Position numbers and translations under genes: made by a program
Notes under the pieces: model-generated
The model's input: only the letters and a program-made list of their open reading frames with translations
Told to the model about the DNA's origin: nothing
Database searches by the model: none
From: a virus
Lineage: Duplodnaviria > Caudoviricetes
IMG/VR virus record: IMGVR_UViG_3300031867_000031
Span: 1-64,000 of that record
Reading direction: 5' to 3' (one strand)
DNA: 64,000 bases
Shown: positions 1 to 64,000 of the stretch, one piece after another
Layout of the letters: each line of letters starts with the position of its first letter
Numbering within the stretch: the first letter of the stretch is position 1

Positions 1-230
1 CTCTAAAAATTCCCCGGGGGTAGTATTTAAGGACTTCTTTCCATACTTTTTCGCGGAGCTCTCTTTGTTTTATCCTCTCCGACTTATGTGCCTACTGCAT
101 TTTTCTCGATATTCTGCTCATCGAGGTCTCCTTTCAAGAGTCTTAGCCGATAAAAGTCTCTTAAAACTTAGAGAGTTCCACGAAGAAGTATGGGAAAACT
201 TACAAAAAGTATATTTAAATTGGAGAAAAC

Positions 231-560
231 ATGGCGACAAAACGAGAAAAGCCAATTGGAACTTCTAAAAGAACTTCTCCACCAGCTCGATCACTTGAAA
301 ATCGAGAGAATCAGCTTATAGAAAAAGCTTATGCACTTGTCGAAGAGCGTATAGACAATGGTACAGCCTCTGCTCAAGAGATTGTACATTTTTTAAAGAT
401 GGGCGCAGCCAAATCTCAGCTTGAAAAAGAGAAGCTTGAAGCAGAAGTGCAGCTTCTTGCTTCTAAGAAAGAGATTATTGATGCCAATAAGCAAAGTAGC
501 GAAGCATATGCTGAAGCACTTGCGGCATTCAGATCATATAACGGAAGTTCTGATGAATAA
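231..560 (+). CDS. Putative terminase small subunit
   Basis: Helical 109-aa ORF (ENRENQLIEKAY...GTASAQEIVHFLKMG) heading the packaging module before HNH and terL; family resemblance from memory. Confidence 0.55.
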   Translation: MATKREKPIGTSKRTSPPARSLENRENQLIEKAYALVEERIDNGTASAQEIVHFLKMGAAKSQLEKEKLEAEVQLLASKKEIIDANKQSSEAYAEALAAFRSYNGSSDE

Positions 561-966
561 AATTAAGTCGTATCATGAGATGTTACAATTTCCAACATTA
601 GAAGAACGATTTCATTATCTTAGACTATTTGGGCATGTTGGCGAAGATACGTTTGGTTTTAACAGATACGTTAATCAAGCTTTTTACACAAGTAGACGTT
701 GGCGATCCATACGTTCGGAAGTCATAATCCGAGATGGTGCATGTAATCTTGCGCATTCAGATTATCCACTGTTCGGACGAGTTCACATTCATCATATCAA
801 CCCAGTTTCATTAGAGATGTTCGAGGACGAAGATCCATTATTGTTCGATTTGGATAATCTTGTATGTACAGATGAGCAAACTCATAGAGCTATTCATTAT
901 GGCGATGAGTCTTTACTTCTACAAGATTACAAACCAAGAACACCGGGCGATACAAAATTGTGGTAA
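553..966 (+). CDS. HNH endonuclease (packaging-associated)
   Basis: HIHHINP...NLVC...THRAIHYG HNH motif; ATG 553 overlaps upstream stop. Confidence 0.85.
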   Translation: MNKIKSYHEMLQFPTLEERFHYLRLFGHVGEDTFGFNRYVNQAFYTSRRWRSIRSEVIIRDGACNLAHSDYPLFGRVHIHHINPVSLEMFEDEDPLLFDLDNLVCTDEQTHRAIHYGDESLLLQDYKPRTPGDTKLW

Positions 967-1032
967 GGCAAAAAAAATAATAGATAGTAAATACAGCAAA
1001 AGAACGTAGACGAATTTTTAAGATTCCGATTC

Positions 1033-1149
1033 TTACAAGAACAAAACACCTAACTTAAACATTTTGTATACTACTCCACCGCATAATCCTACAGATAGAA
1101 TTACTCCAGTAGCCAATACTGAGTATAGTATTACGTCGGTTTTATCCAT
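1033..1149 (-). CDS. 38-aa hydrophobic membrane peptide (not in ORF track)
   Basis: MDKTDVILYSVLATGVILSVGLCGGVVYKMFKLGVLFL; GGAAAGG RBS; own TCGT-type promoter upstream on minus strand. Confidence 0.7.
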   Translation of the reverse strand: MDKTDVILYSVLATGVILSVGLCGGVVYKMFKLGVLFL

Positions 1150-1180
1150 TATAATTTCCTTTCCTAAATCGTCTACGTTC

Positions 1181-1207
1181 TCATATAATCAATAGTATTT
1201 TTAACGA
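1181..1207 (-). promoter_or_regulatory. Minus-strand copy of TCGY-N7-AC-N6-TATA promoter motif
   Basis: Reverse complement reads TCGTTAAAAATACTATTGATTATATGAG, same phasing as the + strand copies. Confidence 0.7.
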
Positions 1208-1224
1208 AGTAAGAAAGGATAACC

Positions 1225-1491
1225 GTGTCTTGGGTTCGAGTTCGAATCGCGAATTGTAAAAAAGCATCTATCAGACGAACCCCATGGATTCCTTTGCATG
1301 ATGAAGAAATTGTTGGAATTCGTGATGGTCCCGATCAAAAGTTAGATGCTGTCAAAACAGGCGATTTTATTGAGATTGATGTTGATCATTTTTGTTATGA
1401 CTGGACAGATCGTAAATTTTATAAAGTTCGAAATCCGGAAGGATGGATTTATGAAGGATGTGTCGACTTAGGAGGTAATAACGATGGTTGA
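1225..1491 (+). CDS. Small SH3-like protein
   Basis: IRDGPD...AVKTGDFIEI...FYKV...EGWIY pattern resembles SH3b; GAAAGG RBS. Confidence 0.45.
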   Translation: MSWVRVRIANCKKASIRRTPWIPLHDEEIVGIRDGPDQKLDAVKTGDFIEIDVDHFCYDWTDRKFYKVRNPEGWIYEGCVDLGGNNDG

Positions 1492-1843
1492 AGATACTGA
1501 TGTAATTCTTGAAGAAGTAAAACGAATGCTAAGTATAGAGCCATCGGTTACTGAGTTCGACATAGATATTGCAACCCATGTCAATTCTGCATTTTTTACA
1601 TTGTTTGAACTTGGGATAGGTCCATCGACTCCTTTTTACATTACTACTGACACAACATGGGAATCATTCGAAACGGCTGTTCCGAAACAAATTATTCTGG
1701 ATTATCTATTTCTAAAAACTAAACTTATTTTTGATCCTCCAGCATCGTCACCATTAATTGAAGCTATAAAAGATCGTATTTCTGAACTAGAGTTTCGAAT
1801 GAACATTTACACCGACAACGGTGGAGGCATTGTAAGTGGATAG
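1484..1843 (+). CDS. Head-tail adaptor-like protein
   Basis: ILEEVKRMLSI...HVNSAFFTLFELGIGP...LIFDPP...ELEFRM conserved pattern. Confidence 0.6.
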   Translation: MVEDTDVILEEVKRMLSIEPSVTEFDIDIATHVNSAFFTLFELGIGPSTPFYITTDTTWESFETAVPKQIILDYLFLKTKLIFDPPASSPLIEAIKDRISELEFRMNIYTDNGGGIVSG

Positions 1844-1865
1844 TAATTAAGATTGGAGTAATGCA

Positions 1866-3461
1866 ATGGGTTATGAAGATAATTATCTCATGCATCACGG
1901 AATTAAAGGCATGAAGTGGGGTGTTCGGCGTTTTCGCAATTACGATGGTACTCTAACTAGTGCAGGCAAAGCTCAGCGTAGAGCGCAGAGTTCTGGCGGC
2001 GGCATGTCTTCTAAGACTAAGAAGCGTCTTGCAACCGCTGCAAAAGTTGCTGGTGCTGCTGCAGCTGTTGGCGGCGCGGCATATCTTGCGAATCGCGCTA
2101 GTGGTGGACAGCTTGCTAATAATGTTAAATTTAATGCTCGATATGCTCGCGAGGTTGGTAGAGATGCCATCGACCGTGTGGCTGATACAAAAGCTGGATT
2201 AGCTGTTAGAAAAACTGCATCTACCTTACGAGATAAAGCATCCAATAGTAAAGTCGCTAACCTAGGTAGAACAGCTAAAGCACGTGCTCAGTATGCTATA
2301 GATAGTAATACTAAAATTACAGGCGCTAAACGACGTGCTGGAGAAGCACTTTCGAATGCTAGAACTCGTGTTTCTTCTGCTGCATCCAATGCTAGAGACC
2401 GAGTTTCTTCTGCTGCGTCTAATGCTAGAGACAGAGCTTCTTCTGCTGCATCTACCTTACGAGATAAAGCATCCAATAGTAAAGTCGCTAACCTAGGTAG
2501 AACAGCTAAAGCACGTGCTCAGTATGCTATAGATAGTAATACTAAAATTACAGGTGCTAAACGACGTGCTGGAGAAGCACTTTCGAATGCTAGAGATCGG
2601 CTAGCCAATGCTAGAGATCGTGTTTCTTCTGCTCCATCTAATCTGCGAAATAAACTGTCTAATCGAGCTAGCGTAGCTAAAGCACGTGCTCAGTATGCTA
2701 TAGATAGTAATACTAAAATTACAGGCGCTAAACGACGTGCTGGAGAAGCGCTTTCGAATGTTCGATCTAAAGCGTCAAAAACTTTTAACACTCTTGTTGA
2801 TAGAGGTCAGCAAGAGGTGGATAACAGAGCTGCTGCTAGAAATAGACGAAATGGGACAACTAGCTCCTTATCCAGAGCTGCTCGAGATTTGAATTCTACA
2901 GCAGATGCTCGTATTTCTAGAGCTCGTACGAATGTTAGAAATGCTGTTCGAAATGCTCCCGCTAATGCTAGAAGTGCCGCATCTAATGCTCGAGCAGCAG
3001 CAACTAACGCTATTCGAAATGCTCCAGCCAATGCTAGAAATGCTGCATCTAATGCCAGAGATCGTGTTTCTTCTGCTGCATCTGCTACTAGAAGTAGAGC
3101 TGTCAGTGGTGCCAGTTATTTACGAGACAGAGTTTCTTCTGTTGCGTCTAATGCGCGAACTCGCGCAGCCAATAGCAAACTCGTTACTAAAGCATCCAAT
3201 AGTAAACTTGCTAATCGAGCTAGAGTAGCTAAAGCACATGCTCAGTATGCTATAGATAGTAATACTAGAATTACAGGCGCTAAACGACGTGCTGGAGAAG
3301 CCGCCTCTTCTGCTAGGTCCAAGTTGAGTAATGCCGGCAGAATGGCAAGAAGTACTGCTAAGGCTGGCTATTATAGTACCGCTGGTAAGAGCAAGATACA
3401 AGAGCAGACAAGAACCGCCAAGCGTCGCGCCAATAATCGTCGTATGTATGGTAACGGTTAA
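1866..3461 (+). CDS. HHG-motif cargo protein 1, basic Ala/Arg/Ser/Asn repeat protein
   Basis: YLMHHGIKGMKWGVRRFRNYDGTLT N-terminus; internal repeats. Confidence 0.85.
   Translation: MGYEDNYLMHHGIKGMKWGVRRFRNYDGTLTSAGKAQRRAQSSGGGMSSKTKKRLATAAKVAGAAAAVGGAAYLANRASGGQLANNVKFNARYAREVGRDAIDRVADTKAGLAVRKTASTLRDKASNSKVANLGRTAKARAQYAIDSNTKITGAKRRAGEALSNARTRVSSAASNARDRVSSAASNARDRASSAASTLRDKASNSKVANLGRTAKARAQYAIDSNTKITGAKRRAGEALSNARDRLANARDRVSSAPSNLRNKLSNRASVAKARAQYAIDSNTKITGAKRRAGEALSNVRSKASKTFNTLVDRGQQEVDNRAAARNRRNGTTSSLSRAARDLNSTADARISRARTNVRNAVRNAPANARSAASNARAAATNAIRNAPANARNAASNARDRVSSAASATRSRAVSGASYLRDRVSSVASNARTRAANSKLVTKASNSKLANRARVAKAHAQYAIDSNTRITGAKRRAGEAASSARSKLSNAGRMARSTAKAGYYSTAGKSKIQEQTRTAKRRANNRRMYGNG
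2215..2594 (+). repeat. 149-bp near-perfect direct repeat (2215-2363, 2446-2594) with shorter copies near 2675-2760 and 3225-3300
   Basis: Encodes ...AKARAQYAIDSNTKITGAKRRAGEALSNAR; 231-bp offset. Confidence 0.9.
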
Positions 3462-3482
3462 TTCAAAATGGAAGTGATGCCG

Positions 3483-3947
3483 ATGAATGAACTATACCAT
3501 CATGGTATTAAAGGAATGCATTGGGGAGTTCGTCGGTTTCAGAATCCCGATGGAACATTAACCGATGCTGGAAAGCGACGTCAACAAATTTCGGATAGAC
3601 AAGTTCGTCGAGACATTAAACGACAGCGTAAGTGGAATGCCAAGAATGCTTCTCAGCTTAGTGATAAAGAATTAACAGATCAAATTCTTCGCCTTCAACG
3701 AGAGAAGCAACTTAAAGATCTTACTGCACAGACCATTAGACCTGCTAAGAAAAAAGTTCTTGACTATGTGGATCGATATGCCGGTCAAGCTATAAGTGCT
3801 GTAGTTACTGCTGCTACGGCTGCTTATGTTACCAATGCTATGACTGCTAGGTCGAATAAACGTCTTGCTGAAAAGGGATATCCTGTTAACATTAAGGGTT
3901 GGCATGTTGAAGACGGAACACTTGTTCCGAATACAAATAATAACTAA
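3483..3947 (+). CDS. HHG-motif cargo protein 2
   Basis: MNELYHHGIKGMHWGVRRFQNPDGTLTDAGKRR. Confidence 0.85.
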   Translation: MNELYHHGIKGMHWGVRRFQNPDGTLTDAGKRRQQISDRQVRRDIKRQRKWNAKNASQLSDKELTDQILRLQREKQLKDLTAQTIRPAKKKVLDYVDRYAGQAISAVVTAATAAYVTNAMTARSNKRLAEKGYPVNIKGWHVEDGTLVPNTNNN

Positions 3948-3973
3948 AGTTTGAGAAAGAGGTGCGGCTGTAT

Positions 3974-5719
3974 ATGAGCCTATCTAATACGGCCGTGCCG
4001 AAGTATTACGGCCTATTTCGAGATGCTGTTATTCGAGGAGAGATTCCTGTAAACGAAGAGATTTCTATGGAGATGAATCGTATAGATGATCTTATAGCAA
4101 ATCCCGGAGTTTTTTATGATGATCAAGCTGTTGAAGGTTGGGTTCGTTTTTGTAATAACGAATTAACTTTAACGGATGGCGCTGATTTAAATCTTCTTGA
4201 TACTTTTAAGCTATGGGGCGAACAGGTATTCGGATGGTATTATTTTGTCGAAGGATCTGTTTGGGAGCCGTATGCTGATGGACACGGTGGTCATTATGTG
4301 CGTAAATCTATTAAGAAACGGCTTACCAATAAGCAATTTTTAATAGTAGCTAGAGGTGCTGCCAAGTCGATGTATGCGGCATCTATTCAAGCATATTTTG
4401 CAGCAGTTGATTCAACTACTACGGATCAAATAGTTACAGCTCCTACTATTCGACAAGCAGAAGAAACGCTATCGCCCATTAGAACTGCATTAGCTAGAGC
4501 TAGAGGTCCTCTTTTTAAGTTTCTTACAGAAGGATCTATTAACAATACAACAGGATCTCGAATTAATAGACCAAAACTTGCTTCTACAAAAAAGGGTATA
4601 GAAAATTTCTTAACAAATTCTATCATAGAATCACGACCTATGTCTATTGATAAACTTCAGGGTTCTCGTTGCCGAGTTGCAACAATTGATGAGTGGCTTT
4701 CTGGAGACATCCGAGAAGATGTCATTGGTGCAATTGAACAAGGTGCATCGAAGAATGACGACTATCTTATAATCGCAACTTCTTCAGAAGGTACTGTTCG
4801 AAATAGCGCCGGTGATACAATCAAAATGGAATTGATGTCCATTCTTAAGGGCGAGTATATTAATCCACATGTATCAATCTGGTATTACAAATTAGATGAT
4901 GTTAAAGAAGTTGCCGATCCGGCAATGTGGATGAAAGCTCAGCCCAATATTGGAAAGACTGTAAGCTATGAAGTTTATCAGCTGGATGTAGAACGTGCAG
5001 AAAAGAATCCGTCGACGCGTAACGATATTCTTGCTAAGCGTTTTGGTATTCCAATGGAAGGCTATACGTACTTCTTTACGTATGAAGAAACGCTTCCCCA
5101 TAGACAACACGACTTTTGGTCTATGCCATGTGCGCTTGGTGCAGACCTGTCGCAAGGTGACGATTTTTGTGCTTTTACATTCTTGTTTCCTTTGCGAGAT
5201 GGTGCATTTGGCGTAAAAACTAGATGCTATGTTACCGAAGTTGCTGTTAAGAAATTACCTTTGGCAATGCGGCAAAAGTATGAAGAATTCATAAAAGAAT
5301 GCAGCTTAGTAGTATTAGGCGGAGCAGTTCTTGATATGATGGAAGTGTATCAAGATCTTGATGAATACATAATAAATTCTGATTATGATGTCGTGTGTTT
5401 TGGGTTTGATCCGTATAATGCTAAAGATTTTGTTGCTCGATGGGAAACTGAAAACGGTCCTTATGGAATCGAAAAAGTAATTCAAGGAGCTAGAACTGAA
5501 TCGGTTCCTCTTGGTGATCTAAAACATTTAGCCGAAGAGCGATTGCTATTATTCGATCAAGAATTAATGTCGTTCTGCATGGGAAACTGTATTACATTAG
5601 AAGATACTAATGGTAATAGAAAACTTCTTAAAAAGCGTAATGACAAAAAGATCGATAGCGTTGCGGCTATGATGGATGCTTATGTGGCCTATAAGATACA
5701 TCGTGACATGTTCGAATAG
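3974..5719 (+). CDS. terL: Terminase large subunit
   Basis: Walker A VARGAAKS, Walker B IDEW, nuclease GADLSQGDDF and KIDSVAA motifs. Confidence 0.92.
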   Translation: MSLSNTAVPKYYGLFRDAVIRGEIPVNEEISMEMNRIDDLIANPGVFYDDQAVEGWVRFCNNELTLTDGADLNLLDTFKLWGEQVFGWYYFVEGSVWEPYADGHGGHYVRKSIKKRLTNKQFLIVARGAAKSMYAASIQAYFAAVDSTTTDQIVTAPTIRQAEETLSPIRTALARARGPLFKFLTEGSINNTTGSRINRPKLASTKKGIENFLTNSIIESRPMSIDKLQGSRCRVATIDEWLSGDIREDVIGAIEQGASKNDDYLIIATSSEGTVRNSAGDTIKMELMSILKGEYINPHVSIWYYKLDDVKEVADPAMWMKAQPNIGKTVSYEVYQLDVERAEKNPSTRNDILAKRFGIPMEGYTYFFTYEETLPHRQHDFWSMPCALGADLSQGDDFCAFTFLFPLRDGAFGVKTRCYVTEVAVKKLPLAMRQKYEEFIKECSLVVLGGAVLDMMEVYQDLDEYIINSDYDVVCFGFDPYNAKDFVARWETENGPYGIEKVIQGARTESVPLGDLKHLAEERLLLFDQELMSFCMGNCITLEDTNGNRKLLKKRNDKKIDSVAAMMDAYVAYKIHRDMFE

Positions 5720-5754
5720 ATTTTAGATCCGAGTAAATAGTTGGGAGGTGACTA

Positions 5755-7176
5755 ATGTCATTAAAAGATCGTTTTGCTAGTGCTTGGAATGCATTTCAAT
5801 CTGAGCCAAAAAGACAAGAAGAGACTACTGAGCATTATACTAATATTAGTTATGGGAATTTTGGCTCATCTAGTTTCTATAGAAATGATCGTCATAGACT
5901 TCGGTTCAATAACGATCGGTCTATTCTTAATACTATTTTTAATAGAATCGCTAATGACGTTGCGTCTGTTCAGATCCAACATATTAGAACGGATAGTAAT
6001 GGACGTTACCTCGAAACTATTAAATCCGGACTAAACGAATGCATGACGTTATCAGCTAATCTCGACCAGACATCTAGAGATTTCTGGTTAGATTTAGTTT
6101 TATCGATGCTTGATGAAGGCGCTGTTGCGGCAGTACCAGTTGACACCGATAGAAATTTAGATCGAAATAATTCATTCGACGTACTTTCCATTAGAACCGG
6201 CCGCATTATTAATTGGGAGCCAAGTTCCGTCAAAATGGAAGTATACAACGAACGTAGCGGGTCTCAAGAGCAGATAACTCTACCAAAAGAAAAAGTTGCT
6301 ATTCTTGAGAACCCATTCTATTCGATAATGAATGAGCCGAATTCTACGCTAAAAAGGCTTGTTTATAAGATGAATTTGCTCGATCAGATCGATGGTCAAA
6401 AAGCTTCTACAAAACTTAACATGTTTATTAAATTGCCATATTCTTTGAAGTCTCCAACTCGTGTAGCACAAGCTGAAGAACGTAGAAAAACTATTGAAGA
6501 TCAATTAGTTAATTCTAAATACGGTATCGCGTATATTGATCAAGCTGAGCAAATTACACCCTTGGGCCGATCTCTTGAGAATGATTTGCCAGCACAGATT
6601 CAAACACTAACTGATCAATTGTATAATCAGATAGGTATTAGCGCAGATGTTTTTAAGGGTACTGCTAATCAAGAGCAGCAGTTAATTTATAATAAAAAAG
6701 TTTTAAAGCCAATATTAGATTTGATAGAGTTGGAGTTTACAAGAAAATTTCTTACTCCAACCGCTAGGACTCAAGGTCAAAAAATAGGTTATTTCATTGA
6801 CGCTTTCGATATGGTTACCCCGACGGAAGTTGGCGAAATGGCTAATTCTTTGAGTCGTAACGAAATTCTATCTGCTAATGAGTTTAGATCTATTCTTGGC
6901 TATAGACCTAACGATTCTGAAAGATCGGACCAGCTTATTAATAAGAATCTGCCGATTAATCAAGTTGATCCAAATGCTAATGCTGAAACTACTCAGCCGA
7001 AATTAGATACCGAATCAATGGCATTACCCGAAGAAGCTGAGGAATATTTATCTCAATCCGACGAAATGGAAAAAGAATCACTAAAACATGCCGAGTATGA
7101 TCCGACAGCTAGGCACAAACGTTATTTAAAGAAACGTGCAAAACTTGGAATAGGTAAAAGTAACAAAAGAAGATAG
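5755..7176 (+). CDS. Portal protein with C-terminal extension
   Basis: Follows terL; 473 aa; HK97-like portal features (LSANEFRSILG...DQL). Confidence 0.88.
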   Translation: MSLKDRFASAWNAFQSEPKRQEETTEHYTNISYGNFGSSSFYRNDRHRLRFNNDRSILNTIFNRIANDVASVQIQHIRTDSNGRYLETIKSGLNECMTLSANLDQTSRDFWLDLVLSMLDEGAVAAVPVDTDRNLDRNNSFDVLSIRTGRIINWEPSSVKMEVYNERSGSQEQITLPKEKVAILENPFYSIMNEPNSTLKRLVYKMNLLDQIDGQKASTKLNMFIKLPYSLKSPTRVAQAEERRKTIEDQLVNSKYGIAYIDQAEQITPLGRSLENDLPAQIQTLTDQLYNQIGISADVFKGTANQEQQLIYNKKVLKPILDLIELEFTRKFLTPTARTQGQKIGYFIDAFDMVTPTEVGEMANSLSRNEILSANEFRSILGYRPNDSERSDQLINKNLPINQVDPNANAETTQPKLDTESMALPEEAEEYLSQSDEMEKESLKHAEYDPTARHKRYLKKRAKLGIGKSNKRR

Positions 7177-7216
7177 GGAAACTTTATAAAAAGTAAATAT
7201 TTTTGGAGGATCTTAT

Positions 7217-9286
7217 ATGGATTACGATTTTTGTGGCTATGCCACTAAGAACGATCTGCTTTGTGCAGACGGTCGCGTAATCCGTCACGATGCCTTCAAG
7301 GAGAGTGATGGACAAATTGTGCCTCTTGTTTGGCAACATGTTCATTCTGATCCTAAAAATGTTTTGGGTCATGCGCTTCTTGAGAATCGTGATGATGGCG
7401 TGTATGCTTATGCGACGTTTAATAATACGCCGTCTGGTCAGCATGCAAAAGAGATGGTTAAACATGGTGATATTTCTGCCATGTCCATCTACGCGAATCG
7501 TCTTAAGCAATACGGTACGGATGTCGTTCATGGAATCATTCGTGAGGTAAGCCTCGTTCTTGCTGGCGCAAACCCTGGCGCATATATTGAAAACATTAGT
7601 TTTGCGCATGCTGATGGTACATACACAGATGTTGACGATGAAGCAGTCATTTATTCTGGACCAGATACTATCGACTATATTAGCCATGCAGATGAGGAGG
7701 ACGAAGTGGGAGACGATATTCTAGATCAGCTTTCTGATGAGCAGATCGATGCGATCAATCGAATTATTGATGCAGCAATTGATGGTGCAGTAGACGATCT
7801 CGATGATGAAGATGTTCTGGACGATCTTACGCCAGAGCAGCTTGAGACAATCGGCGACCTTATTGAGGATGCAGTAAGCGAAGCTCTTGAGCATGCCGAT
7901 GACGACGATGACGAGTATTACGACGATGACGACCTTGACGAAGACGACTACGATGAGGATGACTTCGACGAGGATGAAGACGAGGGCGATGACGTCCAGC
8001 ATTCGTATTATGATTACGATGAGTATTATGATTATGATATTCAGCATGCTGATGACGATCCTACTGTCGAGGATGTCTGGAATACTCTCAACGAAGAGCA
8101 AAAGAATTTAGTATATTTTCTGATTGGCCAGGCTAACGAGGATAATGTGGCCGAGCATAGCGCAATCTATGATGGAGGTTTTGACATGAAGCACAACGTT
8201 TTCGACGATGCGTACTATGACGACGAGGATGTTCTTACTCACGATGAGTTCGATGCTATTATGGCGGATGCCTATAATGCGAACTCTCTTCGCGATGTCT
8301 TCCTCGCACATGGTATCACCAATCTTGATGTTCTGTTCCCGGAGGCCAAGCTTGTTACCCCGACTCCTGAGATGATTTCTCGTGATATGGGCTGGGTTGA
8401 TCAGCTTTGGAATGCTATTAAACGCACTCCTTTCGCGCGTATTAAGTCTACTGCTGCTAACATTACCGCTCCTGAGGCTCGTGCAAGGGGTTATGTTAAG
8501 GGTAATCTGAAGGCCGAGGAGGTCATTGTTCTTCTTTCCCGTGAGACTTCCCCGCAGACGGTGTATAAGAAGCAAAAGCTTGATCGCGATGACGTTATCG
8601 ATATTACTGATATTGATGTCATTGCGTGGATGAAGCAGGAAATGCGCGTCATGCTTAATGAGGAGATTTGCCGCGCTATTCTTGTTAGTGATGGCCGTGG
8701 TAGCACGCATGCTGATAAGATTAAGGAAGATAAGATTCGTCCTATTTATCAGGATACTGATGTCTACACTATCCATTACGAGATCACGTATGGCGCCAAT
8801 GATACTGAGGATCAGAAGGCTAGTAAGATTGCTGATGCCGCAGTCCGCGCTCGTAAGGATTACAAGGGTTCCGGTACTCCGTGGCTCTTTGCTTCTAACG
8901 AGGTTATCTCTGATATGATGCTTGCGAAGGACACCATTGGCCGTCGTCTCTATAAGGACGAGGACGAGCTTAAGGCTGCTCTTCGCGTTTCCAAGATTGT
9001 CGAGTGCCCGATTCTCGAGAATGTTACTCGTAATCGTGCCGCTGATGCTACTGCTGGTATTACTGCTGCTACGATGGATCTTAAGGCTCTTATCTTCAAC
9101 CCGATTGATTATACGGTTGGTGCCGATAAGGGTGGCGCGGTTTCGCTCTTTGACGACTTCGATATCGACTACAACCAGATGAAGTATCTGATTGAGACTC
9201 GTATCTCGGGCGCGCTCACTAAGCCGTATAGTGCTATTGCTCTCGAGGTTGAGCATCCTGCTACGACTGGTGGTAATGAGGGTTAA
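7217..9286 (+). CDS. Prohead protease-acidic scaffold-major capsid fusion protein
   Basis: N-terminal HK97-type protease (PLVWQH, MSIYA, EVSLVLAGANP), Asp-rich linker, capsid domain from about GITNLDVLFPEAK. Confidence 0.88.
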   Translation: MDYDFCGYATKNDLLCADGRVIRHDAFKESDGQIVPLVWQHVHSDPKNVLGHALLENRDDGVYAYATFNNTPSGQHAKEMVKHGDISAMSIYANRLKQYGTDVVHGIIREVSLVLAGANPGAYIENISFAHADGTYTDVDDEAVIYSGPDTIDYISHADEEDEVGDDILDQLSDEQIDAINRIIDAAIDGAVDDLDDEDVLDDLTPEQLETIGDLIEDAVSEALEHADDDDDEYYDDDDLDEDDYDEDDFDEDEDEGDDVQHSYYDYDEYYDYDIQHADDDPTVEDVWNTLNEEQKNLVYFLIGQANEDNVAEHSAIYDGGFDMKHNVFDDAYYDDEDVLTHDEFDAIMADAYNANSLRDVFLAHGITNLDVLFPEAKLVTPTPEMISRDMGWVDQLWNAIKRTPFARIKSTAANITAPEARARGYVKGNLKAEEVIVLLSRETSPQTVYKKQKLDRDDVIDITDIDVIAWMKQEMRVMLNEEICRAILVSDGRGSTHADKIKEDKIRPIYQDTDVYTIHYEITYGANDTEDQKASKIADAAVRARKDYKGSGTPWLFASNEVISDMMLAKDTIGRRLYKDEDELKAALRVSKIVECPILENVTRNRAADATAGITAATMDLKALIFNPIDYTVGADKGGAVSLFDDFDIDYNQMKYLIETRISGALTKPYSAIALEVEHPATTGGNEG

Positions 9287-9324
9287 GTCTTAGATAAATC
9301 AAAATGGAAGGAGGGGTCGGCTAC

Positions 9325-9693
9325 ATGGGAGTATTTTATGGTCCGATAGGATTCGTTGAAACTGTCGAGGATCCGGAAGGATCTGGTATTTGGGTTGAAG
9401 TTCCAATCGAACGTAATTATCGAGGAGAGATCCAACGCAATACTAAGCGTTGGGATAGTGGGAATAATGTAAATCCCAATCTCAATATTTCAAATACTAT
9501 TTCTATAGTAGCCGATCCCTACTTTAACGATCATTTGAACAGTATTCGATATTTAAAGTGGCTTGGTGGATACTGGGAGATAACAAACGTTGATGTCGAA
9601 TTACCTCGATTAATATTGAGTATTGGAGGTGTGTATAATGGACCGACGGTTGGAACTTCAGACAATACTGGAGAACATCCTAGGATCCCGTAA
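9325..9693 (+). CDS. Head closure / head-to-tail stopper
   Basis: Position after capsid; ISIVADPY...IRYLKW.G..W.I..V.V..PRLIL pattern. Confidence 0.65.
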   Translation: MGVFYGPIGFVETVEDPEGSGIWVEVPIERNYRGEIQRNTKRWDSGNNVNPNLNISNTISIVADPYFNDHLNSIRYLKWLGGYWEITNVDVELPRLILSIGGVYNGPTVGTSDNTGEHPRIP

Positions 9694-9943
9694 TGTATAT
9701 TTTCAACCACCTTCTAATACTAAACTGTCCTATCCTTGTATCATATACAACCGAAGTAATATAGAGTCTAGGTATGCGAATAATGCTAAGTACAATACCA
9801 GAGTACGATATTCGCTTATGCTCATAGGAAGATCGCCAGAAAGTGAGCTTGTTGAAGAATTATTAAAGCTTCCTTACTGTTCCTATGATAGATTTTATAC
9901 AGCTGATACTTTAAATCACGATACGTTTACTTTATATTATTAA
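9638..9943 (+). CDS. Tail terminator protein
   Basis: NVYFQPP...LSYPCIIY pattern; precedes major tail gene. Confidence 0.65.
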   Translation: MDRRLELQTILENILGSRNVYFQPPSNTKLSYPCIIYNRSNIESRYANNAKYNTRVRYSLMLIGRSPESELVEELLKLPYCSYDRFYTADTLNHDTFTLYY

Positions 9944-9952
9944 GGAGTTAAC

Positions 9953-10639
9953 ATGCCCAATCCTACCTTTGCGATTGAGTGGGACAAAGCCGGTGAGCGT
10001 CTTTATGAGACTGGTGTAGACCGCGTTGTCCTGTATCCAATTCGCGATGCGATTACTGATCCCACTGATCCTTATTCTGCTGGTGTTGCATGGAATGGCG
10101 TTACTTCTATTAGCCAGTCTGCATCCGGTGGCGAGCCTACTCCGTTATGGGCTGACAACCTTAAGTATCTCAACCTGATGAGTGCCGAGGAGGCATCTTT
10201 ATCTATTGAGTGCTATACTTATCCTGATGAGTTTGAGGAGTGCGATGGCTCTCGCGAGATTGTCACTGGCGCTCGCATTGGCCAGCAGGCTCGTAAGATG
10301 TTCGGTCTTTCTTATCGTACGCTTGTCGGTAATGATCAGAAGCAGCAGGAGTTTGGCTATAAGCTGCATATTGTGTACGGTTGTCTTGCTTCGCCTTCTG
10401 AGCGTAGTTATTCTACTGTTAATGATTCTCCTGAGGCGATTAGCTTTAGTTATAGTATTACGACTACGCCGGTCGATGTAACCGGATTTAAGCCTACGTC
10501 TATTATTACTGTTGATAGTACTAAGACTGATACTTCTAAGCTGGCTGCTCTTGAGACTATTCTGTATGGAGCAGCTGGGCAGACCCCGGTTTCCGCCAAG
10601 CTTCCTCTGCCTGCGGAAATTATTACGGCGCTTACGTAA
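9953..10639 (+). CDS. Major tail protein
   Basis: WDKAGERLYETGVDRVVLY, AWNGVT, YTYPDEF, YKLHIVYG motifs; biased high-expression codons. Confidence 0.85.
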   Translation: MPNPTFAIEWDKAGERLYETGVDRVVLYPIRDAITDPTDPYSAGVAWNGVTSISQSASGGEPTPLWADNLKYLNLMSAEEASLSIECYTYPDEFEECDGSREIVTGARIGQQARKMFGLSYRTLVGNDQKQQEFGYKLHIVYGCLASPSERSYSTVNDSPEAISFSYSITTTPVDVTGFKPTSIITVDSTKTDTSKLAALETILYGAAGQTPVSAKLPLPAEIITALT

Positions 10640-10685
10640 TAATATTTTTATAGATATGTTGGACTCTTGAAAGGAACAATAGAAA

Positions 10686-11126
10686 ATGCTTAAGAAAACT
10701 ATTACCTATGAAGACTATAATGGTGATACAGTTACTGATGATTTCTATTTCAACCTTACTAAAGTCGAATGCATGGAGTTAGAGTATAGTTTTGGTGCGA
10801 ATAATACGTTGACCAATACTATTACAACATTAGTAGAATCAAACGATGTTGGCGCACTTATTGCGGCAATTAAGAAAATTCTACTAATGTCTTATGGCAT
10901 AAAAACTCCAGATGGAAAACGTTTCATTAAGAATGACTCTATTCGAGAAGAGTTTGAGCAGTCGCCTGCCTTTGAGAAAATTTATTGGGATTTGGTTACA
11001 AATCAGGATGAGGCTGCAAGTTTTATTAGTGGAATTGTTCCACAAAACGTTCGCGATAGTCTTGGGGCAGATCCTAAGCAGGCACTTCTTGATCGAATGC
11101 AGCAGTCTTTAAATGAGACCAAGTAA
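10686..11126 (+). CDS. Tail assembly chaperone
   Basis: MLKKTITYEDYNG...FYFNL; between major tail and tape measure genes. Confidence 0.65.
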   Translation: MLKKTITYEDYNGDTVTDDFYFNLTKVECMELEYSFGANNTLTNTITTLVESNDVGALIAAIKKILLMSYGIKTPDGKRFIKNDSIREEFEQSPAFEKIYWDLVTNQDEAASFISGIVPQNVRDSLGADPKQALLDRMQQSLNETK

Positions 11127-11148
11127 GTATTAATTATGGGAGGAGAGA

Positions 11149-11685
11149 ATGCTTCAAATTATCGTTCCTGGACGAGAATTATTTGATGAGGACACATTAA
11201 CGTTTACTCAAACTTCTGATACTTGTCTAAAATTGGAGCATTCTCTCCTTTCCATTTCAAAATGGGAGTCAAAGTGGTGTAAACCATTTTTGGGACGGGA
11301 ATCGCATAGTCCAACTGAGATGCTCGATTACATAAGATGTATGACATTGAATTCTGTTCCGAAAGAAGTTTACAATGCTTTGACTGAAGAAAACATGCGG
11401 GCTATATCTGACTATATAAATAGTCCGATGAGTGCTAGTAAAGTGTACACATCAGCGCCTAATACTGGTAAAAAAGAAACTGTTACCTCCGAATTGATTT
11501 ATTATTGGATGGTAACATATCAGATACCATTCGAATGTGAAAAGTGGCACATCAACCGTTTACTCATGCTCATTCAAATTTGCAATGCTAAAAACAATAC
11601 TAAGAAAATGAGTAGACAGGAAATATTAGCACAAAATAGAGCTCTGAACAAGGCTAGACGTAAAGCTCTTCATACGAAAGGTTAG
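11149..11685 (+). CDS. Tail assembly chaperone-like protein
   Basis: LEHSLLSISKWESKW, TSELIYYWM, KWHINRL motifs; position. Confidence 0.55.
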   Translation: MLQIIVPGRELFDEDTLTFTQTSDTCLKLEHSLLSISKWESKWCKPFLGRESHSPTEMLDYIRCMTLNSVPKEVYNALTEENMRAISDYINSPMSASKVYTSAPNTGKKETVTSELIYYWMVTYQIPFECEKWHINRLLMLIQICNAKNNTKKMSRQEILAQNRALNKARRKALHTKG

Positions 11686-11692
11686 TTTTGGT

Positions 11693-12073
11693 ATGATTAG
11701 AATTACTACTAAAGGCGATTTTAAAAACACCGAAGCATACCTAAACAAGCTAAAAGATACTAATCGAATAATTAGTATTTTAAATAAGTATGGTGAACGC
11801 GGAGTTGAGCTATTGCGAATAGCTACGCCTGTAGATAGTGGACAAACAGCTTCTTCTTGGGGGTACGAAATCGTTTCGAATGGCGATGAACATTCCATAC
11901 AATTTACTAATAGCAACGTTAATCGTGGTGTTAATATTGCTATAATTTTGCAGTATGGACATGGAACTCGCAATGGCGGTTATGTCCAAGGTCGAGATTA
12001 TATCAATCCAGCAATTCGTCAGGCATTTGATGAAATGCGCGATGAATTAGTTAGGGAGGTTCAGCGTATATGA
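11693..12073 (+). CDS. HK97 gp10-like neck/tail completion protein
   Basis: ATPVDSGQTASSW, LQYGHGT, YINPAI motifs. Confidence 0.7.
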   Translation: MIRITTKGDFKNTEAYLNKLKDTNRIISILNKYGERGVELLRIATPVDSGQTASSWGYEIVSNGDEHSIQFTNSNVNRGVNIAIILQYGHGTRNGGYVQGRDYINPAIRQAFDEMRDELVREVQRI

Positions 12074-15000
12074 GCGGTGTTATTGATACTAATGTTGTTA
12101 AAATGGTGTTTGAAAGCGCCGGCTTTGTGCAAAACGCTGAAAGCACTCTGTCTATACTGGATAGATTAAAGGGCGCTTTAAATTTTAAAGGCGCTGTTCA
12201 AGGATTAGAGAATATTGGTGCCAATGTTAAAAATATTGGCATGGATGGTCTTTATACAGGTGTTTATAAAGTACAAGACAGTTTTAATGTTTTAGATGTT
12301 GTAGCTACTCGAGTTATTCAAAATATTACAGATCGTGTTCAAGGAGCAGTTCATCAATTAGCAACTGCCGCTATTACTAAGCCGCTTAAAGACGGCTTTT
12401 CAGAGTATGAATTACAGATGAACTCGGTTCAGACGATAACGGCAAGTACTGGAGAGTCTATTGCATCAGTCAATGGATATTTGGATAAACTAAACGAGTA
12501 TGCTGACAAAACAATATATTCGTTTTCTGACATGACTACCAATATTGGTAAATTTACCAATGCTGGTGTAAAACTTGATAGAGCTGTTGCTGCAATCCAG
12601 GGTATTAGTAATGTCGCAGCTGTTTCTGGTGCTAATACTAATGAAGCATCTCGAGCAATGTATAACTTTGCTCAGGCTTTATCAGCTGGATCAGTAAAAT
12701 TAATTGACTGGAAGTCTATCGAGAATGCTAACATGGCGACGGTAGAATTTAAGAACCAGTTAATTAATACAGCTGTTGCAATGGGTACCCTTACAAAAAA
12801 GGGTGACGAATACGTTTCTACGACTAAAAACGCAAATGGTAAAACGTCTGAAGCATTTACTGCTACAAAAAACTTTAACGATTCTCTTCAATCACAATGG
12901 ATGACAGAAGAAGTTCTTGTTCAAACTCTCGAGCAATATTCTACTGACGTCCGAGAAATGACTGCTGAAGAAGAAAAAGCATATCGTGCTAAATTAATGA
13001 GTATCTATGGCGATGAGAAAAAAGTTGATTCGATTATTGAGTTAGCTAAGAAAGCAGCCAACGCTGCAAAAGACGTTAAAACATTTTCTCAGCTTATCGA
13101 TACTTTGAAAGAATCATTAGGTTCCGGATGGACTAAAACATGGCAGTATATATTTGGCGATCTTAATGAAGCTAAAGCTTTATGGACTGGCATAAATAAT
13201 GTTTTAAGTGGTTTTATTGACAAAGTATCTGATTCCAGAAATTCTATGCTTGAGACGTGGCATAAATCTGGTTATACTCTTAATAAGTACGGCGAAGTAA
13301 TAAAGGCGTACTATGATTCCGAGGGTAAACTAGTAGATAAATTACCAGAAAATGGTAAGCTATTTGACAAACATGGTAAAGAAGTTAAAGCTGTTGTAGA
13401 TGAAGAGACCAAAGAGATAGTTCCCGAATTAATTAAGAATGGTAAAATGATTCGGGAAGAAATGGGCGGTAGAGATTTTCTCATTGAGGGATTAAAAAAT
13501 GATTACAACGTGTTTGCAACTATTGCTAAGCAATTCACTAAATCGTTAGATAAAAACTTTTTTGGCGATGGCAAACAGTTACGTAATATTTCTATTACTG
13601 GGCAGACTCTTATTAGTCTTAGCGAAGCTTTTTATGATAGTAGTATAGCATTTAATAATGCTTGGACTAAAATGAAAAAGGGTAAGCCACAAGGATTGCT
13701 GAAAGAGCTTAGAGATAGTTTTGATTCCTTTACTAGTTCTTTACGAACGGGTGTCGAATCTGTTTCTGACATATTTTCTGGATTGGGTAATATTTTTAAA
13801 GCTTTTAAGTTATCGGACTTTTTCAATATTGGAACTCTTGATAGCATTATTAAATACTTTTCAGGTTTTGTTGGCGTATTAGATCGCTTTGGAGAAGCGT
13901 TCAAAGAGAATTTCGGAAATGATGCGCTTGGACTTAATAAAAGTGGGCTGATAACGTTCTTTAATGCGATAGTCGATACTTTAGAGTCAAAAGCGTTTAT
14001 TAAATTAGATTTAATGGTGGGCATTTTTGACGCGTTAGGTTCGGTTCTTCAACACATAATTGCTCCTTTTGGGACATTTTCTCAGATTTTGGGCAACGTT
14101 AGTTCAAAATGGATTGATTTTGTTGATGCTATTGAGAATGTGTTTTATGACAAGGACGAATCTAAATTTGAAAGTCTTTTTAAGACTTTAGCAGATAGCC
14201 TTAATCAATTTATTAACACTCTTAAAGATAAAGTTGATTTTTCTGCTTTTTCGGATCTGTTTGATTCGATAATAAAGATGATAAACAATAATGATACTAC
14301 TATATTTGGAATCATTGCCGATTCCATAACTAGTATAACAAATGTGATAAAAACTTTCCTAGGCATTGCTTCACCATTGACAGCAGCACTTGCGAAAATG
14401 CTTGGGCCATTTTTAGGAGATGCTGTACGTTGGATCAGTGATCTTGCTGCTCGATTTGAAGATTTTACAGCTTCTTTAGTTCCAAATAGTAAAGTAATTA
14501 AAGGCTTGCAAACACTATTTGAAGGTATTTTTAGCGTTTTAAGCTCTGTTGCAAATTTGATTGGTGATGTTGTTATCGGCGCTTGGGATGCTTTAGGGTC
14601 CATATTTAAAGACATACTTCCTACCGATATGGCGCTTAGCGATACTCTTACCGGAGTTGGCGATACTCTTAAAACCGTGTCTAAAATAATAGATACGTTT
14701 GTCAGCGGTGATGGTGCGCCAAAGCTATCTGACGTCATTAAAAAAATGGGCGAAAGATTTGGCGATTTGTTAAAAACAATCGGTAATGTTAATCCGCTTG
14801 AAAAATTACGTGACGTTTTTGTTAAATTGGGTGATGGCATTAAACATGCTCTTGGCGGAAGCAAGGACATGAGCCTTCTTGACACCATAACCGAAAAGAT
14901 AAAGAAGTTTTTACAGTCATTCAAAGACATGATTTCTGATAGTAATGGTAACTTAGATGCAGTAAAGTTATTTGAAGCCGGCGGAATAGGTTACGGCATA

Positions 15001-17664
15001 AAGAAACTTATCGATCTTTTCAAAGAACTTAAAAGTGGTACTGGTAATTTAAAGGGCGTCCTTACTATTATTAGTGATTTTAAACAAATTCTTGAGGATT
15101 TCGTCGAATCACTCGGCGATAAATTCAAAGCTGAAGTTATTAAAGCTGTCGGTGTCGCAATGCTTGAAGTTGCTGGCGCCATGTTTATTTTGTCTATGAT
15201 AGATTCTGGTGCATTAGCAAAATCTATTGCAGCAATGATGACGATTTTTAGAGAAATTGAACGAATTCTCGTAATTCTAAGCTCTTTAGATAAAGGTAAG
15301 GTTGCCGCTGGAGCAGCTGCAATAGGAGCAATGGGTACTGCTATACTCGAATTATCTGCGGCTATTGCCATTCTTGGTGGCATGGAGCTTGGCTCTATGG
15401 TACAAGGATTAGTAGGCGTAAGTATATTATTAGGAGAGCTTACCGCGGTTGCTTATGCATTTTCCAAGTTTGATAATGATTTAGCAAAGGGCGCTGCTGG
15501 ATTAGTTTTATTAGCATTTGCTCTTGATTTATTGGTTATTCCAGTTAAATCGTTTAGTAAACTTTCTTGGGAAAATTTGATAAAAGGTTTACTAGGTGTA
15601 ACCGTGTTGTTAGGCGGATTAGTGCTCGCGGTCGATAAAATGGCCGATAAAACTGAAAACATGGTTAAAGCTGGTATTGGTATATTACTCATATCAAAGG
15701 GTATTGGAATACTTGCTAAAGCAGTTGTTGCAATAAGTGGACTTTCTTGGGAAGGATTATCGAAGGGTCTAGCGGTTTTCGCGGTTTCATTAGTTGCTAT
15801 GGTTAAAGCAGCACAAGTTATATCTGATGGCAATCTTGCACCATCTTTATTAGCTCTTGGCGGAGCTATGATGATGCTTGGAGTCGCTATGAATTTTCTT
15901 GCTGCTGCTGGCATAGTGATGATGGCAGTATCGTGGGAAAGTTTAGGCAAGATGGCTGCTGTTCTCGCCGGTGCTTTAATTATGCTGGGAGCAGCTTCAT
16001 ATTTGATAAATGGTCCAAATTTATTAATGGTCGCTGGAGCAATAGCACTAGTGGCTACTGCATTTCTTGAGCTTAATGCTGCCGTTGGTATTGCACAAAT
16101 TGTCGGACCACTATGCACATCTATTGGGTTAGCTATTGAGGGTATGAGCTCTTCATTACAGTCTTTCGCCAGAAGTGAAGCGGCAAATGCTTTCCTATCA
16201 TTCTTGGAGAATGCTATATTATTCCTTCCGAAGCTAGCCGTTGGTTTGGCGAAAGCAATAATTGCACTGATCGTTGAACTTGGTAATGGAATTGCACAAA
16301 TTGTTAGTTCCATTGTCAAAATAGGCAAAGCAATCCTAGTCGGTATTGCTACCTTGATATCTGAAACTAGCGGTCTTATCATAAAGACCATTGTGCAATT
16401 AGGTAAAGACATACTTCAGGGAATCGGTGCATTACTTCCCGACATATTTAATCTTATTGCGCAGGCTCTTAGTCAAATACTTATATTCTTAGTCACAATG
16501 ACGCCTCGAATAGCTGCGGCAGCATTAGTAATGCTCGAGCAATTTATGGCAATAATGACTACGCATATACCGGTTATTGCAAATCTTGGTATGGAAATGG
16601 TAATTGCATTTATTAATGGTTTGGCAAATGCAATTGACACCAACAGTGATGCTCTTCTCGCTGCTGTGCAACACCTTATTACATCATTAGTCATGTTCTT
16701 GCTCAATTCTGCGGGAATGCTATTTGAAACGGCCGGAACATTAATATCTACATTTATATCTGGCATATTTGCTCAATCTGGTTCTGTTTCCGGTAGTGGT
16801 TCTTCAATTATAGCGTCATTAGTTGGAGCACTACTCGGCGGTGCTGGTAAGGTTATATCTTCGGCATTCTTACTTATGGGCAACTTTGTAAAATCTATAG
16901 TGCAGCGAATACCACAAGTTGCGTCCGCTGCAGGACAGATGATTTCAAGATTTGTATCTGGAATAGCAGCAAAAGCAGGCAGTGTTATTTCTGCTGGAGC
17001 GAATCTAATCAGTAAGGTTAAAGCTGGTATATCAAGAGGCATCGGTTCCTTATACAGTTCTGGAGCAAATGCAATACAAGGCTTTATTAATGGTATGACT
17101 AGTAAAGCTGGTGCGATTTGGAGTACGGCTGCATCGCTAGCCCAAAGTGCATGGAATGCTGTTAGAAAAAAGCTCAAAGAGCATTCACCGTCTCGAGTGA
17201 TGTTTGCAAGTGGCGTTAACTTTGCTCAGGGTTTTATTAATGGTTCTCAATCAAAGAATTCGGACATAGATAAGAACTCGAAAGCTCTCGTTGATACAGC
17301 AATGCATGCTTTTGATAAAGCTAATACTACCGAGCATGAATTTAGTATTACTCCAGTTATCGATGACTCTAAGATGGCTAATTCTAGTGCCTTTATGACA
17401 TTAAGTAATTTGTCAGTTCCGGACAATATTTCCGTAACTTATAACTTATCAAACATTGACAATTTGTTAAAAGATTCTGTTAATACTCAAAAAAGTTTAT
17501 ATTCATTGTTGTCCAGCGCAAATTTAGGTATTGATTACAATAAGCTCGGTGAGTCGCTAGCTAAATCGTTAATCAATTCTGGGCTACACGTTCAGATGGA
17601 TGGCGGACAGCTTATGGGTTATCTTGCTGGTGAAATCCGCGACGCTCGTCGCATGTACGGTTAG
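12070..17664 (+). CDS. Tape measure protein
   Basis: 1864 aa, helical, hydrophobic Ala/Gly-rich C-terminal half; tape-measure N-terminal domain (YADKTIYSFSDMT). Confidence 0.92.
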   Translation: MSGVIDTNVVKMVFESAGFVQNAESTLSILDRLKGALNFKGAVQGLENIGANVKNIGMDGLYTGVYKVQDSFNVLDVVATRVIQNITDRVQGAVHQLATAAITKPLKDGFSEYELQMNSVQTITASTGESIASVNGYLDKLNEYADKTIYSFSDMTTNIGKFTNAGVKLDRAVAAIQGISNVAAVSGANTNEASRAMYNFAQALSAGSVKLIDWKSIENANMATVEFKNQLINTAVAMGTLTKKGDEYVSTTKNANGKTSEAFTATKNFNDSLQSQWMTEEVLVQTLEQYSTDVREMTAEEEKAYRAKLMSIYGDEKKVDSIIELAKKAANAAKDVKTFSQLIDTLKESLGSGWTKTWQYIFGDLNEAKALWTGINNVLSGFIDKVSDSRNSMLETWHKSGYTLNKYGEVIKAYYDSEGKLVDKLPENGKLFDKHGKEVKAVVDEETKEIVPELIKNGKMIREEMGGRDFLIEGLKNDYNVFATIAKQFTKSLDKNFFGDGKQLRNISITGQTLISLSEAFYDSSIAFNNAWTKMKKGKPQGLLKELRDSFDSFTSSLRTGVESVSDIFSGLGNIFKAFKLSDFFNIGTLDSIIKYFSGFVGVLDRFGEAFKENFGNDALGLNKSGLITFFNAIVDTLESKAFIKLDLMVGIFDALGSVLQHIIAPFGTFSQILGNVSSKWIDFVDAIENVFYDKDESKFESLFKTLADSLNQFINTLKDKVDFSAFSDLFDSIIKMINNNDTTIFGIIADSITSITNVIKTFLGIASPLTAALAKMLGPFLGDAVRWISDLAARFEDFTASLVPNSKVIKGLQTLFEGIFSVLSSVANLIGDVVIGAWDALGSIFKDILPTDMALSDTLTGVGDTLKTVSKIIDTFVSGDGAPKLSDVIKKMGERFGDLLKTIGNVNPLEKLRDVFVKLGDGIKHALGGSKDMSLLDTITEKIKKFLQSFKDMISDSNGNLDAVKLFEAGGIGYGIKKLIDLFKELKSGTGNLKGVLTIISDFKQILEDFVESLGDKFKAEVIKAVGVAMLEVAGAMFILSMIDSGALAKSIAAMMTIFREIERILVILSSLDKGKVAAGAAAIGAMGTAILELSAAIAILGGMELGSMVQGLVGVSILLGELTAVAYAFSKFDNDLAKGAAGLVLLAFALDLLVIPVKSFSKLSWENLIKGLLGVTVLLGGLVLAVDKMADKTENMVKAGIGILLISKGIGILAKAVVAISGLSWEGLSKGLAVFAVSLVAMVKAAQVISDGNLAPSLLALGGAMMMLGVAMNFLAAAGIVMMAVSWESLGKMAAVLAGALIMLGAASYLINGPNLLMVAGAIALVATAFLELNAAVGIAQIVGPLCTSIGLAIEGMSSSLQSFARSEAANAFLSFLENAILFLPKLAVGLAKAIIALIVELGNGIAQIVSSIVKIGKAILVGIATLISETSGLIIKTIVQLGKDILQGIGALLPDIFNLIAQALSQILIFLVTMTPRIAAAALVMLEQFMAIMTTHIPVIANLGMEMVIAFINGLANAIDTNSDALLAAVQHLITSLVMFLLNSAGMLFETAGTLISTFISGIFAQSGSVSGSGSSIIASLVGALLGGAGKVISSAFLLMGNFVKSIVQRIPQVASAAGQMISRFVSGIAAKAGSVISAGANLISKVKAGISRGIGSLYSSGANAIQGFINGMTSKAGAIWSTAASLAQSAWNAVRKKLKEHSPSRVMFASGVNFAQGFINGSQSKNSDIDKNSKALVDTAMHAFDKANTTEHEFSITPVIDDSKMANSSAFMTLSNLSVPDNISVTYNLSNIDNLLKDSVNTQKSLYSLLSSANLGIDYNKLGESLAKSLINSGLHVQMDGGQLMGYLAGEIRDARRMYG

Positions 17665-17672
17665 GAGATGGT

Positions 17673-20039
17673 ATGGCTGGGCCTACTGAGGGCACTTACG
17701 TCATTGTTTCGGTTGGCGCATCCAAGGCCGTTGACGTGAAAGGTGCTAGCGATAAGAGCGGAACGAATGTTCAGACATGGGACCACACTGGTTCAGACGC
17801 TCAAATTTGGGCGTTTACTAAACCGGACAGCGTCTATTGGCAAATTTATTGCTCGCTTACTGGTAAATGTCTGGACATTCAAAATAGTAAGGTAACTGCT
17901 GGAACAAACGTGCGTCAGTGGAGTGACGACAACTCGAATGACCAGCGATGGAACGTTCAGGCCGATGGAAAGACTTGGACATACAAGGGAACGTCATATT
18001 CGACATATATATTCAAGCCGTCGACAAACTCCAATCTCGCGATGGCGGTTGCCGGAAATTCTACGACACGAGGCGCAAACATTCAGATAGCCAATGTGTC
18101 ATCGTCGAGCAACTTCCAACGATGGATTATGGTACCGGTCGAGGTTTTAACCGAAGCAGGATGCTACAACATCGTTCTTGCGGCTGATCCAAAAATGTGT
18201 GCTGATATTGCCGGAGGTTCGACCGCGAATTCTGCGAGTCTTATTGTAGAAACACTTAATGAAACGTCTGAAAGTCAGATATTTAGAGCGCAGGTTAATT
18301 CTCAGAGTAAACTTGTGAAGCTGATTAATGTTAAGTCCGGAAAAGCTTTGGATATTTACAAGGGTAGCACCAAAGCTGGAACCAACATTATTCAGTACAC
18401 TATTAGCAATAACAACAATCAGAATTGGCTTATCTATCCGAATGGCACCGTATCCATCGATGGGCAGACAACTCCTACGTATGAAGTTCGTGCCCAAATC
18501 GGCAACAATCTTACTATGGATTGTCAGGGCGGTGGAAAAACGGCTAAAACAAAGATCGAAACATGGACAAGGACTAATGGCATTAACCAGAGGTTTGCTT
18601 TTGTTAAAGCCGAACTTTCTGGAAATGATATTCCGCAACCTGGTCAGATTGATCAGCGGTCGTTTAGTCGCGATGGATACGGTGCTGTTTCGGTTAGTGG
18701 GTTGACATTTAGCTCAACCGAGACTGCGTTTCAAGCTCGTTATAAGGTTCGTACATATACTCGAGCAAAGCAGAGCTATACGGATTCTGCTTGGATGAGT
18801 GTTGACGACGATTCGACTGCTCGTTCTGGCTGGGGCGATGCTTGGGCTCCAGCATTTACCGGAACTCCTTCTGGCGGAAAGATTAGTATTCCGTTCAACA
18901 AGAGTTACGAAATCAGTGATAGTGCTCCTTATATCGATCTGATATTTGAGATTCGAGCGTTCCGTAATAGCTATGGCGCATCCAAGATGAAGGCGCATGG
19001 TCCGTCAAGGCAGACCACAATTTCTCTTACTGCTCGACCTGTTCTCACAATGTCCTCTATTGAGATGGTGAATGATTACGGTAACATTGGCCTTAAGAGC
19101 ACGGTCACGAATGCTTTGACGCAGGACTCGATTTTGCTTAGAGGACGTCTGGTTGATTCTACTGGACTGCCTATCAGCGAATGGACCAGTTCCCCAGACA
19201 TGTACACGATCCATTCTCTTGGTGAATATTTGTACAGGATTCCTGCTCCGGGAGAGGAAGTGACGTACGAGTTTACTTTGGTGAATCTTGACGGTACTCT
19301 TATTTCGCAAAAGTTTACTTCTACGGTAAACTATGGCTCTTCCACCGTGACCGTTACTCCAACAATTTCCTATGTTGAGGACGATACCGGCTGTGCATTT
19401 ATTACAAGTAATAAGCATACAAAAGATTATTGCTACATGGAAGTCGATACGCTTGATGGTATTGTTTGTGAGCCATGTCCAGAGATTACTGTTTCTTCTG
19501 GCCGAAAATGGAAGTGTGCACCGCCTTTGAATCGCGACGTTAACATCGTGGTTGTCGGCAATTCCGGCACGTCCTACGGTGTAGTTAAGAAGACCGTTCG
19601 AGTAAATTCTCATTTTTCGATGTGGAATTGGACGGACCCGGTCGCGCTAGACCATTACGCCGAGTGCGCAATTCTTGCTGTTAATGAGGAAAATCCTCCA
19701 CAGCAAACTCGACATTATATCACAGATCAGTTGTATATTAAGCCTATCGGACGTAGATATCCTGTTGGGTTTGCTAGCAATAATATTACCGCCGATATGA
19801 GTATCGATGCCAATGTTCTGGATGATGATGCAGAGTATATTGCTTCGACTCCATTACCAGAGCATGCTCGCGGTATTTATATTCGCAAGATGCTGACTCT
19901 TAGTGGTCAAGGAATTCATCCAGTTTACAGGACACCTTATGGCGATTGGCACACTGTTGCGATTGAAGAAATTGACTTTTCTAAAAAGGCTCTCGGATAT
20001 TCTAATGTAACAGTTAAGCAGTCGGTTGTGGAGGATTAG
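17673..20039 (+). CDS. Distal-tail-like protein with two N-terminal ricin-B lectin domains
   Basis: QxW repeats (AQIW, DQRW, FQRW, NQNW, NQRF), GKCLDI and GKALDI; first gene after tape measure. Confidence 0.7.
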   Translation: MAGPTEGTYVIVSVGASKAVDVKGASDKSGTNVQTWDHTGSDAQIWAFTKPDSVYWQIYCSLTGKCLDIQNSKVTAGTNVRQWSDDNSNDQRWNVQADGKTWTYKGTSYSTYIFKPSTNSNLAMAVAGNSTTRGANIQIANVSSSSNFQRWIMVPVEVLTEAGCYNIVLAADPKMCADIAGGSTANSASLIVETLNETSESQIFRAQVNSQSKLVKLINVKSGKALDIYKGSTKAGTNIIQYTISNNNNQNWLIYPNGTVSIDGQTTPTYEVRAQIGNNLTMDCQGGGKTAKTKIETWTRTNGINQRFAFVKAELSGNDIPQPGQIDQRSFSRDGYGAVSVSGLTFSSTETAFQARYKVRTYTRAKQSYTDSAWMSVDDDSTARSGWGDAWAPAFTGTPSGGKISIPFNKSYEISDSAPYIDLIFEIRAFRNSYGASKMKAHGPSRQTTISLTARPVLTMSSIEMVNDYGNIGLKSTVTNALTQDSILLRGRLVDSTGLPISEWTSSPDMYTIHSLGEYLYRIPAPGEEVTYEFTLVNLDGTLISQKFTSTVNYGSSTVTVTPTISYVEDDTGCAFITSNKHTKDYCYMEVDTLDGIVCEPCPEITVSSGRKWKCAPPLNRDVNIVVVGNSGTSYGVVKKTVRVNSHFSMWNWTDPVALDHYAECAILAVNEENPPQQTRHYITDQLYIKPIGRRYPVGFASNNITADMSIDANVLDDDAEYIASTPLPEHARGIYIRKMLTLSGQGIHPVYRTPYGDWHTVAIEEIDFSKKALGYSNVTVKQSVVED

Positions 20040-20041
20040 TC

Positions 20042-21127
20042 ATGGACTGGACCATCGCAAACTACAGCTATGACATTACCGTCAGTGTCGTTCACCAAAC
20101 CGACTTGGACAATGTACTTGGCTTTCTAGAGGGTGTTCAGAATAGCGGCATAACCATTACTGAGAACTATGAGTCAGATAGTCGTGTTCAGGCGAAGGTA
20201 TCCACATATGTGAAAGAGGGCGAGAGCGACGGATATGTCGACAATGCTCGTCTTCGCATAAGTATAACCATTCCGTCTGAAGACTGGTATGAAGAACTTG
20301 TAACAGGCTATGTCTCTGATATTTCAGAAACCATTGAACACGGTTATATAAATAGGTCTTACACAATCGAAGGAACTATCTGGGGTCTGCTCGATCATAA
20401 GATTAAAGATCCGATTACCATCGGTAAGGGCGCAAAACTGTTAACAATCTGGACCAATCTCATGAAGTCCCAGACTAAAATGCAGTACACAACTCAAGGC
20501 GCCCAAGACCATTCGTTCGGAAGCACAATCCTGTACGAACCTGGTAGCGACTTAAGCACGGTTTTATTCGAGATATCTGAAGGTTATGATCGAATGGACG
20601 TTGACGGACACGGTCGCGTCACTCTAACCAAGTATATCGCGCCATCCAAGCAGACTCCTTCGATTGTCATAGATGCTCATGATTTGTTTGGCTTAACTGT
20701 TGCGCCAATTAACAAAACTTATAAGAAATGGGAATCTCCTGGTCGAGCAATTGTCACGGCAACTATTTCGAAAGAGCAAAACGGTAAAACCACGCAGGAA
20801 GTTATTGCAGGTTCGTATGATGCTCCTGCGACAGACGATACATCAATCGATGTTCGAGGTTATTTGAAGGCTCGTTCTGATTCATATTCAGGAGCTAGCG
20901 AGAATCCTTCAAAATCGGAACTAGATTCCATAGCTAAGCAGAATTGGGAAGATGCCCAAGATAAGGGAAATGAGTGGACAGCGAGCAGTGTATTTGCGGA
21001 TTACCACGCAGGCATGGTTGCGACGTTCATTCCTCAAGGAGCTGATTCGAGTTGTAAAGTTCTGATAAAGAGCGTAACTACAAATCTCTCCGAATTTACG
21101 CAGGAACTTTCGATGAAAGAGGTTTAA
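20042..21127 (+). CDS. Baseplate hub (Tal/gp27-like) protein
   Basis: Position and size; RMDVDGHGRVTL pattern. Confidence 0.55.
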   Translation: MDWTIANYSYDITVSVVHQTDLDNVLGFLEGVQNSGITITENYESDSRVQAKVSTYVKEGESDGYVDNARLRISITIPSEDWYEELVTGYVSDISETIEHGYINRSYTIEGTIWGLLDHKIKDPITIGKGAKLLTIWTNLMKSQTKMQYTTQGAQDHSFGSTILYEPGSDLSTVLFEISEGYDRMDVDGHGRVTLTKYIAPSKQTPSIVIDAHDLFGLTVAPINKTYKKWESPGRAIVTATISKEQNGKTTQEVIAGSYDAPATDDTSIDVRGYLKARSDSYSGASENPSKSELDSIAKQNWEDAQDKGNEWTASSVFADYHAGMVATFIPQGADSSCKVLIKSVTTNLSEFTQELSMKEV

Positions 21128-21133
21128 TCTCTT

Positions 21134-24100
21134 ATGTTGAAATCAGAAGCCGCCGCTTATTTAGCCGGCGTAACTCAGACTGAGGGGGCGGAGGCTTCTG
21201 CTCCTACGAATCTTCACGTGATTACTGGTGAAGTGGGTGAAGCGTCTGCAGACGGCAAAACCCTTGTTAAAATTGATGGCCTCATGTTCTCCGAGAGTGA
21301 TGACCAATTTATTGAGGTTGATGCTCTCGGAGGACTTGAGGAAGGCGATATTGCAACTATTGTTCTGACTGGCGAGCAGGGGCATGCAATGACCCCGCTT
21401 GCTCTTGGTTCGATTGGCTCTGTAGACCGCATTACTGTTCGAATCGCTGCAATTGAGGCTGACTATATTAAAGTTGAGCAACTCGATGCGGCGAAGGCTC
21501 GAATTGGAGAGCTTGAGGCCGACCACGTGTCTGTCGACGACTTTAATGCCGCTACTGGTCGAATCGGCACTCTTGAAACCACTCGAGCTACCATCACAGA
21601 CCTCGAGGCGGCTAAGGCTAGAATTGGAACTCTTGAGGCTGACCATGTCTCTACTGATGACTTGAGCGCGGCTACTGCTAGAATCGGCACGCTTGAGACA
21701 AATACGGCTGACATCGGCACCATTCGCGCCAATTCTGCTAAGGTTCAGAACCTCACGGCTGCTGAGCTCGAGGCGGACCACGCTACTGTCGGGTCGTTGA
21801 GTACCACTTATGCGACTATTGCAAATCTAAATGCCGCAAATGGCCGAATCACGAATCTCGAATCGACCAAGGCCAACATCTCGGACCTTGAGGCCGATTA
21901 CATTACGGCAGACGAGATTGAGGCCACCTACATGCACGCTAACATGTCGAACAGCGACGTGGCGTGGATTGAGAATGGTACCATCAAGAACGGCGCGATT
22001 GTTAGTGCCATGATTAACGATGTCAGCGCAAATAAGCTGACGGCGGGCACTATCAATGGTTCGGTCATCAACGTTACGAACCTCAATGCCGATAACATCA
22101 CGACTGGCACCATCAATGGACAGCGCATCGGTGAGGGTTCGCTCAGTCTTTCAAAATTGGAAGATGATGTCTACACCGAATCTGAAGTTGATGCTAAGTT
22201 AGCAACAATGCAGTCTGAGATTGATGGCGCTATTGAGACTTGGACTGGAACCGCTGTACCTACGCTGAACAACTCTCCTGCGAGTAACTGGACGACTGCT
22301 GCGGTTAGGGATACGCACGTCGGCGACGTATATTTTGTTGTGAATTCTCAGTCGCAGCAGAATGGTTACAACTACCGATTCACAAAGAGTGGTAGTACAT
22401 ATTCTTGGCAGCTAATCAAGGACAGCGACGTAACCAATGCCTTGCAGAGACTTGAGACAGCTGAGGGCAAGATCACTACCTTCGACAGCGATATTTCCAC
22501 ACTCAAGACCGATACGGGCTCGTTAACTACAAGAACCACCAACCTTGAGACCCGCATGTCTGACGCAGAGGATGATATTCTCGATAAGGTTGATACGACG
22601 ACCTTCAACGAGGTCAGCGACACAGTAGACCAGCATTCGCAGACTATCTCTCAGCACACCACGGCAATCGCCAACAAGGCGGATAGTTCAACAGTCACCG
22701 CCGTTACGAACCGCGTCAGCAAGAATGAGCAGGACATCTCTGGCATTAACACCACCATCGGTGAGCTGCAAGAGACGGTCGAGAGCAAGGCAGACGGGTC
22801 GACTGTAACCACCATCAGCAACAAACTCAACACCGTGAGTGACACGGTTGACGGCCACACGCAGACCCTCACTAGCGTCCAGAACACTCTGAGCACCAAG
22901 GCAGACAGCTCCACCGTCAGTACCCTCACCACGAAGGTGAACAACGTCTCCGACACGGTTGATGGTCATACCTCGCAACTCTCAAGCATCACTACCACTC
23001 AGACCACGATGCAGGGCACCCTCGACAAGACGGTTAAATCCAGCATCCAGCTCTGGTACTCCAAGGCCAACACGACCGCGCCGAGCAAGCCTACTTCTCA
23101 GGTTACGAGCACTAGTACGTCTGGCAACGCTTGGCGAATCGTGGTGCCCGCCTACAACTCAAGCTACCCTCACTACTACTATTGCTGGCAGTATGAGTAT
23201 GCGGATGGTACCTATGGCTGGTCCGCGGTCGTGCGCGACATCGCCATGGGAGAGAGCCAGTCCACCGCTAGGACGGCTGATTCCAACGCATCCGCTGCGG
23301 TCACCACAGCCAACACCGCGAACGCTAACGCATCGACGGCCCTGTCCACGGCCAACACTGCCAATACCAACGCGTCGGACGCGAAGACCGCGGCAACCAC
23401 CGCTAGCACGACCGCATCCGAGGCCAAGACCACTGCGGAGACGGCGGCAAGCGACGCAAGCACGGCAAAGACCAACGCGGCGTCTGCCGTGAGCACGGCC
23501 AACTCCGCGAGCACCACGGCCACCAACGCCCAGAGCACGGCGAACGCCAACATCAAATCCAGCGTGCAGCTCTGGTTCACGAAGGCGAACAGCACGGCAC
23601 CGAGCAAGCCAACGTCGGTCGTCAGCACCAGCAACGCGAACACGGCGAACGCTTGGAACCTCGTGGTGCCAGTCTGGAACAGTGGCTACCCGCACTACTT
23701 CTACTGCTACCAGCAGCAGAAGGGCGATGGCAACTACCAGTGGACCGACGTCGTATACGACCGCGCCACCTCAGAGGCCCAGCAGCTCGCAAACACGACC
23801 AGCACGAGCCTCAGCACGCTACAGACGAACTACGCCACGTTCAAACAGACTACCGAGCAGTTCGAGTCAACGGTAGGCTCTAGGCTCACGACAATCGAGA
23901 GCGACATTGACGGTGTTGAGGAACGAGTCTCCGACAACGAGACCTCAATCTCCAACAACGCCTCGGCCATCGCCCTCAAGGCCAACTCCTCAGACGTTTA
24001 CACGAAGAGCACTGTTGACGGCAAGATTACGCAGGAGGTCACAGACCGCGACGCCGCAATCACCGCGAAGGCCAATGAGATTACCTCCACCGTCTCACAG

Positions 24101-27100
24101 AACTACACCACCAAGGACGAGTTTAATAACCTCGAGATTGGCGGGAGGAACTTCATACTTCGCTCCGGAGACTTCTACAGGTGGAACGGAACGACATCGA
24201 GTGAAGTGACTCTTGTTAATGAGGACGGTGGAACCTACGCAACCATAACACCGCCATCTGTTTCATGGTCAAACATATCTGGCTCCGCGCATCGTCCGAT
24301 TGAACTCTTGAACGGAAAGACCGTCACAATTTCCTGTGACGTTCGTGGGCATAACGTCCCAAGTAGCGCAGTTTCCAGCTTCTACCTGAACATTCATGGC
24401 TATGCCAACCAGACCACGGCAAGCAGAATCGGAACCATTGATTCTTGGTTTTTATCCTCTGTTCTGAAGGAAAACGAATGGGTGCGAATTAGCAAGACCT
24501 TAACGTTCGATGATGATGCACGAAAATCGTTTAGCCAGATTCCATCGGGATACACATACGAGAGCATCACGCACTTTGACGTTGCACTCTACAATCATGG
24601 CGGGTTCCCCATCGACTACCGTCACCCGCAGTTGGAATACGGCAACAAGGCCACTGAATGGACTCCCGCACCGGAGGACATCGAGACTCGCATATCATCG
24701 GCAGAGTCAAGCATCACCCAGAATGCCCAGAACATCGAACTCAAGGTGTCCAAGGACGGGGTAATCAGCTCAATCAACCAGAGTGCTGAGACGGTCAAGA
24801 TTCAGGCGTCGAAGGTCGAAATTAACGGCACTGCGATATTCTCAGCGATTAAGTCTAGTGCTGACGCCGCTTATGATGCCAAGGGTGCGGCCGCGACGGT
24901 TCAGGACAACTTAGACAATCTTGAGGTTGGTGGGAGGAATTTGCTGCCACAGACCCAGAATTGGGGCAAAGTTTCTACCAGTAATGGAACCGGAACTATC
25001 ACTAGCGATATGAAAGCTGGTTGCCAAATCTTAAAGTTCGTTTGGGGTTCAGGTAGTGCTGATGTGTTCTTTACCGGGAAATGGACTAGACCATTAGAAG
25101 CAAACGCATGGTATACACTTTCCTTTTGGGCAAGAGCGGACGCAGCAATCGACCTACGCAATTATTTATGGTCCCCAGCTGTTGTAGATGAGGGACGAAA
25201 TTCTGTCGGAAGAACAACATCATCTTCTGACGGAGCAATATTAACGCCAATCACGACGTCATGGGAACGCTATTGGATTGCATGGCACGTCAAAGCGGGA
25301 TCCTCTTTACCAAACAATGTTATGATTGGTAGATTGCTGTCGGCCGGAACCGTATACTTTGCTGGTGCAAAGTTTGAAAAGGGCAACAAAGCTACTGATT
25401 GGACTCCTGCACCAGAGGACCAAACAGCTTATGTTGATGACTCCATTTCATCGATTCAGGTCGGCAGTAGGAACCTGCTGAGATTGACTCAAAATCCCCA
25501 AGTGTCATCAACTGCGTGGTCTTACACGGCGGTGCCGATGAGCATTAATGGGTGGACGAAGTATGCTAACGCAGTAACTTTGGAGCGCAAAGATAACGGT
25601 ATAAAGGCAACTCACAATACTTCAAGCACTAGCGACGGTTTTGCTGTACCACTTGTCGCGTACAATGCCGTAACAGGCGGAGAGAGTCTTTCCGTTTCAT
25701 TCGAGTATCGAACCAACATGACCTCAATCGGAACGCCATATCTTCTTGCAACAACTAACGAAGGTGGTACCACTGGCAATACCTCTCTTGGCCATAGCGT
25801 TTCAGTAACAAAGTCCGAAACCGAGTGGGCTAAGTTCAGTGCTGTTTGGACATTCCCCACAGCAACAAATAAGGTCTATGCATTTCTTCTTCTGACTTAT
25901 GTAGCAACATCAGGTGGATGGATAGAGATTAAAGACGGCACGCTCAAGCTCGAAAAGGGCAACAAAGCTACCGACTGGACGCCCGCACCAGAAGACATCG
26001 ATGCTTCCATCGAAACAGCCTCTGGCAACGGCTTCTACGTCAAGTGGGACGACAACCAGGGAACCACATATGCTGGTGGTGAGGCAAGGTTCTACGCCTA
26101 CGACCCCGTCATGAAGACCAAGGGCACGGGTGCGGGCTGGGTTCTGTGGAACGGAGTCAAGCGCACGGTCCCGAGCGCCACGGTCAACCCGAACAGCGCA
26201 TATCCGTATAACATTCCCATCTATCTCGTGCTCAGGCTGTCAAGCGCTACGTCCACGACGGGCACCATCTATGCGGTCTGGTACAACGGCGGATGGAAGT
26301 CGGCCAATCCAGACGCGGCTACGAGCAGTGCCATCTCCGACTGGACGTGGGTAGAAGCGACTGATATCGTTCTTGCATCCTGTGTTGAGCCTTCGTCCGA
26401 GGCGCAGTTCACGGATTGCCAGACGTATGACCCGCCGCTGCTCTGTACGCAGGTGACCACCATCACGACGACGGCGGCATCCGCTCAGGCATTGGCGACC
26501 ACGGCAAACACCACCGCCAACGCGGCTGCGCCCAAGGCAAGCGCGGTCAAGCGCACCCAGCGCATCTGGTATCGCTCGAACAGCGCCACGGCTCCGGCTA
26601 CGCCTGGTACGGCATCCTCGAACTGGGTGACCAAGCCAGATGATGGTAACGCCGCGTGGACCAAGATGCACGTCGCCATCAGCAGCACGCACAAGTATAT
26701 CTACACGTGTGAGCAGTACGAGATGGCTAATGGCACGGTGGGATATACGTCCGTCCTGCTGGACAACACCATTACGGTAATCGACGGTGGAAACATTATC
26801 ACGGGTACCGTCACAGCGAATAAGCTCAATGCAGCTAACATCAATGCTAGCAAGACTTTGACCGTGGGCGCGATGACAGACGCAGCTGCCAGCACGATTC
26901 TGAATAGCAACATGGTAGTGGGCGGAAGAAACCTGCTTCTTGCGACGGGTACTCCGCAATCAAAGACCATGCCTGCAATAGCTGCTGGAAGCTATACTAC
27001 TTGGGATCCGTACAAGCTTGTTGGCGCATACAATACGTTAGGGTTGTCCGCTGGTGACAGCATAACAATCTCATTCGATTGGAGCGTTACTGGCGCAGCG

Positions 27101-28384
27101 GCGAACTCTACCCTCAAGATAGGAACAAACGTTGATCCTTGGGAATATTTCGGTGTTCTTGTAACCTTTGCGGCTGGAGCTTCGAGCGGGCATGTGAAGA
27201 AGACCTATACAGTTAGTTCAAAGTTGGCGTCGTGTGCTGGAACGACACTTCGCGCAAGAATTGATGCCGTTGGAACGGCAATCACGACTTCGATGGTGTT
27301 AACATTGTCCAACGTGAAACTCGAAAAGGGTAATAAGGCCACCGATTGGACTCCTGCTCCGGAGGACCAGACAGAATATGTCGATTCGATTACCTATCAG
27401 TCGGCCCGGCCGAACCTGAGCCCTTTTTTCACAATGCCACTTAATGATATCTACTCAAGCAATAATGCGAATGGATATTGGGACAACAACAAATCGATGA
27501 CTGGTTCTGGGGCGATCGTTCTTGAACAACTATCGGATGGATGGGCACATTATAATTATAATAACACCGGAACGAATATGGTATGGCTTACTATATATGA
27601 AATTGGTTCATGGCGTCATCTTGCAGGTGACTTGAAGGGTAATACAAAGTATACAGTCCTGATGGAATTTCGTAACGTCACTAAGAGTGGAAACGTGACC
27701 TGCATTGGCACCACGCAACATGCAACATCATGGCCTTCGATGTTTGTGGGAAACAGTAGTCTCGGAAACGTTGCTGTCGCTAATGGTTCTCAGTACCATG
27801 TCGGAACGACAATCGCCGATCCTTCGTCGGTCGCTAATTCGACACATTGTACAACCCGTACGCTTATTGCGATACCGCCTGGGGCTTCTATAACTTGTGA
27901 TCTCCGCGTGTCTCTTTATGAGGGCGAATATACCGGTCCATACAAGTCGTATTCTGGCGATATGCTATATGCCACTAATTCGGCATTGGAAGGCACCAAC
28001 GAATCGCTGGAAGGCGCCATCACTGACATTGGCGAGCTTTCGGACCAGCTTGTCGACACCACGACGGAGCAGAACAAGACCATTACCACCATCCAGACGT
28101 ATCTTAACTCATTAAGACAGGACCTTGACGCCGAGATTGAATCTCGCCAGAAGTGGCTCAATTTCGACACGGCTGAGGGTCTGATAATCGGAGCAAAAAA
28201 CAGCACGTTCAAGACAGTCACGACTAACACCTCGCAGCAGTTTAAAAACGGTGGCACAGTTCTAGCAGAGACGAGCGGCATGGAGTTCGTGGCACCTGTC
28301 ATGCGCTCCGATCAGATTCTCATAGGCAACTGGATGTGGACTAGGCGAGACAATGGAAACCTGTCCCTCAAGTGGATTGGATAG
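21134..28384 (+). CDS. Large tail fibre / host-specificity protein
   Basis: 2416 aa, coiled-coil heptads, four GxRNL(L/I)...GNKAT(D/E)WTPAPED modules, C-terminal NGNLSLKWIG. Confidence 0.85.
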   Translation: MLKSEAAAYLAGVTQTEGAEASAPTNLHVITGEVGEASADGKTLVKIDGLMFSESDDQFIEVDALGGLEEGDIATIVLTGEQGHAMTPLALGSIGSVDRITVRIAAIEADYIKVEQLDAAKARIGELEADHVSVDDFNAATGRIGTLETTRATITDLEAAKARIGTLEADHVSTDDLSAATARIGTLETNTADIGTIRANSAKVQNLTAAELEADHATVGSLSTTYATIANLNAANGRITNLESTKANISDLEADYITADEIEATYMHANMSNSDVAWIENGTIKNGAIVSAMINDVSANKLTAGTINGSVINVTNLNADNITTGTINGQRIGEGSLSLSKLEDDVYTESEVDAKLATMQSEIDGAIETWTGTAVPTLNNSPASNWTTAAVRDTHVGDVYFVVNSQSQQNGYNYRFTKSGSTYSWQLIKDSDVTNALQRLETAEGKITTFDSDISTLKTDTGSLTTRTTNLETRMSDAEDDILDKVDTTTFNEVSDTVDQHSQTISQHTTAIANKADSSTVTAVTNRVSKNEQDISGINTTIGELQETVESKADGSTVTTISNKLNTVSDTVDGHTQTLTSVQNTLSTKADSSTVSTLTTKVNNVSDTVDGHTSQLSSITTTQTTMQGTLDKTVKSSIQLWYSKANTTAPSKPTSQVTSTSTSGNAWRIVVPAYNSSYPHYYYCWQYEYADGTYGWSAVVRDIAMGESQSTARTADSNASAAVTTANTANANASTALSTANTANTNASDAKTAATTASTTASEAKTTAETAASDASTAKTNAASAVSTANSASTTATNAQSTANANIKSSVQLWFTKANSTAPSKPTSVVSTSNANTANAWNLVVPVWNSGYPHYFYCYQQQKGDGNYQWTDVVYDRATSEAQQLANTTSTSLSTLQTNYATFKQTTEQFESTVGSRLTTIESDIDGVEERVSDNETSISNNASAIALKANSSDVYTKSTVDGKITQEVTDRDAAITAKANEITSTVSQNYTTKDEFNNLEIGGRNFILRSGDFYRWNGTTSSEVTLVNEDGGTYATITPPSVSWSNISGSAHRPIELLNGKTVTISCDVRGHNVPSSAVSSFYLNIHGYANQTTASRIGTIDSWFLSSVLKENEWVRISKTLTFDDDARKSFSQIPSGYTYESITHFDVALYNHGGFPIDYRHPQLEYGNKATEWTPAPEDIETRISSAESSITQNAQNIELKVSKDGVISSINQSAETVKIQASKVEINGTAIFSAIKSSADAAYDAKGAAATVQDNLDNLEVGGRNLLPQTQNWGKVSTSNGTGTITSDMKAGCQILKFVWGSGSADVFFTGKWTRPLEANAWYTLSFWARADAAIDLRNYLWSPAVVDEGRNSVGRTTSSSDGAILTPITTSWERYWIAWHVKAGSSLPNNVMIGRLLSAGTVYFAGAKFEKGNKATDWTPAPEDQTAYVDDSISSIQVGSRNLLRLTQNPQVSSTAWSYTAVPMSINGWTKYANAVTLERKDNGIKATHNTSSTSDGFAVPLVAYNAVTGGESLSVSFEYRTNMTSIGTPYLLATTNEGGTTGNTSLGHSVSVTKSETEWAKFSAVWTFPTATNKVYAFLLLTYVATSGGWIEIKDGTLKLEKGNKATDWTPAPEDIDASIETASGNGFYVKWDDNQGTTYAGGEARFYAYDPVMKTKGTGAGWVLWNGVKRTVPSATVNPNSAYPYNIPIYLVLRLSSATSTTGTIYAVWYNGGWKSANPDAATSSAISDWTWVEATDIVLASCVEPSSEAQFTDCQTYDPPLLCTQVTTITTTAASAQALATTANTTANAAAPKASAVKRTQRIWYRSNSATAPATPGTASSNWVTKPDDGNAAWTKMHVAISSTHKYIYTCEQYEMANGTVGYTSVLLDNTITVIDGGNIITGTVTANKLNAANINASKTLTVGAMTDAAASTILNSNMVVGGRNLLLATGTPQSKTMPAIAAGSYTTWDPYKLVGAYNTLGLSAGDSITISFDWSVTGAAANSTLKIGTNVDPWEYFGVLVTFAAGASSGHVKKTYTVSSKLASCAGTTLRARIDAVGTAITTSMVLTLSNVKLEKGNKATDWTPAPEDQTEYVDSITYQSARPNLSPFFTMPLNDIYSSNNANGYWDNNKSMTGSGAIVLEQLSDGWAHYNYNNTGTNMVWLTIYEIGSWRHLAGDLKGNTKYTVLMEFRNVTKSGNVTCIGTTQHATSWPSMFVGNSSLGNVAVANGSQYHVGTTIADPSSVANSTHCTTRTLIAIPPGASITCDLRVSLYEGEYTGPYKSYSGDMLYATNSALEGTNESLEGAITDIGELSDQLVDTTTEQNKTITTIQTYLNSLRQDLDAEIESRQKWLNFDTAEGLIIGAKNSTFKTVTTNTSQQFKNGGTVLAETSGMEFVAPVMRSDQILIGNWMWTRRDNGNLSLKWIG

Positions 28385-28387
28385 CAT

Positions 28388-30124
28388 ATGGCAACAGCAT
28401 ACGGTGGATATTACACTGGGGCGGGTTATAATGCGTTCCGTGCGAGGATGGACTATTCGACCTCCGCTAGTACCGATACATCTGCGACTATTCAGGTAGT
28501 CGTTAAGTGTCAGATGGGTAGCGGTCATGACTCGGGCGGCAACTTCAGGGGAACCGCCAACATCAACGGAAGTACAAGTTCGTGGACTGGCAGTAGCTAC
28601 TACTCAGCTGGCGGAACGTACACGATGGGCACCAAGACGCTGTCCATTACAAAGACACATTCTGCGCAATCCATTACAGTCAAGGCGACAGTCACGTCCA
28701 CCTATGCATGGAGTGGTCACAGCTCCACGGCATCTGCAACGGTATCTGTACCTGCAAAGAAAAGTTATAACATAACCTACAACGCCAATACAGGTAGCGG
28801 CGAACCAGGTTCTCAGACCAAATGGTATGGCGAGACGCTGAAGCTCTCGACGACGGTTCCGAAGCTTGACGGCTACGACTTCATGGGTTGGTCTATTACA
28901 CAGAGCTCTCCTGGGTCGGGTGAAGTAAAGTACGCGGCAGGAGGCAGCTACGAAGATAATGCGGCGGCTACTCTTTACGCTGTCTGGAAGCGTGCTTATA
29001 TTCCTCCGAAAATCAGCGCACTTTCCGTCTACCGCGCATCCGACACGATTGGAACGGCATCGGATGAGGGTAAATACTGCTATGTCAAATGCACGTGGTC
29101 GGTTGATATATCGCTAACTAGCGGCAATAAAGGTAAGACGCTCCTCATAGAGTATAAGGCCGCATCTGAAACATTGTGGACCTCCGCGAAGTCGGTATCT
29201 CTCACGAAAGCATCAGACACCACCCAGACGACAGCACTCAATACAGCCAGCTTTGAAACGGGTACAACATATCATATTCGAGTGACGGTTAGCGATACAT
29301 CTGGCCAGACGGGTAACACAGCTTCCGCTACATCGACATTGTCTCCGGCATTTTATACGCTAGATTTTGGTAACCAAGGTCATAACATAGGAATTGGACA
29401 TGCGGCCGATTTGGATTACGGCGTTGACGTGGGCATCAAACTACGTTGCGATAATGTGAACTTTGAGATTTTGGACTCTGATATTCCTCCAGCCGGCACA
29501 GATCCAAGCGGTGATGTAACTGTTTGGGGTAATGGTCTCTACATGTATCCATCGATTGCGGCCGGAGAAACTGATCAAGAATTAGCCGTTGGTTATATTC
29601 GAGCCATGCATCGTGGCGATGGCTCTTGGAATCCTCGAGCTCGTGGCATTCAGATAGAGGCCCAACGAGGAACCGGAACCAATCGAAAAACCAACGCGCT
29701 GAATCTTCTTTTGGATAATAGCGGAAACGCCACGGTAGAGATGACGCAGGCGGCTGCTTGGAGAAAAGCATTAGGCGAAACCGATTGGGCGAATCTACCT
29801 CTTGAAAGCAACGCACAGTCATATTCTGATTCTTGGCTGCCTAAATACAAACGTCACGTTGGCAGTCTTGTTACCATACGAGGTGCTGTTAAACCAAAAT
29901 CACAAGTGGCCGCTGGCAGCAATTTTTTAATTGGCATATTGCCAACCGGATTCAGACCTAGTTTGCAGTGTAACACTATTTGCCAGGGTTCTGGCGGTGC
30001 GATATTCTTGTTGGCTGTTTATGAAGACGGCAAAGTTCAGTGCGAACGTTATCGTAACGGCTCTACTAATGCCGCCATCCCAACGTCAGCATGGGTTTCG
30101 TTCTCATTCACGTTTGCTTTGTAA
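28388..30124 (+). CDS. Minor tail / receptor-binding protein with InlB B-repeat-like domain
   Basis: YNITYNANTGSG...GYDFMGWS...TLYAVW B-repeat; TLDF motif; beta-rich C-terminus. Confidence 0.65.
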   Translation: MATAYGGYYTGAGYNAFRARMDYSTSASTDTSATIQVVVKCQMGSGHDSGGNFRGTANINGSTSSWTGSSYYSAGGTYTMGTKTLSITKTHSAQSITVKATVTSTYAWSGHSSTASATVSVPAKKSYNITYNANTGSGEPGSQTKWYGETLKLSTTVPKLDGYDFMGWSITQSSPGSGEVKYAAGGSYEDNAAATLYAVWKRAYIPPKISALSVYRASDTIGTASDEGKYCYVKCTWSVDISLTSGNKGKTLLIEYKAASETLWTSAKSVSLTKASDTTQTTALNTASFETGTTYHIRVTVSDTSGQTGNTASATSTLSPAFYTLDFGNQGHNIGIGHAADLDYGVDVGIKLRCDNVNFEILDSDIPPAGTDPSGDVTVWGNGLYMYPSIAAGETDQELAVGYIRAMHRGDGSWNPRARGIQIEAQRGTGTNRKTNALNLLLDNSGNATVEMTQAAAWRKALGETDWANLPLESNAQSYSDSWLPKYKRHVGSLVTIRGAVKPKSQVAAGSNFLIGILPTGFRPSLQCNTICQGSGGAIFLLAVYEDGKVQCERYRNGSTNAAIPTSAWVSFSFTFAL

Positions 30125-30134
30125 GGAGGATATT

Positions 30135-30746
30135 TTGGAAACACTAATCCGTAAGGTCATGATGCCAGATGGTGTGGTCCGTAACGAGCACCGTATTACC
30201 TGCATCACAAGCCGAATTGACCAAGATACGGTTATTGATGTCGAGAGTTCCGGCGAAAACGTGTCAGGCTATATTACCAAACTTATCATTTCTCCTTATG
30301 AGGGTATTTTAACCGAGGAGCAGGCCTTTGATATTTTAAAAAATGATCCGTTATTCTTAGAGTGGATCGACCCGGTTCAGGATGCTCTCGATGAGTTGCT
30401 CCCAATCCTAACCGACGAGCAGGCCGAGATGGTTACCAACATGTACCCCGAGTGGGCTGTTGATATTTCCTACACGGCCGGTGAGCGTATTCAGTATAAC
30501 TCGAAGCTTTACCGTTGCGTGCAGGCGCATACCTCGCAGGAGGGTTGGGAGCCGCCTATTACTCCTGCTCTGTGGACTCGTACGGCACCGGAGGGTGATA
30601 TTCCAGAATGGATTCAGCCGACTGGCGCTCAGGACGCATATAACAAGGGTGACAAGGTAAAGCATAACGATTCGACTTGGATTTCAGACGTCGATGCGAA
30701 TGTCTGGGAACCCGGTATCTATGGATGGACGGCTAGCAATGAGTAA
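30135..30746 (+). CDS. CBM5/12-like carbohydrate-binding protein
   Basis: MYPEW...YTAGERIQYNSKLYRCVQAHTSQEGWEP..TPALW; TTG start after GGAGG. Confidence 0.7.
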   Translation: METLIRKVMMPDGVVRNEHRITCITSRIDQDTVIDVESSGENVSGYITKLIISPYEGILTEEQAFDILKNDPLFLEWIDPVQDALDELLPILTDEQAEMVTNMYPEWAVDISYTAGERIQYNSKLYRCVQAHTSQEGWEPPITPALWTRTAPEGDIPEWIQPTGAQDAYNKGDKVKHNDSTWISDVDANVWEPGIYGWTASNE

Positions 30747-31428
30747 TTCTCGTGATGCAATTGTGGCATATTGCCGCAGGAACCTTGGCTGTTCTTATAG
30801 CTATACTCCGTCTGGCGGTGTTGAAGGACGATCCTATAATTGTTCCTACCTAAGCACTTGCGCATACAAGGCTGCTGGTCTGACCATTCCTGGTTGGCAG
30901 GGTCATCAAAATGGTGATGGTTCACAGTCAGATTGGGTTTATCGCAACGGCCATTGGACCACTGATAAATCCAAACTAAAGCCGGGCGATTTGGTCTTCT
31001 TTGGAACAAGTCGCACTAATACCGGTCATGTTGGAGTGGTTAGCAGGTCAGGCACAGTTCCTTATATTATCGACAGCACGCCAAGTCGAGGAGTAGCAGA
31101 GCGTCTGCTCCCCACTGGTGCAGGCTTTGTTGGAGGAGGATGGCCGCTTGCTAATCTTCCTGCGGACAGTACAAAAACGGAGGGATTCACTGTGAATAAG
31201 ACAGTTACCGTTCGTAGCGATTTTCTGCGAGTCCGAGATGCCCCTTCTATTAAGACGGGCAAAGTCGTCATGAGTGGTGGCAAAGAGGTTCACTATGCTA
31301 AGGGCGATACCGTAACGATTGATTCTATCATAATCGGAGACGATGGTTATGCATGGGGGCACTACATCGGAGCTTCTAGTAAGAAAGACCGATACATTGC
31401 ATTAGGAATCCTCGAAAACGCTCGATAA
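30739..31428 (+). CDS. Endolysin, NlpC/P60 catalytic domain plus SH3-like cell-wall-binding domain
   Basis: YNCSYL (Cys), LKPGDLVFF, GHVGVV (His); C-terminal LRVRDAPS...GYAWGHY. Confidence 0.85.
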   Translation: MSNSRDAIVAYCRRNLGCSYSYTPSGGVEGRSYNCSYLSTCAYKAAGLTIPGWQGHQNGDGSQSDWVYRNGHWTTDKSKLKPGDLVFFGTSRTNTGHVGVVSRSGTVPYIIDSTPSRGVAERLLPTGAGFVGGGWPLANLPADSTKTEGFTVNKTVTVRSDFLRVRDAPSIKTGKVVMSGGKEVHYAKGDTVTIDSIIIGDDGYAWGHYIGASSKKDRYIALGILENAR

Positions 31429-31458
31429 ATTAGTTTCCGTCTAATCTGGTGTTGTGAG

Positions 31459-31626
31459 ATGCGGTTTAAACCACTTCCAAAAGACCAATGCCCTGCCTGT
31501 GGATCATATATGTATATTCCGCAAGGGTCCATAAGATCAACTCGCGACGGAGCTTATTTCGATTTGGTTTGTACAAATTGCACATTACGTCTTTCTAGCT
31601 ATAAACCAAAGAAGAAAAAGCGTTAG
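31459..31626 (+). CDS. Small zinc-ribbon protein (not in ORF track)
   Basis: CPACG...CTNC, Lys-rich tail, 55 aa. Confidence 0.55.
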   Translation: MRFKPLPKDQCPACGSYMYIPQGSIRSTRDGAYFDLVCTNCTLRLSSYKPKKKKR

Positions 31627-31644
31627 AGAGGGGTAGATTTGCTG

Positions 31645-31714
31645 TGGGAGGTTTTCATGAGCGCTCGGGACTTAGGCGAAAACCACAATCTGGGAATGGT
31701 GGGGTTCTTAGATT
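31645..31714 (+). ncRNA. Structured element with TGGTGGGG-loop hairpin
   Basis: AATCTGGGAA-TGGTGGGG-TTCTTAGATT stem-loop (31687-31714). Confidence 0.45.
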
Positions 31715-31786
31715 TTTCTGATGCATTCAAAATGGAAGTCTTTTTAAACGTTTAACGCAAAATTTTCCCAGGGGATGATTTCGAAG

Positions 31787-31960
31787 ATGCAAGTTGAAAT
31801 CGAGGAGGTTAAAGCTACAAAAACACGTGATGTACATCATGTGCGTTTTGAGAACAAGACCGATTATCAAAAAGCAAAATGGATGCTTTCTCGAATTCCT
31901 ATTACATATGCGGTCAACGACTTCACTCATACTTTATATTTTCTCGGAAAGAAGTTTTAG
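31787..31960 (+). CDS. Hypothetical protein
   Basis: ORF in operon orientation. Confidence 0.5.
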   Translation: MQVEIEEVKATKTRDVHHVRFENKTDYQKAKWMLSRIPITYAVNDFTHTLYFLGKKF

Positions 31961-31969
31961 GAGGTCAAC

Positions 31970-32200
31970 ATGTCTCGCAGTCGAAAAAAGCATCCACTTA
32001 TTCAATGCTGCGGTGACAAGAGCTTAAAGAAATTATTCAATCGTCGTTTTCGACGCAAGAAAGATCTCGATTTCCCTTCTTACGGAGCTTATCGTAAAGC
32101 GAATAATTCTTGGGAAATTTGTGACACTCTTATGGGTTATTTTAATGTTGAACTAATACCCTTTACAGAAGAGCGTAAGTATTGGTATTCGATGAAGTAA
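31970..32200 (+). CDS. Conserved basic phage hypothetical protein
   Basis: MSRSRKKHP...NRRFRRK; GGAGG RBS. Confidence 0.65.
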   Translation: MSRSRKKHPLIQCCGDKSLKKLFNRRFRRKKDLDFPSYGAYRKANNSWEICDTLMGYFNVELIPFTEERKYWYSMK

Positions 32201-32253
32201 TGCATTATGCTCTTTAGTTTTACAACACGTTTATATTTTAGGAGCTGATAATA

Positions 32254-32658
32254 GTGCTTATTCTGACTAATGATACTAGCTTAACGCTTGGGCCTAATCA
32301 GTCCGTTACTTTTAACTTAGAAATCCTGCATACGGGTTGTGCGGAGTGCCATCGTATCAGTTCTGGTGCTGTTACCCTTCGTATGCAGCAGGCAATCTAT
32401 GATATTTTCTTTAAGGCGAATATTGGTTCTACGACAGCTGGCGATGCAGCACAGCTTACTATGTTCCTGAATGGTTCGCCCATGACGGAGACGACTATGG
32501 TATCTACCACCGATGCTGTCGGCGATGTAAATAATGTAGCGTGTGAGACTGGGGTGCATACGTGCTGTTGCGGTCCCGAGACGCTTACAATTGTGAATAA
32601 TGGTGAGACGACGGTTGTAGTTGAGCAGCCTCTTCTGAAGATTAAGAGGGTTGCTTAA
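32254..32658 (+). CDS. BclA-C-like beta-sandwich protein
   Basis: GCAECHR...YDIFFKANIG...TLTIVN pattern common in gut phages. Confidence 0.5.
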   Translation: MLILTNDTSLTLGPNQSVTFNLEILHTGCAECHRISSGAVTLRMQQAIYDIFFKANIGSTTAGDAAQLTMFLNGSPMTETTMVSTTDAVGDVNNVACETGVHTCCCGPETLTIVNNGETTVVVEQPLLKIKRVA

Positions 32659-32660
32659 AC

Positions 32661-33011
32661 ATGATGATTAATTTACCCGCCGGATTGATATTTCAGACCA
32701 TTCTTACTGGCACGGTTGGATGGTTGGTTAAACTTGTATTAGACACACTTAAAAGTTATAGCGACGAGAGTAAGGCTTGGCGCAAAAAGATGGATGAAAA
32801 AATGGATGGGATTGGAGATGCCACTCAGGCAACCATGCGTACCACCATTCTTCATTATTGCGAAAAGTATATTACTCGTAAGTGGATTACCTCAGAAGAG
32901 CTTAGTTCGCTCATGGATATGCATAAAAAGTATACCGTCATAAATCCTAAGAACGGTTTTATAGATTCATATGTTGAACGCGTCAAGCAACTCGAGATTC
33001 GGGAAGTTTAG
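32661..33011 (+). CDS. Single-TM holin-associated membrane protein
   Basis: N-terminal TM, then ILHYCEKYI...LMDMHKKY...NG. Confidence 0.5.
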   Translation: MMINLPAGLIFQTILTGTVGWLVKLVLDTLKSYSDESKAWRKKMDEKMDGIGDATQATMRTTILHYCEKYITRKWITSEELSSLMDMHKKYTVINPKNGFIDSYVERVKQLEIREV

Positions 33012-33025
33012 GAAAGGATATTTTT

Positions 33026-33463
33026 ATGGCTGAGGTTGACGAGAAAAAGATTGTTGTTAAGGCGCCTATTCACCCCCATTATGCTATCAAGAATTCAGAT
33101 GGTTGGGGTGCTGAAATGCTCGGTGTTGAGGCTATGGATGGTAGTGATATCGGGTATGCTGGTATTTTAGGTCTTCCCATTATTAATTTTACCATCGAAG
33201 CTGCTGATATTCTAAAGGCGCGCGTTCGCAATAAGCGTGGTAAGTGGCTTCCTTATAAAACTGGTTTTGGTATGAACAAGGCCGAGGCTCTTGGCGATGA
33301 TACACCCATTACTGGCATTGAGATTATCGGAGCAGGTTTTATATTTAGTATTCATGCTAAAGGCGGTTCTTGGTTACCGGTTATGAAGACAAGCGATACT
33401 GAGGGCACTACTTTAGCTGTTGCTGGTTCATCTATTGACGCTATTTGGATTGATAAGGTTTAA
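33026..33463 (+). CDS. Stand-alone lysin-type cell-wall-binding-like domain protein
   Basis: Two repeats (GKWLPY / GSWLPV; GYAG...PI; IDAI) without a catalytic domain. Confidence 0.4.
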   Translation: MAEVDEKKIVVKAPIHPHYAIKNSDGWGAEMLGVEAMDGSDIGYAGILGLPIINFTIEAADILKARVRNKRGKWLPYKTGFGMNKAEALGDDTPITGIEIIGAGFIFSIHAKGGSWLPVMKTSDTEGTTLAVAGSSIDAIWIDKV

Positions 33464-33491
33464 AAATTAATTTATTAAAAAGGATTCTATC

Positions 33492-33665
33492 ATGATTATT
33501 AACATAGGTGAACTTATTAATAAACGTGGAAATGGTAATCGTCGTTCTCGCAAGAAGATAGACATTATAGACAATCGTCCTAGTTCAGCATCTATTGAAG
33601 AAGCTAAAGCTAAGGTGCAGGAAATTATTGAACGAGGTAAAAAGAAGCGCGATGCCGATGTTTGA
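33492..33665 (+). CDS. Small basic hypothetical protein (57 aa, not in track)
   Basis: AAAGGA RBS; MIINIGELINKRGNG... Confidence 0.5.
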   Translation: MIINIGELINKRGNGNRRSRKKIDIIDNRPSSASIEEAKAKVQEIIERGKKKRDADV

Positions 33666-33764
33666 AGACGCAGCAATTAATTTATGTAGAATAATAGGCA
33701 TTATAATAGCTGTATGCTGTTTTGGATTAATACTATACAACGACTATTAATAAAATTCAAAATG

Positions 33765-33820
33765 GAACCCAAAGTTCTATAAATTTTATTATGGAGCTTT
33801 GGGTTTCTCTTTTATTTTTA
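33765..33820 (+). terminator. Intrinsic terminator
   Basis: AACCCAAAGTTC...GAGCTTTGGGTT hairpin followed by T-tract. Confidence 0.7.
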
Positions 33821-33884
33821 TAAAGCCTGAATTTTTCCGTCAGGATTTTTCAGAAAACAAAACCAATTTAGGAGTTGATATTTT

Positions 33885-34091
33885 ATGATTCTTAGTAACA
33901 AATATTATGATCTTCTTAAGTGGATTGCACTTATTGTTCTTCCCGCTCTCGGTACTTTATATTTTGGGCTTGCCAGGATTTGGGGACTCCCGTTCGGTGA
34001 GGAAATTGTTGGTACTATTACCGTTATCGATACGTTTCTTGGCGCGCTTCTTGGCGTTAGTACTAATAATTATTATAAGCAGAATGAGTAA
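33885..34091 (+). CDS. Holin (Dp-1-like family)
   Basis: LSNKYYDLLKWIALIVLPALGTLY...WGLP...IVGTIT..DTFLGALLGVS; two TMs. Confidence 0.85.
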   Translation: MILSNKYYDLLKWIALIVLPALGTLYFGLARIWGLPFGEEIVGTITVIDTFLGALLGVSTNNYYKQNE

Positions 34092-34112
34092 TTCCAACAT
34101 GGGAGGTCAATA

Positions 34113-35111
34113 ATGGAGTATTTACCCTCCTATAAGGATGATTTATATTTAGCTCACCATGGTATTCTTGGCCAAAAGTGGGGTGTTAGACGATTTCAAA
34201 ACTCAGATGGTTCTTTAACCCGTGCTGGCAGAGCTCGATACGGCAATTCAGAAAATAGTACTAAATCCAATAACAAACTTAAAACTGCTGCAAAAGTTGC
34301 TGGCGCGGCTACGGCTGTTGGTTTAGCCGGAATGGGTGCGTACGCAATATCTAAGAGTGGCATGCCGGTTGGCGGAGTACATAATATTTCTGAATTGCGT
34401 AAACCTGGTTTACCAATTTTAACTCAACGTGACAGTTCCATGGCTACTGCTGCTATAAAAGTTAACCCGAATGCCAAAAGCGGAAATGATGCATATTTGT
34501 TTAATTGTACTCATTGCTCAGTTGCATATGATCTTCGTAGACGAGGTTATGATGTTGAAGCTGGACCAGGCCATGTGCATCTAGAGCGTTTTATGCGAAA
34601 AGCATATGCTGGAGCAGAATACCATACTATTCCGGGTATAAGTTCTGGTGGAGGAGCTGCGGCTAAAGATAGAGAGCTTAGTATTAAAAATCTTCGTACT
34701 AATCTACGAATGCAAAAACAAGCTCAAAAACAAGCCATCGATGATCCCCAAGGTTTTGCTAGAGATCAAAGACGGATGACTGACAATATTCTTAAACAAT
34801 GTGAGGATATGGGTCCTGGAGCTAGAGGAGCTATTAATCTTACTCTTGCTAACGGTATGGGTCATTGTATTGCTTTTGAATGCGACGAAAAAGGTCAGGC
34901 GCATCTTATTGATTCGCAGCTAATTGCTACAACTACTGGAATACTTGGAATGGGTGGTGCGCATGGCACCAGAGGTTCCTCATATGTTGATGATTTTATA
35001 GCTAAAAGCATACTTCCATGTATGCCAGTTAGTGTAACGCGGTATGATAATGCAGAACCGAACATTGAGTTTTTAAAGAAGAAACGAATAGTAGTACCAA
35101 GTGAAGGTTAG
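34113..35111 (+). CDS. HHG-motif cargo protein 3 with papain-fold (Tox-PL-like) toxin domain
   Basis: LAHHGILGQKWGVRR N-terminus; NCTHC..AYDLRRRGYDVEA, GHCIAFE, LIDSQ catalytic-triad pattern. Confidence 0.75.
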   Translation: MEYLPSYKDDLYLAHHGILGQKWGVRRFQNSDGSLTRAGRARYGNSENSTKSNNKLKTAAKVAGAATAVGLAGMGAYAISKSGMPVGGVHNISELRKPGLPILTQRDSSMATAAIKVNPNAKSGNDAYLFNCTHCSVAYDLRRRGYDVEAGPGHVHLERFMRKAYAGAEYHTIPGISSGGGAAAKDRELSIKNLRTNLRMQKQAQKQAIDDPQGFARDQRRMTDNILKQCEDMGPGARGAINLTLANGMGHCIAFECDEKGQAHLIDSQLIATTTGILGMGGAHGTRGSSYVDDFIAKSILPCMPVSVTRYDNAEPNIEFLKKKRIVVPSEG

Positions 35112-35125
35112 TGAGGTGAATATTA

Positions 35126-35368
35126 ATGTCTCCGGATCGTGCGATAAAAATTGCTGAAAATAAATTGCATATGGTCTGTACTGGTTTTGGATATGAATAC
35201 GAAGGCGATTACTATTTAGAAATGGCTCCACAGAATTATAATCCGAACAAAGATGGTGCAATTTCTGATTCTTGTTATAAAGTTGATTCTGTTACGGCAA
35301 AAGTGACGCCATATAGTCCGGCGGTAAATGGTATACAAGATATTAGAAAGATGCACTTTTTTAATTAA
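35126..35368 (+). CDS. Putative immunity protein
   Basis: 80-aa gene directly after the toxin-like ORF; A..IA...L helix followed by beta strands; lacks HHG motif. Confidence 0.5.
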   Translation: MSPDRAIKIAENKLHMVCTGFGYEYEGDYYLEMAPQNYNPNKDGAISDSCYKVDSVTAKVTPYSPAVNGIQDIRKMHFFN

Positions 35369-35380
35369 ACGGTGGTAGCC

Positions 35381-36022
35381 ATGTATGAAATGAATGATTT
35401 ATTTTTAATGCATCATGGAATCAAGGGTCAGAAATGGGGTGTAAGAAGATTTCAAAATCCTGATGGCTCTTTAACTAAAGCAGGAACTAAAAGATATCGA
35501 CAGGAACGTCGATCATTGAGACGAGATATTCGAAAAATACAAAGATCTAACTATTTAAAAACTGGTAGCATTGACGGCAAATACGCTAGTAAAGTGAATA
35601 AAAAAATAAGCACGGCTCAACGCAATGACAAAGAATACCAGAGACTTAGTAGGAAAGTTACGCAAGCAGAAAACGAAGCTTCAGCTGCTTCAAACTTAAG
35701 AGATAGAGCATCAGAACATAATATGGACATTGCGGAATATGAGTATGATAAAGCATATTCCAGATTAAATACAGCACTTACTGAAAAAGAAGCACGAGGT
35801 AAACAAATAGCAGATCGATATTTAAACGAATATCATAATGCTAAAATTAAAGATCTAGGTTTTAGTGATGTTGAACAAGGTAGAAAATATTTTGAACACT
35901 ATAATTTATTAAACGTTGTTTATACTGATTCGAATGCTGGCTCTAGGAATGCTAATAGAGCAATAGATGCCATACGTGACAGTGCGAAAATAGCCAATGC
36001 ATATCGCAAAGCTCATAGCTAA
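35381..36022 (+). CDS. HHG-motif cargo protein 4
   Basis: FLMHHGIKGQKWGVRRFQNPDGSLTKAG. Confidence 0.85.
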   Translation: MYEMNDLFLMHHGIKGQKWGVRRFQNPDGSLTKAGTKRYRQERRSLRRDIRKIQRSNYLKTGSIDGKYASKVNKKISTAQRNDKEYQRLSRKVTQAENEASAASNLRDRASEHNMDIAEYEYDKAYSRLNTALTEKEARGKQIADRYLNEYHNAKIKDLGFSDVEQGRKYFEHYNLLNVVYTDSNAGSRNANRAIDAIRDSAKIANAYRKAHS

Positions 36023-36038
36023 TTAAAAGGTGGTAGCT

Positions 36039-37091
36039 ATGGACGAAACAAGTGATTTATTTTTAATGCATCACGGAATTAAAGGTATGAAGTGGGGAGT
36101 GCGTAGATTCGAGGATGCAAATGGCCATCTTACGCCTGCCGGTAAGCGTCGATATGGTATACAAGATGCTCGCAAATATTATAAAATTAATAGACTTCAG
36201 CGAATGAGTGAGCGAAGCGATAATCCTAGAATAAAGAATTTACTTTCTGGAGAAATTCGTCGAACGCAAACTCGTTCTGATAGAAAACACGCCGATTTAA
36301 ACAAACAAGATATTAATGCCGGTAGAGAAATTGTCGCGAAGCACAGACTTAAATGGGCGGGAGTTAATACTGCTGCTAAAGCCGCATTAACAGCTGCTGG
36401 ATCTGCGTATTTATATTCTAATCCTAATACTAGAGCACTTGCTCCTGTTGCATTAGCTGGTGGAGCGGCATTAACTTATGGCAGTGCTAAAAAAGTGCCA
36501 TATTACTTTATGGAAAATCGTCGCTATAAGCAAGTTAATCCAAAAAATGTTACAACAAAAGGATTGACTAAAAAGCAACAGGCACTCCGTAAAGCTGGAA
36601 AAATTGCATTAGGAGTTGGAGCAACAGCAGCCGTAGCCGGAACAAGCGCATATTTACTTAGTAAAGCTGCTAGAAATAACGCTAATAACAATACACCTAA
36701 AAAAGCGAGTGTTGCTACACAAGCCGTTTATGATGCTAATAAACAGTATACTAAATCTAAAGCACAAGAAGCTGCTAAAGCATCAACCAAAAATGCTGTT
36801 AGAAATGGTGTATCTCAAGCTGGTCGAACTGTTAGAAATGTAGTAGGAAATGCCGCTCGAGCAGGTGTTCGAACTGTTAGAAATGCCGTGGTTAGTCGAG
36901 TTACACGAGATTTCGATCCAGATGATCCTAGTACATATGCTACGGCTATTCGAAATGGTCGAGACATATATAATAATATTAATAGTATTCGAACTAACGG
37001 TGCTCCGGCAGTGATTAGTATGGCGACACAAGCAACAATTGATGCGACTAACGATTTAATTGAGCGTTATAGAAATCGTCGAATGTCTTAG
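36039..37091 (+). CDS. HHG-motif cargo protein 5 with Gly/Ala hydrophobic segments
   Basis: FLMHHGIKGMKWGVRRFEDANGHLTPAG. Confidence 0.85.
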   Translation: MDETSDLFLMHHGIKGMKWGVRRFEDANGHLTPAGKRRYGIQDARKYYKINRLQRMSERSDNPRIKNLLSGEIRRTQTRSDRKHADLNKQDINAGREIVAKHRLKWAGVNTAAKAALTAAGSAYLYSNPNTRALAPVALAGGAALTYGSAKKVPYYFMENRRYKQVNPKNVTTKGLTKKQQALRKAGKIALGVGATAAVAGTSAYLLSKAARNNANNNTPKKASVATQAVYDANKQYTKSKAQEAAKASTKNAVRNGVSQAGRTVRNVVGNAARAGVRTVRNAVVSRVTRDFDPDDPSTYATAIRNGRDIYNNINSIRTNGAPAVISMATQATIDATNDLIERYRNRRMS

Positions 37092-37102
37092 GAGATATTA
37101 CT

Positions 37103-37396
37103 ATGAGTGATTTATACGGCGAAATGACTGATGAAAAGTTTAATAAACTTGCTACTACTACCATTGCTAATTGGTGGAATAATCAGGATGAACTTGTTGA
37201 CATATTCGGTTCAATTTCTCCAGATGAAGTGTATACTACATGGAAATGTAAAGCTATTGAGAATTTTAAAGGTTTATTCGGTGTTCCCCGCGATGGTGAT
37301 GGTTTATATTTCGAGTTTACATTCCATGGTAAGAAAAACTGCTGTTATCTCGACGTTTATAAAAAGCAAACTCAAATAATTGTCGATCTTAATTAA
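37103..37396 (+). CDS. DUF6275-like phage protein
   Basis: VYTTWKCKAIENFKGL...YFEFTFHG...YLDVYKK pattern (recognised from memory). Confidence 0.55.
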   Translation: MSDLYGEMTDEKFNKLATTTIANWWNNQDELVDIFGSISPDEVYTTWKCKAIENFKGLFGVPRDGDGLYFEFTFHGKKNCCYLDVYKKQTQIIVDLN

Positions 37397-37478
37397 AAAT
37401 AGAATACAGTCCGCATAAAATACCTTTCCTACATTGAGAGATACAAGAGGTGTGTCTCATATTTTGAAAGGAGAAAAG

Positions 37479-37898
37479 GTGTTAATTCCGATTAAGTTTC
37501 TAGAGTATATGGGATTTATTAAAAACGTGGAGGTTAGTGAAGAAGGACCATCATCTAAAGATTTGTTAGAGGAGCACTTGAAAGAGTGCATAACAGAAAA
37601 TGCGTTGGAGCACGTTGACACTGATAAAGCAACCAAGGGAGCACAGAACATCGAATTGCTCACAAAGTCAATGGAGCATCTTGAAAAAGCAGAAGCAGAG
37701 CGACTTAAAGTCGAACTTCAGCTAGCGGAGGCTCGGAGACGACAATGGGTTAATTGGGATGTTGTGCTGCCTAAAATGGTAGCAATAGGTGTCACAGGTG
37801 CCGTAACAGTGTTTTGGTTGTGCCTTGAACAAGGTACTCCGATACCAATGAGATTGGTGAAGATGGCATCGGACTTGACTGTCCCACGCGGACTGTAA
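37479..37898 (+). CDS. Coiled-coil protein with C-terminal TM
   Basis: GAAAGGAG RBS before GTG; hydrophobic VVLPKMVAIGVTGAVTVFW. Confidence 0.65.
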   Translation: MLIPIKFLEYMGFIKNVEVSEEGPSSKDLLEEHLKECITENALEHVDTDKATKGAQNIELLTKSMEHLEKAEAERLKVELQLAEARRRQWVNWDVVLPKMVAIGVTGAVTVFWLCLEQGTPIPMRLVKMASDLTVPRGL

Positions 37899-37909
37899 AA
37901 AACTCTAGA

Positions 37910-37950
37910 GGTGGTTAGTCGAAAGATTAACCACCTTTTCTTTTTTTTTC
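37910..37950 (+). terminator. Intrinsic terminator
   Basis: GGTGGTTAGTC-GAAA-GATTAACCACC then T-tract. Confidence 0.85.
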
Positions 37951-37982
37951 AAAAGATGATAGGAGGGAGGAGTAGAAGACAT

Positions 37983-38624
37983 ATGGAGCATATTCCTACT
38001 TTCATTGACCAATTAGATGCAGATTATATTTCACACCATGGCATTAAAGGAATGCGTTGGGGTGTAAGAAGATATCAAAATCCTGATGGCACATTAACGG
38101 CTAAAGGTAAACAAAGATATAAAAATACTAAGGTAATGTATAAAGATTTGAAAAAACAAGTACACAAGCAACGTGCTAAAGAACATGGCGGATCTAATAG
38201 ATGGAGGACAGTTACTCCAATAGGCGAACATTCTCGTAAATACATAGATGATATTTCGAAAAAAGAAGAGGCATATCGTAATTCAGATGCCTATAAGAAA
38301 TGGGAAAAAGATTATGATAGTTTTCAAAAAAATTGGAATAGAAAATTTGAAAAAACACCTACTTATGATTCAAAATTAATAGACCAATATAATAAAGAAG
38401 ATCGCGAAATGATTAAAAAACGACCTAGAAAAAATTTCAAAAGTCCCTATGATGGTTTTTATACAGTTACTTCACAAGGTAGAAAATACACTAAACGTTA
38501 TCTTAATGGTGCCGGCAGAGATTTATCTATGGCCTATGTTAGAGATTTGGGCTATTCAGAATCTACAGCTAGTAAAATGGTTGATCAAATGATAAAGTCT
38601 GGACGAACTCTTGGCATGGACTGA
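37983..38624 (+). CDS. HHG-motif cargo protein 6
   Basis: MEHIPTFIDQLDADYISHHGIKGMRWGVRRYQNPDGTLT. Confidence 0.85.
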   Translation: MEHIPTFIDQLDADYISHHGIKGMRWGVRRYQNPDGTLTAKGKQRYKNTKVMYKDLKKQVHKQRAKEHGGSNRWRTVTPIGEHSRKYIDDISKKEEAYRNSDAYKKWEKDYDSFQKNWNRKFEKTPTYDSKLIDQYNKEDREMIKKRPRKNFKSPYDGFYTVTSQGRKYTKRYLNGAGRDLSMAYVRDLGYSESTASKMVDQMIKSGRTLGMD

Positions 38625-38660
38625 CGATCAACCACTTTTTCTTTTTAAGGATTTTTCAAA

Positions 38661-38948
38661 ATGGAAGAAACGTTGTATATACTTATTAGAGAAAACATAA
38701 ACCATGGAATTCGATCTTATCAAATTATTGATTATAATACTGACTATGATGTTTTAAATAGTCAACGCGAGTATTTAATTAACCGCATTTTTGAGCGTGG
38801 CGATGGTTGGCTCTCTGAATTTGCATATGATTCATTTGGAAAATCATCAATTGTTAGATACGCTATGCTTCGGGATACTATTAGAATTTGTTTTTCTGAA
38901 GAGAAAAGTGTAGGTATACAATTTAAAATAATAATCCTGACTCATTAG
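38661..38948 (+). CDS. Hypothetical protein
   Basis: 95-aa ORF, AAGGA RBS. Confidence 0.55.
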   Translation: MEETLYILIRENINHGIRSYQIIDYNTDYDVLNSQREYLINRIFERGDGWLSEFAYDSFGKSSIVRYAMLRDTIRICFSEEKSVGIQFKIIILTH

Positions 38949-39000
38949 TTAATATTTTAAATCTAATTGAGTTCGCCAATTTTACCGACTCTTATATGAG

Positions 39001-39087
39001 AAGAATAGTAAAATAGTAGGTTAAAAGGTAAAACCACTATCACCGGACAGAAATACGGGTTCGAGCCCCGTCTATTTTACTATTCTT
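39001..39087 (+). ncRNA. tRNA-like small RNA with 16-bp closing stem and no normal anticodon loop
   Basis: D-arm GGTT-AAAAGGTAA-AACC, T-arm ACGGG-TTCGAGC-CCCGT, own promoter at 38973, T-tract after. Confidence 0.6.
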
Positions 39088-39123
39088 TTTATTTTTTAGC
39101 TTCACAAGAATAGGAGGGTAGAA

Positions 39124-39849
39124 GTGGAACACCTACCATCATTTATAGATGATCTTCATGTTGATATTAAGCCGTCATTTATTGCGCATTCATTTAGAGA
39201 TGAACATGATGCTAAAATGATGTATGGGTTGCCTAAGGTAAAGAAATTTCCTATGCCTGACGCAAAGCATGTACGATCTGCTATTAGGTTTTTTAATTAC
39301 GCTAAACCATCTCAAGAACAAGAGTTAGCTAATGCTATTCTAGCTCGAATGGATGATTATGGTATCGACCCCGATGATATTAATGTCGGTGATGATAATC
39401 GTTTTAAGAAATATTTACAGCATTCATATTTAGCGCATCATGGCATTAAAGGAATGCATTGGGGTGTGAGAAGGTATGAAAATTATGACGGCACTCTAAC
39501 CGCTGCCGGTAAAAAACGTTATGAAGGATTAGATCGCAAAAGTCAAAAAGCTAAAAAGAAATATTTAAAAATGATGGATAAAGATATGGAAAATCATTTT
39601 TACAATCAGTTAAGTCCGAATGCTAGAAAAGTTTCTGCAATTGGGCGCAATGGACGTGAGATACTTGGACAAGCTTGGGGAGAAGCGTATCGAAAAGGAT
39701 ACGTAACCGATAAAGATCATGCACAAATTAAGAAAGCAGCTAAAGAGACTCGTTCATATATGTCCAAAAAGTATGGCGATTCTGCAATGAAAGCTTTTAC
39801 AAGATCTGGAGTACTTTTTAGAAAAATTGATGATTTTGATACGTTATAG
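39124..39849 (+). CDS. HHG-motif cargo protein 7 (internal motif, extra N-terminal domain)
   Basis: FIAHS...KKFPMPDAKHVRSAIRFF...YLQHSYLAHHGIKGMHWGVRR. Confidence 0.85.
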   Translation: MEHLPSFIDDLHVDIKPSFIAHSFRDEHDAKMMYGLPKVKKFPMPDAKHVRSAIRFFNYAKPSQEQELANAILARMDDYGIDPDDINVGDDNRFKKYLQHSYLAHHGIKGMHWGVRRYENYDGTLTAAGKKRYEGLDRKSQKAKKKYLKMMDKDMENHFYNQLSPNARKVSAIGRNGREILGQAWGEAYRKGYVTDKDHAQIKKAAKETRSYMSKKYGDSAMKAFTRSGVLFRKIDDFDTL

Positions 39850-39939
39850 AATCAACTATACTTTTATATTTTTCGCAGAAAAAACTCCTCCTTTATAGCA
39901 AGAGTCCAAAAGAGACTTAACTATTGAGAGGAGTTGTAT

Positions 39940-40254
39940 ATGAGCGGGACAGCTATTCCAGCATATAACCATGATGACCGTAATCATTGGTTTATTTGGC
40001 ATGTGTTGGCTCACGAGCTCACGGAGGAGGATTTCGAGGCAATTCAGTTGGCCCTCATCGAGCGCGAGGATGATCACAAAGCGATTGACAAGACGCAAGT
40101 GGTGTTCCACGAATTCGATAAGGGAACTATGATGCAGCCAAGGCCTGTTCCTGAGTTTTATAAGCAAAAGGCGCATCGCTACGTAGACTGGTCTACGGCC
40201 ATGGATATTTGCATGGTCCTTAGCAAGTACACAGATTTCTATAGCAAGAAGTAA
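39940..40254 (+). CDS. Hypothetical cassette protein
   Basis: Promoter 39873, GGAG RBS, terminator 40265. Confidence 0.75.
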   Translation: MSGTAIPAYNHDDRNHWFIWHVLAHELTEEDFEAIQLALIEREDDHKAIDKTQVVFHEFDKGTMMQPRPVPEFYKQKAHRYVDWSTAMDICMVLSKYTDFYSKK

Positions 40255-40264
40255 AGGACTTTTG

Positions 40265-40310
40265 AAAAAGGATTGTGAGGTCGAAAGACTTTACAATCCT
40301 TTTTTCTTTT
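40265..40310 (+). terminator. Intrinsic terminator
   Basis: AAAAAGGATTGTGAGGTC-GAAA-GACTTTACAATCCTTTTT. Confidence 0.85.
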
Positions 40311-40485
40311 TTTTACTATACTTTATTTTTTAGGAGGAATTAGACGTTAGTTATATTTCAAATCATGGTATTTTAGTGTATGAAACACTCTTACAAAACC
40401 CCAGGTAAACGGCTTGTTAAAAAGCGTTTTTAGAGCTTAAAAATTGACAAACGACTAATTACCCATAAAGTTGGCGATTTCAATT

Positions 40486-40857
40486 ATGTCGTATGATAGA
40501 GATGGTGATATTTTTAAGCTTCATAATATAGGAGTCTCGGATATGAAACTTTCAGAGTTTTACAAATTGTCTAAACAACGAATTCGTCAAATTATTTTTG
40601 AGCAACGTCGTAGACATAGAAAAGGCAACCCTGATATTCCACAAATTGATACCATGTGCAGAATTCTTGGTTGGAGAGAAAATGAGAGAGGAAAACTTCA
40701 ATCGATTTTGCACAAGAATGGATACACTTCGTATGATGATAAATGGCGAGATTTATCCTCGGATGATATTTTAGCCATACCTTTGTTGGGGCCGTCTGCT
40801 GTGTGCATTATTTGGCTTGCTCAAAACATGGATGACGAAACGGATTCGACTAAATAG
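40486..40857 (+). CDS. sigma4-like HTH plus alphaCTD-like HhH protein
   Basis: YKLSKQRIRQII HTH; LSSDDILAIPLLGPSAV HhH. Confidence 0.6.
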   Translation: MSYDRDGDIFKLHNIGVSDMKLSEFYKLSKQRIRQIIFEQRRRHRKGNPDIPQIDTMCRILGWRENERGKLQSILHKNGYTSYDDKWRDLSSDDILAIPLLGPSAVCIIWLAQNMDDETDSTK

Positions 40858-40868
40858 GATTTGGATAT

Positions 40869-41057
40869 TTGATGATACTTTTAGTTATTAGCATTTTGGT
40901 ATCTATAACGATAGATGCTTCGCTTAAAGTAATTAGTTTTATGAGTATGTATTCGAGATATATGAGTTCTGCATATTTGAAATTTATTAGAGCGCAAATT
41001 GCTATTAGCATAATCGAGCTATTTAGTATTGCGTTGTTGATAGTTCGGTTGGGTTAG
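40869..41057 (+). CDS. Small membrane protein
   Basis: Two hydrophobic segments. Confidence 0.45.
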   Translation: MMILLVISILVSITIDASLKVISFMSMYSRYMSSAYLKFIRAQIAISIIELFSIALLIVRLG

Positions 41058-41071
41058 GAGGGTAAAAGATT

Positions 41072-41699
41072 ATGGAGTATCTTCCGACTTTTATTGATCA
41101 ATTAGATGTAGATTATATTTCACATCATGGAATTAAAGGAATGCATTGGGGGTATAAGAAGGTATCAGAATGCTGATGGTTCTTTGACACCTGCTGGAAG
41201 AAAACGGTATGACGAAACAACAAAGCTTATGCGACGTGCTGATTCTTATGAATCTGCTGCTAAACATTTAAATTCGCAAATACATCCTAACAAAAGTAGG
41301 ATAGAACGCGCTAGAATAATGACTCAAGCTGTAAAAGCACAACAAAAAGCGGATCGTATACGCTCAAGATTAGACCCCGATATTGTTTCTAAAATTGAAC
41401 AGGATAGAAAAATTGAATTGAAGAAAAAGCAAGCGGCAAAAGAAAAAGAATGGCATAATAGTCCATCTAGCAGAAGATATCGTTTTATGGATGACGCAAT
41501 GCATGAAGTATTTGGAGCAAATACCAAAAGTGATTATAGGAATCTATATAGAGAAATGAGTAAGGACAAACGTTTTAAAAATTTATTAGATTCTGAAGAT
41601 AATGATGATTACAAAGAAGCAGAAGCGGCTTGGCTTAAAAAGCATGGGTATTGGGAATCATATTTAGATGCTATACATAATGGTTATAAAGACATATAA
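41072..41699 (+). pseudogene. HHG-motif cargo protein 8, frameshifted in a G5 run
   Basis: MEYLPTFIDQLDVDYISHHGIKGMHWG then extra G in 41148-41152; GIRRYQNADGSLTPAG continues in another frame. Confidence 0.75.
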
Positions 41700-41729
41700 T
41701 CTCATATAGGATGATTGGTTAGTATATCT

Positions 41730-41772
41730 GGGGCTGGATGTCGTAAGATTTCCAGCTCCTTATATTTTTTTT
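41730..41772 (+). terminator. Intrinsic terminator
   Basis: GGGCTGGA...TCCAGCTC hairpin then T-tract. Confidence 0.65.
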
Positions 41773-41833
41773 GCCTACCTCGCTAAAAAAACTTTCCTAA
41801 AATAAGAGAAAGTTCTATAAAGGAGGTAAAGAA

Positions 41834-42058
41834 ATGAGTGAAATAAAATTTAGCGATAGAATGATATTTGCAACAAAGCATTTGATCAAGAGCATAGAGT
41901 TGTCGGTAGATAATTCTGTAGCATCTATAAAATCGATTGGTATGTTATCAAGAGGTAATATGGAGCAATGGAGTTATTCTCGAAGCTCTATGAAGACTAG
42001 AAAAGCTGCTAAGAATGTACATATTAAAATCGCTAAAGCAGCGATGGTTGTAAAATAG
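41834..42058 (+). CDS. Hypothetical cassette protein
   Basis: Promoter 41780, AGGAGG RBS. Confidence 0.7.
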   Translation: MSEIKFSDRMIFATKHLIKSIELSVDNSVASIKSIGMLSRGNMEQWSYSRSSMKTRKAAKNVHIKIAKAAMVVK

Positions 42059-42199
42059 AACTTTTTAGAGAAGTCGATGTATAGAAAGTTTATGCATGGA
42101 CTTTCTCTTTTTTTGTTATATTTACCTTTTGTAAAAATTTTTGTCTCGTTAAATTTACCTTTTGTATTATAAGAAGGGCGCTAGAAGGAGCGATGAAAA

Positions 42200-42355
42200 A
42201 TGAAGTGCGAAATTTGTAAGAAGAACAATGGACGGAAGTATAAAAGTGAAGTGTTTGATACGATTTGTCTTTGTGACAAATGTGTTAAACAACTTGGCGG
42301 AAAGAAAAAGGCCATTGAGGCTTATGAAATTGGGAATGTAGTTTTTGTTAAGTAG
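42200..42355 (+). CDS. Small zinc-finger protein (51 aa, not in track)
   Basis: MKCEICKK...CLCDKC; promoter 42146; GAAGGAG RBS. Confidence 0.7.
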   Translation: MKCEICKKNNGRKYKSEVFDTICLCDKCVKQLGGKKKAIEAYEIGNVVFVK

Positions 42356-42446
42356 TATTTAACCAGCGCCCTTCTTTTTACCATTGATTATATTTTTTCG
42401 CATTTTTAACTTTTATTTATATAGGATTCTATGAAAGGAGATAAAA

Positions 42447-42698
42447 GTGTATTTGACATCTTTTGAACAAATGTTATTGCAAGATCACATACAAGTTTAT
42501 AAGAATCGACGCGAAGCATTGTTAATAGATCTTAATATTTATAAGATGGATGTTAGCTTTATGCGAGATGCAATAAAGCGTAATGATTATAAAAGATATA
42601 AGGTTTGGAAAAAATTCGTATACAGATCATATAAACGAGTAAAAGTAACAGCACTACAAGTGTTGAAATACATGTTTGTTTATGCAAGATTGATTTAG
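42447..42698 (+). CDS. Hypothetical cassette protein
   Basis: Promoter 42398, GAAAGGAG RBS, GTG start. Confidence 0.7.
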   Translation: MYLTSFEQMLLQDHIQVYKNRREALLIDLNIYKMDVSFMRDAIKRNDYKRYKVWKKFVYRSYKRVKVTALQVLKYMFVYARLI

Positions 42699-42769
42699 AA
42701 TTCTATATAGACGCCGCTTTTACAGGGCGTTTATATTTTTGTCTCGCTATAATAACCATTCATATAATG

Positions 42770-42907
42770 AGGAAGAGGAGTATAAACCCCGGCAGGCTTA
42801 GGTGTCTTACCACTGCGCGGAGCCCTAAGTCAGGTCGGACAAATAGTTCAATGGTAGAACGCCGATCTATAATGACGGAGACTCAGGTTCGAAGCCTGAA
42901 ACTTCCT
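42770..42907 (+). ncRNA. tRNA-mimic small RNA with 5-prime insertion
   Basis: AGGAAG/CTTCCT closing stem, D-arm GTTC-AATGGTA-GAAC, T-arm TCAGG-TTCGAAG-CCTGA; promoter 42744. Confidence 0.55.
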
Positions 42908-42947
42908 TTTATATTTTTGTCTCGTTAAATTTACTTTCCCTAATATA

Positions 42948-43062
42948 GGAAGAGAGGTACATTTTATGCGAATGGAACGGCTGAAAAGCAAGGCGACACG
43001 GCAGTACCTGCGGTGACCCAGTAATAGGTAGCATATAGGTTAAAGGCCTATCATTTTTTTTT
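42948..43062 (+). ncRNA. Promoter-driven structured small RNA (or 16-aa micro-ORF)
   Basis: Promoter 42922; AGGTAC/GTACCT stem; ATAGG/CCTAT hairpin plus T-tract. Confidence 0.4.
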
Positions 43063-43151
43063 CGTTATATTTACTTTTTATAAAAATTTTTGCCTCGCTA
43101 AAAATACTATTCCTAATATAGGAAAGTTGGACCTAGTAGAAAGGCACAAAA

Positions 43152-43328
43152 ATGATGTCAAAGAAGTTTACGGATGCCACGACATGCTTGCTGGTTACAA
43201 CTATCGTAAGTGGTTACGTGGTGGCCAGGTTTGCACCACGTATCGGCTATACGATAGCCTGGACCAGCTACCTGTTGGCGGCTGGGACTTCCTTGGCAAG
43301 CGCAGTTTGCGCTTTCAAGGAACTCTAG
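43152..43328 (+). CDS. 58-aa two-TM membrane peptide (frame missed by ORF track)
   Basis: GAAAGG RBS then MMSKKFTDATTCLLVTTIVSGYVVARFAPRIGYTIAWTSYLLAAGTSLASAVCAFKEL; promoter 43095. Confidence 0.7.
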   Translation: MMSKKFTDATTCLLVTTIVSGYVVARFAPRIGYTIAWTSYLLAAGTSLASAVCAFKEL

Positions 43329-43460
43329 TTCTAAAAGAGAAGTTCATGTAGAAAGTTTATACATGGGCTTTCTCTTTTTCGTTATATTTACTTTTTGTAT
43401 TTTTTTTTCGCACATTTAACTAGTCCTTATATAGGTAGAACCTATAGAAAGGAATTTACG

Positions 43461-43715
43461 ATGAGTAAGATTTATAAGATCAAGTACCTCACTTGGTATG
43501 AAGATTGGGATCGTTATATTCAACATGAGTATACATATCTGAACGAAATATCGGATCTGGAGGCAGCGATAGCAATAGCAAAATCGGTTGTCGATCAGTA
43601 CATATTATGCTCAGATGACTATGCTACATTTGAACTGAACAATCACCATTTTGGCGCATACCAAGAGGACAGGATTATGGGTCAAGCTGACGGAATTCGA
43701 GTATGGGTTGAATGA
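43461..43715 (+). CDS. Cassette protein, copy 1 (MSKIYKIKY family)
   Basis: Near-identical to 44727-44981. Confidence 0.85.
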   Translation: MSKIYKIKYLTWYEDWDRYIQHEYTYLNEISDLEAAIAIAKSVVDQYILCSDDYATFELNNHHFGAYQEDRIMGQADGIRVWVE

Positions 43716-43807
43716 GCTATAGACGCCGCTTTTATAGGGCGTTTATATTTTTGCCTCGTTGAAAATACCATTACTTATATAGGAAGAAATCCGTAGAAAG
43801 GATAGAC

Positions 43808-44038
43808 ATGAAACATTGGTATTGGGCATGCGAACTTTCTAATGGCGAATTTACTGCAAACACATTTGCGGATGCATCGTCACTTTACGAGGTTTGGAAT
43901 AAGATTGAGCAAATCTTTACCAGGCGAGTAGCAAGGGGACGTATAGATCCGACTAGTTTAACAGTAGATGAAACTGGAATAAAGTTCGTAGAGACTCGTC
44001 ATCACGACCAAATCGAGTGGCGAATTTGTATGGATTAA
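43808..44038 (+). CDS. Hypothetical cassette protein
   Basis: Promoter 43756, GAAAGGA RBS. Confidence 0.75.
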   Translation: MKHWYWACELSNGEFTANTFADASSLYEVWNKIEQIFTRRVARGRIDPTSLTVDETGIKFVETRHHDQIEWRICMD

Positions 44039-44166
44039 ACCAAAGAGAGAAGTCAATGTATAGAAAGTTTATACATGGGCTTTCTCTTTTTGTTATATTT
44101 ACTTTTTGTATTTTTTTTTCGCAATTTTAACTCATACTATATAGGATGAGTTAAGATTGGAGATTT

Positions 44167-44457
44167 ATGAAATACGAAATAAAAATCGCATGGTATTTAT
44201 CAAAAAATTTACCAGTAATCGAACAAACTATTGGGTTTTGTGATAATAAAAAGAAAGCTTATAGATTAATTGTTGGTATAGCAAAAATGATTGCTAAGTA
44301 TCAAACAATTGACTATAACTGTATAGAATTAAAAAATTGTAAACGAGGCGCTATATTTGGAAAAATTGCGATTATTGAACACTTAGATAAAATGCAACGA
44401 AAGTATGGTCCATTTTATACCCATCCACTAGTGTTAGGGAAACCTAAAAACTTATAG
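44167..44457 (+). CDS. Hypothetical cassette protein
   Basis: Promoter 44119, GGGAG RBS. Confidence 0.7.
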   Translation: MKYEIKIAWYLSKNLPVIEQTIGFCDNKKKAYRLIVGIAKMIAKYQTIDYNCIELKNCKRGAIFGKIAIIEHLDKMQRKYGPFYTHPLVLGKPKNL

Positions 44458-44508
44458 CAAGTTGATATTTAACTTGCTTTTAGTTTTTTTTACGTTAGGA
44501 GATGTATT

Positions 44509-44685
44509 ATGGTAGATGAACAGAAAAAACTTAAAAAGGTTCTCGATGATATTCAAGAAAAACTTACTCATTATCCTTCTATAGTGGATGAAGATCCAAA
44601 CCAAGATGAATATTATTTAGTGGTTTTACCATTAACAAAATCTGAAATGAAAGCGTTAGAAAAACTTATATCTTCGCACATTTAA
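44509..44685 (+). CDS. Small hypothetical protein (58 aa, not in track)
   Basis: AGGAG RBS; stop falls inside the next promoter copy. Confidence 0.55.
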   Translation: MVDEQKKLKKVLDDIQEKLTHYPSIVDEDPNQDEYYLVVLPLTKSEMKALEKLISSHI

Positions 44686-44726
44686 CCAGTCCTTATATAG
44701 GTAGAACCTATAGAAAGGAATTTACG

Positions 44727-44981
44727 ATGAGTAAGATTTATAAAATCAAGTACCTCATTTGGAATGAAGATTGGGATCGTTATATTCAACACGAGTATAC
44801 ATATCTGAACGAAATATCGGATCTGGAGGTAGCGATAGCAATAGCAAAATCGCTTGTCGACCAGTACATATCGTGCTCGGATAACTATATCACATTTGAG
44901 CTTAACGATCGCCATTTTGGTGCATACCAAGAGGACAGGTTTATGGCTCAAGCAGACGGAATTCGAGTATGGGTTGCGTAA
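44727..44981 (+). CDS. Cassette protein, copy 2 (MSKIYKIKY family)
   Basis: Duplicated together with its promoter and terminator. Confidence 0.85.
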   Translation: MSKIYKIKYLIWNEDWDRYIQHEYTYLNEISDLEVAIAIAKSLVDQYISCSDNYITFELNDRHFGAYQEDRFMAQADGIRVWVA

Positions 44982-45078
44982 GATATAGGCGCCGCTTTTA
45001 CAGGGCGTTTATATTTTTGCCTCGTTGAATTTACCTTTACTTATATAGGAAAGTAATAAACTATTCAGGAGGTAAAAA

Positions 45079-45285
45079 ATGAGTTTTTATTGCGTTTATG
45101 GCTATGCAGACAACGACTGCGGATGGACTGAAGATTTCAACAATCTCGAAGAGGCTAAAAATCGTCTTTCGGAGATTATGACAGAAGATGAGGTTGCTGA
45201 TATTACAGAGACAGAAGGCGGCGAGAATAGTATAGTGCATTACAAGACAAATGACGGATACAACTACGGAATCAGTTTGTTCTAA
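45079..45285 (+). CDS. Small acidic cassette protein
   Basis: Promoter 45022, AGGAGG RBS. Confidence 0.75.
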   Translation: MSFYCVYGYADNDCGWTEDFNNLEEAKNRLSEIMTEDEVADITETEGGENSIVHYKTNDGYNYGISLF

Positions 45286-45394
45286 CTAAAAAGAGAGGTC
45301 GACGTATAGAAAGTTTATACGTGGACTTTCTCTTTTTTATATTTACTTTTTGTAAAAATTTTTGCTTCGCTAAAATTACTATTCATATTTTAGA

Positions 45395-45567
45395 AAGGGA
45401 GAGAAACTAAGAGATCGTAGAGCCATTGCTGGTGAAAACCCAGCCATCTATGCGAACGGCCACCTGTAGTCAGCATAGACTCGCCCCTTTTATATTTGTA
45501 GCGGACCTAGGTGGTATGAGGGAGACTAGGCAAAGAGGAATCGACAAAGGTCGAGCGGTAAATCCGT
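45395..45567 (+). ncRNA. Two tandem multibranched structured RNA elements
   Basis: Promoter 45367; AAGGG/CCCCTT, GCTGG/CCAGC, CTATGC/GCATAG; then GCGGA/TCCGT, CCTAG/CTAGG, TCGAC/GTCGA. Confidence 0.4.
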
Positions 45568-45724
45568 GGGAAAAACAGGTATTTATTTTTTTTCTCGCAA
45601 AAATTACGTTTCATATAATGAGATGGAGTAGAGTAAGAATGTAGCAGGTAAACAGTGCTTGTTATATTTTTATTGCTGCTCAAAATTTTTATGGCCAAAA
45701 GTGCCAAGAGAGGAGTTTTGTAGT

Positions 45725-46069
45725 ATGAAGCTGTCAAAAGAGATTTTGGATAAACTTCGTGATGCTTGGGGTGATCAAGGCGAGCTTTATCCGTGGACGA
45801 CCGGTGCAGAGGTTCTTACGGGTATCCCGGTCATGGAAGATGAGGAACAAGATAAGGTCTCTGCGACTGATAAGAAATCGACCAAGCCGCTCTATAAGAC
45901 TTACGAAGACCTTGCTTATATTTCAGCAATGGAATCAACTCGCTGCCACATGTTGATCAATAAGCTTAAGGCCACTATTGATCTTCTTGATGCTCAACAG
46001 CAGTACTATGAAGCTATAAGTGCCATCGAGCGCGATAATGAGTCGTTTGGATTTGATCTAGACATTTAA
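45725..46069 (+). CDS. Hypothetical protein, C-terminal coiled coil
   Basis: GAGGAG RBS; terminator at 46081. Confidence 0.7.
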   Translation: MKLSKEILDKLRDAWGDQGELYPWTTGAEVLTGIPVMEDEEQDKVSATDKKSTKPLYKTYEDLAYISAMESTRCHMLINKLKATIDLLDAQQQYYEAISAIERDNESFGFDLDI

Positions 46070-46080
46070 ATGCAATAAGA

Positions 46081-46122
46081 ATATGAGAGGTGCTAATGGA
46101 ATAAGCATCTCTCATATTTTTT
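46081..46122 (+). terminator. Intrinsic terminator
   Basis: ATATGAGAGGTGCT...AGCATCTCTCATAT then T-tract. Confidence 0.8.
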
Positions 46123-46139
46123 ACTGAAAGGTTTGTGTA

Positions 46140-46412
46140 ATGAGCAAAACATGGCTAAGCGAAGACGATATTGACCCATTTGATCAAGCAGCGGTGCGTG
46201 CTTACTTACTAGACATTGAGCGAGAATACAATAAAAAACGAGAACAACTCTATTATAAAACTCAATCATATTTTCATCAATCTATATCCAGCGATTACAC
46301 TAAAGAAGAAGATCTTCACGAAATCATTAATGAGTGTGAACGATTGAAGCAGCAACATAGAGATTTTAAAAAATTTGTAGCCGATATTAGAGGAACTAAA
46401 TACGTTATTTAA
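46140..46412 (+). CDS. Hypothetical helical protein
   Basis: GAAAGG RBS. Confidence 0.7.
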   Translation: MSKTWLSEDDIDPFDQAAVRAYLLDIEREYNKKREQLYYKTQSYFHQSISSDYTKEEDLHEIINECERLKQQHRDFKKFVADIRGTKYVI

Positions 46413-46438
46413 ATAATCAAGATTAGAAAGGATCAATA

Positions 46439-46741
46439 ATGCTTGAAGTACATGTTATATTTCCTGAGCAGAAAGATGCTTATGTAGCAAATACTAGAGT
46501 GTGCGAATTTTTTCAAGGTTCGTTAGCATTTATTGATAATAATATTATCGTAACACCTGTTGTGTCAGAATACATAGGCGATCGTAAAACATGGGCGTTT
46601 GATATTTGCTTTTCCGATGAAGGCACGGACCATAGACTTGTTATTACTGGCGGCGAGCTTCTTTTGCAAAACGGCATGAGTAATGTATGGGCATTTAGTA
46701 AAGTGGACAATTATGTCAATCGAAAAGATAGCACGGAATAA
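46439..46741 (+). CDS. Hypothetical protein
   Basis: GAAAGGA RBS. Confidence 0.7.
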   Translation: MLEVHVIFPEQKDAYVANTRVCEFFQGSLAFIDNNIIVTPVVSEYIGDRKTWAFDICFSDEGTDHRLVITGGELLLQNGMSNVWAFSKVDNYVNRKDSTE

Positions 46742-47084
46742 AGAAATTTTGGCGAAACATCGAGCCGGATTGTCATATTCTGACTTAGCGAATGAATACG
46801 AAATTAGCATACCTAGAATTCGACAAATACTTCAAAAAGAACGAGCATATGGATTATCCAAGCCAAGCATGATATTTGAAATTAAACAATCATGTGAAGA
46901 TTTTAATGCTGCAGATGGTATGCTTTTCAGAATTCTAAATGCTCTACATAACGAACGTATTGATATTCACGGCAGATGGCTAAAACTATCCAGAGAGGAG
47001 ATGTTGTCAATACGAGGAATAGGTCAACAAGCCGTTGATATTTTAATACATGCACAAGAGATTGCAAAAAAAAGTGAAAGGTGA
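46713..47084 (+). CDS. sigma4-like HTH plus alphaCTD-like HhH protein
   Basis: RNKEIL...GLSYSDLANEYEISIPRIRQIL; LSREEMLSIRGIGQQAV. Confidence 0.7.
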   Translation: MSIEKIARNKEILAKHRAGLSYSDLANEYEISIPRIRQILQKERAYGLSKPSMIFEIKQSCEDFNAADGMLFRILNALHNERIDIHGRWLKLSREEMLSIRGIGQQAVDILIHAQEIAKKSER

Positions 47085-47344
47085 TACACGATATGGGTAA
47101 GATTCGATTTTTTATTAAAGGTATGCACACGACTTTTGATCTAGTTCTCATAGTAACGATATGGGCCCTTTCTGAAAAGAATACTCGTCTCGAAAATGAA
47201 ATAAAAGATTTGACAAAACAGAATCCTCGTTCACCATATTCTTTTAAGAAACAGTCGACAACCAAATCTGTACCGAAAGAACAAGCTAAGTATCCTATCG
47301 GTTTTGCATCAGTTCTTGATATTTTCGAGGATAATAATGATTGA
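47081..47344 (+). CDS. Single-TM protein
   Basis: FDLVLIVTIWAL then coiled coil. Confidence 0.55.
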   Translation: MIHDMGKIRFFIKGMHTTFDLVLIVTIWALSEKNTRLENEIKDLTKQNPRSPYSFKKQSTTKSVPKEQAKYPIGFASVLDIFEDNND

Positions 47345-47630
47345 CGCACGTGATTATTCCACATTGGAAGAACTCAAAAAAGCAATGATGCATGAGTGTG
47401 ACGCGCAAGTTTCAGAAATAATGATGTCTGAATTACGATCTTTAGATGCTGATATTTCTCAAATGCAAAGCTTAACCAATAACTATTCTTTTATTAATGA
47501 GGTAGCGAACCTTAAACGTAACGATATTTATTGGAAAGTAGATCGTATTCAAGAATTAGCAAAAAGAGTTTTTTATACAGCATTATCAATGAAAAACACA
47601 TGCCGACTTATACCAGGAGATGATATTTAA
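47337..47630 (+). CDS. Hypothetical coiled-coil protein
   Basis: GAGG RBS; coupled ORF. Confidence 0.6.
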   Translation: MIDARDYSTLEELKKAMMHECDAQVSEIMMSELRSLDADISQMQSLTNNYSFINEVANLKRNDIYWKVDRIQELAKRVFYTALSMKNTCRLIPGDDI

Positions 47631-47920
47631 TGAGGATGCCTGATAATCCGCATACTTCTGTGAAGCCTGAGGTTAGAGCTGCAATATTGGATGAGCCAGA
47701 AAAAAGATTAGATTTTTTAAAAAGTCAGGTGGTCTTTCTAGAAGAGAATCTGACGGATGATGAAAAATCTGACAAACTTATTGCAGCAAAGTTGGAAGCG
47801 TTGACGCAAAAAATTTCTCAGTTAGAAAATTTAGTAAATCAAATGAGTGACGCTTGCGAAAAAGGTGAGAAAGAAGTCATTGCATTACTTAACACTTTTG
47901 AGCCTATTAAACGTGATTGA
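47630..47920 (+). CDS. Hypothetical coiled-coil protein
   Basis: Start/stop overlap. Confidence 0.65.
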   Translation: MRMPDNPHTSVKPEVRAAILDEPEKRLDFLKSQVVFLEENLTDDEKSDKLIAAKLEALTQKISQLENLVNQMSDACEKGEKEVIALLNTFEPIKRD

Positions 47921-47979
47921 TATTCTCGCAATTTTTACGTTTTGTATAATAGGTTAGGTAGGCATAGATTGAAAAGGAG

Positions 47980-48216
47980 ATGATTGCTATGCCGAGTGGA
48001 GTTAAGATTGCGAAGTTTGTCGGTGGACTAATTGAGGTATGCTTTCTAGTGTCGTTTGTATACGAGTGCGGCAAGGAAGCTGGGCGAAAGGAGCAGCAAG
48101 AAGAGACTGCTCAGCAAGCTCAGGATCCTTCGCTGATCGATGCAAAGGACTTTGTGGAGCTGCTAAAAAATGTTGACAAGGAAGTAATCAGCAAAGCTCG
48201 GTTTACAGTTAAGTAA
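47980..48216 (+). CDS. Single-TM cassette protein
   Basis: Promoter 47926; AAAGGAG RBS; terminator 48243. Confidence 0.7.
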   Translation: MIAMPSGVKIAKFVGGLIEVCFLVSFVYECGKEAGRKEQQEETAQQAQDPSLIDAKDFVELLKNVDKEVISKARFTVK

Positions 48217-48242
48217 GCCAAGTAAAGCCTTAAAACCTATAT

Positions 48243-48277
48243 AGAAGGATCTGTAGAAATACAGGTCCTTCTTTTTT
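48243..48277 (+). terminator. Intrinsic terminator
   Basis: AGAAGGATCTGTA-GAAA-TACAGGTCCTTCT then T-tract. Confidence 0.85.
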
Positions 48278-48302
48278 ATTTTTTAAAAGGAGAATTTTTA
48301 AC

Positions 48303-48668
48303 ATGCTTATTCCGCTAAAACTTTACGGATTTTTGTCAAATTTACATGATGCTGCAATTGATATAAAAAATGATAGTAAAACTAAAGCAGGAACAGTTAT
48401 TGAATACATTATCGATAATCCAGATAAAGTAATTCTTGGAATTGGTACAGTAGCCAGTCTTCTGAGAGCTAGTCAAAGTCTTGTTGTAAGTCATCGAAAT
48501 TATTCTCAGCGCAAGTATGCAGAGCGGTCATATTACGATCCTCATACTCATACTAAGTGGATGCTTCGCAGACAACTTACTAATTACGAAAAGAAATCAC
48601 TTAATCAACGAGTCAGCAACGGAGAAACTGCCGTTGATATTTTAGAAGAAATGGGGGTACTTAAATGA
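48303..48668 (+). CDS. Conserved phage hypothetical protein
   Basis: YYDPHTHTKW.LRRQLT...GET..DILEEMGVLK. Confidence 0.7.
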   Translation: MLIPLKLYGFLSNLHDAAIDIKNDSKTKAGTVIEYIIDNPDKVILGIGTVASLLRASQSLVVSHRNYSQRKYAERSYYDPHTHTKWMLRRQLTNYEKKSLNQRVSNGETAVDILEEMGVLK

Positions 48669-49009
48669 CTGAACAAATAGATCCTTTAGAAAACAAATCT
48701 CAAAAAGACGTTCATTTATATTTGTGTGATGGAAAAGCTTGTTCCGAAGAAGACAAAAAGTGCTGTTGGACACAAAATTTACCACCCGATTTAACATGCA
48801 GACATACAACAAACGAAGAGCATTCATTAGCTAAAAAACTCAGGGGTCTAATTCCAACAAAATTCTACCCATTTTCAGGAAACAAGCATGTTTTGGTCGA
48901 GCACTTTGATTATAAGTATGCAAAGAAAGATGCTTTAGAAAAATTTCTGAATTCTCTACCCAAAAAGAAAGACACTGGTGAATCGAATAATGACGAAGAA
49001 CAAGGATAA
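48665..49009 (+). CDS. Cys-containing hypothetical protein
   Basis: YLCDGKAC...CRHTT..EH putative metal site. Confidence 0.65.
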   Translation: MTEQIDPLENKSQKDVHLYLCDGKACSEEDKKCCWTQNLPPDLTCRHTTNEEHSLAKKLRGLIPTKFYPFSGNKHVLVEHFDYKYAKKDALEKFLNSLPKKKDTGESNNDEEQG

Positions 49010-49475
49010 CCCATTTCATCAGGCATGTATTGATGCGTGCATCAAACTTGATAAGAAAAAGGGACTTGGAACTTACGCTTATAACATTTTAGAGGACAAT
49101 GGTATAATTGAGCATATTCTTAATGGAACTTTGAATTTGAATGATTATACCGATAGGGATTTAGAATCCTTTCGCGGATTGGGTTTTACCACAATTGAAA
49201 TACTTCGCGTAGCGTGGAATTTATATATGAAAAAGCCTTTGCAAAAAGCATTGGATTTAGATCCAGCAATGCTGCGAGGATATTCTACTGGTAAAGATCT
49301 TATTCGATGGATTAAAGACCATAAACTCGAACACAAACGAGTATATTATGCGCATCATGATTGTGTCGGTTTTGTAATAGAAACGCGCGAATTCGAAGGT
49401 ATGGAGTATGACACCACTGCAGATCTAAATGTTATTAATGGCGATTATGTAGAAGTTCGGGAGCATATTTCATGA
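48990..49475 (+). CDS. alphaCTD-like domain protein
   Basis: LEDNGIIEHILNG...YTDRDLESFRGLG aligns with 57660 paralogue. Confidence 0.6.
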   Translation: MTKNKDNPFHQACIDACIKLDKKKGLGTYAYNILEDNGIIEHILNGTLNLNDYTDRDLESFRGLGFTTIEILRVAWNLYMKKPLQKALDLDPAMLRGYSTGKDLIRWIKDHKLEHKRVYYAHHDCVGFVIETREFEGMEYDTTADLNVINGDYVEVREHIS

Positions 49476-49666
49476 GTGGACAAAATATTTATGCTATGTT
49501 CTGCAAAGTATTCGGCGGATTGAAAAACGACGTTCGAATGTTTAAAACCCATGGAGATCGGTCTATTATATTATACCTGACAAATGGTGAACTGCCATTA
49601 TTGTTTACAGTAGTCGATAGCCAAAGAGAGATTTGGACATTAGAGCCTGTAATTAATACTAAATGA
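49472..49666 (+). CDS. Hypothetical protein
   Basis: ATGA overlap with upstream gene. Confidence 0.6.
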   Translation: MSGQNIYAMFCKVFGGLKNDVRMFKTHGDRSIILYLTNGELPLLFTVVDSQREIWTLEPVINTK

Positions 49667-49688
49667 TATTTTGAAAAGAGGTTGCATA

Positions 49689-50180
49689 ATGAGTTTTAAT
49701 TTTTTAAATGGACTTGATTTAAATAATGGTAGAATTTTTATTATTATGGTCGGACCACCTGGAGCAGGAAAGACGATCGCATCTAAGAAACTCGTAGACG
49801 ATTACGGTTTTATTCGAATTTGTCCGGATGATATTCGGGAAGAAATTACTGGTAACGCTAATAATCAGGATCGTAATGAAGAGGTATTCACCAAAGTTTA
49901 TTCGAGACTTAGTGAATACTTGAATCAAGGTTTTAATGTGGTGTATGATGCTACAAATTGTAGATCTGCATATCGTTTTAAAGTTCTTGATATTGCTCGA
50001 AAATCGGCTAATACGATAGTTTGTATGGTATCAACTACTCCTATTGGCGATTGTTTGGAGCGTAATAAAAATCGTTACGAACGTCATGTTCCAGAAGAAG
50101 TAATTGAGCGAATGTATTTTACACTCAAAAAGCATCCGCCAACGATTTTTGAAGGGTATGATCTAATTGTCGGTTTCTAA
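49689..50180 (+). CDS. P-loop kinase (AAA_33 / polynucleotide-kinase-like)
   Basis: GPPGAGKT Walker A, CPDDIR, YDATN, VPEEVIERM. Confidence 0.85.
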   Translation: MSFNFLNGLDLNNGRIFIIMVGPPGAGKTIASKKLVDDYGFIRICPDDIREEITGNANNQDRNEEVFTKVYSRLSEYLNQGFNVVYDATNCRSAYRFKVLDIARKSANTIVCMVSTTPIGDCLERNKNRYERHVPEEVIERMYFTLKKHPPTIFEGYDLIVGF

Positions 50181-50532
50181 TAAAGAGTATGATTCATGCT
50201 CTTCAGAATTATATTCGAATTTGGATAAAATCAGACATTTAATTTCGGAGCCAGCTCTATATGAGCAAATGGCAGAAGAATGTTCCGAGCTCAGTCAAGC
50301 ACTTTTGAAAAAAGCTCGTAAACTGCGAAATGAAAACTATACGCCAAAGTCATATTCTGAAATTAATGACAATTTAATTGAAGAATACACGGATGTCAGA
50401 CTTTGTGCAATGGTGCTTTCCTTATCAATTGACGAGACAATTCTCTCTGAAAAACTAAATCGATGGATATTTCGAAATAGTGATATAGGAAAAAATCTTA
50501 TGGCGAATGGAGAACCATATGAAAATTCTTGA
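50167..50532 (+). CDS. MazG-like nucleotide pyrophosphatase
   Basis: QMAEECSELSQALLK...EEYTDV. Confidence 0.7.
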   Translation: MSVSNKEYDSCSSELYSNLDKIRHLISEPALYEQMAEECSELSQALLKKARKLRNENYTPKSYSEINDNLIEEYTDVRLCAMVLSLSIDETILSEKLNRWIFRNSDIGKNLMANGEPYENS

Positions 50533-51163
50533 TGCTTCTTACAAAATTGTGCGTCTCCAAAAAGAAATTGATGTAGATCAGATAAGTGATGCATATTGTA
50601 TGTGCTACGAAACACCGCATCCCACATCATATGAAAAGCAATGTGATATTATTAGAAATCATAGAAAACATGGATCGCCGCTTGAGCATTCTATTATGAC
50701 TGTCGATTTCGTAATTAATCGTGGAATTAGTCATGAATTGGTTCGCCATAGGCATACTGGATATTCTCAGCAGTCTACTCGCTATTGCAATTTTAGTAAA
50801 AATAAATTCGGTAACAGTGTAAGTTTTATACGAGATTCTAGAATCTCGATCGATAATGCGGCGCTGTACGATCTATGGATTCGTGGATTACAAGCTGATG
50901 AAGACGAATATTTTGAACGTTTAAACATGGGTCAAACACCAGAAGAAGCACGAGGATGTTTGCCGAATGATCTGGCAACACGACTAAAAGTATCGACTAA
51001 TTTCCGCGAATGGCATGATATTTTCACGTTGCGTTGTGATACTCATGCCCATTATCAAATGCGAGAGATTATGAGGCCTTTGTGCGAAGAGATGATTTGC
51101 GAGCTTCCTTGTATTTTTGACGATATTCATCCCGAGTTGGATTTTGTGGTGCTTGATGATTAA
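50519..51163 (+). CDS. thyX: FAD-dependent thymidylate synthase
   Basis: HGSPLEH, SHELVRHRHTGYSQQSTRY (RHRX7S), EEARGCLP, LRCDTHAHYQMR. Confidence 0.92.
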   Translation: MKILDASYKIVRLQKEIDVDQISDAYCMCYETPHPTSYEKQCDIIRNHRKHGSPLEHSIMTVDFVINRGISHELVRHRHTGYSQQSTRYCNFSKNKFGNSVSFIRDSRISIDNAALYDLWIRGLQADEDEYFERLNMGQTPEEARGCLPNDLATRLKVSTNFREWHDIFTLRCDTHAHYQMREIMRPLCEEMICELPCIFDDIHPELDFVVLDD

Positions 51164-51380
51164 TAACTGGGAATTCCGGCAAGATATTAAGCGCAATGCT
51201 TTAAAAAGAATCGTTCAAGATGGAAATTCTCTACAATCATTGATAAGTATTTTGGATTTACAACTTAGTACTGATCAAAATGATAATGCTATTGAAACGC
51301 TCTCATTTATAGAAACAGTGTTAACTCAAATGGATGCTGATTGTGGATCATTGGGCACAGCATTAAATTACGAACAGTAA
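51156..51380 (+). CDS. Hypothetical protein
   Basis: Coupled to thyX stop. Confidence 0.5.
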   Translation: MINNWEFRQDIKRNALKRIVQDGNSLQSLISILDLQLSTDQNDNAIETLSFIETVLTQMDADCGSLGTALNYEQ

Positions 51381-51393
51381 GGAATTATATTTT

Positions 51394-51717
51394 ATGGCTC
51401 AGCAGAAAGCATTTACAGATCCTCATCAAAAATCTGGAGAAAAGGAAGCAATTGATATTGTTTATAAATGGTATAAAAATCAACATAGAAAAATTGATCG
51501 CGATTCAATCTATGTCGTATGGTTTGCTTTTATCGGCTATAGCGGATTTAAATGCATGGTCACATCGCATGATTACAAAGATTATTTCTTTGAGATTACT
51601 GTGAATAAACGAACGGGCGAAATGCGATGCGATTGTTTTAAACGCGTTGAATATATTGTAAAGCCTGCTGACCACGATAAGCATGAATCCGATTCTAATG
51701 ATATTTCACTTATATAA
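51394..51717 (+). CDS. DUF6275-like paralogue
   Basis: IYVVWF...YFFEITVN...DCFKR resembles 37103 gene. Confidence 0.5.
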   Translation: MAQQKAFTDPHQKSGEKEAIDIVYKWYKNQHRKIDRDSIYVVWFAFIGYSGFKCMVTSHDYKDYFFEITVNKRTGEMRCDCFKRVEYIVKPADHDKHESDSNDISLI

Positions 51718-51781
51718 CTCTCGCAGAATTAACTCGCACTATAATAGGTAGGTATTACAAATACGTTTGAAAGGCGATGCA

Positions 51782-51955
51782 ATGGACGTTAGTGTTATGT
51801 GCGAGTATCTGATTGATTCCATAATGATACTTGTTGGCATGGGTGTGCTGGTGCACATCTATGCGGAGCAAAGGTATCAGGAAGGAATGGAGAAGGGAAT
51901 GCGCATGCAGCGGAAGATTGATCGCGCTGCTAGACGCGGAGAGTTTTATCGGTAG
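51782..51955 (+). CDS. Single-TM cassette protein
   Basis: Promoter 51721; terminator hairpin 51956-51995. Confidence 0.6.
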   Translation: MDVSVMCEYLIDSIMILVGMGVLVHIYAEQRYQEGMEKGMRMQRKIDRAARRGEFYR

Positions 51956-52033
51956 AGAAGAGGGGATCTATAGAAAATTATGGATCCCCTCTTTTATGTT
52001 TTTGCATGCTTTTCTTTAGAAAGGATTTCAGGC

Positions 52034-52783
52034 ATGAGCGGTACAATTAACGACGCAATTGTTGGTGCAGTTGTTGGAAATATTCTCGGAACTGATAGAT
52101 GGCTAATTGGTCGTGACGAATCTAAAGAAACTTTAAATGATGATATTCAAATGTATATAGAAAAATCGATGACGCTAAATGCTATGTCTAAAATTATTCG
52201 ATCGATGAAACACTACGATGGTTTTTGTATTGATGATATTTCTTCAAAAATCAAAACGATCGATGGTCTGTGTAGTGGTAGCGAAAATTGTTATGTTACT
52301 CCCAATGATGGATCGGTTTTATGTTGGATTTATTTAGCCGCGTTTTCTGATATTTTTGTCGAGCATGATTATTCTTTAGACTTCACAATTAGTAGTATTT
52401 GTAAAGCCACACATGCTGATGACGATACTATAAATCTTTGCATTGAATATTGTCATCTTATTCATGATATTTTCTGTAATCACATGGATCAGGAAAGAAT
52501 TCTGCAATTTCTTCCAGAACTTGATATTCTTGCTGGAGATGTTCCGATATATCGAGATGCAAAGTCGACGTTTTTCGCTGGACTTTGGGCATTTGTTCAC
52601 GCAACAAGTTATGAAAATGCTTTGCATAATTGTGCCGAACTTGATCATGGCCGAGGTTTTACAAATTGGATTCCGACAGTTGCTGGAACACTTGCTGGTT
52701 TATATTTCGGATCCAATTCAATTCCACAGTATCTTATAAAGGATTTCAAAATCGATGATTATTTGAATAGCTTGACTTTTTAA
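52034..52783 (+). CDS. ADP-ribosylglycohydrolase-like protein
   Basis: GAVVGNILG, NDDIQM, THAD, VAGTLAGLYFG..SIP motifs; acidic metal ligands partly degenerate. Confidence 0.65.
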   Translation: MSGTINDAIVGAVVGNILGTDRWLIGRDESKETLNDDIQMYIEKSMTLNAMSKIIRSMKHYDGFCIDDISSKIKTIDGLCSGSENCYVTPNDGSVLCWIYLAAFSDIFVEHDYSLDFTISSICKATHADDDTINLCIEYCHLIHDIFCNHMDQERILQFLPELDILAGDVPIYRDAKSTFFAGLWAFVHATSYENALHNCAELDHGRGFTNWIPTVAGTLAGLYFGSNSIPQYLIKDFKIDDYLNSLTF

Positions 52784-52796
52784 GAGGCGAATTTTT

Positions 52797-53072
52797 ATGG
52801 AAAATCATATTGTAATTATTGCGTGTTTTGCATTTATTGGCATGGTCATACTTTTGTTCGTAATAACATTTGCTACTTACCACATCGGCTATAATAACGG
52901 CTATGCCACTGGGTATAAAGATAGTAGACGAGATATTCGACGAAAGCGAATAAATGCTAATTATTCTCAATCATTCGACAATATAAGAATTTTGCCACTA
53001 AAATCCAAAAAGCCAGTATATATTAACAGTAGATCAAAGTATGAGGCCGTTGACTATGACAAAAACTGTTAA
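52797..53072 (+). CDS. Single-TM protein
   Basis: N-terminal TM, GYNNGYATGY. Confidence 0.6.
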   Translation: MENHIVIIACFAFIGMVILLFVITFATYHIGYNNGYATGYKDSRRDIRRKRINANYSQSFDNIRILPLKSKKPVYINSRSKYEAVDYDKNC

Positions 53073-53301
53073 TGACCCTGTAAACCATCCTAGCCATTAT
53101 ACTCAAGGCGATATAGAATGTATTGATGCTATCAAGGCAAGCATGACACCAGAAGCCTTTATTGGATATTTAAAAGGTAATTGTATTAAGTATTTATGGC
53201 GAACTGGTTTAAAAAATGATGCTGTTGAGGATATTCGCAAAGCAGGCTGGTATTTAAATAAGCTTGAAGAGGCTTTGAAAGATGGTGAAGCTAATGCCTA
53301 A
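53056..53301 (+). CDS. DUF3310 family protein
   Basis: DPVNHPSHYTQGDIECIDAI...KGNCIKYLWR..LKN..VEDIRKA.WYL. Confidence 0.85.
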   Translation: MTKTVNDPVNHPSHYTQGDIECIDAIKASMTPEAFIGYLKGNCIKYLWRTGLKNDAVEDIRKAGWYLNKLEEALKDGEANA

Positions 53302-54046
53302 TTTGGACTATAATTATTCATACGAATTATATGCTATACGGGATAGCGTGATTAATAAAAGTGGTTTTTGTATTTCAGAATTACCCAATCCAGATCGTAT
53401 AACAATGGATAATGAAGAGCAACGTTTTGGTAAATCACTAATAACTATTACCCTATTATGGAATTCATCAATGCCTCGCTTTCTTCCTGACTATAGATAT
53501 ATTTTACTTCAATATAAAGATGCTGATGAATGTCTTGCATATATGATGAAAGCCACGGCCATTAATCGAGTCAGTTATGGAGAAAGCGAAGCAATTTTTC
53601 GTGCTGTTTTACCAGATACGAATATTCTCAAAGCTGTGCTAGAATACCGAGAGAAAACTAAATATTGTAATGGTGTACGACGTATATCGGAGGAGCGTTT
53701 CATGTTTACGAATGCTTTGGAAAATGCACTCAACTCTGCTTTTAGATATGGAACTACTAATACACCGCTTATTAAAGAACTTTTCTATAATGAACCGCAT
53801 ACTATTGTTAAGTGGAATGATGGAACCACTACTGTGGTTGGCTGTGCAGAAGGTGAAGAATTCAGTAAAGAATTGGGTCTTTCTGTTGCCATTGCTGAAA
53901 AGTATTTTGAAGTTCTAGGTTTTCCGTATCCTCGAGCAGCTCTAAAGAAGTTGACCGAAAATGGACATGATCAAACGGCTAAGACAAAGGCTCGTAGGGA
54001 TTTTAAAGCTGCTAAAAAGGCTAAGAAGATCGAAACCGAGGAGTAA
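53294..54046 (+). CDS. Phage protein with conserved C-terminal domain
   Basis: NEPHTIVKWNDGTTTVVGC..GEEFSKELGL. Confidence 0.7.
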   Translation: MPNLDYNYSYELYAIRDSVINKSGFCISELPNPDRITMDNEEQRFGKSLITITLLWNSSMPRFLPDYRYILLQYKDADECLAYMMKATAINRVSYGESEAIFRAVLPDTNILKAVLEYREKTKYCNGVRRISEERFMFTNALENALNSAFRYGTTNTPLIKELFYNEPHTIVKWNDGTTTVVGCAEGEEFSKELGLSVAIAEKYFEVLGFPYPRAALKKLTENGHDQTAKTKARRDFKAAKKAKKIETEE

Positions 54047-54051
54047 GTATA

Positions 54052-54297
54052 ATGTCTGATCGGTGGTTTGATTTATATTTATTCTTAGTTGGCGAAGCTA
54101 ATGTTTTATATAAACTTAGCCACCTTTCTAAAGAAGATGCTGATAAATATGCAGACTACTGGATAGAGATGAATGACATGCATGATTACATGCTTGTTTT
54201 AGAAGGATCTACTCCGTGGGATGATACTCCTACCATTATTGAAAAATCCCCAGAATGGATTTTTCTAGAGTATGCTCGATTGCAGATAGAAGGGTGA
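54052..54297 (+). CDS. Hypothetical protein
   Basis: GAGGAG RBS. Confidence 0.6.
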   Translation: MSDRWFDLYLFLVGEANVLYKLSHLSKEDADKYADYWIEMNDMHDYMLVLEGSTPWDDTPTIIEKSPEWIFLEYARLQIEG

Positions 54298-54301
54298 TAT
54301 T

Positions 54302-54592
54302 TTGGTTCAATTAGATGACGAAGTGTATGCTAAACTTAAAAAAGATGCCGATGATAACCGACAAATAGTAGCAATTGTTCGATGGGTTGTAATCGCCATC
54401 ATGTTTCTTAGTATATTTTTCTTCTGGGGAAAGCAAATACTCGATATGGATATTCGACGTAGACAAATGGAACTCGAATGTCAATTGGCAATTACTAAAG
54501 CCGAGAATAATGTAGAAGTTAGGAAAATTGAATCTGAAGGCATGGATTTAGATGATTATATTCTATGGCTAAATGCTCGCGAAAAGGATTAG
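54302..54592 (+). CDS. Single-TM coiled-coil protein
   Basis: IVAIVRWVVIAIMFLSIFFFWG. Confidence 0.6.
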   Translation: MVQLDDEVYAKLKKDADDNRQIVAIVRWVVIAIMFLSIFFFWGKQILDMDIRRRQMELECQLAITKAENNVEVRKIESEGMDLDDYILWLNAREKD

Positions 54593-54736
54593 GGTGATGG
54601 AAATTGAACAAGTTTTAATGGCAGTAATCATATGTGTATTAGCATGTGTGATAGCTGCCATAATTATTCAAAGTTTGTTTTTGGTTAAGATGTTGACATT
54701 AGTGTTTATATTTTTGTCATGGGGTGTGTTACTAAT

Positions 54737-55102
54737 ATGATTAGAAAGAACGGATACTATAAACTAAACATTGACGATTTTGTTAAAATTTGTAAGCATT
54801 TTGGCTTAAATCCAAATAGTACCACAGTTCAAACTTTTCCCGGAATGATGTTTTCGGAATATCGTTTCTATGATATTTTTACTAATGCTGAGTTAGTATC
54901 ATTTTATGATCATGATGGAATGTTTCGAACTAGAAAGAATGCTACTGATTTTTATGAAGAGCCTATTAGCAACGTTCTTGGTAAAAATCCTGATATGCCT
55001 CCATCCGATATGATGAGTGCTATTAAGAAAAATGTTCACAAAGCACCCGCAAAGATTCGGCAAAAAATTGCTGAAACTAAACAGCAAATAGCAGATAAGT
55101 AG
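54737..55102 (+). CDS. Hypothetical protein
   Basis: ORF in gene run. Confidence 0.6.
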   Translation: MIRKNGYYKLNIDDFVKICKHFGLNPNSTTVQTFPGMMFSEYRFYDIFTNAELVSFYDHDGMFRTRKNATDFYEEPISNVLGKNPDMPPSDMMSAIKKNVHKAPAKIRQKIAETKQQIADK

Positions 55103-55223
55103 TTCGCAAAAATTACCATTCCTTTAATGAGGAGATAGGAGAGTGAAGTACGTTGAGATTATACGAGAAGCTCTCCTTTATATTTTTCCTCACTATGCAA
55201 ATCTCTTGAAAGGAGAAAAAATT

Positions 55224-55478
55224 ATGGCAGCGGATCCCAACACGACTAGCGATACAAATACTTATGAGGATGATACCCATCGCTATACAAAGGTTGACGG
55301 GAAGTATATTCGCAAGATGGTTAATGATTGGATTGACGATAATCCCGGCAAGACTATTGGGTTTATATTTCTTGCTGGGACTGTCCTTACTTGCAAAGTC
55401 TTTCAGAATATTTGCACTAGGGCAGTGTACAAGGGTAATCTGCGTACCATTAAGTATTTGATGAAGTACTCTAAGTAA
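55224..55478 (+). CDS. Single-TM protein after structured leader
   Basis: GAAAGGAG RBS at about 55208; promoter 55104. Confidence 0.65.
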   Translation: MAADPNTTSDTNTYEDDTHRYTKVDGKYIRKMVNDWIDDNPGKTIGFIFLAGTVLTCKVFQNICTRAVYKGNLRTIKYLMKYSK

Positions 55479-55516
55479 ATGATATTTTATAAGCTCAATA
55501 GAAAGCGAGAACTAAA

Positions 55517-55975
55517 ATGATTAAGAAGTATATTCATTATGGTGACACTGAATTCAAACTAGATAAATTCAATCCTATTGCTAATTGTGTATGCTTCAGC
55601 AAACCAGAGGGTGGATTGTGGGCAAGTCCTTGTGACTCGGATAATAATTGGTACGAATGGTGTATGGATAATCATTTTCGTATAGAACGTTTAATTGATT
55701 CGTTTATATTTACTATTAAGGACAATGCTCAAATTTTGAGTATTAAAAGCCATGGTGATCTAGTCCGCCTTAAGCAAAATGGTTTGTGCTTAGATTTTAG
55801 TTCTCGGTATTCATCTGCAAGGGATGAATTCTATCTGGACTTTGAGAAACTTCTCAAATTGGGTTGCGATGCAATAGAGGTTTATATTCGGGATACAATC
55901 TATATGGATCTCTATGGATGGGATTGCGATTCTTTGTTGGTTCTTAATCCGGATTGCATCATTCCAATAAAGTAA
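55517..55975 (+). CDS. Conserved phage protein (possible ART-like fold)
   Basis: YIHYG, KPEGGLWASP, WYEWC, YGWDCDSLLVLN. Confidence 0.6.
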   Translation: MIKKYIHYGDTEFKLDKFNPIANCVCFSKPEGGLWASPCDSDNNWYEWCMDNHFRIERLIDSFIFTIKDNAQILSIKSHGDLVRLKQNGLCLDFSSRYSSARDEFYLDFEKLLKLGCDAIEVYIRDTIYMDLYGWDCDSLLVLNPDCIIPIK

Positions 55976-56123
55976 GTTTATATTTGGTGGGTGTCAGGTT
56001 TTGCACAGGAGACTGACATAAAATCCAGAAAGTGTGTTTGATATTTGGTACTACTCGATCGAGACACTATAGAACCTAGGCTATAGTGGGCTGCTAGTAC
56101 CGTAGGGGCAACTGGATATTTTT

Positions 56124-56229
56124 GGAGCCGTATAGTATGCAAAGTGGTTGGTTGAATCCGAGAGAGATTCGTAAAATGAGTCCAACCGCATGGGTTCGAC
56201 GGTATGATTAGATTGGTGGGGATCTAGTC
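56124..56229 (+). ncRNA. Structured RNA element with TGGTGGGG-loop 3-prime hairpin
   Basis: GCCGT/ACGGT, GTGGTTGG/CCAACCGC, GAATC/GATTC, GATTAGAT/ATCTAGTC. Confidence 0.55.
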
Positions 56230-56262
56230 GTTTTATATTCTTGAACAGAAAGCGATTTGGTC

Positions 56263-56454
56263 ATGGCTATTCATAAAGATGTGGAAGCGCATTGTCCGAG
56301 ATGTGATACTGATGTTCATTTCCAAATTAATATGCGATATGTTGATTATAACGGCATCATTCCATGTTTGAGATGTCCTAGATGCAATATTGAATGTCCG
56401 GCATATGCGTTTAATGAGTTTTTAAGAACTGGAAAGATAGTTATTGGCGTGTAG
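56263..56454 (+). CDS. Zinc-ribbon protein, copy 1
   Basis: HCPRCD...CLRCPRC; paralogue of 58066. Confidence 0.8.
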   Translation: MAIHKDVEAHCPRCDTDVHFQINMRYVDYNGIIPCLRCPRCNIECPAYAFNEFLRTGKIVIGV

Positions 56455-56461
56455 ATAATTT

Positions 56462-56537
56462 GCGCCCTTAGCTCAGTTGGCAGAGCAGGGGACTTTTAAT
56501 CCCAAGGTCATGGGTTCGAGACCCATAGGGCGCACCA
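56462..56537 (+). tRNA. tRNA-Lys(UUU)
   Basis: Full cloverleaf, anticodon TTT, encoded CCA. Confidence 0.95.
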
Positions 56538-56550
56538 TTTATATTTTTAT

Positions 56551-56642
56551 GGAGCCGAATAAGTATGTAGTTGGTAGTCGAATGACTTTAAACTGAAGCC
56601 AACTGTAGGAAAAGGCATGGCTAGATAGGGCGGGGATCTGGT
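56551..56642 (+). ncRNA. Paralogous structured RNA element (GGCGGGG loop)
   Basis: Shares GGAGCCG, AGTATG, GTTGG/CCAAC, GCATGG and TAGAT..GGGGATCT with 56124 element. Confidence 0.55.
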
Positions 56643-56675
56643 TTATATTTCAAGCTCGAGAGAAAGCGAGAGGTA

Positions 56676-56945
56676 ATGAAAGTTGTAATCAATGATTGTT
56701 TCGGCGGTTTTTCTATTAATCATGAAATCGCTAAACAATATTTTAATGGCGAATGGTATGAAATAAAACGAACCGATCCTACTCTAATCTCTTTGATAGA
56801 GTCGGGTATAGACTGCAACGGTTCAAGTGCAGAATTGAAAGTAGTAGAAATTCCTGAGAATGCTACTGATTGGCGTATGATTGAATACGATGGAGCAGAG
56901 TACATCATATATGTAGTCGACGGTAAAATGCATTCTATTTATTAA
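56676..56945 (+). CDS. Conserved phage hypothetical protein
   Basis: MKVVINDCFGGFSI...RTDPTL...LKVVEIP...EYDG. Confidence 0.8.
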   Translation: MKVVINDCFGGFSINHEIAKQYFNGEWYEIKRTDPTLISLIESGIDCNGSSAELKVVEIPENATDWRMIEYDGAEYIIYVVDGKMHSIY

Positions 56946-56955
56946 TGATGTTTAC

Positions 56956-57121
56956 GGGAGACATTTATTGTCACAATGCCTAAAGTTGTAGGGAGTTCTG
57001 GTGGGGTTAGGCATTTGAATATTTATGGGTGAGTTCCCGCCATTGGAAGCGTTCTAGAGTAGGCTTCTAATGGATAGGTGTTAGTGCAACTCGGACTAGT
57101 AGCGGGGATGGGTCTACTAGT
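56956..57121 (+). ncRNA. Two tandem structured elements with G-rich loops
   Basis: ATGCCTAA..TGGTGGGG-TTAGGCAT; CCATTGGAAGC/GCTTCTAATGG; ACTAGTAG-CGGGGATGGGT-CTACTAGT. Confidence 0.5.
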
Positions 57122-57132
57122 GAATTATATTT

Positions 57133-57216
<84 letters not shown>

Positions 57217-57250
57217 TTTATATTTTTAACTCTTCATAGAAAGTAACAAA

Positions 57251-57493
57251 ATGATTACTATAAACATTAGCCGTGATGATGCAATTTATCTGCAGGCAAT
57301 TTTGCAAAGTGATAAGAACGAATATTGTGATGGTATTATAAGCCTTGAAGAAATTATGCAAACAGATCCTGATAGACTACTTGGTAAAAGAAAGCAAACG
57401 CCAAGCGAGGCCATTGAGACTACTCAAAAAGCCGTCGGTGTTTTAGACCGAGTACTTGATCAATTGGCGCAAAATATTCAAACTAAGGAATAA
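57251..57493 (+). CDS. Hypothetical protein
   Basis: AGAAAG RBS. Confidence 0.65.
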   Translation: MITINISRDDAIYLQAILQSDKNEYCDGIISLEEIMQTDPDRLLGKRKQTPSEAIETTQKAVGVLDRVLDQLAQNIQTKE

Positions 57494-57659
57494 AATGTTT
57501 ATTTTTAATCGAGGGATAGAACCATGAACGATCCTGACGATTTTACTTTTTTAGAAAAAGTATTAATGATACTTAGTTATATTCTCGTATTCGCGTTAAT
57601 TTTTAAAACGTCTGGATAAGCAATGAATAATACAACAGCTCTAAAGAAAGCGAAACAGC

Positions 57660-58079
57660 ATGAGTAATGAAAAACGAAATCAAGAAATTTTTAATCTTAA
57701 AGAAAGTGGCATGTCATATTCGCAAATAGGATCCAAATTTAATCTTTCTAAAGAACGAATTCGTCAAATTTATTTAAAAGAACAGCGTCATATAGAATCC
57801 GAAGAACTTCATGTCAAAGCAGTAAATGGCACTATCGTGTATACTTTTTGGGATGCGTTAATAGATGTTTGTGAAACTAAATCGCAAGCTGTACGAATTC
57901 ACAATTGTCTTAATCGGGCTGGCATCATTCATGAAATAGAAGTTGGAAGTGGTTCTTTGGATTCGTATTCTGATGAATTGCTGCTATCTATTCGAAATTT
58001 TGGAGTGCTATCATTGATATTTTCAAGAAGAGCGTATAAGAAATTCGTGGAAAAGAGACAAGCTAATGTCAATTCATAA
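57660..58079 (+). CDS. sigma4-like HTH plus RNA polymerase alphaCTD-like protein
   Basis: GMSYSQIGSKFNLSKERIRQI; VRIHNCLNRAGI...YSDELLLSIRNFGVLSL. Confidence 0.75.
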   Translation: MSNEKRNQEIFNLKESGMSYSQIGSKFNLSKERIRQIYLKEQRHIESEELHVKAVNGTIVYTFWDALIDVCETKSQAVRIHNCLNRAGIIHEIEVGSGSLDSYSDELLLSIRNFGVLSLIFSRRAYKKFVEKRQANVNS

Positions 58080-58257
58080 GACCATTTCTGCTCATTGTCC
58101 AAAATGTGACAACGATGTTGATTTTGAAATTAACATGCGGTATGTAGATTATGATGGAATAATTCCGTGTCTAAGATGTCCTCAATGCAATATTGAATGT
58201 CCGGCATATTCATTTAGCAATTTTTTGAAAACTGGAATAGTTCGAATTGGTGTGTAA
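58066..58257 (+). CDS. Zinc-ribbon protein, copy 2
   Basis: HCPKCD...CLRCPQC; paralogue of 56263. Confidence 0.8.
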   Translation: MSIHKTISAHCPKCDNDVDFEINMRYVDYDGIIPCLRCPQCNIECPAYSFSNFLKTGIVRIGV

Positions 58258-58266
58258 AATGTTTAT

Positions 58267-58342
58267 GCGCCCTTAGCTCAGTTGGTAGAGCAGGAGACTT
58301 TTAATCTCAAGGTCATGGGTTCGAGACCCATAGGGCGCACCA
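58267..58342 (+). tRNA. tRNA-Lys(UUU), second copy
   Basis: Full cloverleaf, CCA; three differences from copy 1. Confidence 0.95.
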
Positions 58343-58375
58343 TTTATATTTTTAATTAAAAGGAACAAGAATTGT

Positions 58376-58573
58376 ATGAATAATTGGAATAAATATTTTA
58401 TTAAAGATGTATTACTTGTATCAATTGTGTCTACCATCGGATTTGTTTACTCGATTAGTGAAATGGCTAAGCTATGGTTTAATTATATATTTAATCCGAT
58501 GCAGCTAATGCTAGTAGCTATATGTTTGTTCATCATTCTTACAATTGTATTTATATTTGCAGGAAGAGTTTAG
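58376..58573 (+). CDS. Two-TM membrane protein
   Basis: Two hydrophobic helices. Confidence 0.65.
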   Translation: MNNWNKYFIKDVLLVSIVSTIGFVYSISEMAKLWFNYIFNPMQLMLVAICLFIILTIVFIFAGRV

Positions 58574-58590
58574 ATACCATGCTGATTAAT

Positions 58591-58662
58591 GGCCTTGTAG
58601 CATAACGGTTAGTGCAGCCGGCTCATAACCGGTGGATCAGAGTTCAACTCTCTGCGGGGCCA
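58591..58662 (+). tRNA. tRNA with CAU anticodon (probably Ile2, possibly Met)
   Basis: Cloverleaf GGCCTTG...CGGGGCC-A, GCCGG-CTCATAA-CCGGT; no encoded CCA. Confidence 0.85.
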
Positions 58663-58698
58663 CCTATTGATATTTTAGCTCACGAGAAAGCAAGATCA

Positions 58699-59130
58699 AT
58701 GAATACTAAAAAGATGGTAAAATTTAATCCGAATGATATTTTAGAAAAATTGGAAAATCTAGGTATCAAACAATCGTATTTGGGTAATCAGAATTCTATT
58801 TACTACATCGGATATTCTAATGCGATTATTAGCAAAGCATTTAGAACTGGTATGATACATCCAGATGTCTTAGACAAAATCGAAACATTAATTACATATT
58901 TAAGTAATCCATGTTTAAAACGACCAACTATCATTAACTTTGTAGAATTACAAACTCGTAATGATATTCTACAAAAACAAGTAGATTCTCTAAAAGATCG
59001 AGATGCTGATAAAGTAAAAGAGCTCACAGACATAATCAGACAAGTATCAACTGATCTAACAGTCTATAGCGAGCAATTTCTACGTGCCAGCAATTTCTTA
59101 GACTATTCTATAAAAAAAAAAAATAACTGA
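58699..59130 (+). CDS. XRE-like HTH plus coiled-coil protein
   Basis: Paralogue of 59653 (LG..S...IG.S...I). Confidence 0.6.
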   Translation: MNTKKMVKFNPNDILEKLENLGIKQSYLGNQNSIYYIGYSNAIISKAFRTGMIHPDVLDKIETLITYLSNPCLKRPTIINFVELQTRNDILQKQVDSLKDRDADKVKELTDIIRQVSTDLTVYSEQFLRASNFLDYSIKKKNN

Positions 59131-59144
59131 TATTTGTGCTTAAT

Positions 59145-59217
59145 GCCCCTGTAGCTCAGTGGATAGAGCAGAGGTCTTCTAAACCTAAGGTCGCAGGTTC
59201 GAATCCTGTCAGGGGCA
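59145..59217 (+). tRNA. tRNA-Arg(UCU)
   Basis: Cloverleaf, anticodon TCT; no encoded CCA. Confidence 0.92.
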
Positions 59218-59245
59218 CCTATTGATATTTTAGGAGTATGGCATC

Positions 59246-59392
59246 ATGACAGTAAAAGAATTAATAGAAATTCTAAAAAAGTATGATCCAGAATTGAAAG
59301 TTATGATCGCCAGTGATGAGTTTGGCGATATTGAGCTAGAGATTCAAAACGTTTGGCAAAACAATATTGATGGTGGTCCATTAATTGGATGA
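59246..59392 (+). CDS. Small hypothetical protein (48 aa, not in track)
   Basis: MTVKELIEILKKYDPELKV, a common phage N-terminus; AGGAG RBS. Confidence 0.6.
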   Translation: MTVKELIEILKKYDPELKVMIASDEFGDIELEIQNVWQNNIDGGPLIG

Positions 59393-59432
59393 TCTTTATA
59401 GGAATAAAAAATGATTTATATTTGGAGAAATT

Positions 59433-59630
59433 ATGAAAATTGGTGTAGGTGCAACAGACGGTAAGCGATACGAATTGCTACAAGAATTTCCATCCGTAAA
59501 TGATGCCGTTCAGCAAATAAAAGAAGCCAATAGAATAGCAAATGCACAAAATCCTATCGAAATACCATGCAAGAATGACTATTATATTTTTAGTCATTGC
59601 GTAGTATCCGTATATCCAATACTTTATTAA
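59433..59630 (+). CDS. Hypothetical protein
   Basis: GGAG RBS. Confidence 0.6.
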   Translation: MKIGVGATDGKRYELLQEFPSVNDAVQQIKEANRIANAQNPIEIPCKNDYYIFSHCVVSVYPILY

Positions 59631-59652
59631 AATGATACATTTGGAGATTTAA

Positions 59653-59970
59653 ATGCCAAATTGCGGAATACATTATCCAATAAATCCGGAATGGTTTAAA
59701 GAAGCATTAGATGACAGAGGAATAAGTATCCGAAGTTTAGGAAATCCAGATTCTATATTTTTTATTGGACTAAGTGATAAAACTATTTTTAGGGGACTAA
59801 AAAACGGATGGTTTTCTGAAAAAACTTTAAATAAATTATCTGATATTTTAGATATAGAAGACTTTTTAGTAAAGCCAGACTATGAAACAGAATTAGAAAT
59901 TCTGAGACAAGAAAATAAAGAACTTCGAACAATTATATCCAAAATTAAAAGTTTAATTGGAGAAATATGA
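59653..59970 (+). CDS. XRE-like HTH plus coiled-coil protein
   Basis: RGISIRSLG...IGLSDKTIFRGLKNG. Confidence 0.6.
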   Translation: MPNCGIHYPINPEWFKEALDDRGISIRSLGNPDSIFFIGLSDKTIFRGLKNGWFSEKTLNKLSDILDIEDFLVKPDYETELEILRQENKELRTIISKIKSLIGEI

Positions 59971-60344
59971 AAAAGATGGGCGTTTGTCTCTCAATTATAC
60001 TTGCAATCACTATTATATTTCTAACCCTGCCTGGTTGTACTGGTTGTACTGAAGCAGAACGCAAATCGACCGAGATTAGTCGTGAAGCAGACGAATTCAA
60101 AACTCCAAGAAAACTAACAATCATCAATACTCGTACTGACAAGATTGTTTTAGAGTTTATAGGAACGTTCTCGGTTCAGTCGAGTGCTGGAGCTATTGAT
60201 ATTTTGTGTGCTGTTGGCAAAGACAAATATGAAAAGCATTTCTTCACTCTAAATGACTGGACGATCTACGTTGTAGAAGACATTTCAAGTAATGGCGGGG
60301 ACTTATATTTTCGACAAATCAAATACTATCCAGAGAATCAGTAA
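59967..60344 (+). CDS. Lipoprotein
   Basis: Signal peptide with LPGC lipobox; ISREADEF..PRKLTIINTRTD. Confidence 0.75.
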   Translation: MKKMGVCLSIILAITIIFLTLPGCTGCTEAERKSTEISREADEFKTPRKLTIINTRTDKIVLEFIGTFSVQSSAGAIDILCAVGKDKYEKHFFTLNDWTIYVVEDISSNGGDLYFRQIKYYPENQ

Positions 60345-60390
60345 ACATTCTAACGAGATTATTAGAATGTATTGAAAGAATGGTTCTTAT

Positions 60391-60690
60391 ATGATAGAAC
60401 GATATATTGATCAAATAAAAGCGCTTCAGAATCTTGGTTATACTACAATGGAAATAGCTAAGAAGTTACACATTAATCCGACTAGTTTACGTTGTTACTT
60501 TCATACTCATAGGGAATTATTCCCAAGACAAAGATCATATAGAACAGTATCCGAAGAAGAAAGTGCAGATTTTTATAAAGAATGTATTGACGAAGGGTTG
60601 ACTCAAACCGAAATAGCAAAAAAGCATAATGTTGCTCCAGAAACTGTGCACCGTCATATTTTAAAACAAATTAAGAAGCATTCAAAATGA
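60391..60690 (+). CDS. Tandem HTH DNA-binding protein
   Basis: GYTTMEIAKKLHINPTSL and GLTQTEIAKKHNVAPETV. Confidence 0.75.
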   Translation: MIERYIDQIKALQNLGYTTMEIAKKLHINPTSLRCYFHTHRELFPRQRSYRTVSEEESADFYKECIDEGLTQTEIAKKHNVAPETVHRHILKQIKKHSK

Positions 60691-61292
60691 TTGACTATAT
60701 TTTACCTGTTCAGCAAGAAGTTAAATCAGGAGAGTCTATTATGAGTCCGATTCACAATGGTAAAGGCATGATTGTAATTGGTTATCAAGGAATTGGTAAA
60801 AGTACTCTAGCATCAAAGCGAGATGGTATTATTGATCTCGAATCTAGTAATTTTAAAATCGATGGCGAACGTGATGAAAATTGGTACATTATATATTGTC
60901 GCATAGCAGTATCGCTTGCTTGTCAAGGCTATATTGTTCTAATCTCGTCACATGAGTGTGTTAGATCGGAACTTCGAAAGTACAATCCTAATAATCCTAA
61001 AGACAAGTATACAGTTGTGATTATTTGCCCGCATTATGTTCTCGAGGATCAATGGATACAGCGTCTACATAATCGTTATATTCAAGATCGATCCGATAAG
61101 AACTATGCTGCATGGAAAGACGCTGAAGCGCATTTTGTCGATTCGATCCAGTCAATGACGCAAGGTGTAGTATTCTCTATTATACTTTTGGATTCTATGG
61201 ACTACGATCTTGGCGGACTTATTATGTCTCTTTATCGAGCTAGTCAACCTAAAACACATTTTTCACAACGAATTCGAGAAGAAGGATGTTAG
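60687..61292 (+). CDS. P-loop NTP-binding protein
   Basis: VIGYQGIGKST Walker A, IDLES. Confidence 0.75.
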   Translation: MIDYILPVQQEVKSGESIMSPIHNGKGMIVIGYQGIGKSTLASKRDGIIDLESSNFKIDGERDENWYIIYCRIAVSLACQGYIVLISSHECVRSELRKYNPNNPKDKYTVVIICPHYVLEDQWIQRLHNRYIQDRSDKNYAAWKDAEAHFVDSIQSMTQGVVFSIILLDSMDYDLGGLIMSLYRASQPKTHFSQRIREEGC

Positions 61293-61299
61293 ATATTTT

Positions 61300-61461
61300 A
61301 TGGATAGACCAACTTTTGAAAAATTCTATCATATATTGATAGCTATTCAAGTTATTGTTGGTTTGGTAAATGATGAAAGTTTTAGATTTTGGATATTTCA
61401 TTTTCTAATTTTCACAATATTAGCCGCCTTACTACTTATAGTATCTAACCGTACAGAATAA
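61300..61461 (+). CDS. Small two-TM protein
   Basis: Hydrophobic segments. Confidence 0.45.
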   Translation: MDRPTFEKFYHILIAIQVIVGLVNDESFRFWIFHFLIFTILAALLLIVSNRTE

Positions 61462-61487
61462 TAGCTCTTGAAAGGAGAATTATATTT

Positions 61488-61694
61488 ATGGCAATGGAAG
61501 ATATTGCATCACGTTTTAAATTCGTTAAGATGAATGACGAACAAAAGCGGGCATCCGAAAAGATTCGAGAAGAGGTTCTTAATCTAGCAGACATTACTGA
61601 TATTTATTGTCCAGATAGTCGAGAGAAATCTCTAGCATTAACTAAACTTCAAGAGTTTATGTTCTGGGCAAATACATGTATTTCGCATAACTAA
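61488..61694 (+). CDS. Acb2/Tad1-like helical-hairpin protein (candidate immune-signal sponge)
   Basis: CPDSREKSLALTKLQEFMFWAN resembles Tad1 SRENACALTHVEEALMWMN. Confidence 0.6.
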   Translation: MAMEDIASRFKFVKMNDEQKRASEKIREEVLNLADITDIYCPDSREKSLALTKLQEFMFWANTCISHN

Positions 61695-61739
61695 TAATTA
61701 TATTTTCATAGTCAATACTCAAAAGAAAGTGAAAAGATC

Positions 61740-62276
61740 ATGACACAGGAAGTTAAGGTTGCTATTATTGCTACAACTGGTATGGTTGCTATAGTAGGTG
61801 CACTTATTTATTCCAACCATGCTGAAAAGAAACGTCAACTTAAAACAAAGCAGGAAAATCGAAAGCTTGAAGCTGAGACAAAGCTCAAGCAAGCAGAGAT
61901 TGAAGGGACATATCCTCCAGAGTATTGGATTGCCAAGAAGGCTGAGGCAGAAGCTGATGCGCAAGTTCGTCAAGCGCGCATCGAATCGGAAGAGCGTCTT
62001 AAGATAGATCAGCGCAATAGAGAAGATGCTGATCGAAAGGCTCAGAGAGAATTCGAGAAGGATGCTCCTGAGTCATATTGGCAGCATAAGCGCTTCAAGG
62101 AAGAAGAGGAGACCAAGCGTAAGCAACTTGAGATTGATGATCAGCGCAGGCGTCGTCTCGAGGAGCAGGAACGTGATATTGCTGCTAAGCAGGCTAAGTC
62201 TCTTGAAGAGGGAACCAAAGCTCTAGAGAAAGCACTTCGAACTGCTAACTACGCATCCACTATGTTTGGGTATTGA
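61740..62276 (+). CDS. Membrane-anchored coiled-coil protein with internal repeat
   Basis: N-terminal TM; YPPEYW and APESYW repeat units. Confidence 0.75.
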   Translation: MTQEVKVAIIATTGMVAIVGALIYSNHAEKKRQLKTKQENRKLEAETKLKQAEIEGTYPPEYWIAKKAEAEADAQVRQARIESEERLKIDQRNREDADRKAQREFEKDAPESYWQHKRFKEEEETKRKQLEIDDQRRRRLEEQERDIAAKQAKSLEEGTKALEKALRTANYASTMFGY

Positions 62277-62283
62277 TATTTTA

Positions 62284-62376
62284 GCCGGGAGCAGCGGTGT
62301 AGCCGATGTAGGAGCTATACTCGGGAATGAGATCTGCACGAGATAGTACATGGCGTAATTAGGTGGGGACTATCTC
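62284..62376 (+). ncRNA. Structured RNA element with GGTGGGG loop
   Basis: GTGTAGC/GCTATAC; GAGATAGT...GGTGGGG-ACTATCTC. Confidence 0.5.
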
Positions 62377-62415
62377 AATTATATTTTTAAATCTTTATAG
62401 AAAGCATTCCATAAA

Positions 62416-62703
62416 ATGATTGGTAATGGAGTAGACATGTATGATCTTGTCGTCAACATACACGATAAGATGGATATTCGTTTGACACCAATGCCTGAAA
62501 AAATTTGGATAGGAGTAATCGAAAAGATGAATCCTTCTCCACCAGTTCCCAGAAAGAAAACCAAATGTTATAGCCGACGTCAAGTATATTTGTATAATGG
62601 TCGACGCGTGTTCAGTATGGTTCGAGATTACGAAAAGAACGAATTCGATTTCTATTATATTCCAGATGACGAATTGTGCTTCATAGAGAAAGTAATGCTA
62701 TGA
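62416..62703 (+). CDS. Hypothetical protein
   Basis: AGAAAG RBS. Confidence 0.6.
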   Translation: MIGNGVDMYDLVVNIHDKMDIRLTPMPEKIWIGVIEKMNPSPPVPRKKTKCYSRRQVYLYNGRRVFSMVRDYEKNEFDFYYIPDDELCFIEKVML

Positions 62704-63263
62704 CATTTTTACATCAACTATTCGAATTAAGAAAGCGTGGACCAGAACGTCACGATTGTACTGCTCCATACGACGTTATATTTAGACTACCGAATAGACA
62801 CCCAACTGTTAACCAATTTCTAAATAGCATTATAGCTCATAAGGATGAATGGGGGAAAGTACATATTTCACCTGGCTCAGCATACACTACTGTATGGGAT
62901 CTTATGGGTTATCATGGAAAGATTGACAGTCTTGAATACCGTTGGGGTGAATGGGTCAAAAATTATGATATTTTTGTAGAGAAGTATGGTAATCGAAAGA
63001 TCAAATCTGCTACAGCTGATGGCGGATGGTCATTGATGGATTACACACTTCTTTTAGAGGATGACGATATGAAGTATGAAGAATTCGGCGATATTGATAT
63101 TCCAGCGGATTTCGAATTTTCCATAAAAGATGGTCGATCATGTATCGAACGAATGCATGAAGAAAAGTTGTTAACCACGTCTGAGTATAATTCTGTAATG
63201 ACTATTATCGACGGTGCAGAAGCACGAAAGTACGAATCTATAAAGGCGTTAAATAATGGATGA
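62700..63263 (+). CDS. Hypothetical protein
   Basis: GCT/DCT-APYDV-like N-terminus, ADGGWSLMDY. Confidence 0.7.
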   Translation: MTFLHQLFELRKRGPERHDCTAPYDVIFRLPNRHPTVNQFLNSIIAHKDEWGKVHISPGSAYTTVWDLMGYHGKIDSLEYRWGEWVKNYDIFVEKYGNRKIKSATADGGWSLMDYTLLLEDDDMKYEEFGDIDIPADFEFSIKDGRSCIERMHEEKLLTTSEYNSVMTIIDGAEARKYESIKALNNG

Positions 63264-63546
63264 CAACGAACTTACTTTTAATTTTTTAAAAGGCCCGTTC
63301 CCGGAAAAGATAGTTTTACACAGACTAATTACAACTGTCGATGAACAAAAGACAGAAGAATTATATTTTAAACGAGTCTATTGCTATGCGATTGTACACA
63401 TGTATGATGAAGATAATGTTGTAGGAAGTTGCATATGTTCTAATTGCAATAACTCATTGGGCCTTTTTGAAAAGTTTTGTCCGCATTGCGGAGCAAAAAT
63501 TCAAGGAAAGAAAATTTTAGATAAGGATGGTAATGAAATTGATTGA
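63256..63546 (+). CDS. Zinc-ribbon protein
   Basis: CSNC...FCPHCGAK. Confidence 0.75.
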   Translation: MDDNELTFNFLKGPFPEKIVLHRLITTVDEQKTEELYFKRVYCYAIVHMYDEDNVVGSCICSNCNNSLGLFEKFCPHCGAKIQGKKILDKDGNEID

Positions 63547-63634
63547 CTATTAACATTGATATTTTCGCAAAATTTACTCTTTATTAGTTGACCGGACCAG
63601 CAATGGTCAGAAAAACTCTTGAAAGGAGATAGGA

Positions 63635-63877
63635 ATGGATACGGTCAAGAATGCACTGGGCAGGATTAAGAACTTTATATTTGGCATGAAGACTGAGCAG
63701 AAGATGAAGTTCGCAGCTTCGTTGCTTATGCTGTTCGGCAGCAGCGCATTGGCGTTGTCTGCTGCTCAGGATAGTGATGATGACATGATTGATATTTCTG
63801 ATCAGGCCGAGGTACTGGATAGTTCTGAGGTTGTCGAGACGATCGAGTCCGATACTATTGAGAGTGATACCGAGTAA
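63635..63877 (+). CDS. Single-TM acidic-tail cassette protein
   Basis: Promoter 63565, GAAAGGAG RBS, terminator 63903. Confidence 0.75.
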   Translation: MDTVKNALGRIKNFIFGMKTEQKMKFAASLLMLFGSSALALSAAQDSDDDMIDISDQAEVLDSSEVVETIESDTIESDTE

Positions 63878-63902
63878 ACTGATATTTGTTAATGTCGGTC
63901 AG

Positions 63903-63945
63903 AAAGTAAGGAGTCTGAATAAGGCTCCTTACTTTTTTACTTTTT
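63903..63945 (+). terminator. Intrinsic terminator
   Basis: AAAGTAAGGAGTC...GGCTCCTTACTTT then T-tract. Confidence 0.8.
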
Positions 63946-64000
63946 TATTACTATTTATATTTTTGTTAGGAGAAAACATTGCCTAAGTTATTTGTTAGCC

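Follow-up and report, generated by a model that had tools for sequence, protein, structure and literature searches.

A short peptide of about 30-35 residues, carried by some ten otherwise unrelated, mostly basic proteins of a gut-type phage, probably marks these proteins as cargo of the phage head: sequence comparisons point to basic proteins that would enter the prohead, undergo trimming by the head protease and reach the next host together with the DNA. Eight copies of this tag lie in the window analyzed (the first 64,000 nucleotides of IMG/VR record IMGVR_UViG_3300031867_000031), in genes A to H starting at 1866, 3483, 34113, 35381, 36039, 37983, 39124 and 41072; these and all other features of the window named below are on the plus strand. 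An earlier note on this DNA had described a module common to eight ORFs, and every copy was found where it had been placed, seven of them intact and one broken. Its count of eight family members holds for the window, but the whole 82,331-bp genome contains two more diverged copies, one combined with GNAT (64527-65684) and the other a variant tag on a YonO-like RNA-polymerase-like protein (78356-81118).

The tag corresponds to Pfam PF23847 (DUF7211), a 25-position family without known function whose model spans just the first ~20 residues of the tag; no mention of DUF7211 was found in the literature searched. Against a curated cut-off of 27 bits, hmmscan gave 40.3, 34.8, 33.4, 45.6, 38.7 and 38.2 bits for A, B, D, E, F and G, respectively. 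Protein C scored 26.3 bits by hmmscan and 29.3 bits in a six-frame genome search, which gave 28.8 bits for gene H, and all eight window copies thus passed the cut-off in at least one of the searches. The two copies outside the window were under it (20.7 bits) or too diverged, and 14 control genomes contained no PF23847 matches. Twelve tags from the phage and its close relatives share the invariant columns H, H, G, I, G, W, G, R, R, G, T and G. Every tag opens with Leu/Ile-x-His, the leader ahead of this Leu-x-His has just 5-17 residues, and in 188 of 202 tagged ORFs from 80 IMG/VR loci the tag begins no later than about residue 35. Tags have a net charge of +3 to +8 and are predicted to be flexible (AF2 pLDDT <50 at residues 1-23 and 61-82 at residues 24-47), which would fit a docking or substrate peptide. 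In Firmicutes phages the second half of the tag is also conserved (Arg-Arg-Phe/Tyr-x-Asn-x-Asp-Gly-x-Leu-Thr-x-x-Gly); this half was not found in the actinophage tags examined.

In the window, two tagged genes lie just before terL and six follow the holin, as previously described; the two stand between the connector gene and terL, and the holin is of the Dp-1 type. The head-tail connector protein (1484..1843; PF24829, E 4e-26) anchors synteny with orf6 of phage 1706 and gp6 of phage Circum. It is followed by protein A (1866..3461; 531 aa, pI 11.9), in which the N-terminal DUF7211 tag precedes basic helical repeats and whose gene has 33-nt tandem repeats at 2355-2452 and 2931-3045, and by protein B (3483..3947; 154 aa; phrog_7021, E 2.7e-22), directly upstream of terL. 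Protein B occupies a lineage-wide position (connector, tag gene, terL), and tblastn with it gave matches in the same slot of Arthrobacter, Streptomyces and Microbacterium phages. The large terminase gene terL (3962..5719), which has a megablast match to annotated Arthrobacter phage terminase genes, adjoins the portal gene (5755..7176; PF04860) here; relatives often have at least one tagged gene in this slot.

The holin gene (33885..34091; PF16938, E 2.7e-30; phrog_881) marks the start of the post-lysis cluster. Beyond protein C, discussed below, this includes protein D (35381..36022; 213 aa, basic and helical, PF23847) and protein E (36039..37091; 350 aa), where the tag and a basic region precede Ala/Gly-rich hydrophobic segments and the C-terminal part is 75% identical to an ORF in locus L012. 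An untagged DUF6275 protein (37103..37396; PF19791, E 6.7e-17) comes after E. It recurs as a small neighbour of tagged genes: in loci L060 and L019, homologs adjoin tagged genes immediately ahead of the portal gene. Protein F (37983..38624; 213 aa, PF23847) is a window-specific cassette. Protein G (39124..39849; 241 aa) begins with a leader and a small domain that weakly resembles DUF6582; an internal tag, at residue 105 (PF23847 at residues 101-119), and a C-terminal part follow. Since residues 22, 100 and 105 are hydrophobic-x-His sites, it is effectively a two-module mini-polyprotein. Gene H (41072..41699) is broken by one extra G in the G-run GGGGG at 41148-41152, and its downstream frame starts at 41127; GGGG is found instead in three paralogous or orthologous tags of the near relative L004, whose ortholog of H is an intact 211-aa ORF.

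All eight tagged window proteins are basic (pI 9.4-11.9). With the tags removed, no significant pairwise similarity was found among their C-terminal parts, which the earlier note had called unrelated. The hydrophobic hairpins that it saw among these C-termini are present as hydrophobic stretches, but they are Ala/Gly-rich and weakly hydrophobic.

The papain-fold toxin reported among the C-termini was confirmed in protein C (34113..35111; 332 aa), where the tag and a flexible Ala/Gly-rich linker are followed by a papain-fold Cys-His-Asp domain. This domain scores 30.5 bits, against a cut-off of 24.1, with PF15644 ('glutamine deamidase toxin', papain fold toxin 1), and its catalytic residues are intact: among 53 homologs C132, H251 and Q269 are invariant and D267 is nearly so. 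The AF2 model has pLDDT >90 at residues 100-332, with fold matches (VIA) to SpvD (Z 11.9) and OspI (Z 8.3); Foldseek alone gave weak rows. The score, the Cys-His-Asp order and the papain-like fold agree with PF15644, and deamidase activity is predicted. No recognised toxin domain was found in the other tagged window proteins. Protein C is followed by an untagged partner of 80 aa (35126..35368), a candidate immunity protein with no Pfam or PHROG family matches. A tabulation of downstream genes, which the earlier note had called for, revealed a conserved small partner (an ORF of 79-110 aa) directly after most of 15 toxin-domain ORFs in other loci. In a leave-one-out profile from ten partner ORFs, 35126-35368 alone was strong among the 795 ORFs of the genome (E 6.6e-12). 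The small partner gene thus appears to co-vary with the toxin domain, which makes it a candidate for an immunity role.

Tagged genes are closely linked to head genes. In our survey of 80 tag-bearing IMG/VR loci, 76 contained head-module genes and 190 of the 202 tagged ORFs flanked terL, with 88 upstream of it (all within 3.5 kb), 79 between terL and portal, and 23 adjacent where one neighbour falls outside the locus. The tag occurs in phages of Lactococcus, Faecalibacterium, Arthrobacter, Gordonia, Streptomyces and Rhodococcus, and in many uncultured gut and rumen phages. No matches were found in 72,556 plasmid records, which we count in favour of head cargo. In the phage collection, the lineage with a protease-capsid fusion has the same host genera as the tag matches; all comparisons being within one phage lineage, the joint presence of tag and capsid type cannot count as independent evidence. 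No integrase was seen among the scanned genes, and the lineage looks virulent. ORF7 of Lactococcus phage 1706 has two tags and is annotated 'structural protein', which is the sole direct hint at head cargo. The 1706 record also labels ORF62 and ORF71 structural, both far from the morphogenesis genes, which suggests that these labels are experimental. Counted against head cargo is Arthrobacter phage Circum, where the connector is labelled virion structural and the tagged gp7 'hypothetical'.

The sole protease seen near the tagged genes is fused to the capsid protein. This prohead protease-spacer-capsid fusion (7217..9286; PF04586) comprises an S78 protease (residues 1-131), an acidic spacer (132-365; 89 D+E vs. 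4 K+R) and an HK97-fold capsid part (366-689). In the protease part H52, S90, H105 and S112 are conserved, and H131, where the protease homology ends, does not vary among 18 fusions. All nine spacer His have a hydrophobic residue at -2, a result equalled by 2 of 100,000 shuffles; the first lies at the end of the protease homology and the last upstream of the capsid fold. Over 21 fusions, hydrophobic-x-His accounts for 123/137 His in the spacer vs. 101/215 His elsewhere in the same proteins (Fisher 1.8e-17). In the AF2 model, site 365 is ~25 residues ahead of the first structured capsid element, and the capsid model matches HK97 folds and also encapsulins. The spacer site Asp-Tyr-Ile-Ser-His is the same as in the leaders of tags F and H; Val-Leu-Ala-His is found in spacer and tags alike in Circum, and spacer and tags are also paired in Lactococcus phage 1706. 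The C-terminal tail of the portal protein has Leu-Lys-His (residue 445) ahead of a basic tail, possibly a further processing site, which is not found in the portal tails of L011 and 1706. After the spacer-site His, Ser, Ala, Gly or Asn follows in ~80% of cases in the 21 fusions, whereas His or Tyr follows the presumed cut in tags, so that the tag His may be cut poorly or not at all.

We propose that the tag is a bipartite linear peptide marking phage head cargo. The first part, (Asp/Asn)-x-aromatic-Leu/Ile-x-His, would be a site of the same kind as those in the acidic spacer, most likely cut after the His by the S78 prohead protease. The second part, His/Tyr-Gly-Ile-Lys-Gly-Met-Lys-Trp-Gly followed by a basic region, would most likely dock the protein inside the assembling prohead and remain on the mature protein. 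The docking surface may be the acidic spacer, the protease domain or the inner surface of the shell; the match between the acidic spacer and the positively charged tags and basic cargo is in keeping with this proposal. The cargo would be a changeable set of basic proteins, encoded by separate genes, as here, or as a polyprotein with a tag at each junction, and after DNA packaging it would exit along with the genome to act in the next host. We infer cleavage at the His, loading, retention, ejection and cargo action from the sequences. That the six post-holin genes are separated from the head module and preceded by strong terminator-like hairpins counts against the proposal as regards co-expression with the head genes.

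The earlier note had taken the module for a capsid-loading tag of a packaged effector set. The linkage to terL, the Leu-x-His sites of the spacer, the polyproteins, the turnover of cassettes, the toxin with its partner and 1706 ORF7 are all consistent with this, but a recognisable toxin with an immunity-like partner is present in 34113 only, and the other members are presumed rather than recognised effectors. Its analogy with T4 internal proteins may hold for the site pattern common to spacer and tag. It fails in that the conserved ~30 residues are downstream of the presumed cut (between the two His of Leu-x-His-His-Gly), so that maturation would leave them on the protein.

The best 120 tag-profile matches are proteins of 330-1,872 aa, 119 of which have 2-7 tags; in 425 tags the His is present in 100% and a Leu two residues ahead of it in 99%. 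Polyprotein genes, where they could be placed, lie in the terL-portal slot, among them that of a 1,642-aa protein with six tags in L011. Single-tag window proteins align to internal polyprotein modules: protein D gives ~180-aa alignments to P0020, P0086 and P0053, and protein G matches P0117 with 65% identity over its residues 32-131. Since each polyprotein module carries a tag copy, a role after cleavage (retention or exit) may be as likely as one in loading. For 67% of internal polyprotein tags, another hydrophobic-x-His site was found 6-43 residues further upstream, vs. 7% of background windows. One could argue from these tagged junctions with doubled sites, from the six genes after the holin and from the immunity-like partner of the toxin, which is not obviously needed if the cargo acts only after injection, that the tag is a processing junction only and that its products act unpackaged in the infected cell, in membrane remodelling, superinfection exclusion or late host shut-off. 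We consider this rather unlikely. A cut site needs few residues, as in the spacer, which keeps hydrophobic-x-His only, yet the tag holds ~30 more that are near-invariant; substrates of a capsid-fused protease should be inside proheads; and many relatives have tagged genes in the terL-portal slot, with the tagged ORF7 of 1706 labelled structural.

The C-termini proved polymorphic rather than conserved across relatives, in agreement with the earlier description. Although the flanks are 93-95% identical, the near relative L004 differs from the window by five whole-cassette swaps, and a 678-bp stretch (37948-38625) encoding protein F is missing from it. Proteins C and D are not present in the near relatives L004 and L005, whereas protein E is conserved in L004, L005 and L007.

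A flexible, basic peptide on proteins encoded beside terL and portal might also dock some other common partner (the portal, the terminase, packaged DNA or a host hub protein), the likeness of its Leu-x-His to the spacer sites being incidental and the proteins being assembly or packaging accessories rather than delivered effectors. Member B, kept next to terL from Firmicutes phages to actinophages, would suit such a role. Since this leaves the toxin, GNAT and RNA-polymerase-like modules, the cassette turnover and the enrichment of hydrophobic-x-His at junctions unexplained, we regard it as unlikely.

The position of six genes after the holin, the pair of toxin and immunity-like gene and the polymorphic-toxin architecture, with a conserved N-terminus and variable C-terminus, could alternatively reflect bacteriocin-like toxins freed at lysis against neighbours, with the tag as an uptake or cell-wall-binding element and the partner genes protecting kin. 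The proteins have no signal peptide or receptor-binding domain, uptake through ~30 flexible residues is implausible, the tag is also found on a GNAT enzyme and, as a variant, on an RNA-polymerase-like protein, and in many relatives the genes lie in the terL-portal slot, away from lysis genes; such toxins are therefore very unlikely.

Recombination does occur at the tags: over 100 nt, the DNA of leader and tag is ~90% identical among F, H and three L004 genes, and gene H resembles a recombinant of two tandem L004 genes (7400 and 8094), window positions 41056-41197 aligning to both as expected from tag-tag recombination. That the module is merely a conserved 5' gene end for cassette swaps, encoding a functionless peptide, is nevertheless highly improbable, because other tags have a third-codon identity of 35-65% vs. 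an amino-acid identity of 56-74%, which indicates selection on the peptide, and because the peptide is conserved between Firmicutes phages and Arthrobacter/Rhodococcus phages and matched by at least 31,931 protein clusters (50% identity). Recombination at tags would be a consequence of the conserved peptide and not the reason for it.

Head cargo marked by a peptide has several precedents. In T4, the gp21 prohead protease cuts a capsid-targeting sequence off the internal proteins IPI-III and Alt (Mullaney and Black 1996, as cited in PMC9024508; review PMC9026906). That sequence and the tag are both short N-terminal peptides on unrelated, mostly basic proteins; a site type common to peptide and scaffold and a cargo including host-modifying enzymes would be further parallels. 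They lack sequence similarity, and the presumed site is hydrophobic-x-His here but Leu/Ile-x-Glu in T4. The conserved peptide follows the presumed cut here and precedes it in T4, and only here do tags recur in polyproteins and is the protease, of the HK97-type S78 kind, fused to the capsid protein.

For phage P1, which has an HK97-like shell and a suggested scaffold domain inside its capsid precursor, the first 30 residues of DarB suffice to load a reporter (PMC9024508). The signal is likewise N-terminal and of ~30 residues, and DarB is delivered with the DNA, as proposed here; there is no common motif, and the P1 signal serves Dar proteins vs. ~10 swappable genes in our phage. In the phiKZ-like phage SPN3US, gp245 cuts many head-internal proteins, virion RNA polymerase subunits among them, which are ejected into the host (PMC7411985, PMC10052503). 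Cutting by a prohead protease at a short consensus is shared, if it takes place here as proposed, but the phiKZ-like phages are giant myoviruses that infect Gram-negative hosts, have another kind of protease and lack multi-tag polyproteins, and no common tag downstream of the cut is described there.

MuF toxins of temperate phages combine a head-associated N-terminal part with variable C-terminal toxins and downstream immunity genes, and their genes adjoin those for portal and terminase, mainly in Firmicutes phages (PMC5576092). The tagged proteins resemble them in the conserved N-terminal and variable C-terminal parts and in gene position near terminase and portal. The MuF carrier is a folded domain (SPP1 gp7-like) of several hundred residues, as opposed to a flexible peptide of ~35 residues, and MuF phages are temperate whereas the present lineage looks virulent. 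Pfam detected no MuF domain (Phage_Mu_F / SPP1 gp7) in tagged proteins or polyproteins, and an identity as MuF polymorphic toxins was rejected. Like polymorphic toxins in general, the family has a conserved N-terminus with unrelated C-termini, its cassettes differ between close relatives, and a small downstream gene, a candidate for a protective role, co-varies with the toxin; a toxin domain with an intact active site was found in member C only.

Encapsulin cargo-loading peptides are short and flexible and direct unrelated enzymes into an HK97-fold shell; they are usually C-terminal and bind the shell directly, without a protease or DNA. The tag shares their shortness and flexibility, and the capsid model matches encapsulins, but the tag is mostly N-terminal and both a protease and DNA are involved in our proposal. 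A prohead protease code specific for histidine would, as far as we know, be without precedent.

More broadly, and only tentatively, DUF7211 and the hydrophobic-x-His code may form a general, undescribed head-loading and processing system in a large lineage of phages that infect Gram-positive bacteria, a reading that is quite possible though short of probable. A capsid-fused HK97-type protease would cut after His, and the retained peptide of ~30 residues would address a swappable arsenal to the capsid interior and then to the next host. Toxins with their immunity partners, acetyltransferases and membrane-active proteins would belong to this arsenal, as perhaps would the RNA polymerase of the phage itself. 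Although very widespread, the tag has no assigned function. If the proposal is true, it would explain a large block of genes labelled 'hypothetical' beside terminase and portal in tag-bearing phages and would define a histidine-specific prohead protease code. The tag would then be a handle for finding phage-injected proteins and for loading reporters into such capsids, and siphophages that infect Gram-positive bacteria would deliver a fast-changing protein payload, including toxin and immunity pairs, together with their DNA.

Eight copies of the tag, a peptide of about 35 residues at or near the N-terminus (internal in G) of the proteins here called A to H (genes at 1866, 3483, 34113, 35381, 36039, 37983, 39124 and 41072), were recovered in agreement by motif scan, Pfam and six-frame search, together with two diverged copies beyond the window. 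The module is Pfam DUF7211 (PF23847), a name that our literature search encountered in no paper. All eight tagged proteins are basic and, once the tags are removed, share no detectable mutual similarity, as expected from the unrelated C-termini described in the earlier note, whose observation of the tag is correct and far beyond chance. Gene H is broken in frame by one extra G in a run of five; in the near relative L004, an IMG/VR locus, the run consists of four Gs in three related tags and the ortholog of H is intact. Protein A has tandem repeats of 33 nt (11 residues) in which Ala, Ser, Asn and Arg are abundant (2355-2452 and 2931-3059).

Chance or low complexity as the source of the tag is excluded by the E-values and the invariant columns, and a resemblance of its second half to what we take to be choline-binding or YD-repeat motifs was rejected, the motifs being out of register. 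No Sec signal or lipoprotein signal was seen in the tagged proteins. A type VII secretion substrate of the WXG/LXG kind was rejected, the sole match being a weak, sub-threshold one to WXG100_2 in a paralog from L004. The Arg-Arg-Phe of the tag recalls a twin-arginine signal, but the hydrophobic stretch is at least 30 residues away or missing. A purely DNA-level repeat was rejected as well: third-codon positions of the tags are near saturation while the peptide is kept, so that selection acts on the peptide. A variant tag, ending in Trp-Gly-x-Arg-Asn-Gly-Pro-Pro-Tyr-Pro-Leu, is carried by a GNAT protein far from the cluster (genome 64527-65684; L008:527-1684) and opens a 297-aa gene, L004:1207-2100, which lies directly before the holin in L004 and L005 and is missing from the window phage.

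The phage record of 82,331 bp, the first 64 kb of which form the window, is rated 99% complete in IMG/VR, and every gene discussed here is on the + strand. The order of genes at the left end (small-terminase-like gene, HNH endonuclease, connector (PF24829), tagged genes at 1866 and 3483, terL, portal and capsid fusion) is that of Lactococcus phage 1706 and Arthrobacter phage Circum. On this synteny the phage is assigned to a published supercluster that joins 1706-like Lactococcus phages, Faecalibacterium phage FP_oengus and several actinophage clusters, with a YonO-like RNA polymerase with HTH domains as the signature gene (bioRxiv 10.1101/842583). A homolog of this polymerase is encoded at genome 78356-81118 (L008:14356-17118), with an Asp-Phe-Asp-Gly-Asp loop at residue 540. 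The YonO-like polymerases of the window phage and of 1706 (ORF75) show an N-terminal Leu-x-His-Tyr-Gly ... Trp-Gly-Ser-Gly, a half-match to the tag, and in many loci the polymerase gene immediately precedes that for the small terminase. An NlpC/P60-CHAP endolysin (30694-31428) follows the tail genes, and a Dp-1-type holin (33885-34091) is followed by the cluster of six tagged genes. Early-region genes at 49671-50180, 50507-51163 and 51980-52783 encode an AAA_33/zeta-toxin-like kinase, a ThyX thymidylate synthase and an ADP-ribosylglycohydrolase-like protein; the ten ORFs scanned showed no integrase.

A profile built from 12 tags matched at least 31,931 proteins among 1.84 billion representatives. 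Head-module genes were present in 76 of 80 IMG/VR loci picked by tag similarity alone, and 190 of the 202 tagged ORFs in these loci flank terL: 88 lie at most 3.5 kb upstream of it, typically straight after the connector gene, 79 occupy the slot between terL and portal, and 23 are adjacent to terL with one neighbour outside the locus. Around terL, Rhodococcus phage ReqiPepy6 carries eight tagged genes, seven of them in the terL-portal slot, with nearly one and the same peptide in all eight (N-terminal in seven, internal in gene 13). Carriage on plasmids or elsewhere outside phages was rejected, the tag having no match in 72,556 plasmid records. The layout of the window is unusual in that the terL-portal slot (5719-5755) holds no gene and six members come after the holin, an arrangement shared by a few relatives (L004-L007 and L012); in the sub-lineage comprising these and the window phage, the cargo genes have apparently been relocated to behind the holin. 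Three long terminator-like hairpins with stems of 14-19 bp followed by T-runs split the post-lysis region into units and are positioned just before the holin (33764-33807), before gene F (37907-37938) and after the gene at 39934 (40264-40305). The cargo cluster also contains two tRNA-like elements, one at 39010-39080 (Rfam tRNA, 46.3 bits; abnormal anticodon loop, 'cc', according to ARAGORN) and a partial match at 42844-42899 (34.3 bits).

The most informative new result is the occurrence of polyprotein forms. Top-scoring tag proteins in a 5.8-billion-protein collection range from 330 to 1,872 aa in length, with 2-7 tags apiece, and the modules between tags vary, including GNAT acetyltransferase, PF15644 papain-fold, Ala/Gly-rich hydrophobic segments and basic coiled coils. 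One such gene (1,642 aa, six tags) occupies the terL-portal slot of L011, and multi-tag ORFs are found in the same slot of L029, L058 and L080. ORF7 of phage 1706 and gp7 of Circum have two tags each. The single-tag proteins of the window align with internal modules of the polyproteins, and protein G, with its internal tag, is a small two-module form. Recurrence of the peptide at each polyprotein junction, and at the start of each split form, is what one would expect of a processing site joined to a functional peptide.

A candidate for the processing enzyme is encoded by the capsid gene (7217-9286), the product of which is a 689-aa fusion of S78 prohead protease, acidic spacer and HK97-fold capsid protein. 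The tag His is present in 100% and Leu at position -2 in 99% of 425 polyprotein tags, and all nine spacer His of the window fusion have a hydrophobic residue at -2, an outcome reached by 2 of 100,000 shuffles. Among 21 distinct fusions the hydrophobic-x-His rule holds for 123 of 137 spacer His vs. 101 of 215 His in the remaining parts of these proteins, and a second such site is located 6-43 residues upstream of 67% of internal polyprotein tags vs. 7% of background windows; all these counts come from related sequences, so that the events are not independent, and the effect sizes are large. The first spacer site, His131, coincides with the end of protease homology and is conserved without exception in 18 fusions, and the last, His365, is about 25 residues upstream of the first confident HK97-fold element (the AF2 model of the fusion is of moderate confidence, pLDDT 62.6, with 18 sequences). 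The pattern is kept in 1706 and Circum despite their diverged spacers. In Circum, Val-Leu-Ala-His is common to spacer sites and tag leaders, and in the window one spacer site, Asp-Tyr-Ile-Ser-His, is identical to the leaders of F and H. The protease part also retains the conserved His and Ser that an active S78 enzyme should have, and we therefore infer that this protease would cut after His and that, given its fusion to the capsid protein, it would do so inside the prohead. Two possible extra processing sites were seen, a Leu-Lys-His ahead of a very basic tail in the portal (residues 445-473; 7087-7176), which is missing from L011 and 1706, and a Val-Glu-His nine residues from the capsid C-terminus (9254-9286).

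Cleavage by itself would not call for 30 further conserved residues. The rest of the tag is basic (net charge +3 to +8) and predicted to be flexible in the one tagged protein modelled; the spacer has 89 acidic vs. 4 basic residues. The simplest reading is that the basic part would dock on the acidic spacer, on the protease domain or on the inside of the shell. With the conserved part located after the presumed cut and one copy in each polyprotein module, every mature product would keep it, and it may serve there in retention or in passage out through the portal. The residue after the spacer His is mostly Ser, Ala, Gly or Asn in the 21 fusions, and that after the tag His is His or Tyr rather than a small residue, which makes it conceivable that the tag is a slowly cut or uncut pseudo-substrate tethering cargo to the protease; this is speculation.

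Comparison with L004 bears out the polymorphism of C-terminal cassettes across relatives. The flanks are 93-95% identical, and five whole-cassette changes fall within 9 kb: C, an 80-aa gene and D (34095-36052) as well as F (37948-38625) are present in the window only, and L004 alone has three other tagged genes. Gene H aligns with two tandem L004 genes, as would be expected after recombination between their nearly identical leaders.

Protein C matches PF15644 above the cut-off, and among 53 homologs C132, H251 and Q269 are invariant and D267 nearly so. Its structure model is confident, with the effector SpvD and the glutamine deamidase effector OspI as best structural matches in a VIA wide search; Foldseek with the toxin model returned no match at E <= 0.001. 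Together these features are evidence for a putative active papain-fold enzyme. An ORF of 79-110 aa lies directly downstream of most of 15 homologous toxin modules at other loci, and a profile of these neighbours, with the window copy left out, matched the 80-aa ORF at 35126-35368 (E 6.6e-12), the sole other match in the genome being marginal. This ORF has no Pfam or PHROG match and no close relative by peptide-pattern scan, its family being found only via neighbours of toxin modules. In the genomic sense, C and this ORF are a toxin plus immunity-like pair. In the effector set proposed in the earlier note, C is the only demonstrable toxin; a search of the ESM Atlas with the C-terminal part of D turned up nothing informative. 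A small DUF6275 protein without a tag is found repeatedly beside tagged genes, after E (37103-37396) and at L060:5837-6112 and L019:6149-6442, in the latter two directly before the portal gene, and could represent another class of partner or immunity-like protein. In L031, a small immunity-like ORF downstream of a toxin module (2664-2984) has the start of a DUF7211 tag as its 3' end (27.9 bits); either the partner protein is joined to the tagged module that follows or a frameshift has occurred in the next gene.

Packaging has little direct evidence behind it. ORF7 is labelled 'structural protein' in the GenBank record of phage 1706, and the same label on ORF62 and ORF71, far from the morphogenesis genes, suggests that these labels are experimental. 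In several members the tag region has a match to PHROG 35934 ('virion structural protein'); our literature search yielded nothing usable on virion proteomics of relatives. The mechanism proposed has precedents in the capsid-targeting sequence of T4 and the DarB signal of P1 (PMC9024508), in the protease-processed ejection proteins of SPN3US (PMC7411985, PMC10052503) and in MuF polymorphic toxins (PMC5576092). The T4 case differs from the tag studied here, whose conserved part would stay on the mature product. The best available, unproven interpretation is that the tag is a head-loading signal on packaged, delivered phage proteins, which preserves the capsid loading proposed earlier with the amendment that the tag is probably retained rather than removed and doubles as a polyprotein junction. 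Head-loaded, protease-processed and delivered phage proteins would be of a kind already known; what is new here is the peptide and the presumed protease specificity.

Follow-up and report, generated by a model that had tools for sequence, protein, structure and literature searches.

A Protease-Linker-Capsid Fusion Protein of a Siphophage with a Putative Histidine-Directed Cleavage Code and a Link to DUF7211-Tagged Proteins

Introduction

The prohead protease of bacteriophage T4, gp21, follows an (L/I)-x-E code, cuts the leaders of head-internal proteins that are ejected, and destroys itself. In the herpesvirus assemblin system (UL26/UL26.5), the sites read V/L/I-x-A|S, the protease is fused to the scaffold, and a nested in-frame product lacks the protease. 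HK97 encodes its protease separately, and its capsid protein is cut after Lys103 during maturation; no His motif is known in that phage. Gifsy-2 reportedly has a "tripartite capsid gene," said to have been described by Effantin and colleagues in 2010, in which protease, scaffold, and capsid lie in one frame and an internal start was suspected. Cleavage after Glu at A/S/L-x-E sites has been documented for T4, phiKZ, and SPN3US (PMC5694885), and the same paper describes S/A/G-x-E sites for phiKZ gp175 and SPN3US gp245, the processing of many head proteins, extra cuts that clear propeptides, C-terminal auto-cleavage by the protease, and a virion RNA polymerase that is packaged. Prohead protease cleavage codes are known for few systems: T4 and the phiKZ-like phages use Glu, and herpesviruses use Ala|Ser.

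The fusion of a protease to a capsid protein in actinobacteriophages has been called an "unusual feature" (PMC5513430). The protein described here belongs to the same family as the fusion proteins of actinobacteriophages (Arthrobacter clusters AM/AU, Gordonia, and Streptomyces), Lactococcus phage 1706, and FP_oengus, at 36–55% full-length identity. The literature that we found on these phages describes neither cleavage sites nor a His motif nor a link to DUF7211 for the family, and our wider search returned no mature N terminus or in vitro cleavage for any family member and no paper on cleavage sites of the fusion family, of DUF7211, or of a phage protease with His at P1.

The window analyzed here is a stretch of 64,000 nucleotides (positions 1 to 64,000 of IMG/VR record IMGVR_UViG_3300031867_000031, Caudoviricetes); the features mapped in it below lie on its + strand. 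The locus resembles T4 in pairing an assemblin-fold serine protease with a short motif that has a hydrophobic P3 and a defining (here putative) P1 residue and that occurs in the scaffold and in the leaders of internal (here probably internal) proteins; it differs in that P1, Glu in T4, would be His and in that protease, scaffold, and capsid form a single chain. Herpesvirus assemblins provide the best structural matches to the protease model and share the register of the sites: P3 is hydrophobic, P1 sets the specificity, and Ser occupies P1′, with Ala at P1 there and, putatively, His here. HK97 likewise has an S78 protease (gp4) and a scaffold function (the gp5 delta domain) that lies N-terminal to an HK97-fold capsid domain and is then degraded. 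The likeness to Gifsy-2 is architectural only: the protease there is of the ClpP type, whereas the fusion protein has an S78/assemblin domain and no ClpP-type (S14/S49) N-terminal domain, and the sequences are unrelated. Like phiKZ and SPN3US, which package a virion RNA polymerase, this phage encodes an RNA polymerase (at 78356, outside the window) that carries a variant of the tag discussed below, LMH-Y; unlike them, it is a siphophage, its genome measures 82 kb, its RNA polymerase is a single chain, and it has a fusion gene and another putative P1 residue.

Results and Discussion

A Proposed Head Polyprotein in a Single Chain

The gene at 7217..9286 encodes, by open reading frame and translation, one chain of 689 amino acids that matches phrog_3270 (E = 5e-202); "major capsid and protease fusion protein" is the annotation of 244 phage records. 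In this putative head polyprotein, an assemblin-fold (S78) protease is followed by a linker that is acidic and scaffold-like and then by a capsid domain of the HK97 fold. The protease domain (residues 1–125; 7217..7591) matches the PF04586 Peptidase_S78 profile at residues 18–125 with 28.8 bits, against a curated cut-off of 21. It is modeled by AF2 with a pLDDT of about 98 (90.9 for the protease model), and Foldseek matches this model with a probability of 1.0 to the proteases of EBV, HCMV, and KSHV, which rank at the top, and of 0.94 to T4 gp21 (5jbl); the PDB holds no solved structure of any sequence relative of the fusion protein. Among its invariant columns are His41 and Ser90, both conserved throughout in sets of 151 and of 102 sequences, and the candidates for the third catalytic residue are His105 (137/151) and His43 (135/151). 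Asp18, Asp85, and Glu110 are likewise invariant and are candidates for lining the S1 pocket. By profile match, conserved residues, and model, the N-terminal domain is a serine protease of the S78/assemblin (herpesvirus-protease) fold, with a predicted activity on head proteins. The linker (residues 126–365; 7592..8311) is 26% Asp. The capsid domain (residues 366–689; 8312..9283) was assigned from a structure model and from PF05065 matches on homologues: a model of residues 324–689 resembles the capsids of the GTA, of HK97 (1ohg), and of actinophages, with E values of about 1e-8 to 1e-9.

Histidine Sites in the Acidic Linker

A sequence-only reading of this DNA had proposed that nearly every His in the linker sits in a hydrophobic-x-H-small context and that the prohead protease cleaves after these residues. 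Translation of 7217–9286 bears out all nine of the contexts that it listed, at His131, 157, 226, 262, 277, 314, 326, 342, and 365. FAH-A (His131; 7601..7612) lies at the border between protease and linker, with His in 151/151 sequences, and LAH-G (His365; 8303..8314) at the border between linker and capsid domain, with His in at least 149/151; the latter is the last linker site, is followed by GITNLDVLFPEAK, and gives Gly366 as the predicted mature capsid N terminus. Between the two, His is conserved to differing degrees at ISH-A (His157; 7679..7690; 124/151, in an L/I-x-H-A/S-D context), VQH-S (His262; 7994..8005; 83/151), and LTH-D (His342; 8234..8245; 134/151), LEH-A (His226; 7886..7897) and IQH-A (His277; 8039..8050) are lineage specific, and AEH-S (His314; 8150..8161) has V, I, or A at −2 in homologues. 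The ninth context, MKH-N at His326, is taken up with the internal start below.

Eight of the nine His residues have F, I, L, V, or M at −2 (p = 5.5e-5 by residue shuffling of the linker), and six have A, S, or G at +1 as well, a count reached by 0 of 200,000 linker shuffles. The "small" class used in the sequence-only reading was wider and took in D and N. Throughout the genome, the fusion protein stands apart with nine motifs, all other proteins having at most three even where they contain 27–30 His residues.

The same preference is found when the linker is compared with its homologues. In a family set of 149 representatives that share no more than 50% identity (alignment counts are out of 151 sequences), both border His residues (131 and 365) lie in the context [LIFMV]-[AQE]-H-[SGA] across the family; two sequences that seemed to lack a border His, P0115 and P0131, proved to be misaligned, with the motifs IMHSG and ELQHD nearby. 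The homologous linkers contain 721 further His residues. F, I, L, V, or M precedes them at −2 in 85% of cases, a 4-fold enrichment over the background of 21%; S or A follows at +1 in 54% (against 16%), and D at +2 in 38% (against 13%). The context is specific to His: the probability that position −2 is hydrophobic is 0.85 for His, no other residue exceeds 0.29, and in the slot of [FILVM]-x-?-[SAG] His is enriched 7.7-fold over background and all other residues at most 1.4-fold. As an internal control, His residues of the retained capsid domain have a hydrophobic residue at −2 in 27% of cases against a background of 28%, that is, without motif enrichment. Motif His residues are spread over 113 alignment columns and the sites turn over independently; for His present in one sequence only, the values are 58% and 36%, against expected values of 21% and 4.5%. 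A hydrophobic-x-H context can also be structural, since His52, His83, and His105, which are conserved in the folded protease domain, share a V/L-x-H-G/A context.

DUF7211-Tagged Proteins

The tag shared by the proposed cargo proteins corresponds to Pfam PF23847 (DUF7211), a family without assigned function. Six of seven tagged proteins in the window score 33–46 bits with the DUF7211 profile (cut-off 27 bits) and the seventh 26.3, and a search of the genome with the profile gives eight matches above the cut-off. Tags are found in a 531-aa basic repeat protein (1878..1931, with LMH-H at 1893), a 159-aa protein (3486..3536, LYH-H at 3498), a papain-fold (Gln_amidase) protein (34140..34193, LAH-H at 34155), and three further proteins (35396..35449, LMH-H at 35411; 36045..36107, LMH-H at 36069; 38022..38078, ISH-H at 38034). 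The protein that starts at 39124 has an internal tag (39424..39480, with LAH-H, His105, at 39436) and an N-terminal domain flanked by FIAH-S (His22) and LQH-S (His100), and a truncated or frameshifted copy of the tag lies at 41111..41161, with its motif at 41123.

The L/I-x-H element claimed to precede each cargo tag is present and is invariant in the DUF7211 family: among 218 unique instances, chosen without requiring a His, 100% have His at −1 and 99% have L or I at −3, and the His varies no more than do the G, G, W, and G of the tag itself. The claim that this is the same site as in the linker stands less well, in that the residue after the His is H, Y, W, or F rather than small and is followed by an invariant Gly. 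Of the T4-type trait, a motif common to the scaffold and the leaders of tagged proteins, L/I at P3 and His are matched, whereas P1′ is S/A/G in the linker and H/Y/W/F in the tagged proteins. The arrangement also differs in that the conserved module here would follow the putative cut, whereas the T4 targeting sequence precedes it.

Tag and fusion gene occur together. At 56 of 79 loci picked by the DUF7211 tag alone, the fusion gene lies within 10 kb, and at three of five other tag loci it is found elsewhere in the record. Among 50,697 phage records, the tag is confined to host genera that carry the fusion gene, with identical counts of tag and fusion in Arthrobacter (95), Gordonia (55), and Rhodococcus (4). 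Lactococcus phage 1706 orf7 has two tags and is a "structural protein" by annotation alone, and phrog_35934, "virion structural protein," matches the tag weakly. The link of DUF7211 to a single head-protease family, together with the invariant L-x-H, is new here. From these sequence patterns, DUF7211-tagged proteins are probably located inside the head or ejected, and trimmed or docked by the same protease.

Proposed Mechanism and Alternatives

Cleavage after His is the best reading of the motif because its register (hydrophobic P3, variable P2, defining P1, small P1′) matches that of known assemblin-fold proteases, in which P3 is hydrophobic or small, and we consider it reasonably likely, as far as sequence comparison goes, that the protease cuts the head polyprotein after His and that this putative code extends to the cargo family. 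After assembly of the prohead, cuts would follow His in [L/I/V/M/F]-x-H|[S/A/G](-D) sites. A cut at His131 would release the protease and one at His365 the capsid domain, with Gly366 at its mature N terminus, and two to eleven further cuts would divide the linker into fragments, of 27 residues at the median, that could exit the shell. The DUF7211-tagged proteins (papain-fold toxin-like and basic proteins and the RNA polymerase) would be internal to the head or ejected, and the same protease would trim or dock them. In an AF2 model of residues 1–148, the segment 128–135, including His131, is not docked on the protease and has a pLDDT of about 55, confidence being low past residue 130. The analysis shows the motif, its conservation, its specificity for His, its confinement to the regions to be removed, the two folds, and the co-occurrence of tag and fusion gene; what we infer is that cleavage takes place at the motif, that it breaks the bond after His, and that the cargo proteins are both packaged and processed. 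Of the maturation code as originally proposed, what survives is that it is specific to His, lies in head parts that would be removed, and is common to the cargo family; the residue at +1 in the cargo, the portal site, and MKH-N do not fit it.

Cleavage at the cargo L-x-H is less certain than in the linker, because +1 is H/Y/W/F rather than S/A/G, and the cargo site, being aromatic or His at +1, is not strictly the linker code and could be a docking element. It is accordingly conceivable, if rather unlikely, that the linker sites are cut and the DUF7211 L-x-H is not, the latter serving instead as a pseudo-substrate that docks to the protease or scaffold, or as a DNA- or portal-binding element, with the short leader kept. 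Such a role would suit the distinct +1 and invariant +2 Gly, the invariance of the leader His to the same degree as the tag's Gly and Trp residues, and the fact that the leader can be as short as 4–6 residues, so that its removal would change little. Against it, L/I at −3 and His at −1 of the tag correspond to P3 and P1 of the linker sites, and tandem tags within longer ORFs, like the series FIAH-S, LQH-S, and LAH-H in the protein at 39124, resemble the joints of a polyprotein. Gene starts, moreover, are never closer than four residues upstream of the tag His, and no gene has its start codon at or past it.

It is improbable that hydrophobic-x-H-S/A-D is a non-proteolytic motif, acting in metal binding through His and Asp or as a contact with the capsid interior while the protease cuts elsewhere. 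Pairs of His and Asp could bind metal, the motif is multivalent, and conserved His residues of the folded protease share its context. The motif, however, falls precisely on the two domain borders and does not vary at either, no other recurrent motif is found in the linker (all other residues being at most 1.4-fold over background in the P1 slot), the register is that of known assemblin-fold proteases, and clearance cuts would fit both the median spacing of 27 residues and the fast turnover of sites.

A cleavage site with the scissile bond elsewhere (e.g., one residue later, after S/A), or one cut by a host protease, is very improbable, even if sequence alone cannot fix the register of the cut and a host protease does the processing in staphylococcal 80alpha-type heads. 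An intact phage protease, with invariant His41 and Ser90, is fused to its own substrate; the invariant His next to a variable cargo +1 (H/Y/W/F) argues for His as the specificity residue; and in known relatives the defining residue sits at P1. That the pattern is a chance or compositional artifact of an acidic low-complexity linker, whose 26% Asp makes D at +1 or +2 cheap (the "small" class of the sequence-only reading had included D and N), is effectively refuted by the shuffling (p = 5.5e-5), the His-specific family enrichment, and the capsid-domain negative control.

Cleavage after His may extend further, and we put forward only tentatively that in a whole lineage of siphophages an assemblin-fold protease with His at P1 uses one L-x-H code to free the capsid, to shred scaffold and protease, and to address or mature DUF7211 head cargo, with a nested start setting the ratio of protease-bearing to plain capsid protein. 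The lineage would then comprise hundreds of isolated actinobacteriophages, the Lactococcus 1706 group, Faecalibacterium phages, and many gut metagenome phages, and the cargo, ejected into the host, would include toxin-like enzymes, acetyltransferases, DNA-coating proteins, and a virion RNA polymerase. If cleavage after His is correct, a His-specific member would add a rare protease specificity, and mature capsid N termini and scaffold fragments would become predictable in several hundred sequenced phages. DUF7211 would mark, as an address or for maturation, effectors that are packaged in the head and injected into the host, the phage's own RNA polymerase among them, and would offer a handle for sequence-based searches for ejected anti-host proteins and for loading foreign proteins into capsids.

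Internal Start and Portal Protein

A conserved Shine-Dalgarno sequence and start codon lie within the fusion gene (8174..8188; GGAGG at 8174–8178 and ATG, Met324, at 8186–8188). Met324 is probably, judging from this conservation, a nested start that would yield a protease-less capsid precursor, an arrangement comparable to the herpesvirus nested gene except that the nested product here would be the capsid protein itself. For the MKH-N context of His326, the conserved start codon at Met324 is a better explanation than the cleavage site that had been proposed. The family has about 2,257 short homologues. Those inspected begin at the internal Met324 or end at contig edges, and none is a stand-alone capsid gene marking the mature N terminus, so they lend no independent support to the position of the cut; an apparent stand-alone capsid gene on a 58-kb contig was split solely by a stretch of Ns in its assembly.

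The LKH-A said to occur in the portal tail is present (7081–7092, residues 443–446 of the portal protein at 5755..7176) but is not conserved in the family: no such site is found in the portal tails of 65 of 67 relatives, and it is limited to two close relatives, at a gene-fusion joint. The site is thus, by comparison of these sequences, a clade-specific fusion-joint site. In the present phage the acidic tail meets, at this site, a basic remnant (28 aa) of a "YDP..H..YL" module; one relative (L004) has ILEH-S at the same joint, and in another (G003) the module is a separate ORF.

Domain Organization of the Fusion Protein

The source IMG/VR record is 82,331 bp long and estimated to be 99% complete, and all genes in the window, its first 64 kb, lie on the plus strand. 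The head module consists of two DUF7211-tagged genes (1866-3461 and 3468-3947), the large terminase gene (3962-5719), the portal gene (5755-7176), and a 689-residue ORF (7217-9286). Residues 18-125 of this ORF match Pfam Peptidase_S78, and the whole ORF matches PHROG 3270 (E = 5e-202). When residues 1-148 were modeled with AF2 (pLDDT 90.9), the structural matches were herpesvirus assemblins, with T4 gp21 further down the list, and a model of residues 324-689 matches HK97-fold capsids. The sequence matches and the two model folds together define a single chain in which an acidic linker, 26% Asp and spanning residues 126-365, joins protease to capsid. The corresponding "major capsid and protease fusion protein" family comprises 244 records from Arthrobacter, Gordonia, Streptomyces, and Rhodococcus phages, Lactococcus phage 1706, and Faecalibacterium phage FP_oengus; the literature notes the fusion merely as an unusual feature (PMC5513430). 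Elsewhere in the window, the tail-fiber region (20000-32000, including a 2416-residue ORF at 21134-28384) has ~50% G+C, versus 35-40% in the remaining phage.

A His-Centered Motif in the Linker

The sequence-only reading had placed nearly every linker His in a hydrophobic-x-His-small context, and all nine residues that it listed, with their contexts, were recovered exactly when the linker was re-read. F, I, L, V, or M is found at position -2 in eight of the nine (p = 5.5e-5 in 200,000 linker shuffles), and six also have A, S, or G at +1, a count reached in none of the shuffles. Genome-wide, the fusion protein has nine motifs and every other protein at most three, including those with 27-30 His.

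An exhaustive HMMER search yielded 1,614 relatives of the fusion protein, of which the 150 best cluster representatives were analyzed. His131, at the protease/linker border, is kept in 151 of 151 sequences in the context [ILFMV]-[AQE]-H-[SGA]-D, and His365, at the linker/capsid border, in at least 149 of 151 in the context [LIM]-[AQE]-H-G-I; an apparent lack of a border His in two cases was rejected as misalignment. The other linker His (n = 721) have F, I, L, V, or M at -2 in 85% (background, 21%), S or A at +1 in 54% (16%), and D at +2 in 38% (13%). The enrichment is specific for His, which has a hydrophobic residue at -2 with a probability of 0.85, versus 0.11-0.29 for each other residue type; in the P1 slot of [FILVM]-x-?-[SAG], the excess over background is 7.7-fold for His and 1.4-fold or less for all others. 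In the capsid domain, which is retained in the virion and serves as a negative control, His is three times less common and its contexts are not enriched in the motif (hydrophobic at -2, 27% versus 28%; full motif, 6% versus 5.4% expected). Motif His are spread over 113 alignment columns, with 2-11 internal sites per protein and a median of 27 residues between sites; even His unique to one sequence have a hydrophobic residue at -2 in 58% and the full motif in 36% (4.5% expected). Judged by these comparisons, the motif is short, His-centered, and under selection; it is confined to precursor parts destined for removal and is fixed at the two domain borders, and site positions turn over while the motif persists.

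Predicted Cleavage after His

To our knowledge, every assemblin-fold protease of known specificity reads a three-residue word, with a hydrophobic or small P3, an unconstrained P2, and a defining P1, after which a small residue often follows. Herpesvirus sites, for example, read V/L/I-x-A↓S. The linker motif keeps this register, and His takes the defining position. It also marks each end of a linker that is disposable and belongs to the same chain as its protease, as would be expected of a maturation site, and the motif is best read as a site of cleavage after His. The proposed His-specific maturation code is partly supported: the family comparison all but establishes a His-centered maturation motif, while the bond and the actual cut are what we infer. 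Conserved His52, His83, and His105 in the folded protease likewise have a V/L-x-H-G/A context and may be auto-digestion sites or simply structural.

Sites of the type A/S/L-x-E↓ are documented for SPN3US, phiKZ, and T4, as are extra clearance cuts within propeptides, C-terminal protease auto-cleavage, and a packaged virion RNA polymerase (PMC5694885). Prohead-protease site codes with tagged internal proteins are known; what is new here is the predicted sites with their unusual defining residue. A search of the literature on the fusion family found no mapped N terminus and no paper on such cleavage, and a search for a solved structure of a relative found none; the cleavage sites appear to be previously undescribed.

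A Candidate Internal Start at Met324

One listed site, MKH-N (His326), is better explained as start-codon context than as part of a cleavage code. Met324 (MKHNVF) is conserved in 124 of 151 representatives, and in the window GGAGG stands 7 nt upstream of its ATG (8174-8188). Of 32 viral fusion ORFs with this motif, 22 have GGAGG at -16 to -5 and 31 have an SD-like 4-mer there, as against 1.3% and 16% at other in-frame linker positions, and the encoded amino acids vary among ORFs. This conservation suggests a nested capsid precursor of 366 residues (324-689) that lacks the protease and retains LTH342 and LAH365; in the model of the capsid part, two short helices precede the capsid N-arm, with His342 at the start of the pair and His365 at its end. 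Such a product, which parallels herpesvirus UL26/UL26.5, would set the protease-to-capsid ratio. The database "stand-alone capsid" P0172 was rejected as a genuine gene: it is the product of an N run in the assembly of a repetitive acidic linker (L084, a related locus, 4077-5001), so short homologs of the family in protein databases are often artifacts.

The DUF7211 Tag

The cargo tag corresponds to Pfam DUF7211, of which the window contains eight copies. The tag also occurs outside it: a ninth copy heads a 385-residue protein just past the window (64527-65684 of the record; start DISH-HGIKGQQWG), and a variant (N-terminal ...YLMH-YG ... PWG) is found on a 920-residue RNA polymerase-like protein (78356-81118). 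Using the downstream part of the tag alone, we retrieved 79 viral loci. In 218 unique tag instances, His directly precedes the tag in 100% and L or I stands two residues before that His in 99%; no gene start lies closer than four residues upstream of the tag His, and some ORFs have tandem pairs of tags. Position +1 is occupied by H (70%), Y, W, or F, not by the small residues seen at linker sites. The claim that the same site precedes each cargo tag thus holds up to the His and not beyond it, and processing of the cargo is still something we infer. Given this difference, the tag may be cut with kinetics other than those of the linker sites; alternatively, instead of being a substrate it may act as a pseudo-substrate for docking, for which the aromatic residue or His in place of a small residue would speak.

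The protein encoded at 39124-39849 has FIAH-S, LQH-S, and LAH-H around its N-terminal domain and looks like a two-part polyprotein with joints. Its tag is internal, at residue 101, after an N-terminal domain of ~75 residues (weak DUF6582 match) with FIAH-S and LQH-S on either side.

The fusion gene lies within 10 kb downstream in 56 of the 79 tag loci and elsewhere in the record in three of five others, the remaining loci being fragments. A 30-residue tag query against 50,697 phage records matched 186, all from fusion-bearing host genera, with identical record counts for tag and fusion gene in Arthrobacter (95), Gordonia (55), and Rhodococcus (4). In Arthrobacter phage Niktson, six genes around those for terminase and portal are tagged, one encoding an acetyltransferase; FP_oengus has one tagged gene adjoining the portal; and two tags occur in orf7 of Lactococcus phage 1706, whose annotation reads structural protein. 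From this co-occurrence, to which shared descent of the related loci contributes, tag and head protease are inherited together in phages of Actinobacteria and Firmicutes. Actinobacteriophages have runs of four to six tagged genes between terminase and portal (e.g., 1723-4675 in the Niktson locus), all annotated as hypothetical, and the tagged acetyltransferase recurs in Gordonia and Streptomyces phages.

The Portal Site

The LKH-A site reported in the portal tail is present, yet 65 of 67 related portal tails lack one, and most of them contain no His whatsoever. In a close relative (L004, 4933-6753), a "YDP..H..YL" module of ~170 residues is fused at full length to the portal, with ILEH-S at the junction; in genome G003, which has a fusion protein 83% identical to that of the window, this module is a separate ORF beginning MAYASKYYDP; and in the window, 28 residues of it are left as a basic C-terminal remnant (7081-7176). 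By this comparison, LKH-A sits at a gene-fusion joint, and it is compatible with a processing site, yet as a feature of the clade and not of the family. As a separate ORF, the module is 280 residues long (L083, 9189-10028).

Follow-up and report, generated by a model that had tools for sequence, protein, structure and literature searches.

In a phage of the bovine gut, a toxin-type enzyme of the papain fold is encoded together with a dedicated small partner protein, which is probably an inhibitor of that enzyme. The two genes lie in the window, i.e., the whole stretch of 64,000 nucleotides that was analysed. The pair as a whole can be read, with moderate confidence, as a tagged modular effector and its dedicated inhibitor, the effector being packaged in the virion and ejected into the next host. 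The features of the pair are as follows:

34113 to 35111, plus strand: gene for the 332-amino-acid tagged Tox-PL1 protein (open reading frame with Shine-Dalgarno site; Pfam DUF7211 and Gln_amidase)
34140 to 34193, plus strand: DUF7211 tag, residues 10–27, the conserved motif continuing to about residue 45 (profile match)
34284 to 34352, plus strand: Ala/Gly-rich hydrophobic helix, residues 58–80 (Kyte-Doolittle)
34425 to 35108, plus strand: papain-fold catalytic domain as modelled, residues 105–332 (AF2 model)
34503 to 34919, plus strand: Pfam Gln_amidase (Tox-PL1) match (profile searches)
34503 to 34508, 34863 to 34865, 34911 to 34913 and 34917 to 34919, plus strand: signature codons for N131-C132, H251, D267 and Q269, respectively
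35126 to 35368, plus strand: 80-amino-acid untagged partner, candidate inhibitor or immunity protein, Imm35-like, with a PepSY-like predicted fold (adjacency, AF2, hhalign)

The toxin gene starts with ATG, with GGGAGG 6 nt upstream, and the tag of its product reads HHGILGQKWGVRRFQNSDGSLT (residues 15–36). The match to DUF7211 (Pfam PF23847, a model of 25 residues) scored 29.3 bits in a six-frame search, which is above the cut-off, and 26.3 bits by hmmscan, which is borderline against a GA of 27. The best 19-residue Kyte-Doolittle window of the protein is 1.41 (residues 62–80), and a comparable hydrophobic segment is also present in distant tagged homologues. Pfam gave no match to a Phage_Mu_F domain in the 332-amino-acid protein. 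An initial annotation, made from the letters alone, had quoted a tag, a hydrophobic segment and a series of motifs from this reading frame, all of which are present: NCTHC (N131-C132-T-H-C135), AYDLRRRGYDV (138–148), GHCIAFE (G250-H251-CIAFE256) and LIDSQ (LID267-S-Q269).

The same annotation assigned the protein to the Tox-PL papain-fold toxins, and this is supported by profile, signature and predicted fold alike. Pfam Gln_amidase (PF15644) matches the protein with 30.5 bits (E 8e-7; curated cut-off, 24.1), a score that rises to 32.4 bits in the six-frame search, and also matches 67 of the 73 nearest representatives. Across these 73, N-C, H and D-x-Q vary little or not at all, and the same is true of 85 distinct phage relatives (N in 85, C in 85, H in 84, D in 81 with E in three more, and Q in 84). 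Thus, with a Gln_amidase score above the cut-off and the signature conserved in 85 relatives, the motif set is beyond chance. The AF2 model of residues 105–332 (pLDDT 95, pTM 0.91) is papain-like, as a fold check proposed with the annotation required; between its Cys helix and His strand, a helical insertion adds about 45 residues. Its fold neighbours by VIA-align are SpvD (Z 11.6, rmsd 2.6 over 144 residues), YopQ (9.6), OspI (8.1) and AvrPphB (7.4); nearly all rows with Z above 5 are papain-fold enzymes, three of them above Z 8. BFVD returned fold matches to phage proteins that bear the name ‘Papain fold toxin 1’ (E 1e-10), and Foldseek against the PDB gave no match at E ≤ 0.001 for the catalytic domain or for the model of the 80-amino-acid protein. 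By sequence and by model, the C-terminal domain is a Tox-PL1/Gln_amidase papain-fold domain of the Cys-His-Asp type, and the enzyme is predicted to act as a peptidase or to deamidate glutamine.

The partner gene begins 14 bp past the stop of the toxin gene and is untagged, as had been noted at the outset, and has a ribosome-binding site, GAGGTG, in front. The terminator scan found no terminator-like site between the two genes, and they would be co-transcribed. The 80-amino-acid protein has no Pfam or PHROG match. Its AF2 model (pLDDT 92) has one helix and four strands, for which the best fold neighbours are PepSY-containing proteins with modest Z (5.1–5.9, the maximum being 5.9); cystatin-fold proteins are also among the neighbours, and several of these, again with modest Z, are peptidase inhibitors or propeptides. 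PepSY itself (Pfam PF03413) gave sub-threshold matches in six of 51 members of the partner family, with a best E of 0.023. When the profile of the family was searched against the sequences in the PDB, there were chance matches only, e.g., to cadherins and sialidases.

To our knowledge, no pair of Tox-PL1 and Imm35 has been characterised biochemically. Imm35 has been specifically tied to Tox-PL1 and has been proposed to be a peptidase inhibitor (Zhang et al. 2012, PMC3482391). Alignment of the partner family with the Imm35/YrhB alignment by hhalign gave a probability of 94.9% and an E of 4e-8 over 64 columns; the controls stayed far lower, with a maximum of 1.6% over 60 column shuffles and 0.2% for the reversed alignment. 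An Imm35 cluster is among the language-model neighbours (0.77), but this can serve as a lead and no more. Neither the protein nor any of the 51 family members matched Pfam Imm35 (PF15567) at E up to 1, and the protein is accordingly not counted as belonging to Imm35. The core of the immunity-gene proposal is supported, the partner being conserved and a distant relative of Imm35. By remote homology, the partner family appears to be a distant sister of the Imm35/YrhB immunity proteins, and it is an unnamed, mostly phage-borne family outside Pfam and PHROGs.

The partner family, which was collected via the loci of the toxin, adjoins 70 of 82 distinct phage Tox-PL1 genes whatever their N-terminal carrier (DUF7211, MuF or others), so that the pair is co-inherited in related phages, as the annotation had suggested should be checked. 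By carrier, it is adjacent in 38 of 39 DUF7211-tagged and seven of nine MuF-fused genes; among phage controls, it adjoins tag-only genes in 0 of 90 cases and other genes in two of 307. In bacterial genomes, which are an independent set, 28 of 29 matches to the partner family adjoin a Tox-PL1 gene (controls, 0 of 295), and 28 of 82 bacterial Tox-PL1 loci have the family adjacent. Even where the identity of the toxin has fallen to 27–28% and the pair lies beside TerL rather than beside the holin, a homologous partner keeps its place next to the toxin.

The surroundings of the pair, and the other proteins that bear the tag, are the following:

1866 to 3461, plus strand: tagged paralogue, 531 amino acids, upstream of the terminase gene (DUF7211, 40.3 bits)
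3468 to 3947, plus strand: tagged paralogue, 159 amino acids, directly upstream of the gene for the terminase large subunit (DUF7211, 36 bits)
7217 to 9286, plus strand: S78 prohead protease fused to the major capsid protein (Pfam Peptidase_S78, phrog_3270)
33885 to 34091, plus strand: holin-like gene directly upstream of the toxin gene (its syntenic counterpart in the related loci L009 and L013 matches Pfam Phage_holin_Dp1)
35372 to 36022, plus strand: tagged paralogue, 216 amino acids (DUF7211, 33.5 bits)
36030 to 37091, plus strand: tagged paralogue, 353 amino acids, with hydrophobic helices (maximum 1.60; DUF7211, 45.6 bits)
37911 to 38624, plus strand: tagged paralogue, 237 amino acids as listed, tag at residues 38–56 (DUF7211, 38.5 bits)
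39124 to 39849, plus strand: tagged paralogue, with an internal tag at residues 101–119 after a weak DUF6582-like N-terminal part (profile match)

The DUF7211 motif is present on nine otherwise unrelated proteins of this genome, i.e., the toxin and the products of eight other open reading frames. The ninth copy is weak and lies just beyond the window, on a GNAT acetyltransferase. The partner had been described as the only untagged gene between three tagged ones, which holds for the first four genes of the block (35372 and 36030 being tagged) but not downstream, where 37103, 37434 and 38661 are untagged; these small genes also come after tagged genes. Fusion of protease and capsid protein is a hallmark of the DUF7211-carrying lineage of phages (244 related phage records). 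When the locus was searched by blastn against cultured phages, the sole match was 57 nt long and lay inside the tag, and a literature search on DUF7211, PF23847 or its motif returned nothing relevant.

In this phage the toxin gene sits after the lysis genes, outside the head module. In cultured relatives, DUF7211 genes lie between terminase and portal (Ingrid g8–12, ReqiPepy6 gp015–019 and Secretariat gp14–17), and two DUF7211 proteins, Lactococcus phage 1706 orf7 and ReqiPepy6 gp019, are ‘structural protein’ by record annotation. The carriers of phage Tox-PL1 domains are MuF, portal-MuF, VG15 or DUF7211 modules, and the MuF protein gp7 of SPP1 is capsid-internal and portal-bound (PMC5576092). 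From the head-associated carriers and the structural annotations of two DUF7211 proteins, we infer delivery of the tagged enzyme in the virion. The product of 34113–35111 would be a modular effector composed of the DUF7211 peptide, the Ala/Gly-rich hydrophobic helix and the C-terminal Tox-PL1 papain-fold enzyme. Inside the virion-producing cell, the partner would most likely bind and silence the enzyme. The tagged enzyme would be loaded into the capsid, as is thought for MuF-Tox-PL1 fusions, the untagged inhibitor would be left behind at packaging, and the free enzyme would enter the next host with the DNA and modify a host protein. The targets named in the initial annotation, host defence proteins or competing phages, are conjectural. 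The S78 prohead protease is a natural candidate for trimming packaged proteins. Several considerations count against this scheme, among them the position of the gene after the lysis genes, and the missing Pfam Imm35 match and weak structural matches of the small protein. The hydrophobic helix could be an anchor in the membrane of the producer, placing the catalytic domain outside the cell and away from a cytoplasmic inhibitor. Further, no tyrosine-integrase gene was found in the record, which is judged 99% complete (the search covered tyrosine integrases only), and if the phage is lytic, protection of lysogens, the usual rationale for an immunity gene, might not apply.

The reading as packaged effector and inhibitor has to be weighed against others. 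Possibly, Tox-PL1 is a processing peptidase whose substrates are DUF7211-tagged proteins or polyproteins, cleaved in or close to the tag at head assembly or after ejection, with the small protein as a detachable pro-peptide that times it. Such a role has been proposed for MuF-Tox-PL1 (Zhang et al. 2012, PMC3482391), similar genes of cultured phages are annotated ‘capsid maturation protease’, and the fold of the partner is like that of PepSY propeptide domains. In some phages, DUF7211 is repeated three or four times in proteins of 1000–1375 amino acids that end in one Tox-PL1 domain, and in gp15 of the Gordonia phage Secretariat it occurs twice, along with a GNAT domain and, at the C-terminus, Tox-PL1. 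Against this, 105 cultured phage records have the tag, but tblastn with the toxin over cultured phages found the Tox-PL1 domain in a single record, which is not one of the 105; a fold search added Secretariat. The tag is thus not dependent on the enzyme. Tagged multi-module proteins without Tox-PL1 also exist (ReqiPepy6 gp013, 1706 orf7 and 39124 in the window), and the whole lineage already has the S78 protease fused to its capsid protein. A general tag-processing protease was set aside on these grounds as unlikely.

The position of the gene after a holin-like gene, which is the first after a terminator-like site at 33764–33807, in a block bounded by such sites, would suit a late intracellular enzyme that is never packaged. 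Anchored in the membrane by its hydrophobic helix, it would modify a host or phage protein in takeover, in lysis timing or in excluding other phages; the small protein would regulate it, and DUF7211 would serve, e.g., in membrane or partner binding. This, too, is an improbable explanation, as distant relatives have the pair beside terminase and portal, head proteins of the MuF or portal-MuF kind carry this catalytic domain as a fusion, and the two DUF7211 proteins mentioned above are annotated as structural.

An interbacterial polymorphic toxin, freed at lysis or borne on particles, would kill competitors while the small protein shields lysogens of the same phage. The model comes from temperate phages, for whose highly toxic MuF toxins it has been put forward (PMC5576092), the gene order is that of a toxin followed by its immunity gene, and Tox-PL1 relatives are present in many bacterial genomes. 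It is very unlikely here, given the missing tyrosine integrase, the related cluster AU phage Giantsbane, which is judged lytic (lysogeny genes absent), and a protein without secretion signal or receptor-binding part. Finally, a membrane-anchored cell-wall peptidase of the lysis system, i.e., an NlpC/P60-like papain-fold hydrolase partnering the holin, is hardly credible and was rejected. In its favour are the gene order, with the holin-like gene just ahead, the hydrophobic helix, and PeiR (Z 7.1), a single pseudomurein endoisopeptidase that turned up in the fold search. However, the profile that matches is Gln_amidase rather than NlpC/P60, the top fold matches are effectors that act in the cytosol, a separate NlpC/P60-type gene already exists in the phage (30694–31428), and the pair lies in the head module of other phages.

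Phage-carried effectors that work at the very start of infection, in its first seconds, have been described in a few models: Alt and the internal proteins of T4, the RNA polymerase of N4, and the MuF toxins. A broader proposal, which is advanced tentatively, is that DUF7211 is a signal for capsid loading and ejection, which would provide a MuF-independent delivery of polymorphic effectors in the large protease-capsid-fusion lineage of phages that infect Gram-positive bacteria: Tox-PL1 enzymes, GNAT acetyltransferases and LigT-like phosphoesterases would be packed via the tag, untagged inhibitors would be kept out of the head, and the enzyme would be switched on only upon injection. If true, leaving an untagged inhibitor behind would let a virus transport a dangerous enzyme in safety, by a means that is both simple and general. 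The cassette of Tox-PL1 and Imm35-like partner moves as a unit among at least four head-associated carriers, and the partner family is very common in gut phages though absent from Pfam and PHROGs. Secretariat gp15/gp16 has the same arrangement of toxin and small partner, making packaging, inhibition and target directly testable in a cultured, non-pathogenic model.

Compared with the Tox-PL1/Imm35 polymorphic toxins (PMC3482391), the phage pair has the same catalytic family and NC-H-DxQ signature, the same C-terminal place in a modular protein, and the same small immunity-type gene directly after it, of a family remotely related to Imm35. It differs in that the N-terminal module is DUF7211 rather than WXG, SpvB, RHS or MuF, in that the partner is below Pfam Imm35 detection and belongs to a mostly phage-borne family of its own, and in the helical insert of about 45 residues in the catalytic domain.

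Fusions of MuF and Tox-PL1 were noted in 2012 (Zhang et al., PMC3482391). With the MuF polymorphic toxins (Jamet et al. 2017, PMC5576092), the pair has in common a phage toxin domain, a head-associated carrier and a downstream immunity gene, and the cassette of Tox-PL1 and small partner also occurs on MuF carriers (7/9 phage loci). Those are toxins of temperate phages, whereas here MuF is absent, a tyrosine integrase was not found and the lineage has lytic members; the role of carrier falls to a peptide of about 25 residues on nine proteins, and not to a single portal-binding domain.

SpvD of Salmonella, OspI of Shigella and AvrPphB of Pseudomonas, which among solved structures come closest in fold (Z 11.6, 8.1 and 7.4), likewise have a Cys-His-Asp site, and are injected to act on one or few host proteins. 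Their sequence identity to the phage domain is 13–16%, they enter eukaryotic cells by type III secretion, and none has a dedicated inhibitor gene.

In T4, the capsid-targeting sequence is a short N-terminal peptide on the unrelated proteins IPI–III and Alt, which are packed in the head and then injected; T4, too, has a prohead protease. By analogy, DUF7211 may be seen as comparable, being a short peptide on unrelated proteins of a prohead-protease phage; unlike the T4 sequences, it is longer, is far more conserved, and may be internal or repeated.

The 332-aa open reading frame at 34113–35111 (+) and the untagged 80-aa gene starting 14 bp after its stop (35126–35368, +) had been read in the initial annotation as a tagged papain-fold toxin and its immunity-like partner; the tag, the hydrophobic helix, the motifs and the downstream gene are all found as quoted there. 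The tag, DUF7211 (PF23847), lies on residues 10–27 (26.3 bits in hmmscan, GA 27; 29.3 bits in a six-frame search), and Gln_amidase (PF15644, "Papain fold toxin 1") covers residues 131–269 (30.5 bits in hmmscan, GA 24.1). The defining features of Tox-PL1 are a papain-like fold and the signature NC-H-DxQ (Zhang et al. 2012, PMC3482391). Neither N131 nor C132 varies across 12 near relatives, 73 cluster representatives and 85 distinct phage ORFs; in the last of these sets, H251 and Q269 are each kept in 84 and D267 in 81, with Glu in three more. Conservation extends to a block [DE]-L-R-R-R-G-Y-D-V after the Cys helix; close to the C-terminus there is also a pair, R310-x-D312.

The predicted fold of residues 105–332 (73-sequence alignment; pLDDT 95, pTM 0.91) is papain-like, in line with the initial annotation. 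When the model was compared with 48,161 PDB representatives, nearly all matches with Z above 5 were papain-fold proteins, headed by Salmonella SpvD (Z 11.6, rmsd 2.6 over 144 residues), then YopQ (9.6), Shigella OspI (8.1), which is a glutamine deamidase, and AvrPphB (7.4). Foldseek against PDB likewise pointed to papain-fold proteins, though with no match better than E 0.02. All 11 significant matches in a viral structure library are phage proteins, several auto-named "Papain fold toxin 1", others annotated as capsid maturation protease, MuF-like fusion, minor capsid protein or capsid morphogenesis protein. Profile, signature and predicted fold thus support the papain-fold toxin reading well; its chemistry would be either peptide cleavage or deamidation, which sequence alone cannot distinguish.

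The 80-aa partner has no match in Pfam or PHROG and just eight relatives in a word-indexed protein search, which follow the toxin gene in each contig examined. In two phages whose toxin is 27–28% identical, a small gene likewise follows, the pair adjoining terminase rather than holin; their small proteins match that of the window with BLASTP E 3e-5 and are 41% identical to each other. For a wider survey, 80 viral contigs were fetched via the toxin domain (389 encode a relative), all + strand ORFs were called and the small-protein profile was iterated. A small downstream ORF (55–130 aa, −35 to +40 nt) follows 76 of 82 assessable distinct phage Tox-PL1 ORFs, and a partner-family member is directly adjacent to 70 of the 82 (median overlap 4 nt), as against 0/90 tag-only genes and 2/307 other genes of at least 150 aa, so that the proposed co-inheritance of toxin and small gene holds in related phages. 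By carrier, the module preceding Tox-PL1, adjacency was 38/39 for DUF7211, 7/9 for MuF and 24/33 for other or no recognised N-terminal parts. Some phages carry two Tox-PL1 genes in tandem, and each of the two has a separate small ORF after it (L029:3875–5485, L043:1963–4771, L087:3791–7146). Because the profile had been built from the same viral loci, it was also applied to 80 independently fetched bacterial genome contigs, where 28 of 29 family matches adjoin a Tox-PL1 ORF (controls 0/295). A family member adjoins just 28 of the 82 bacterial Tox-PL1 genes, as would be expected if bacteria also employ other immunity families.

The partner is confidently predicted (pLDDT 92) to consist of four strands with a helix from the N-terminus packed against them. 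Its best structural matches contain PepSY (CD1622, Z 5.9; YpmB, 5.2; YpeB C-terminal domain, 5.1), followed by a designed cystatin fold, a BLIP-like protein and protease propeptides; at these Z values the likeness to PepSY proteins would be only a common arrangement at most, and PepSY Pfam matches are sub-threshold, in 6 of 51 family members. In a language-model atlas, where scores serve only as leads, the nearest named clusters were Imm-NTF2-2, Imm35 and PepSY. The Imm35 lead was the reason for a profile comparison with E. coli YrhB and relatives carrying PF15567 in a precomputed table (18 aligned), to which hhalign joined the partner family with a probability of 94.9% (E 4e-8, 64 columns, almost the whole small protein), as against at most 1.6% for 60 column shuffles and 0.2% for the reversed alignment. 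The Pfam Imm35 model itself does not match the partner. Imm35 is associated specifically and solely with Tox-PL1 and has been proposed to be a peptidase inhibitor (Zhang et al. 2012, PMC3482391). On the profile comparison and this tie to Tox-PL1, the partner is best described as a member of a phage-borne sister family of Imm35; adjacency counts and remote homology together give the partner reading good support.

The record is 82,331 bp long (completeness judged 99%), and the window takes up its initial 64 kb, with genes on the + strand throughout. The left arm contains the following.

1866 and 3468, +, two DUF7211 genes, left arm
3962, +, terminase large subunit, left arm
5755, +, portal, left arm
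7217–9286, +, S78 prohead protease–major capsid protein fusion, left arm
among tail genes, +, tape measure candidate, 1864 aa
21134–28384, among tail genes, +, 2416-aa ORF downstream of the tape measure candidate
30694–31428, +, NlpC/P60-type lysin candidate
33885–34091, +, holin-like gene

By its protease–capsid fusion the phage belongs to a supercluster already described, which spans actinobacteriophages (hosts Arthrobacter, Gordonia, Streptomyces and Rhodococcus), Lactococcus 1706-like phages and Faecalibacterium phage FP_oengus (preprint 10.1101/842583). Near-identical DNA occurs in bovine gut metagenomes of three studies, and the record may itself derive from one of these. Strong terminator-like hairpins at 33764–33807 (19 pairs) and 37907–37938 (14 pairs) bracket holin, toxin, partner, two tagged genes, a DUF6275 gene and a 154-aa gene, which suggests one transcription unit. 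The untagged 97-aa DUF6275 gene (37103–37396) follows a 353-aa tagged gene, and in close relatives a 353-aa or 620–630-aa one (L009:8989–9282, L010:4008–4301, L013:8207–8500); from synteny among these close relatives only, the two may form a second effector–partner pair.

DUF7211, of which no mention was found in the literature searched, has nine copies in this genome. Seven are intact and lie within the window, as does a broken one at 41072, and a diverged one lies just past the window's end. The broken gene (41072–41699; MEYLPTFIDQLDVDYISHHGIKGMHWGYKKVSEC) stops after 34 codons and is continued in another frame by a 190-aa ORF (41127–41699); a pseudogene arisen by frameshift, an error in sequencing and a programmed shift are all possible explanations. 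The diverged tag (SHHGIKGQQWGVRNGPP; 16.7–20.7 bits) is on a GNAT acetyltransferase (L105:1028–2185, genome 64527–65684). A second leader, ME[YH][LI]P[ST][FY].D.L, precedes the tag at 34113, 37983, 39124 and 41072, and the toxin's close homologues share it (MEYKPSF/Y). The tag is not always N-terminal: it lies at residues 101–119 in the gene at 39124, and internal or multiple copies are found in ReqiPepy6 gp013, 1706 orf7, Secretariat gp15 and three proteins of 1000–1375 aa ending in Tox-PL1. These giant phage proteins (1004–1375 aa; L038:1481–4495, L040:362–4489, L078:470–4501) carry three or four tags, which look like polyprotein module boundaries, and each gene is followed by a small partner gene.

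In the 105 cultured phage records that carry DUF7211, the tagged genes are concentrated in the interval from terminase to portal, and tagged 1706 orf7 and ReqiPepy6 gp019 are annotated there as structural proteins. In other phages the Tox-PL1 and partner cassette rides on MuF, portal-MuF and VG15 modules; MuF (SPP1 gp7) sits inside the head, bound to the portal (PMC5576092). One 1140-aa ORF (L081:1142–4564) joins portal, MuF and Tox-PL1, its partner gene starting right at the stop. Taking tagged-gene position, structural annotations and MuF-type carriers together, we infer capsid loading of the tagged toxin as the most economical reading. A non-packaged, membrane-anchored late protein fits in part, given the hydrophobic helix and the position after the holin-like gene, but does not account for the placement in the head module and the fusion to MuF that are seen in other phages. 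Tox-PL1 may also process its own multi-tag polyproteins; as a general processing enzyme for the tags it is unlikely, since the domain is almost absent from tag-bearing cultured phages, all of which have the S78 protease. An interbacterial toxin with a lysogen-protecting partner is improbable in a phage in whose record no tyrosine integrase was found, and a lysis enzyme hardly agrees with the Gln_amidase assignment and the separate lysin candidate.

The same arrangement of tagged toxin and partner is present in Gordonia phage Secretariat, whose gp15 combines two DUF7211 copies, GNAT and Tox-PL1 (23.7 bits; Foldseek E 5e-6) and whose gp16 matches the small partner family (hhalign 98.1%), so that the remaining questions can be tested in a cultured phage. 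The locus is of the same kind as known phage polymorphic toxins and extends that theme: its carrier is new, and its partner comes from a branch of the immunity family that had no annotation.
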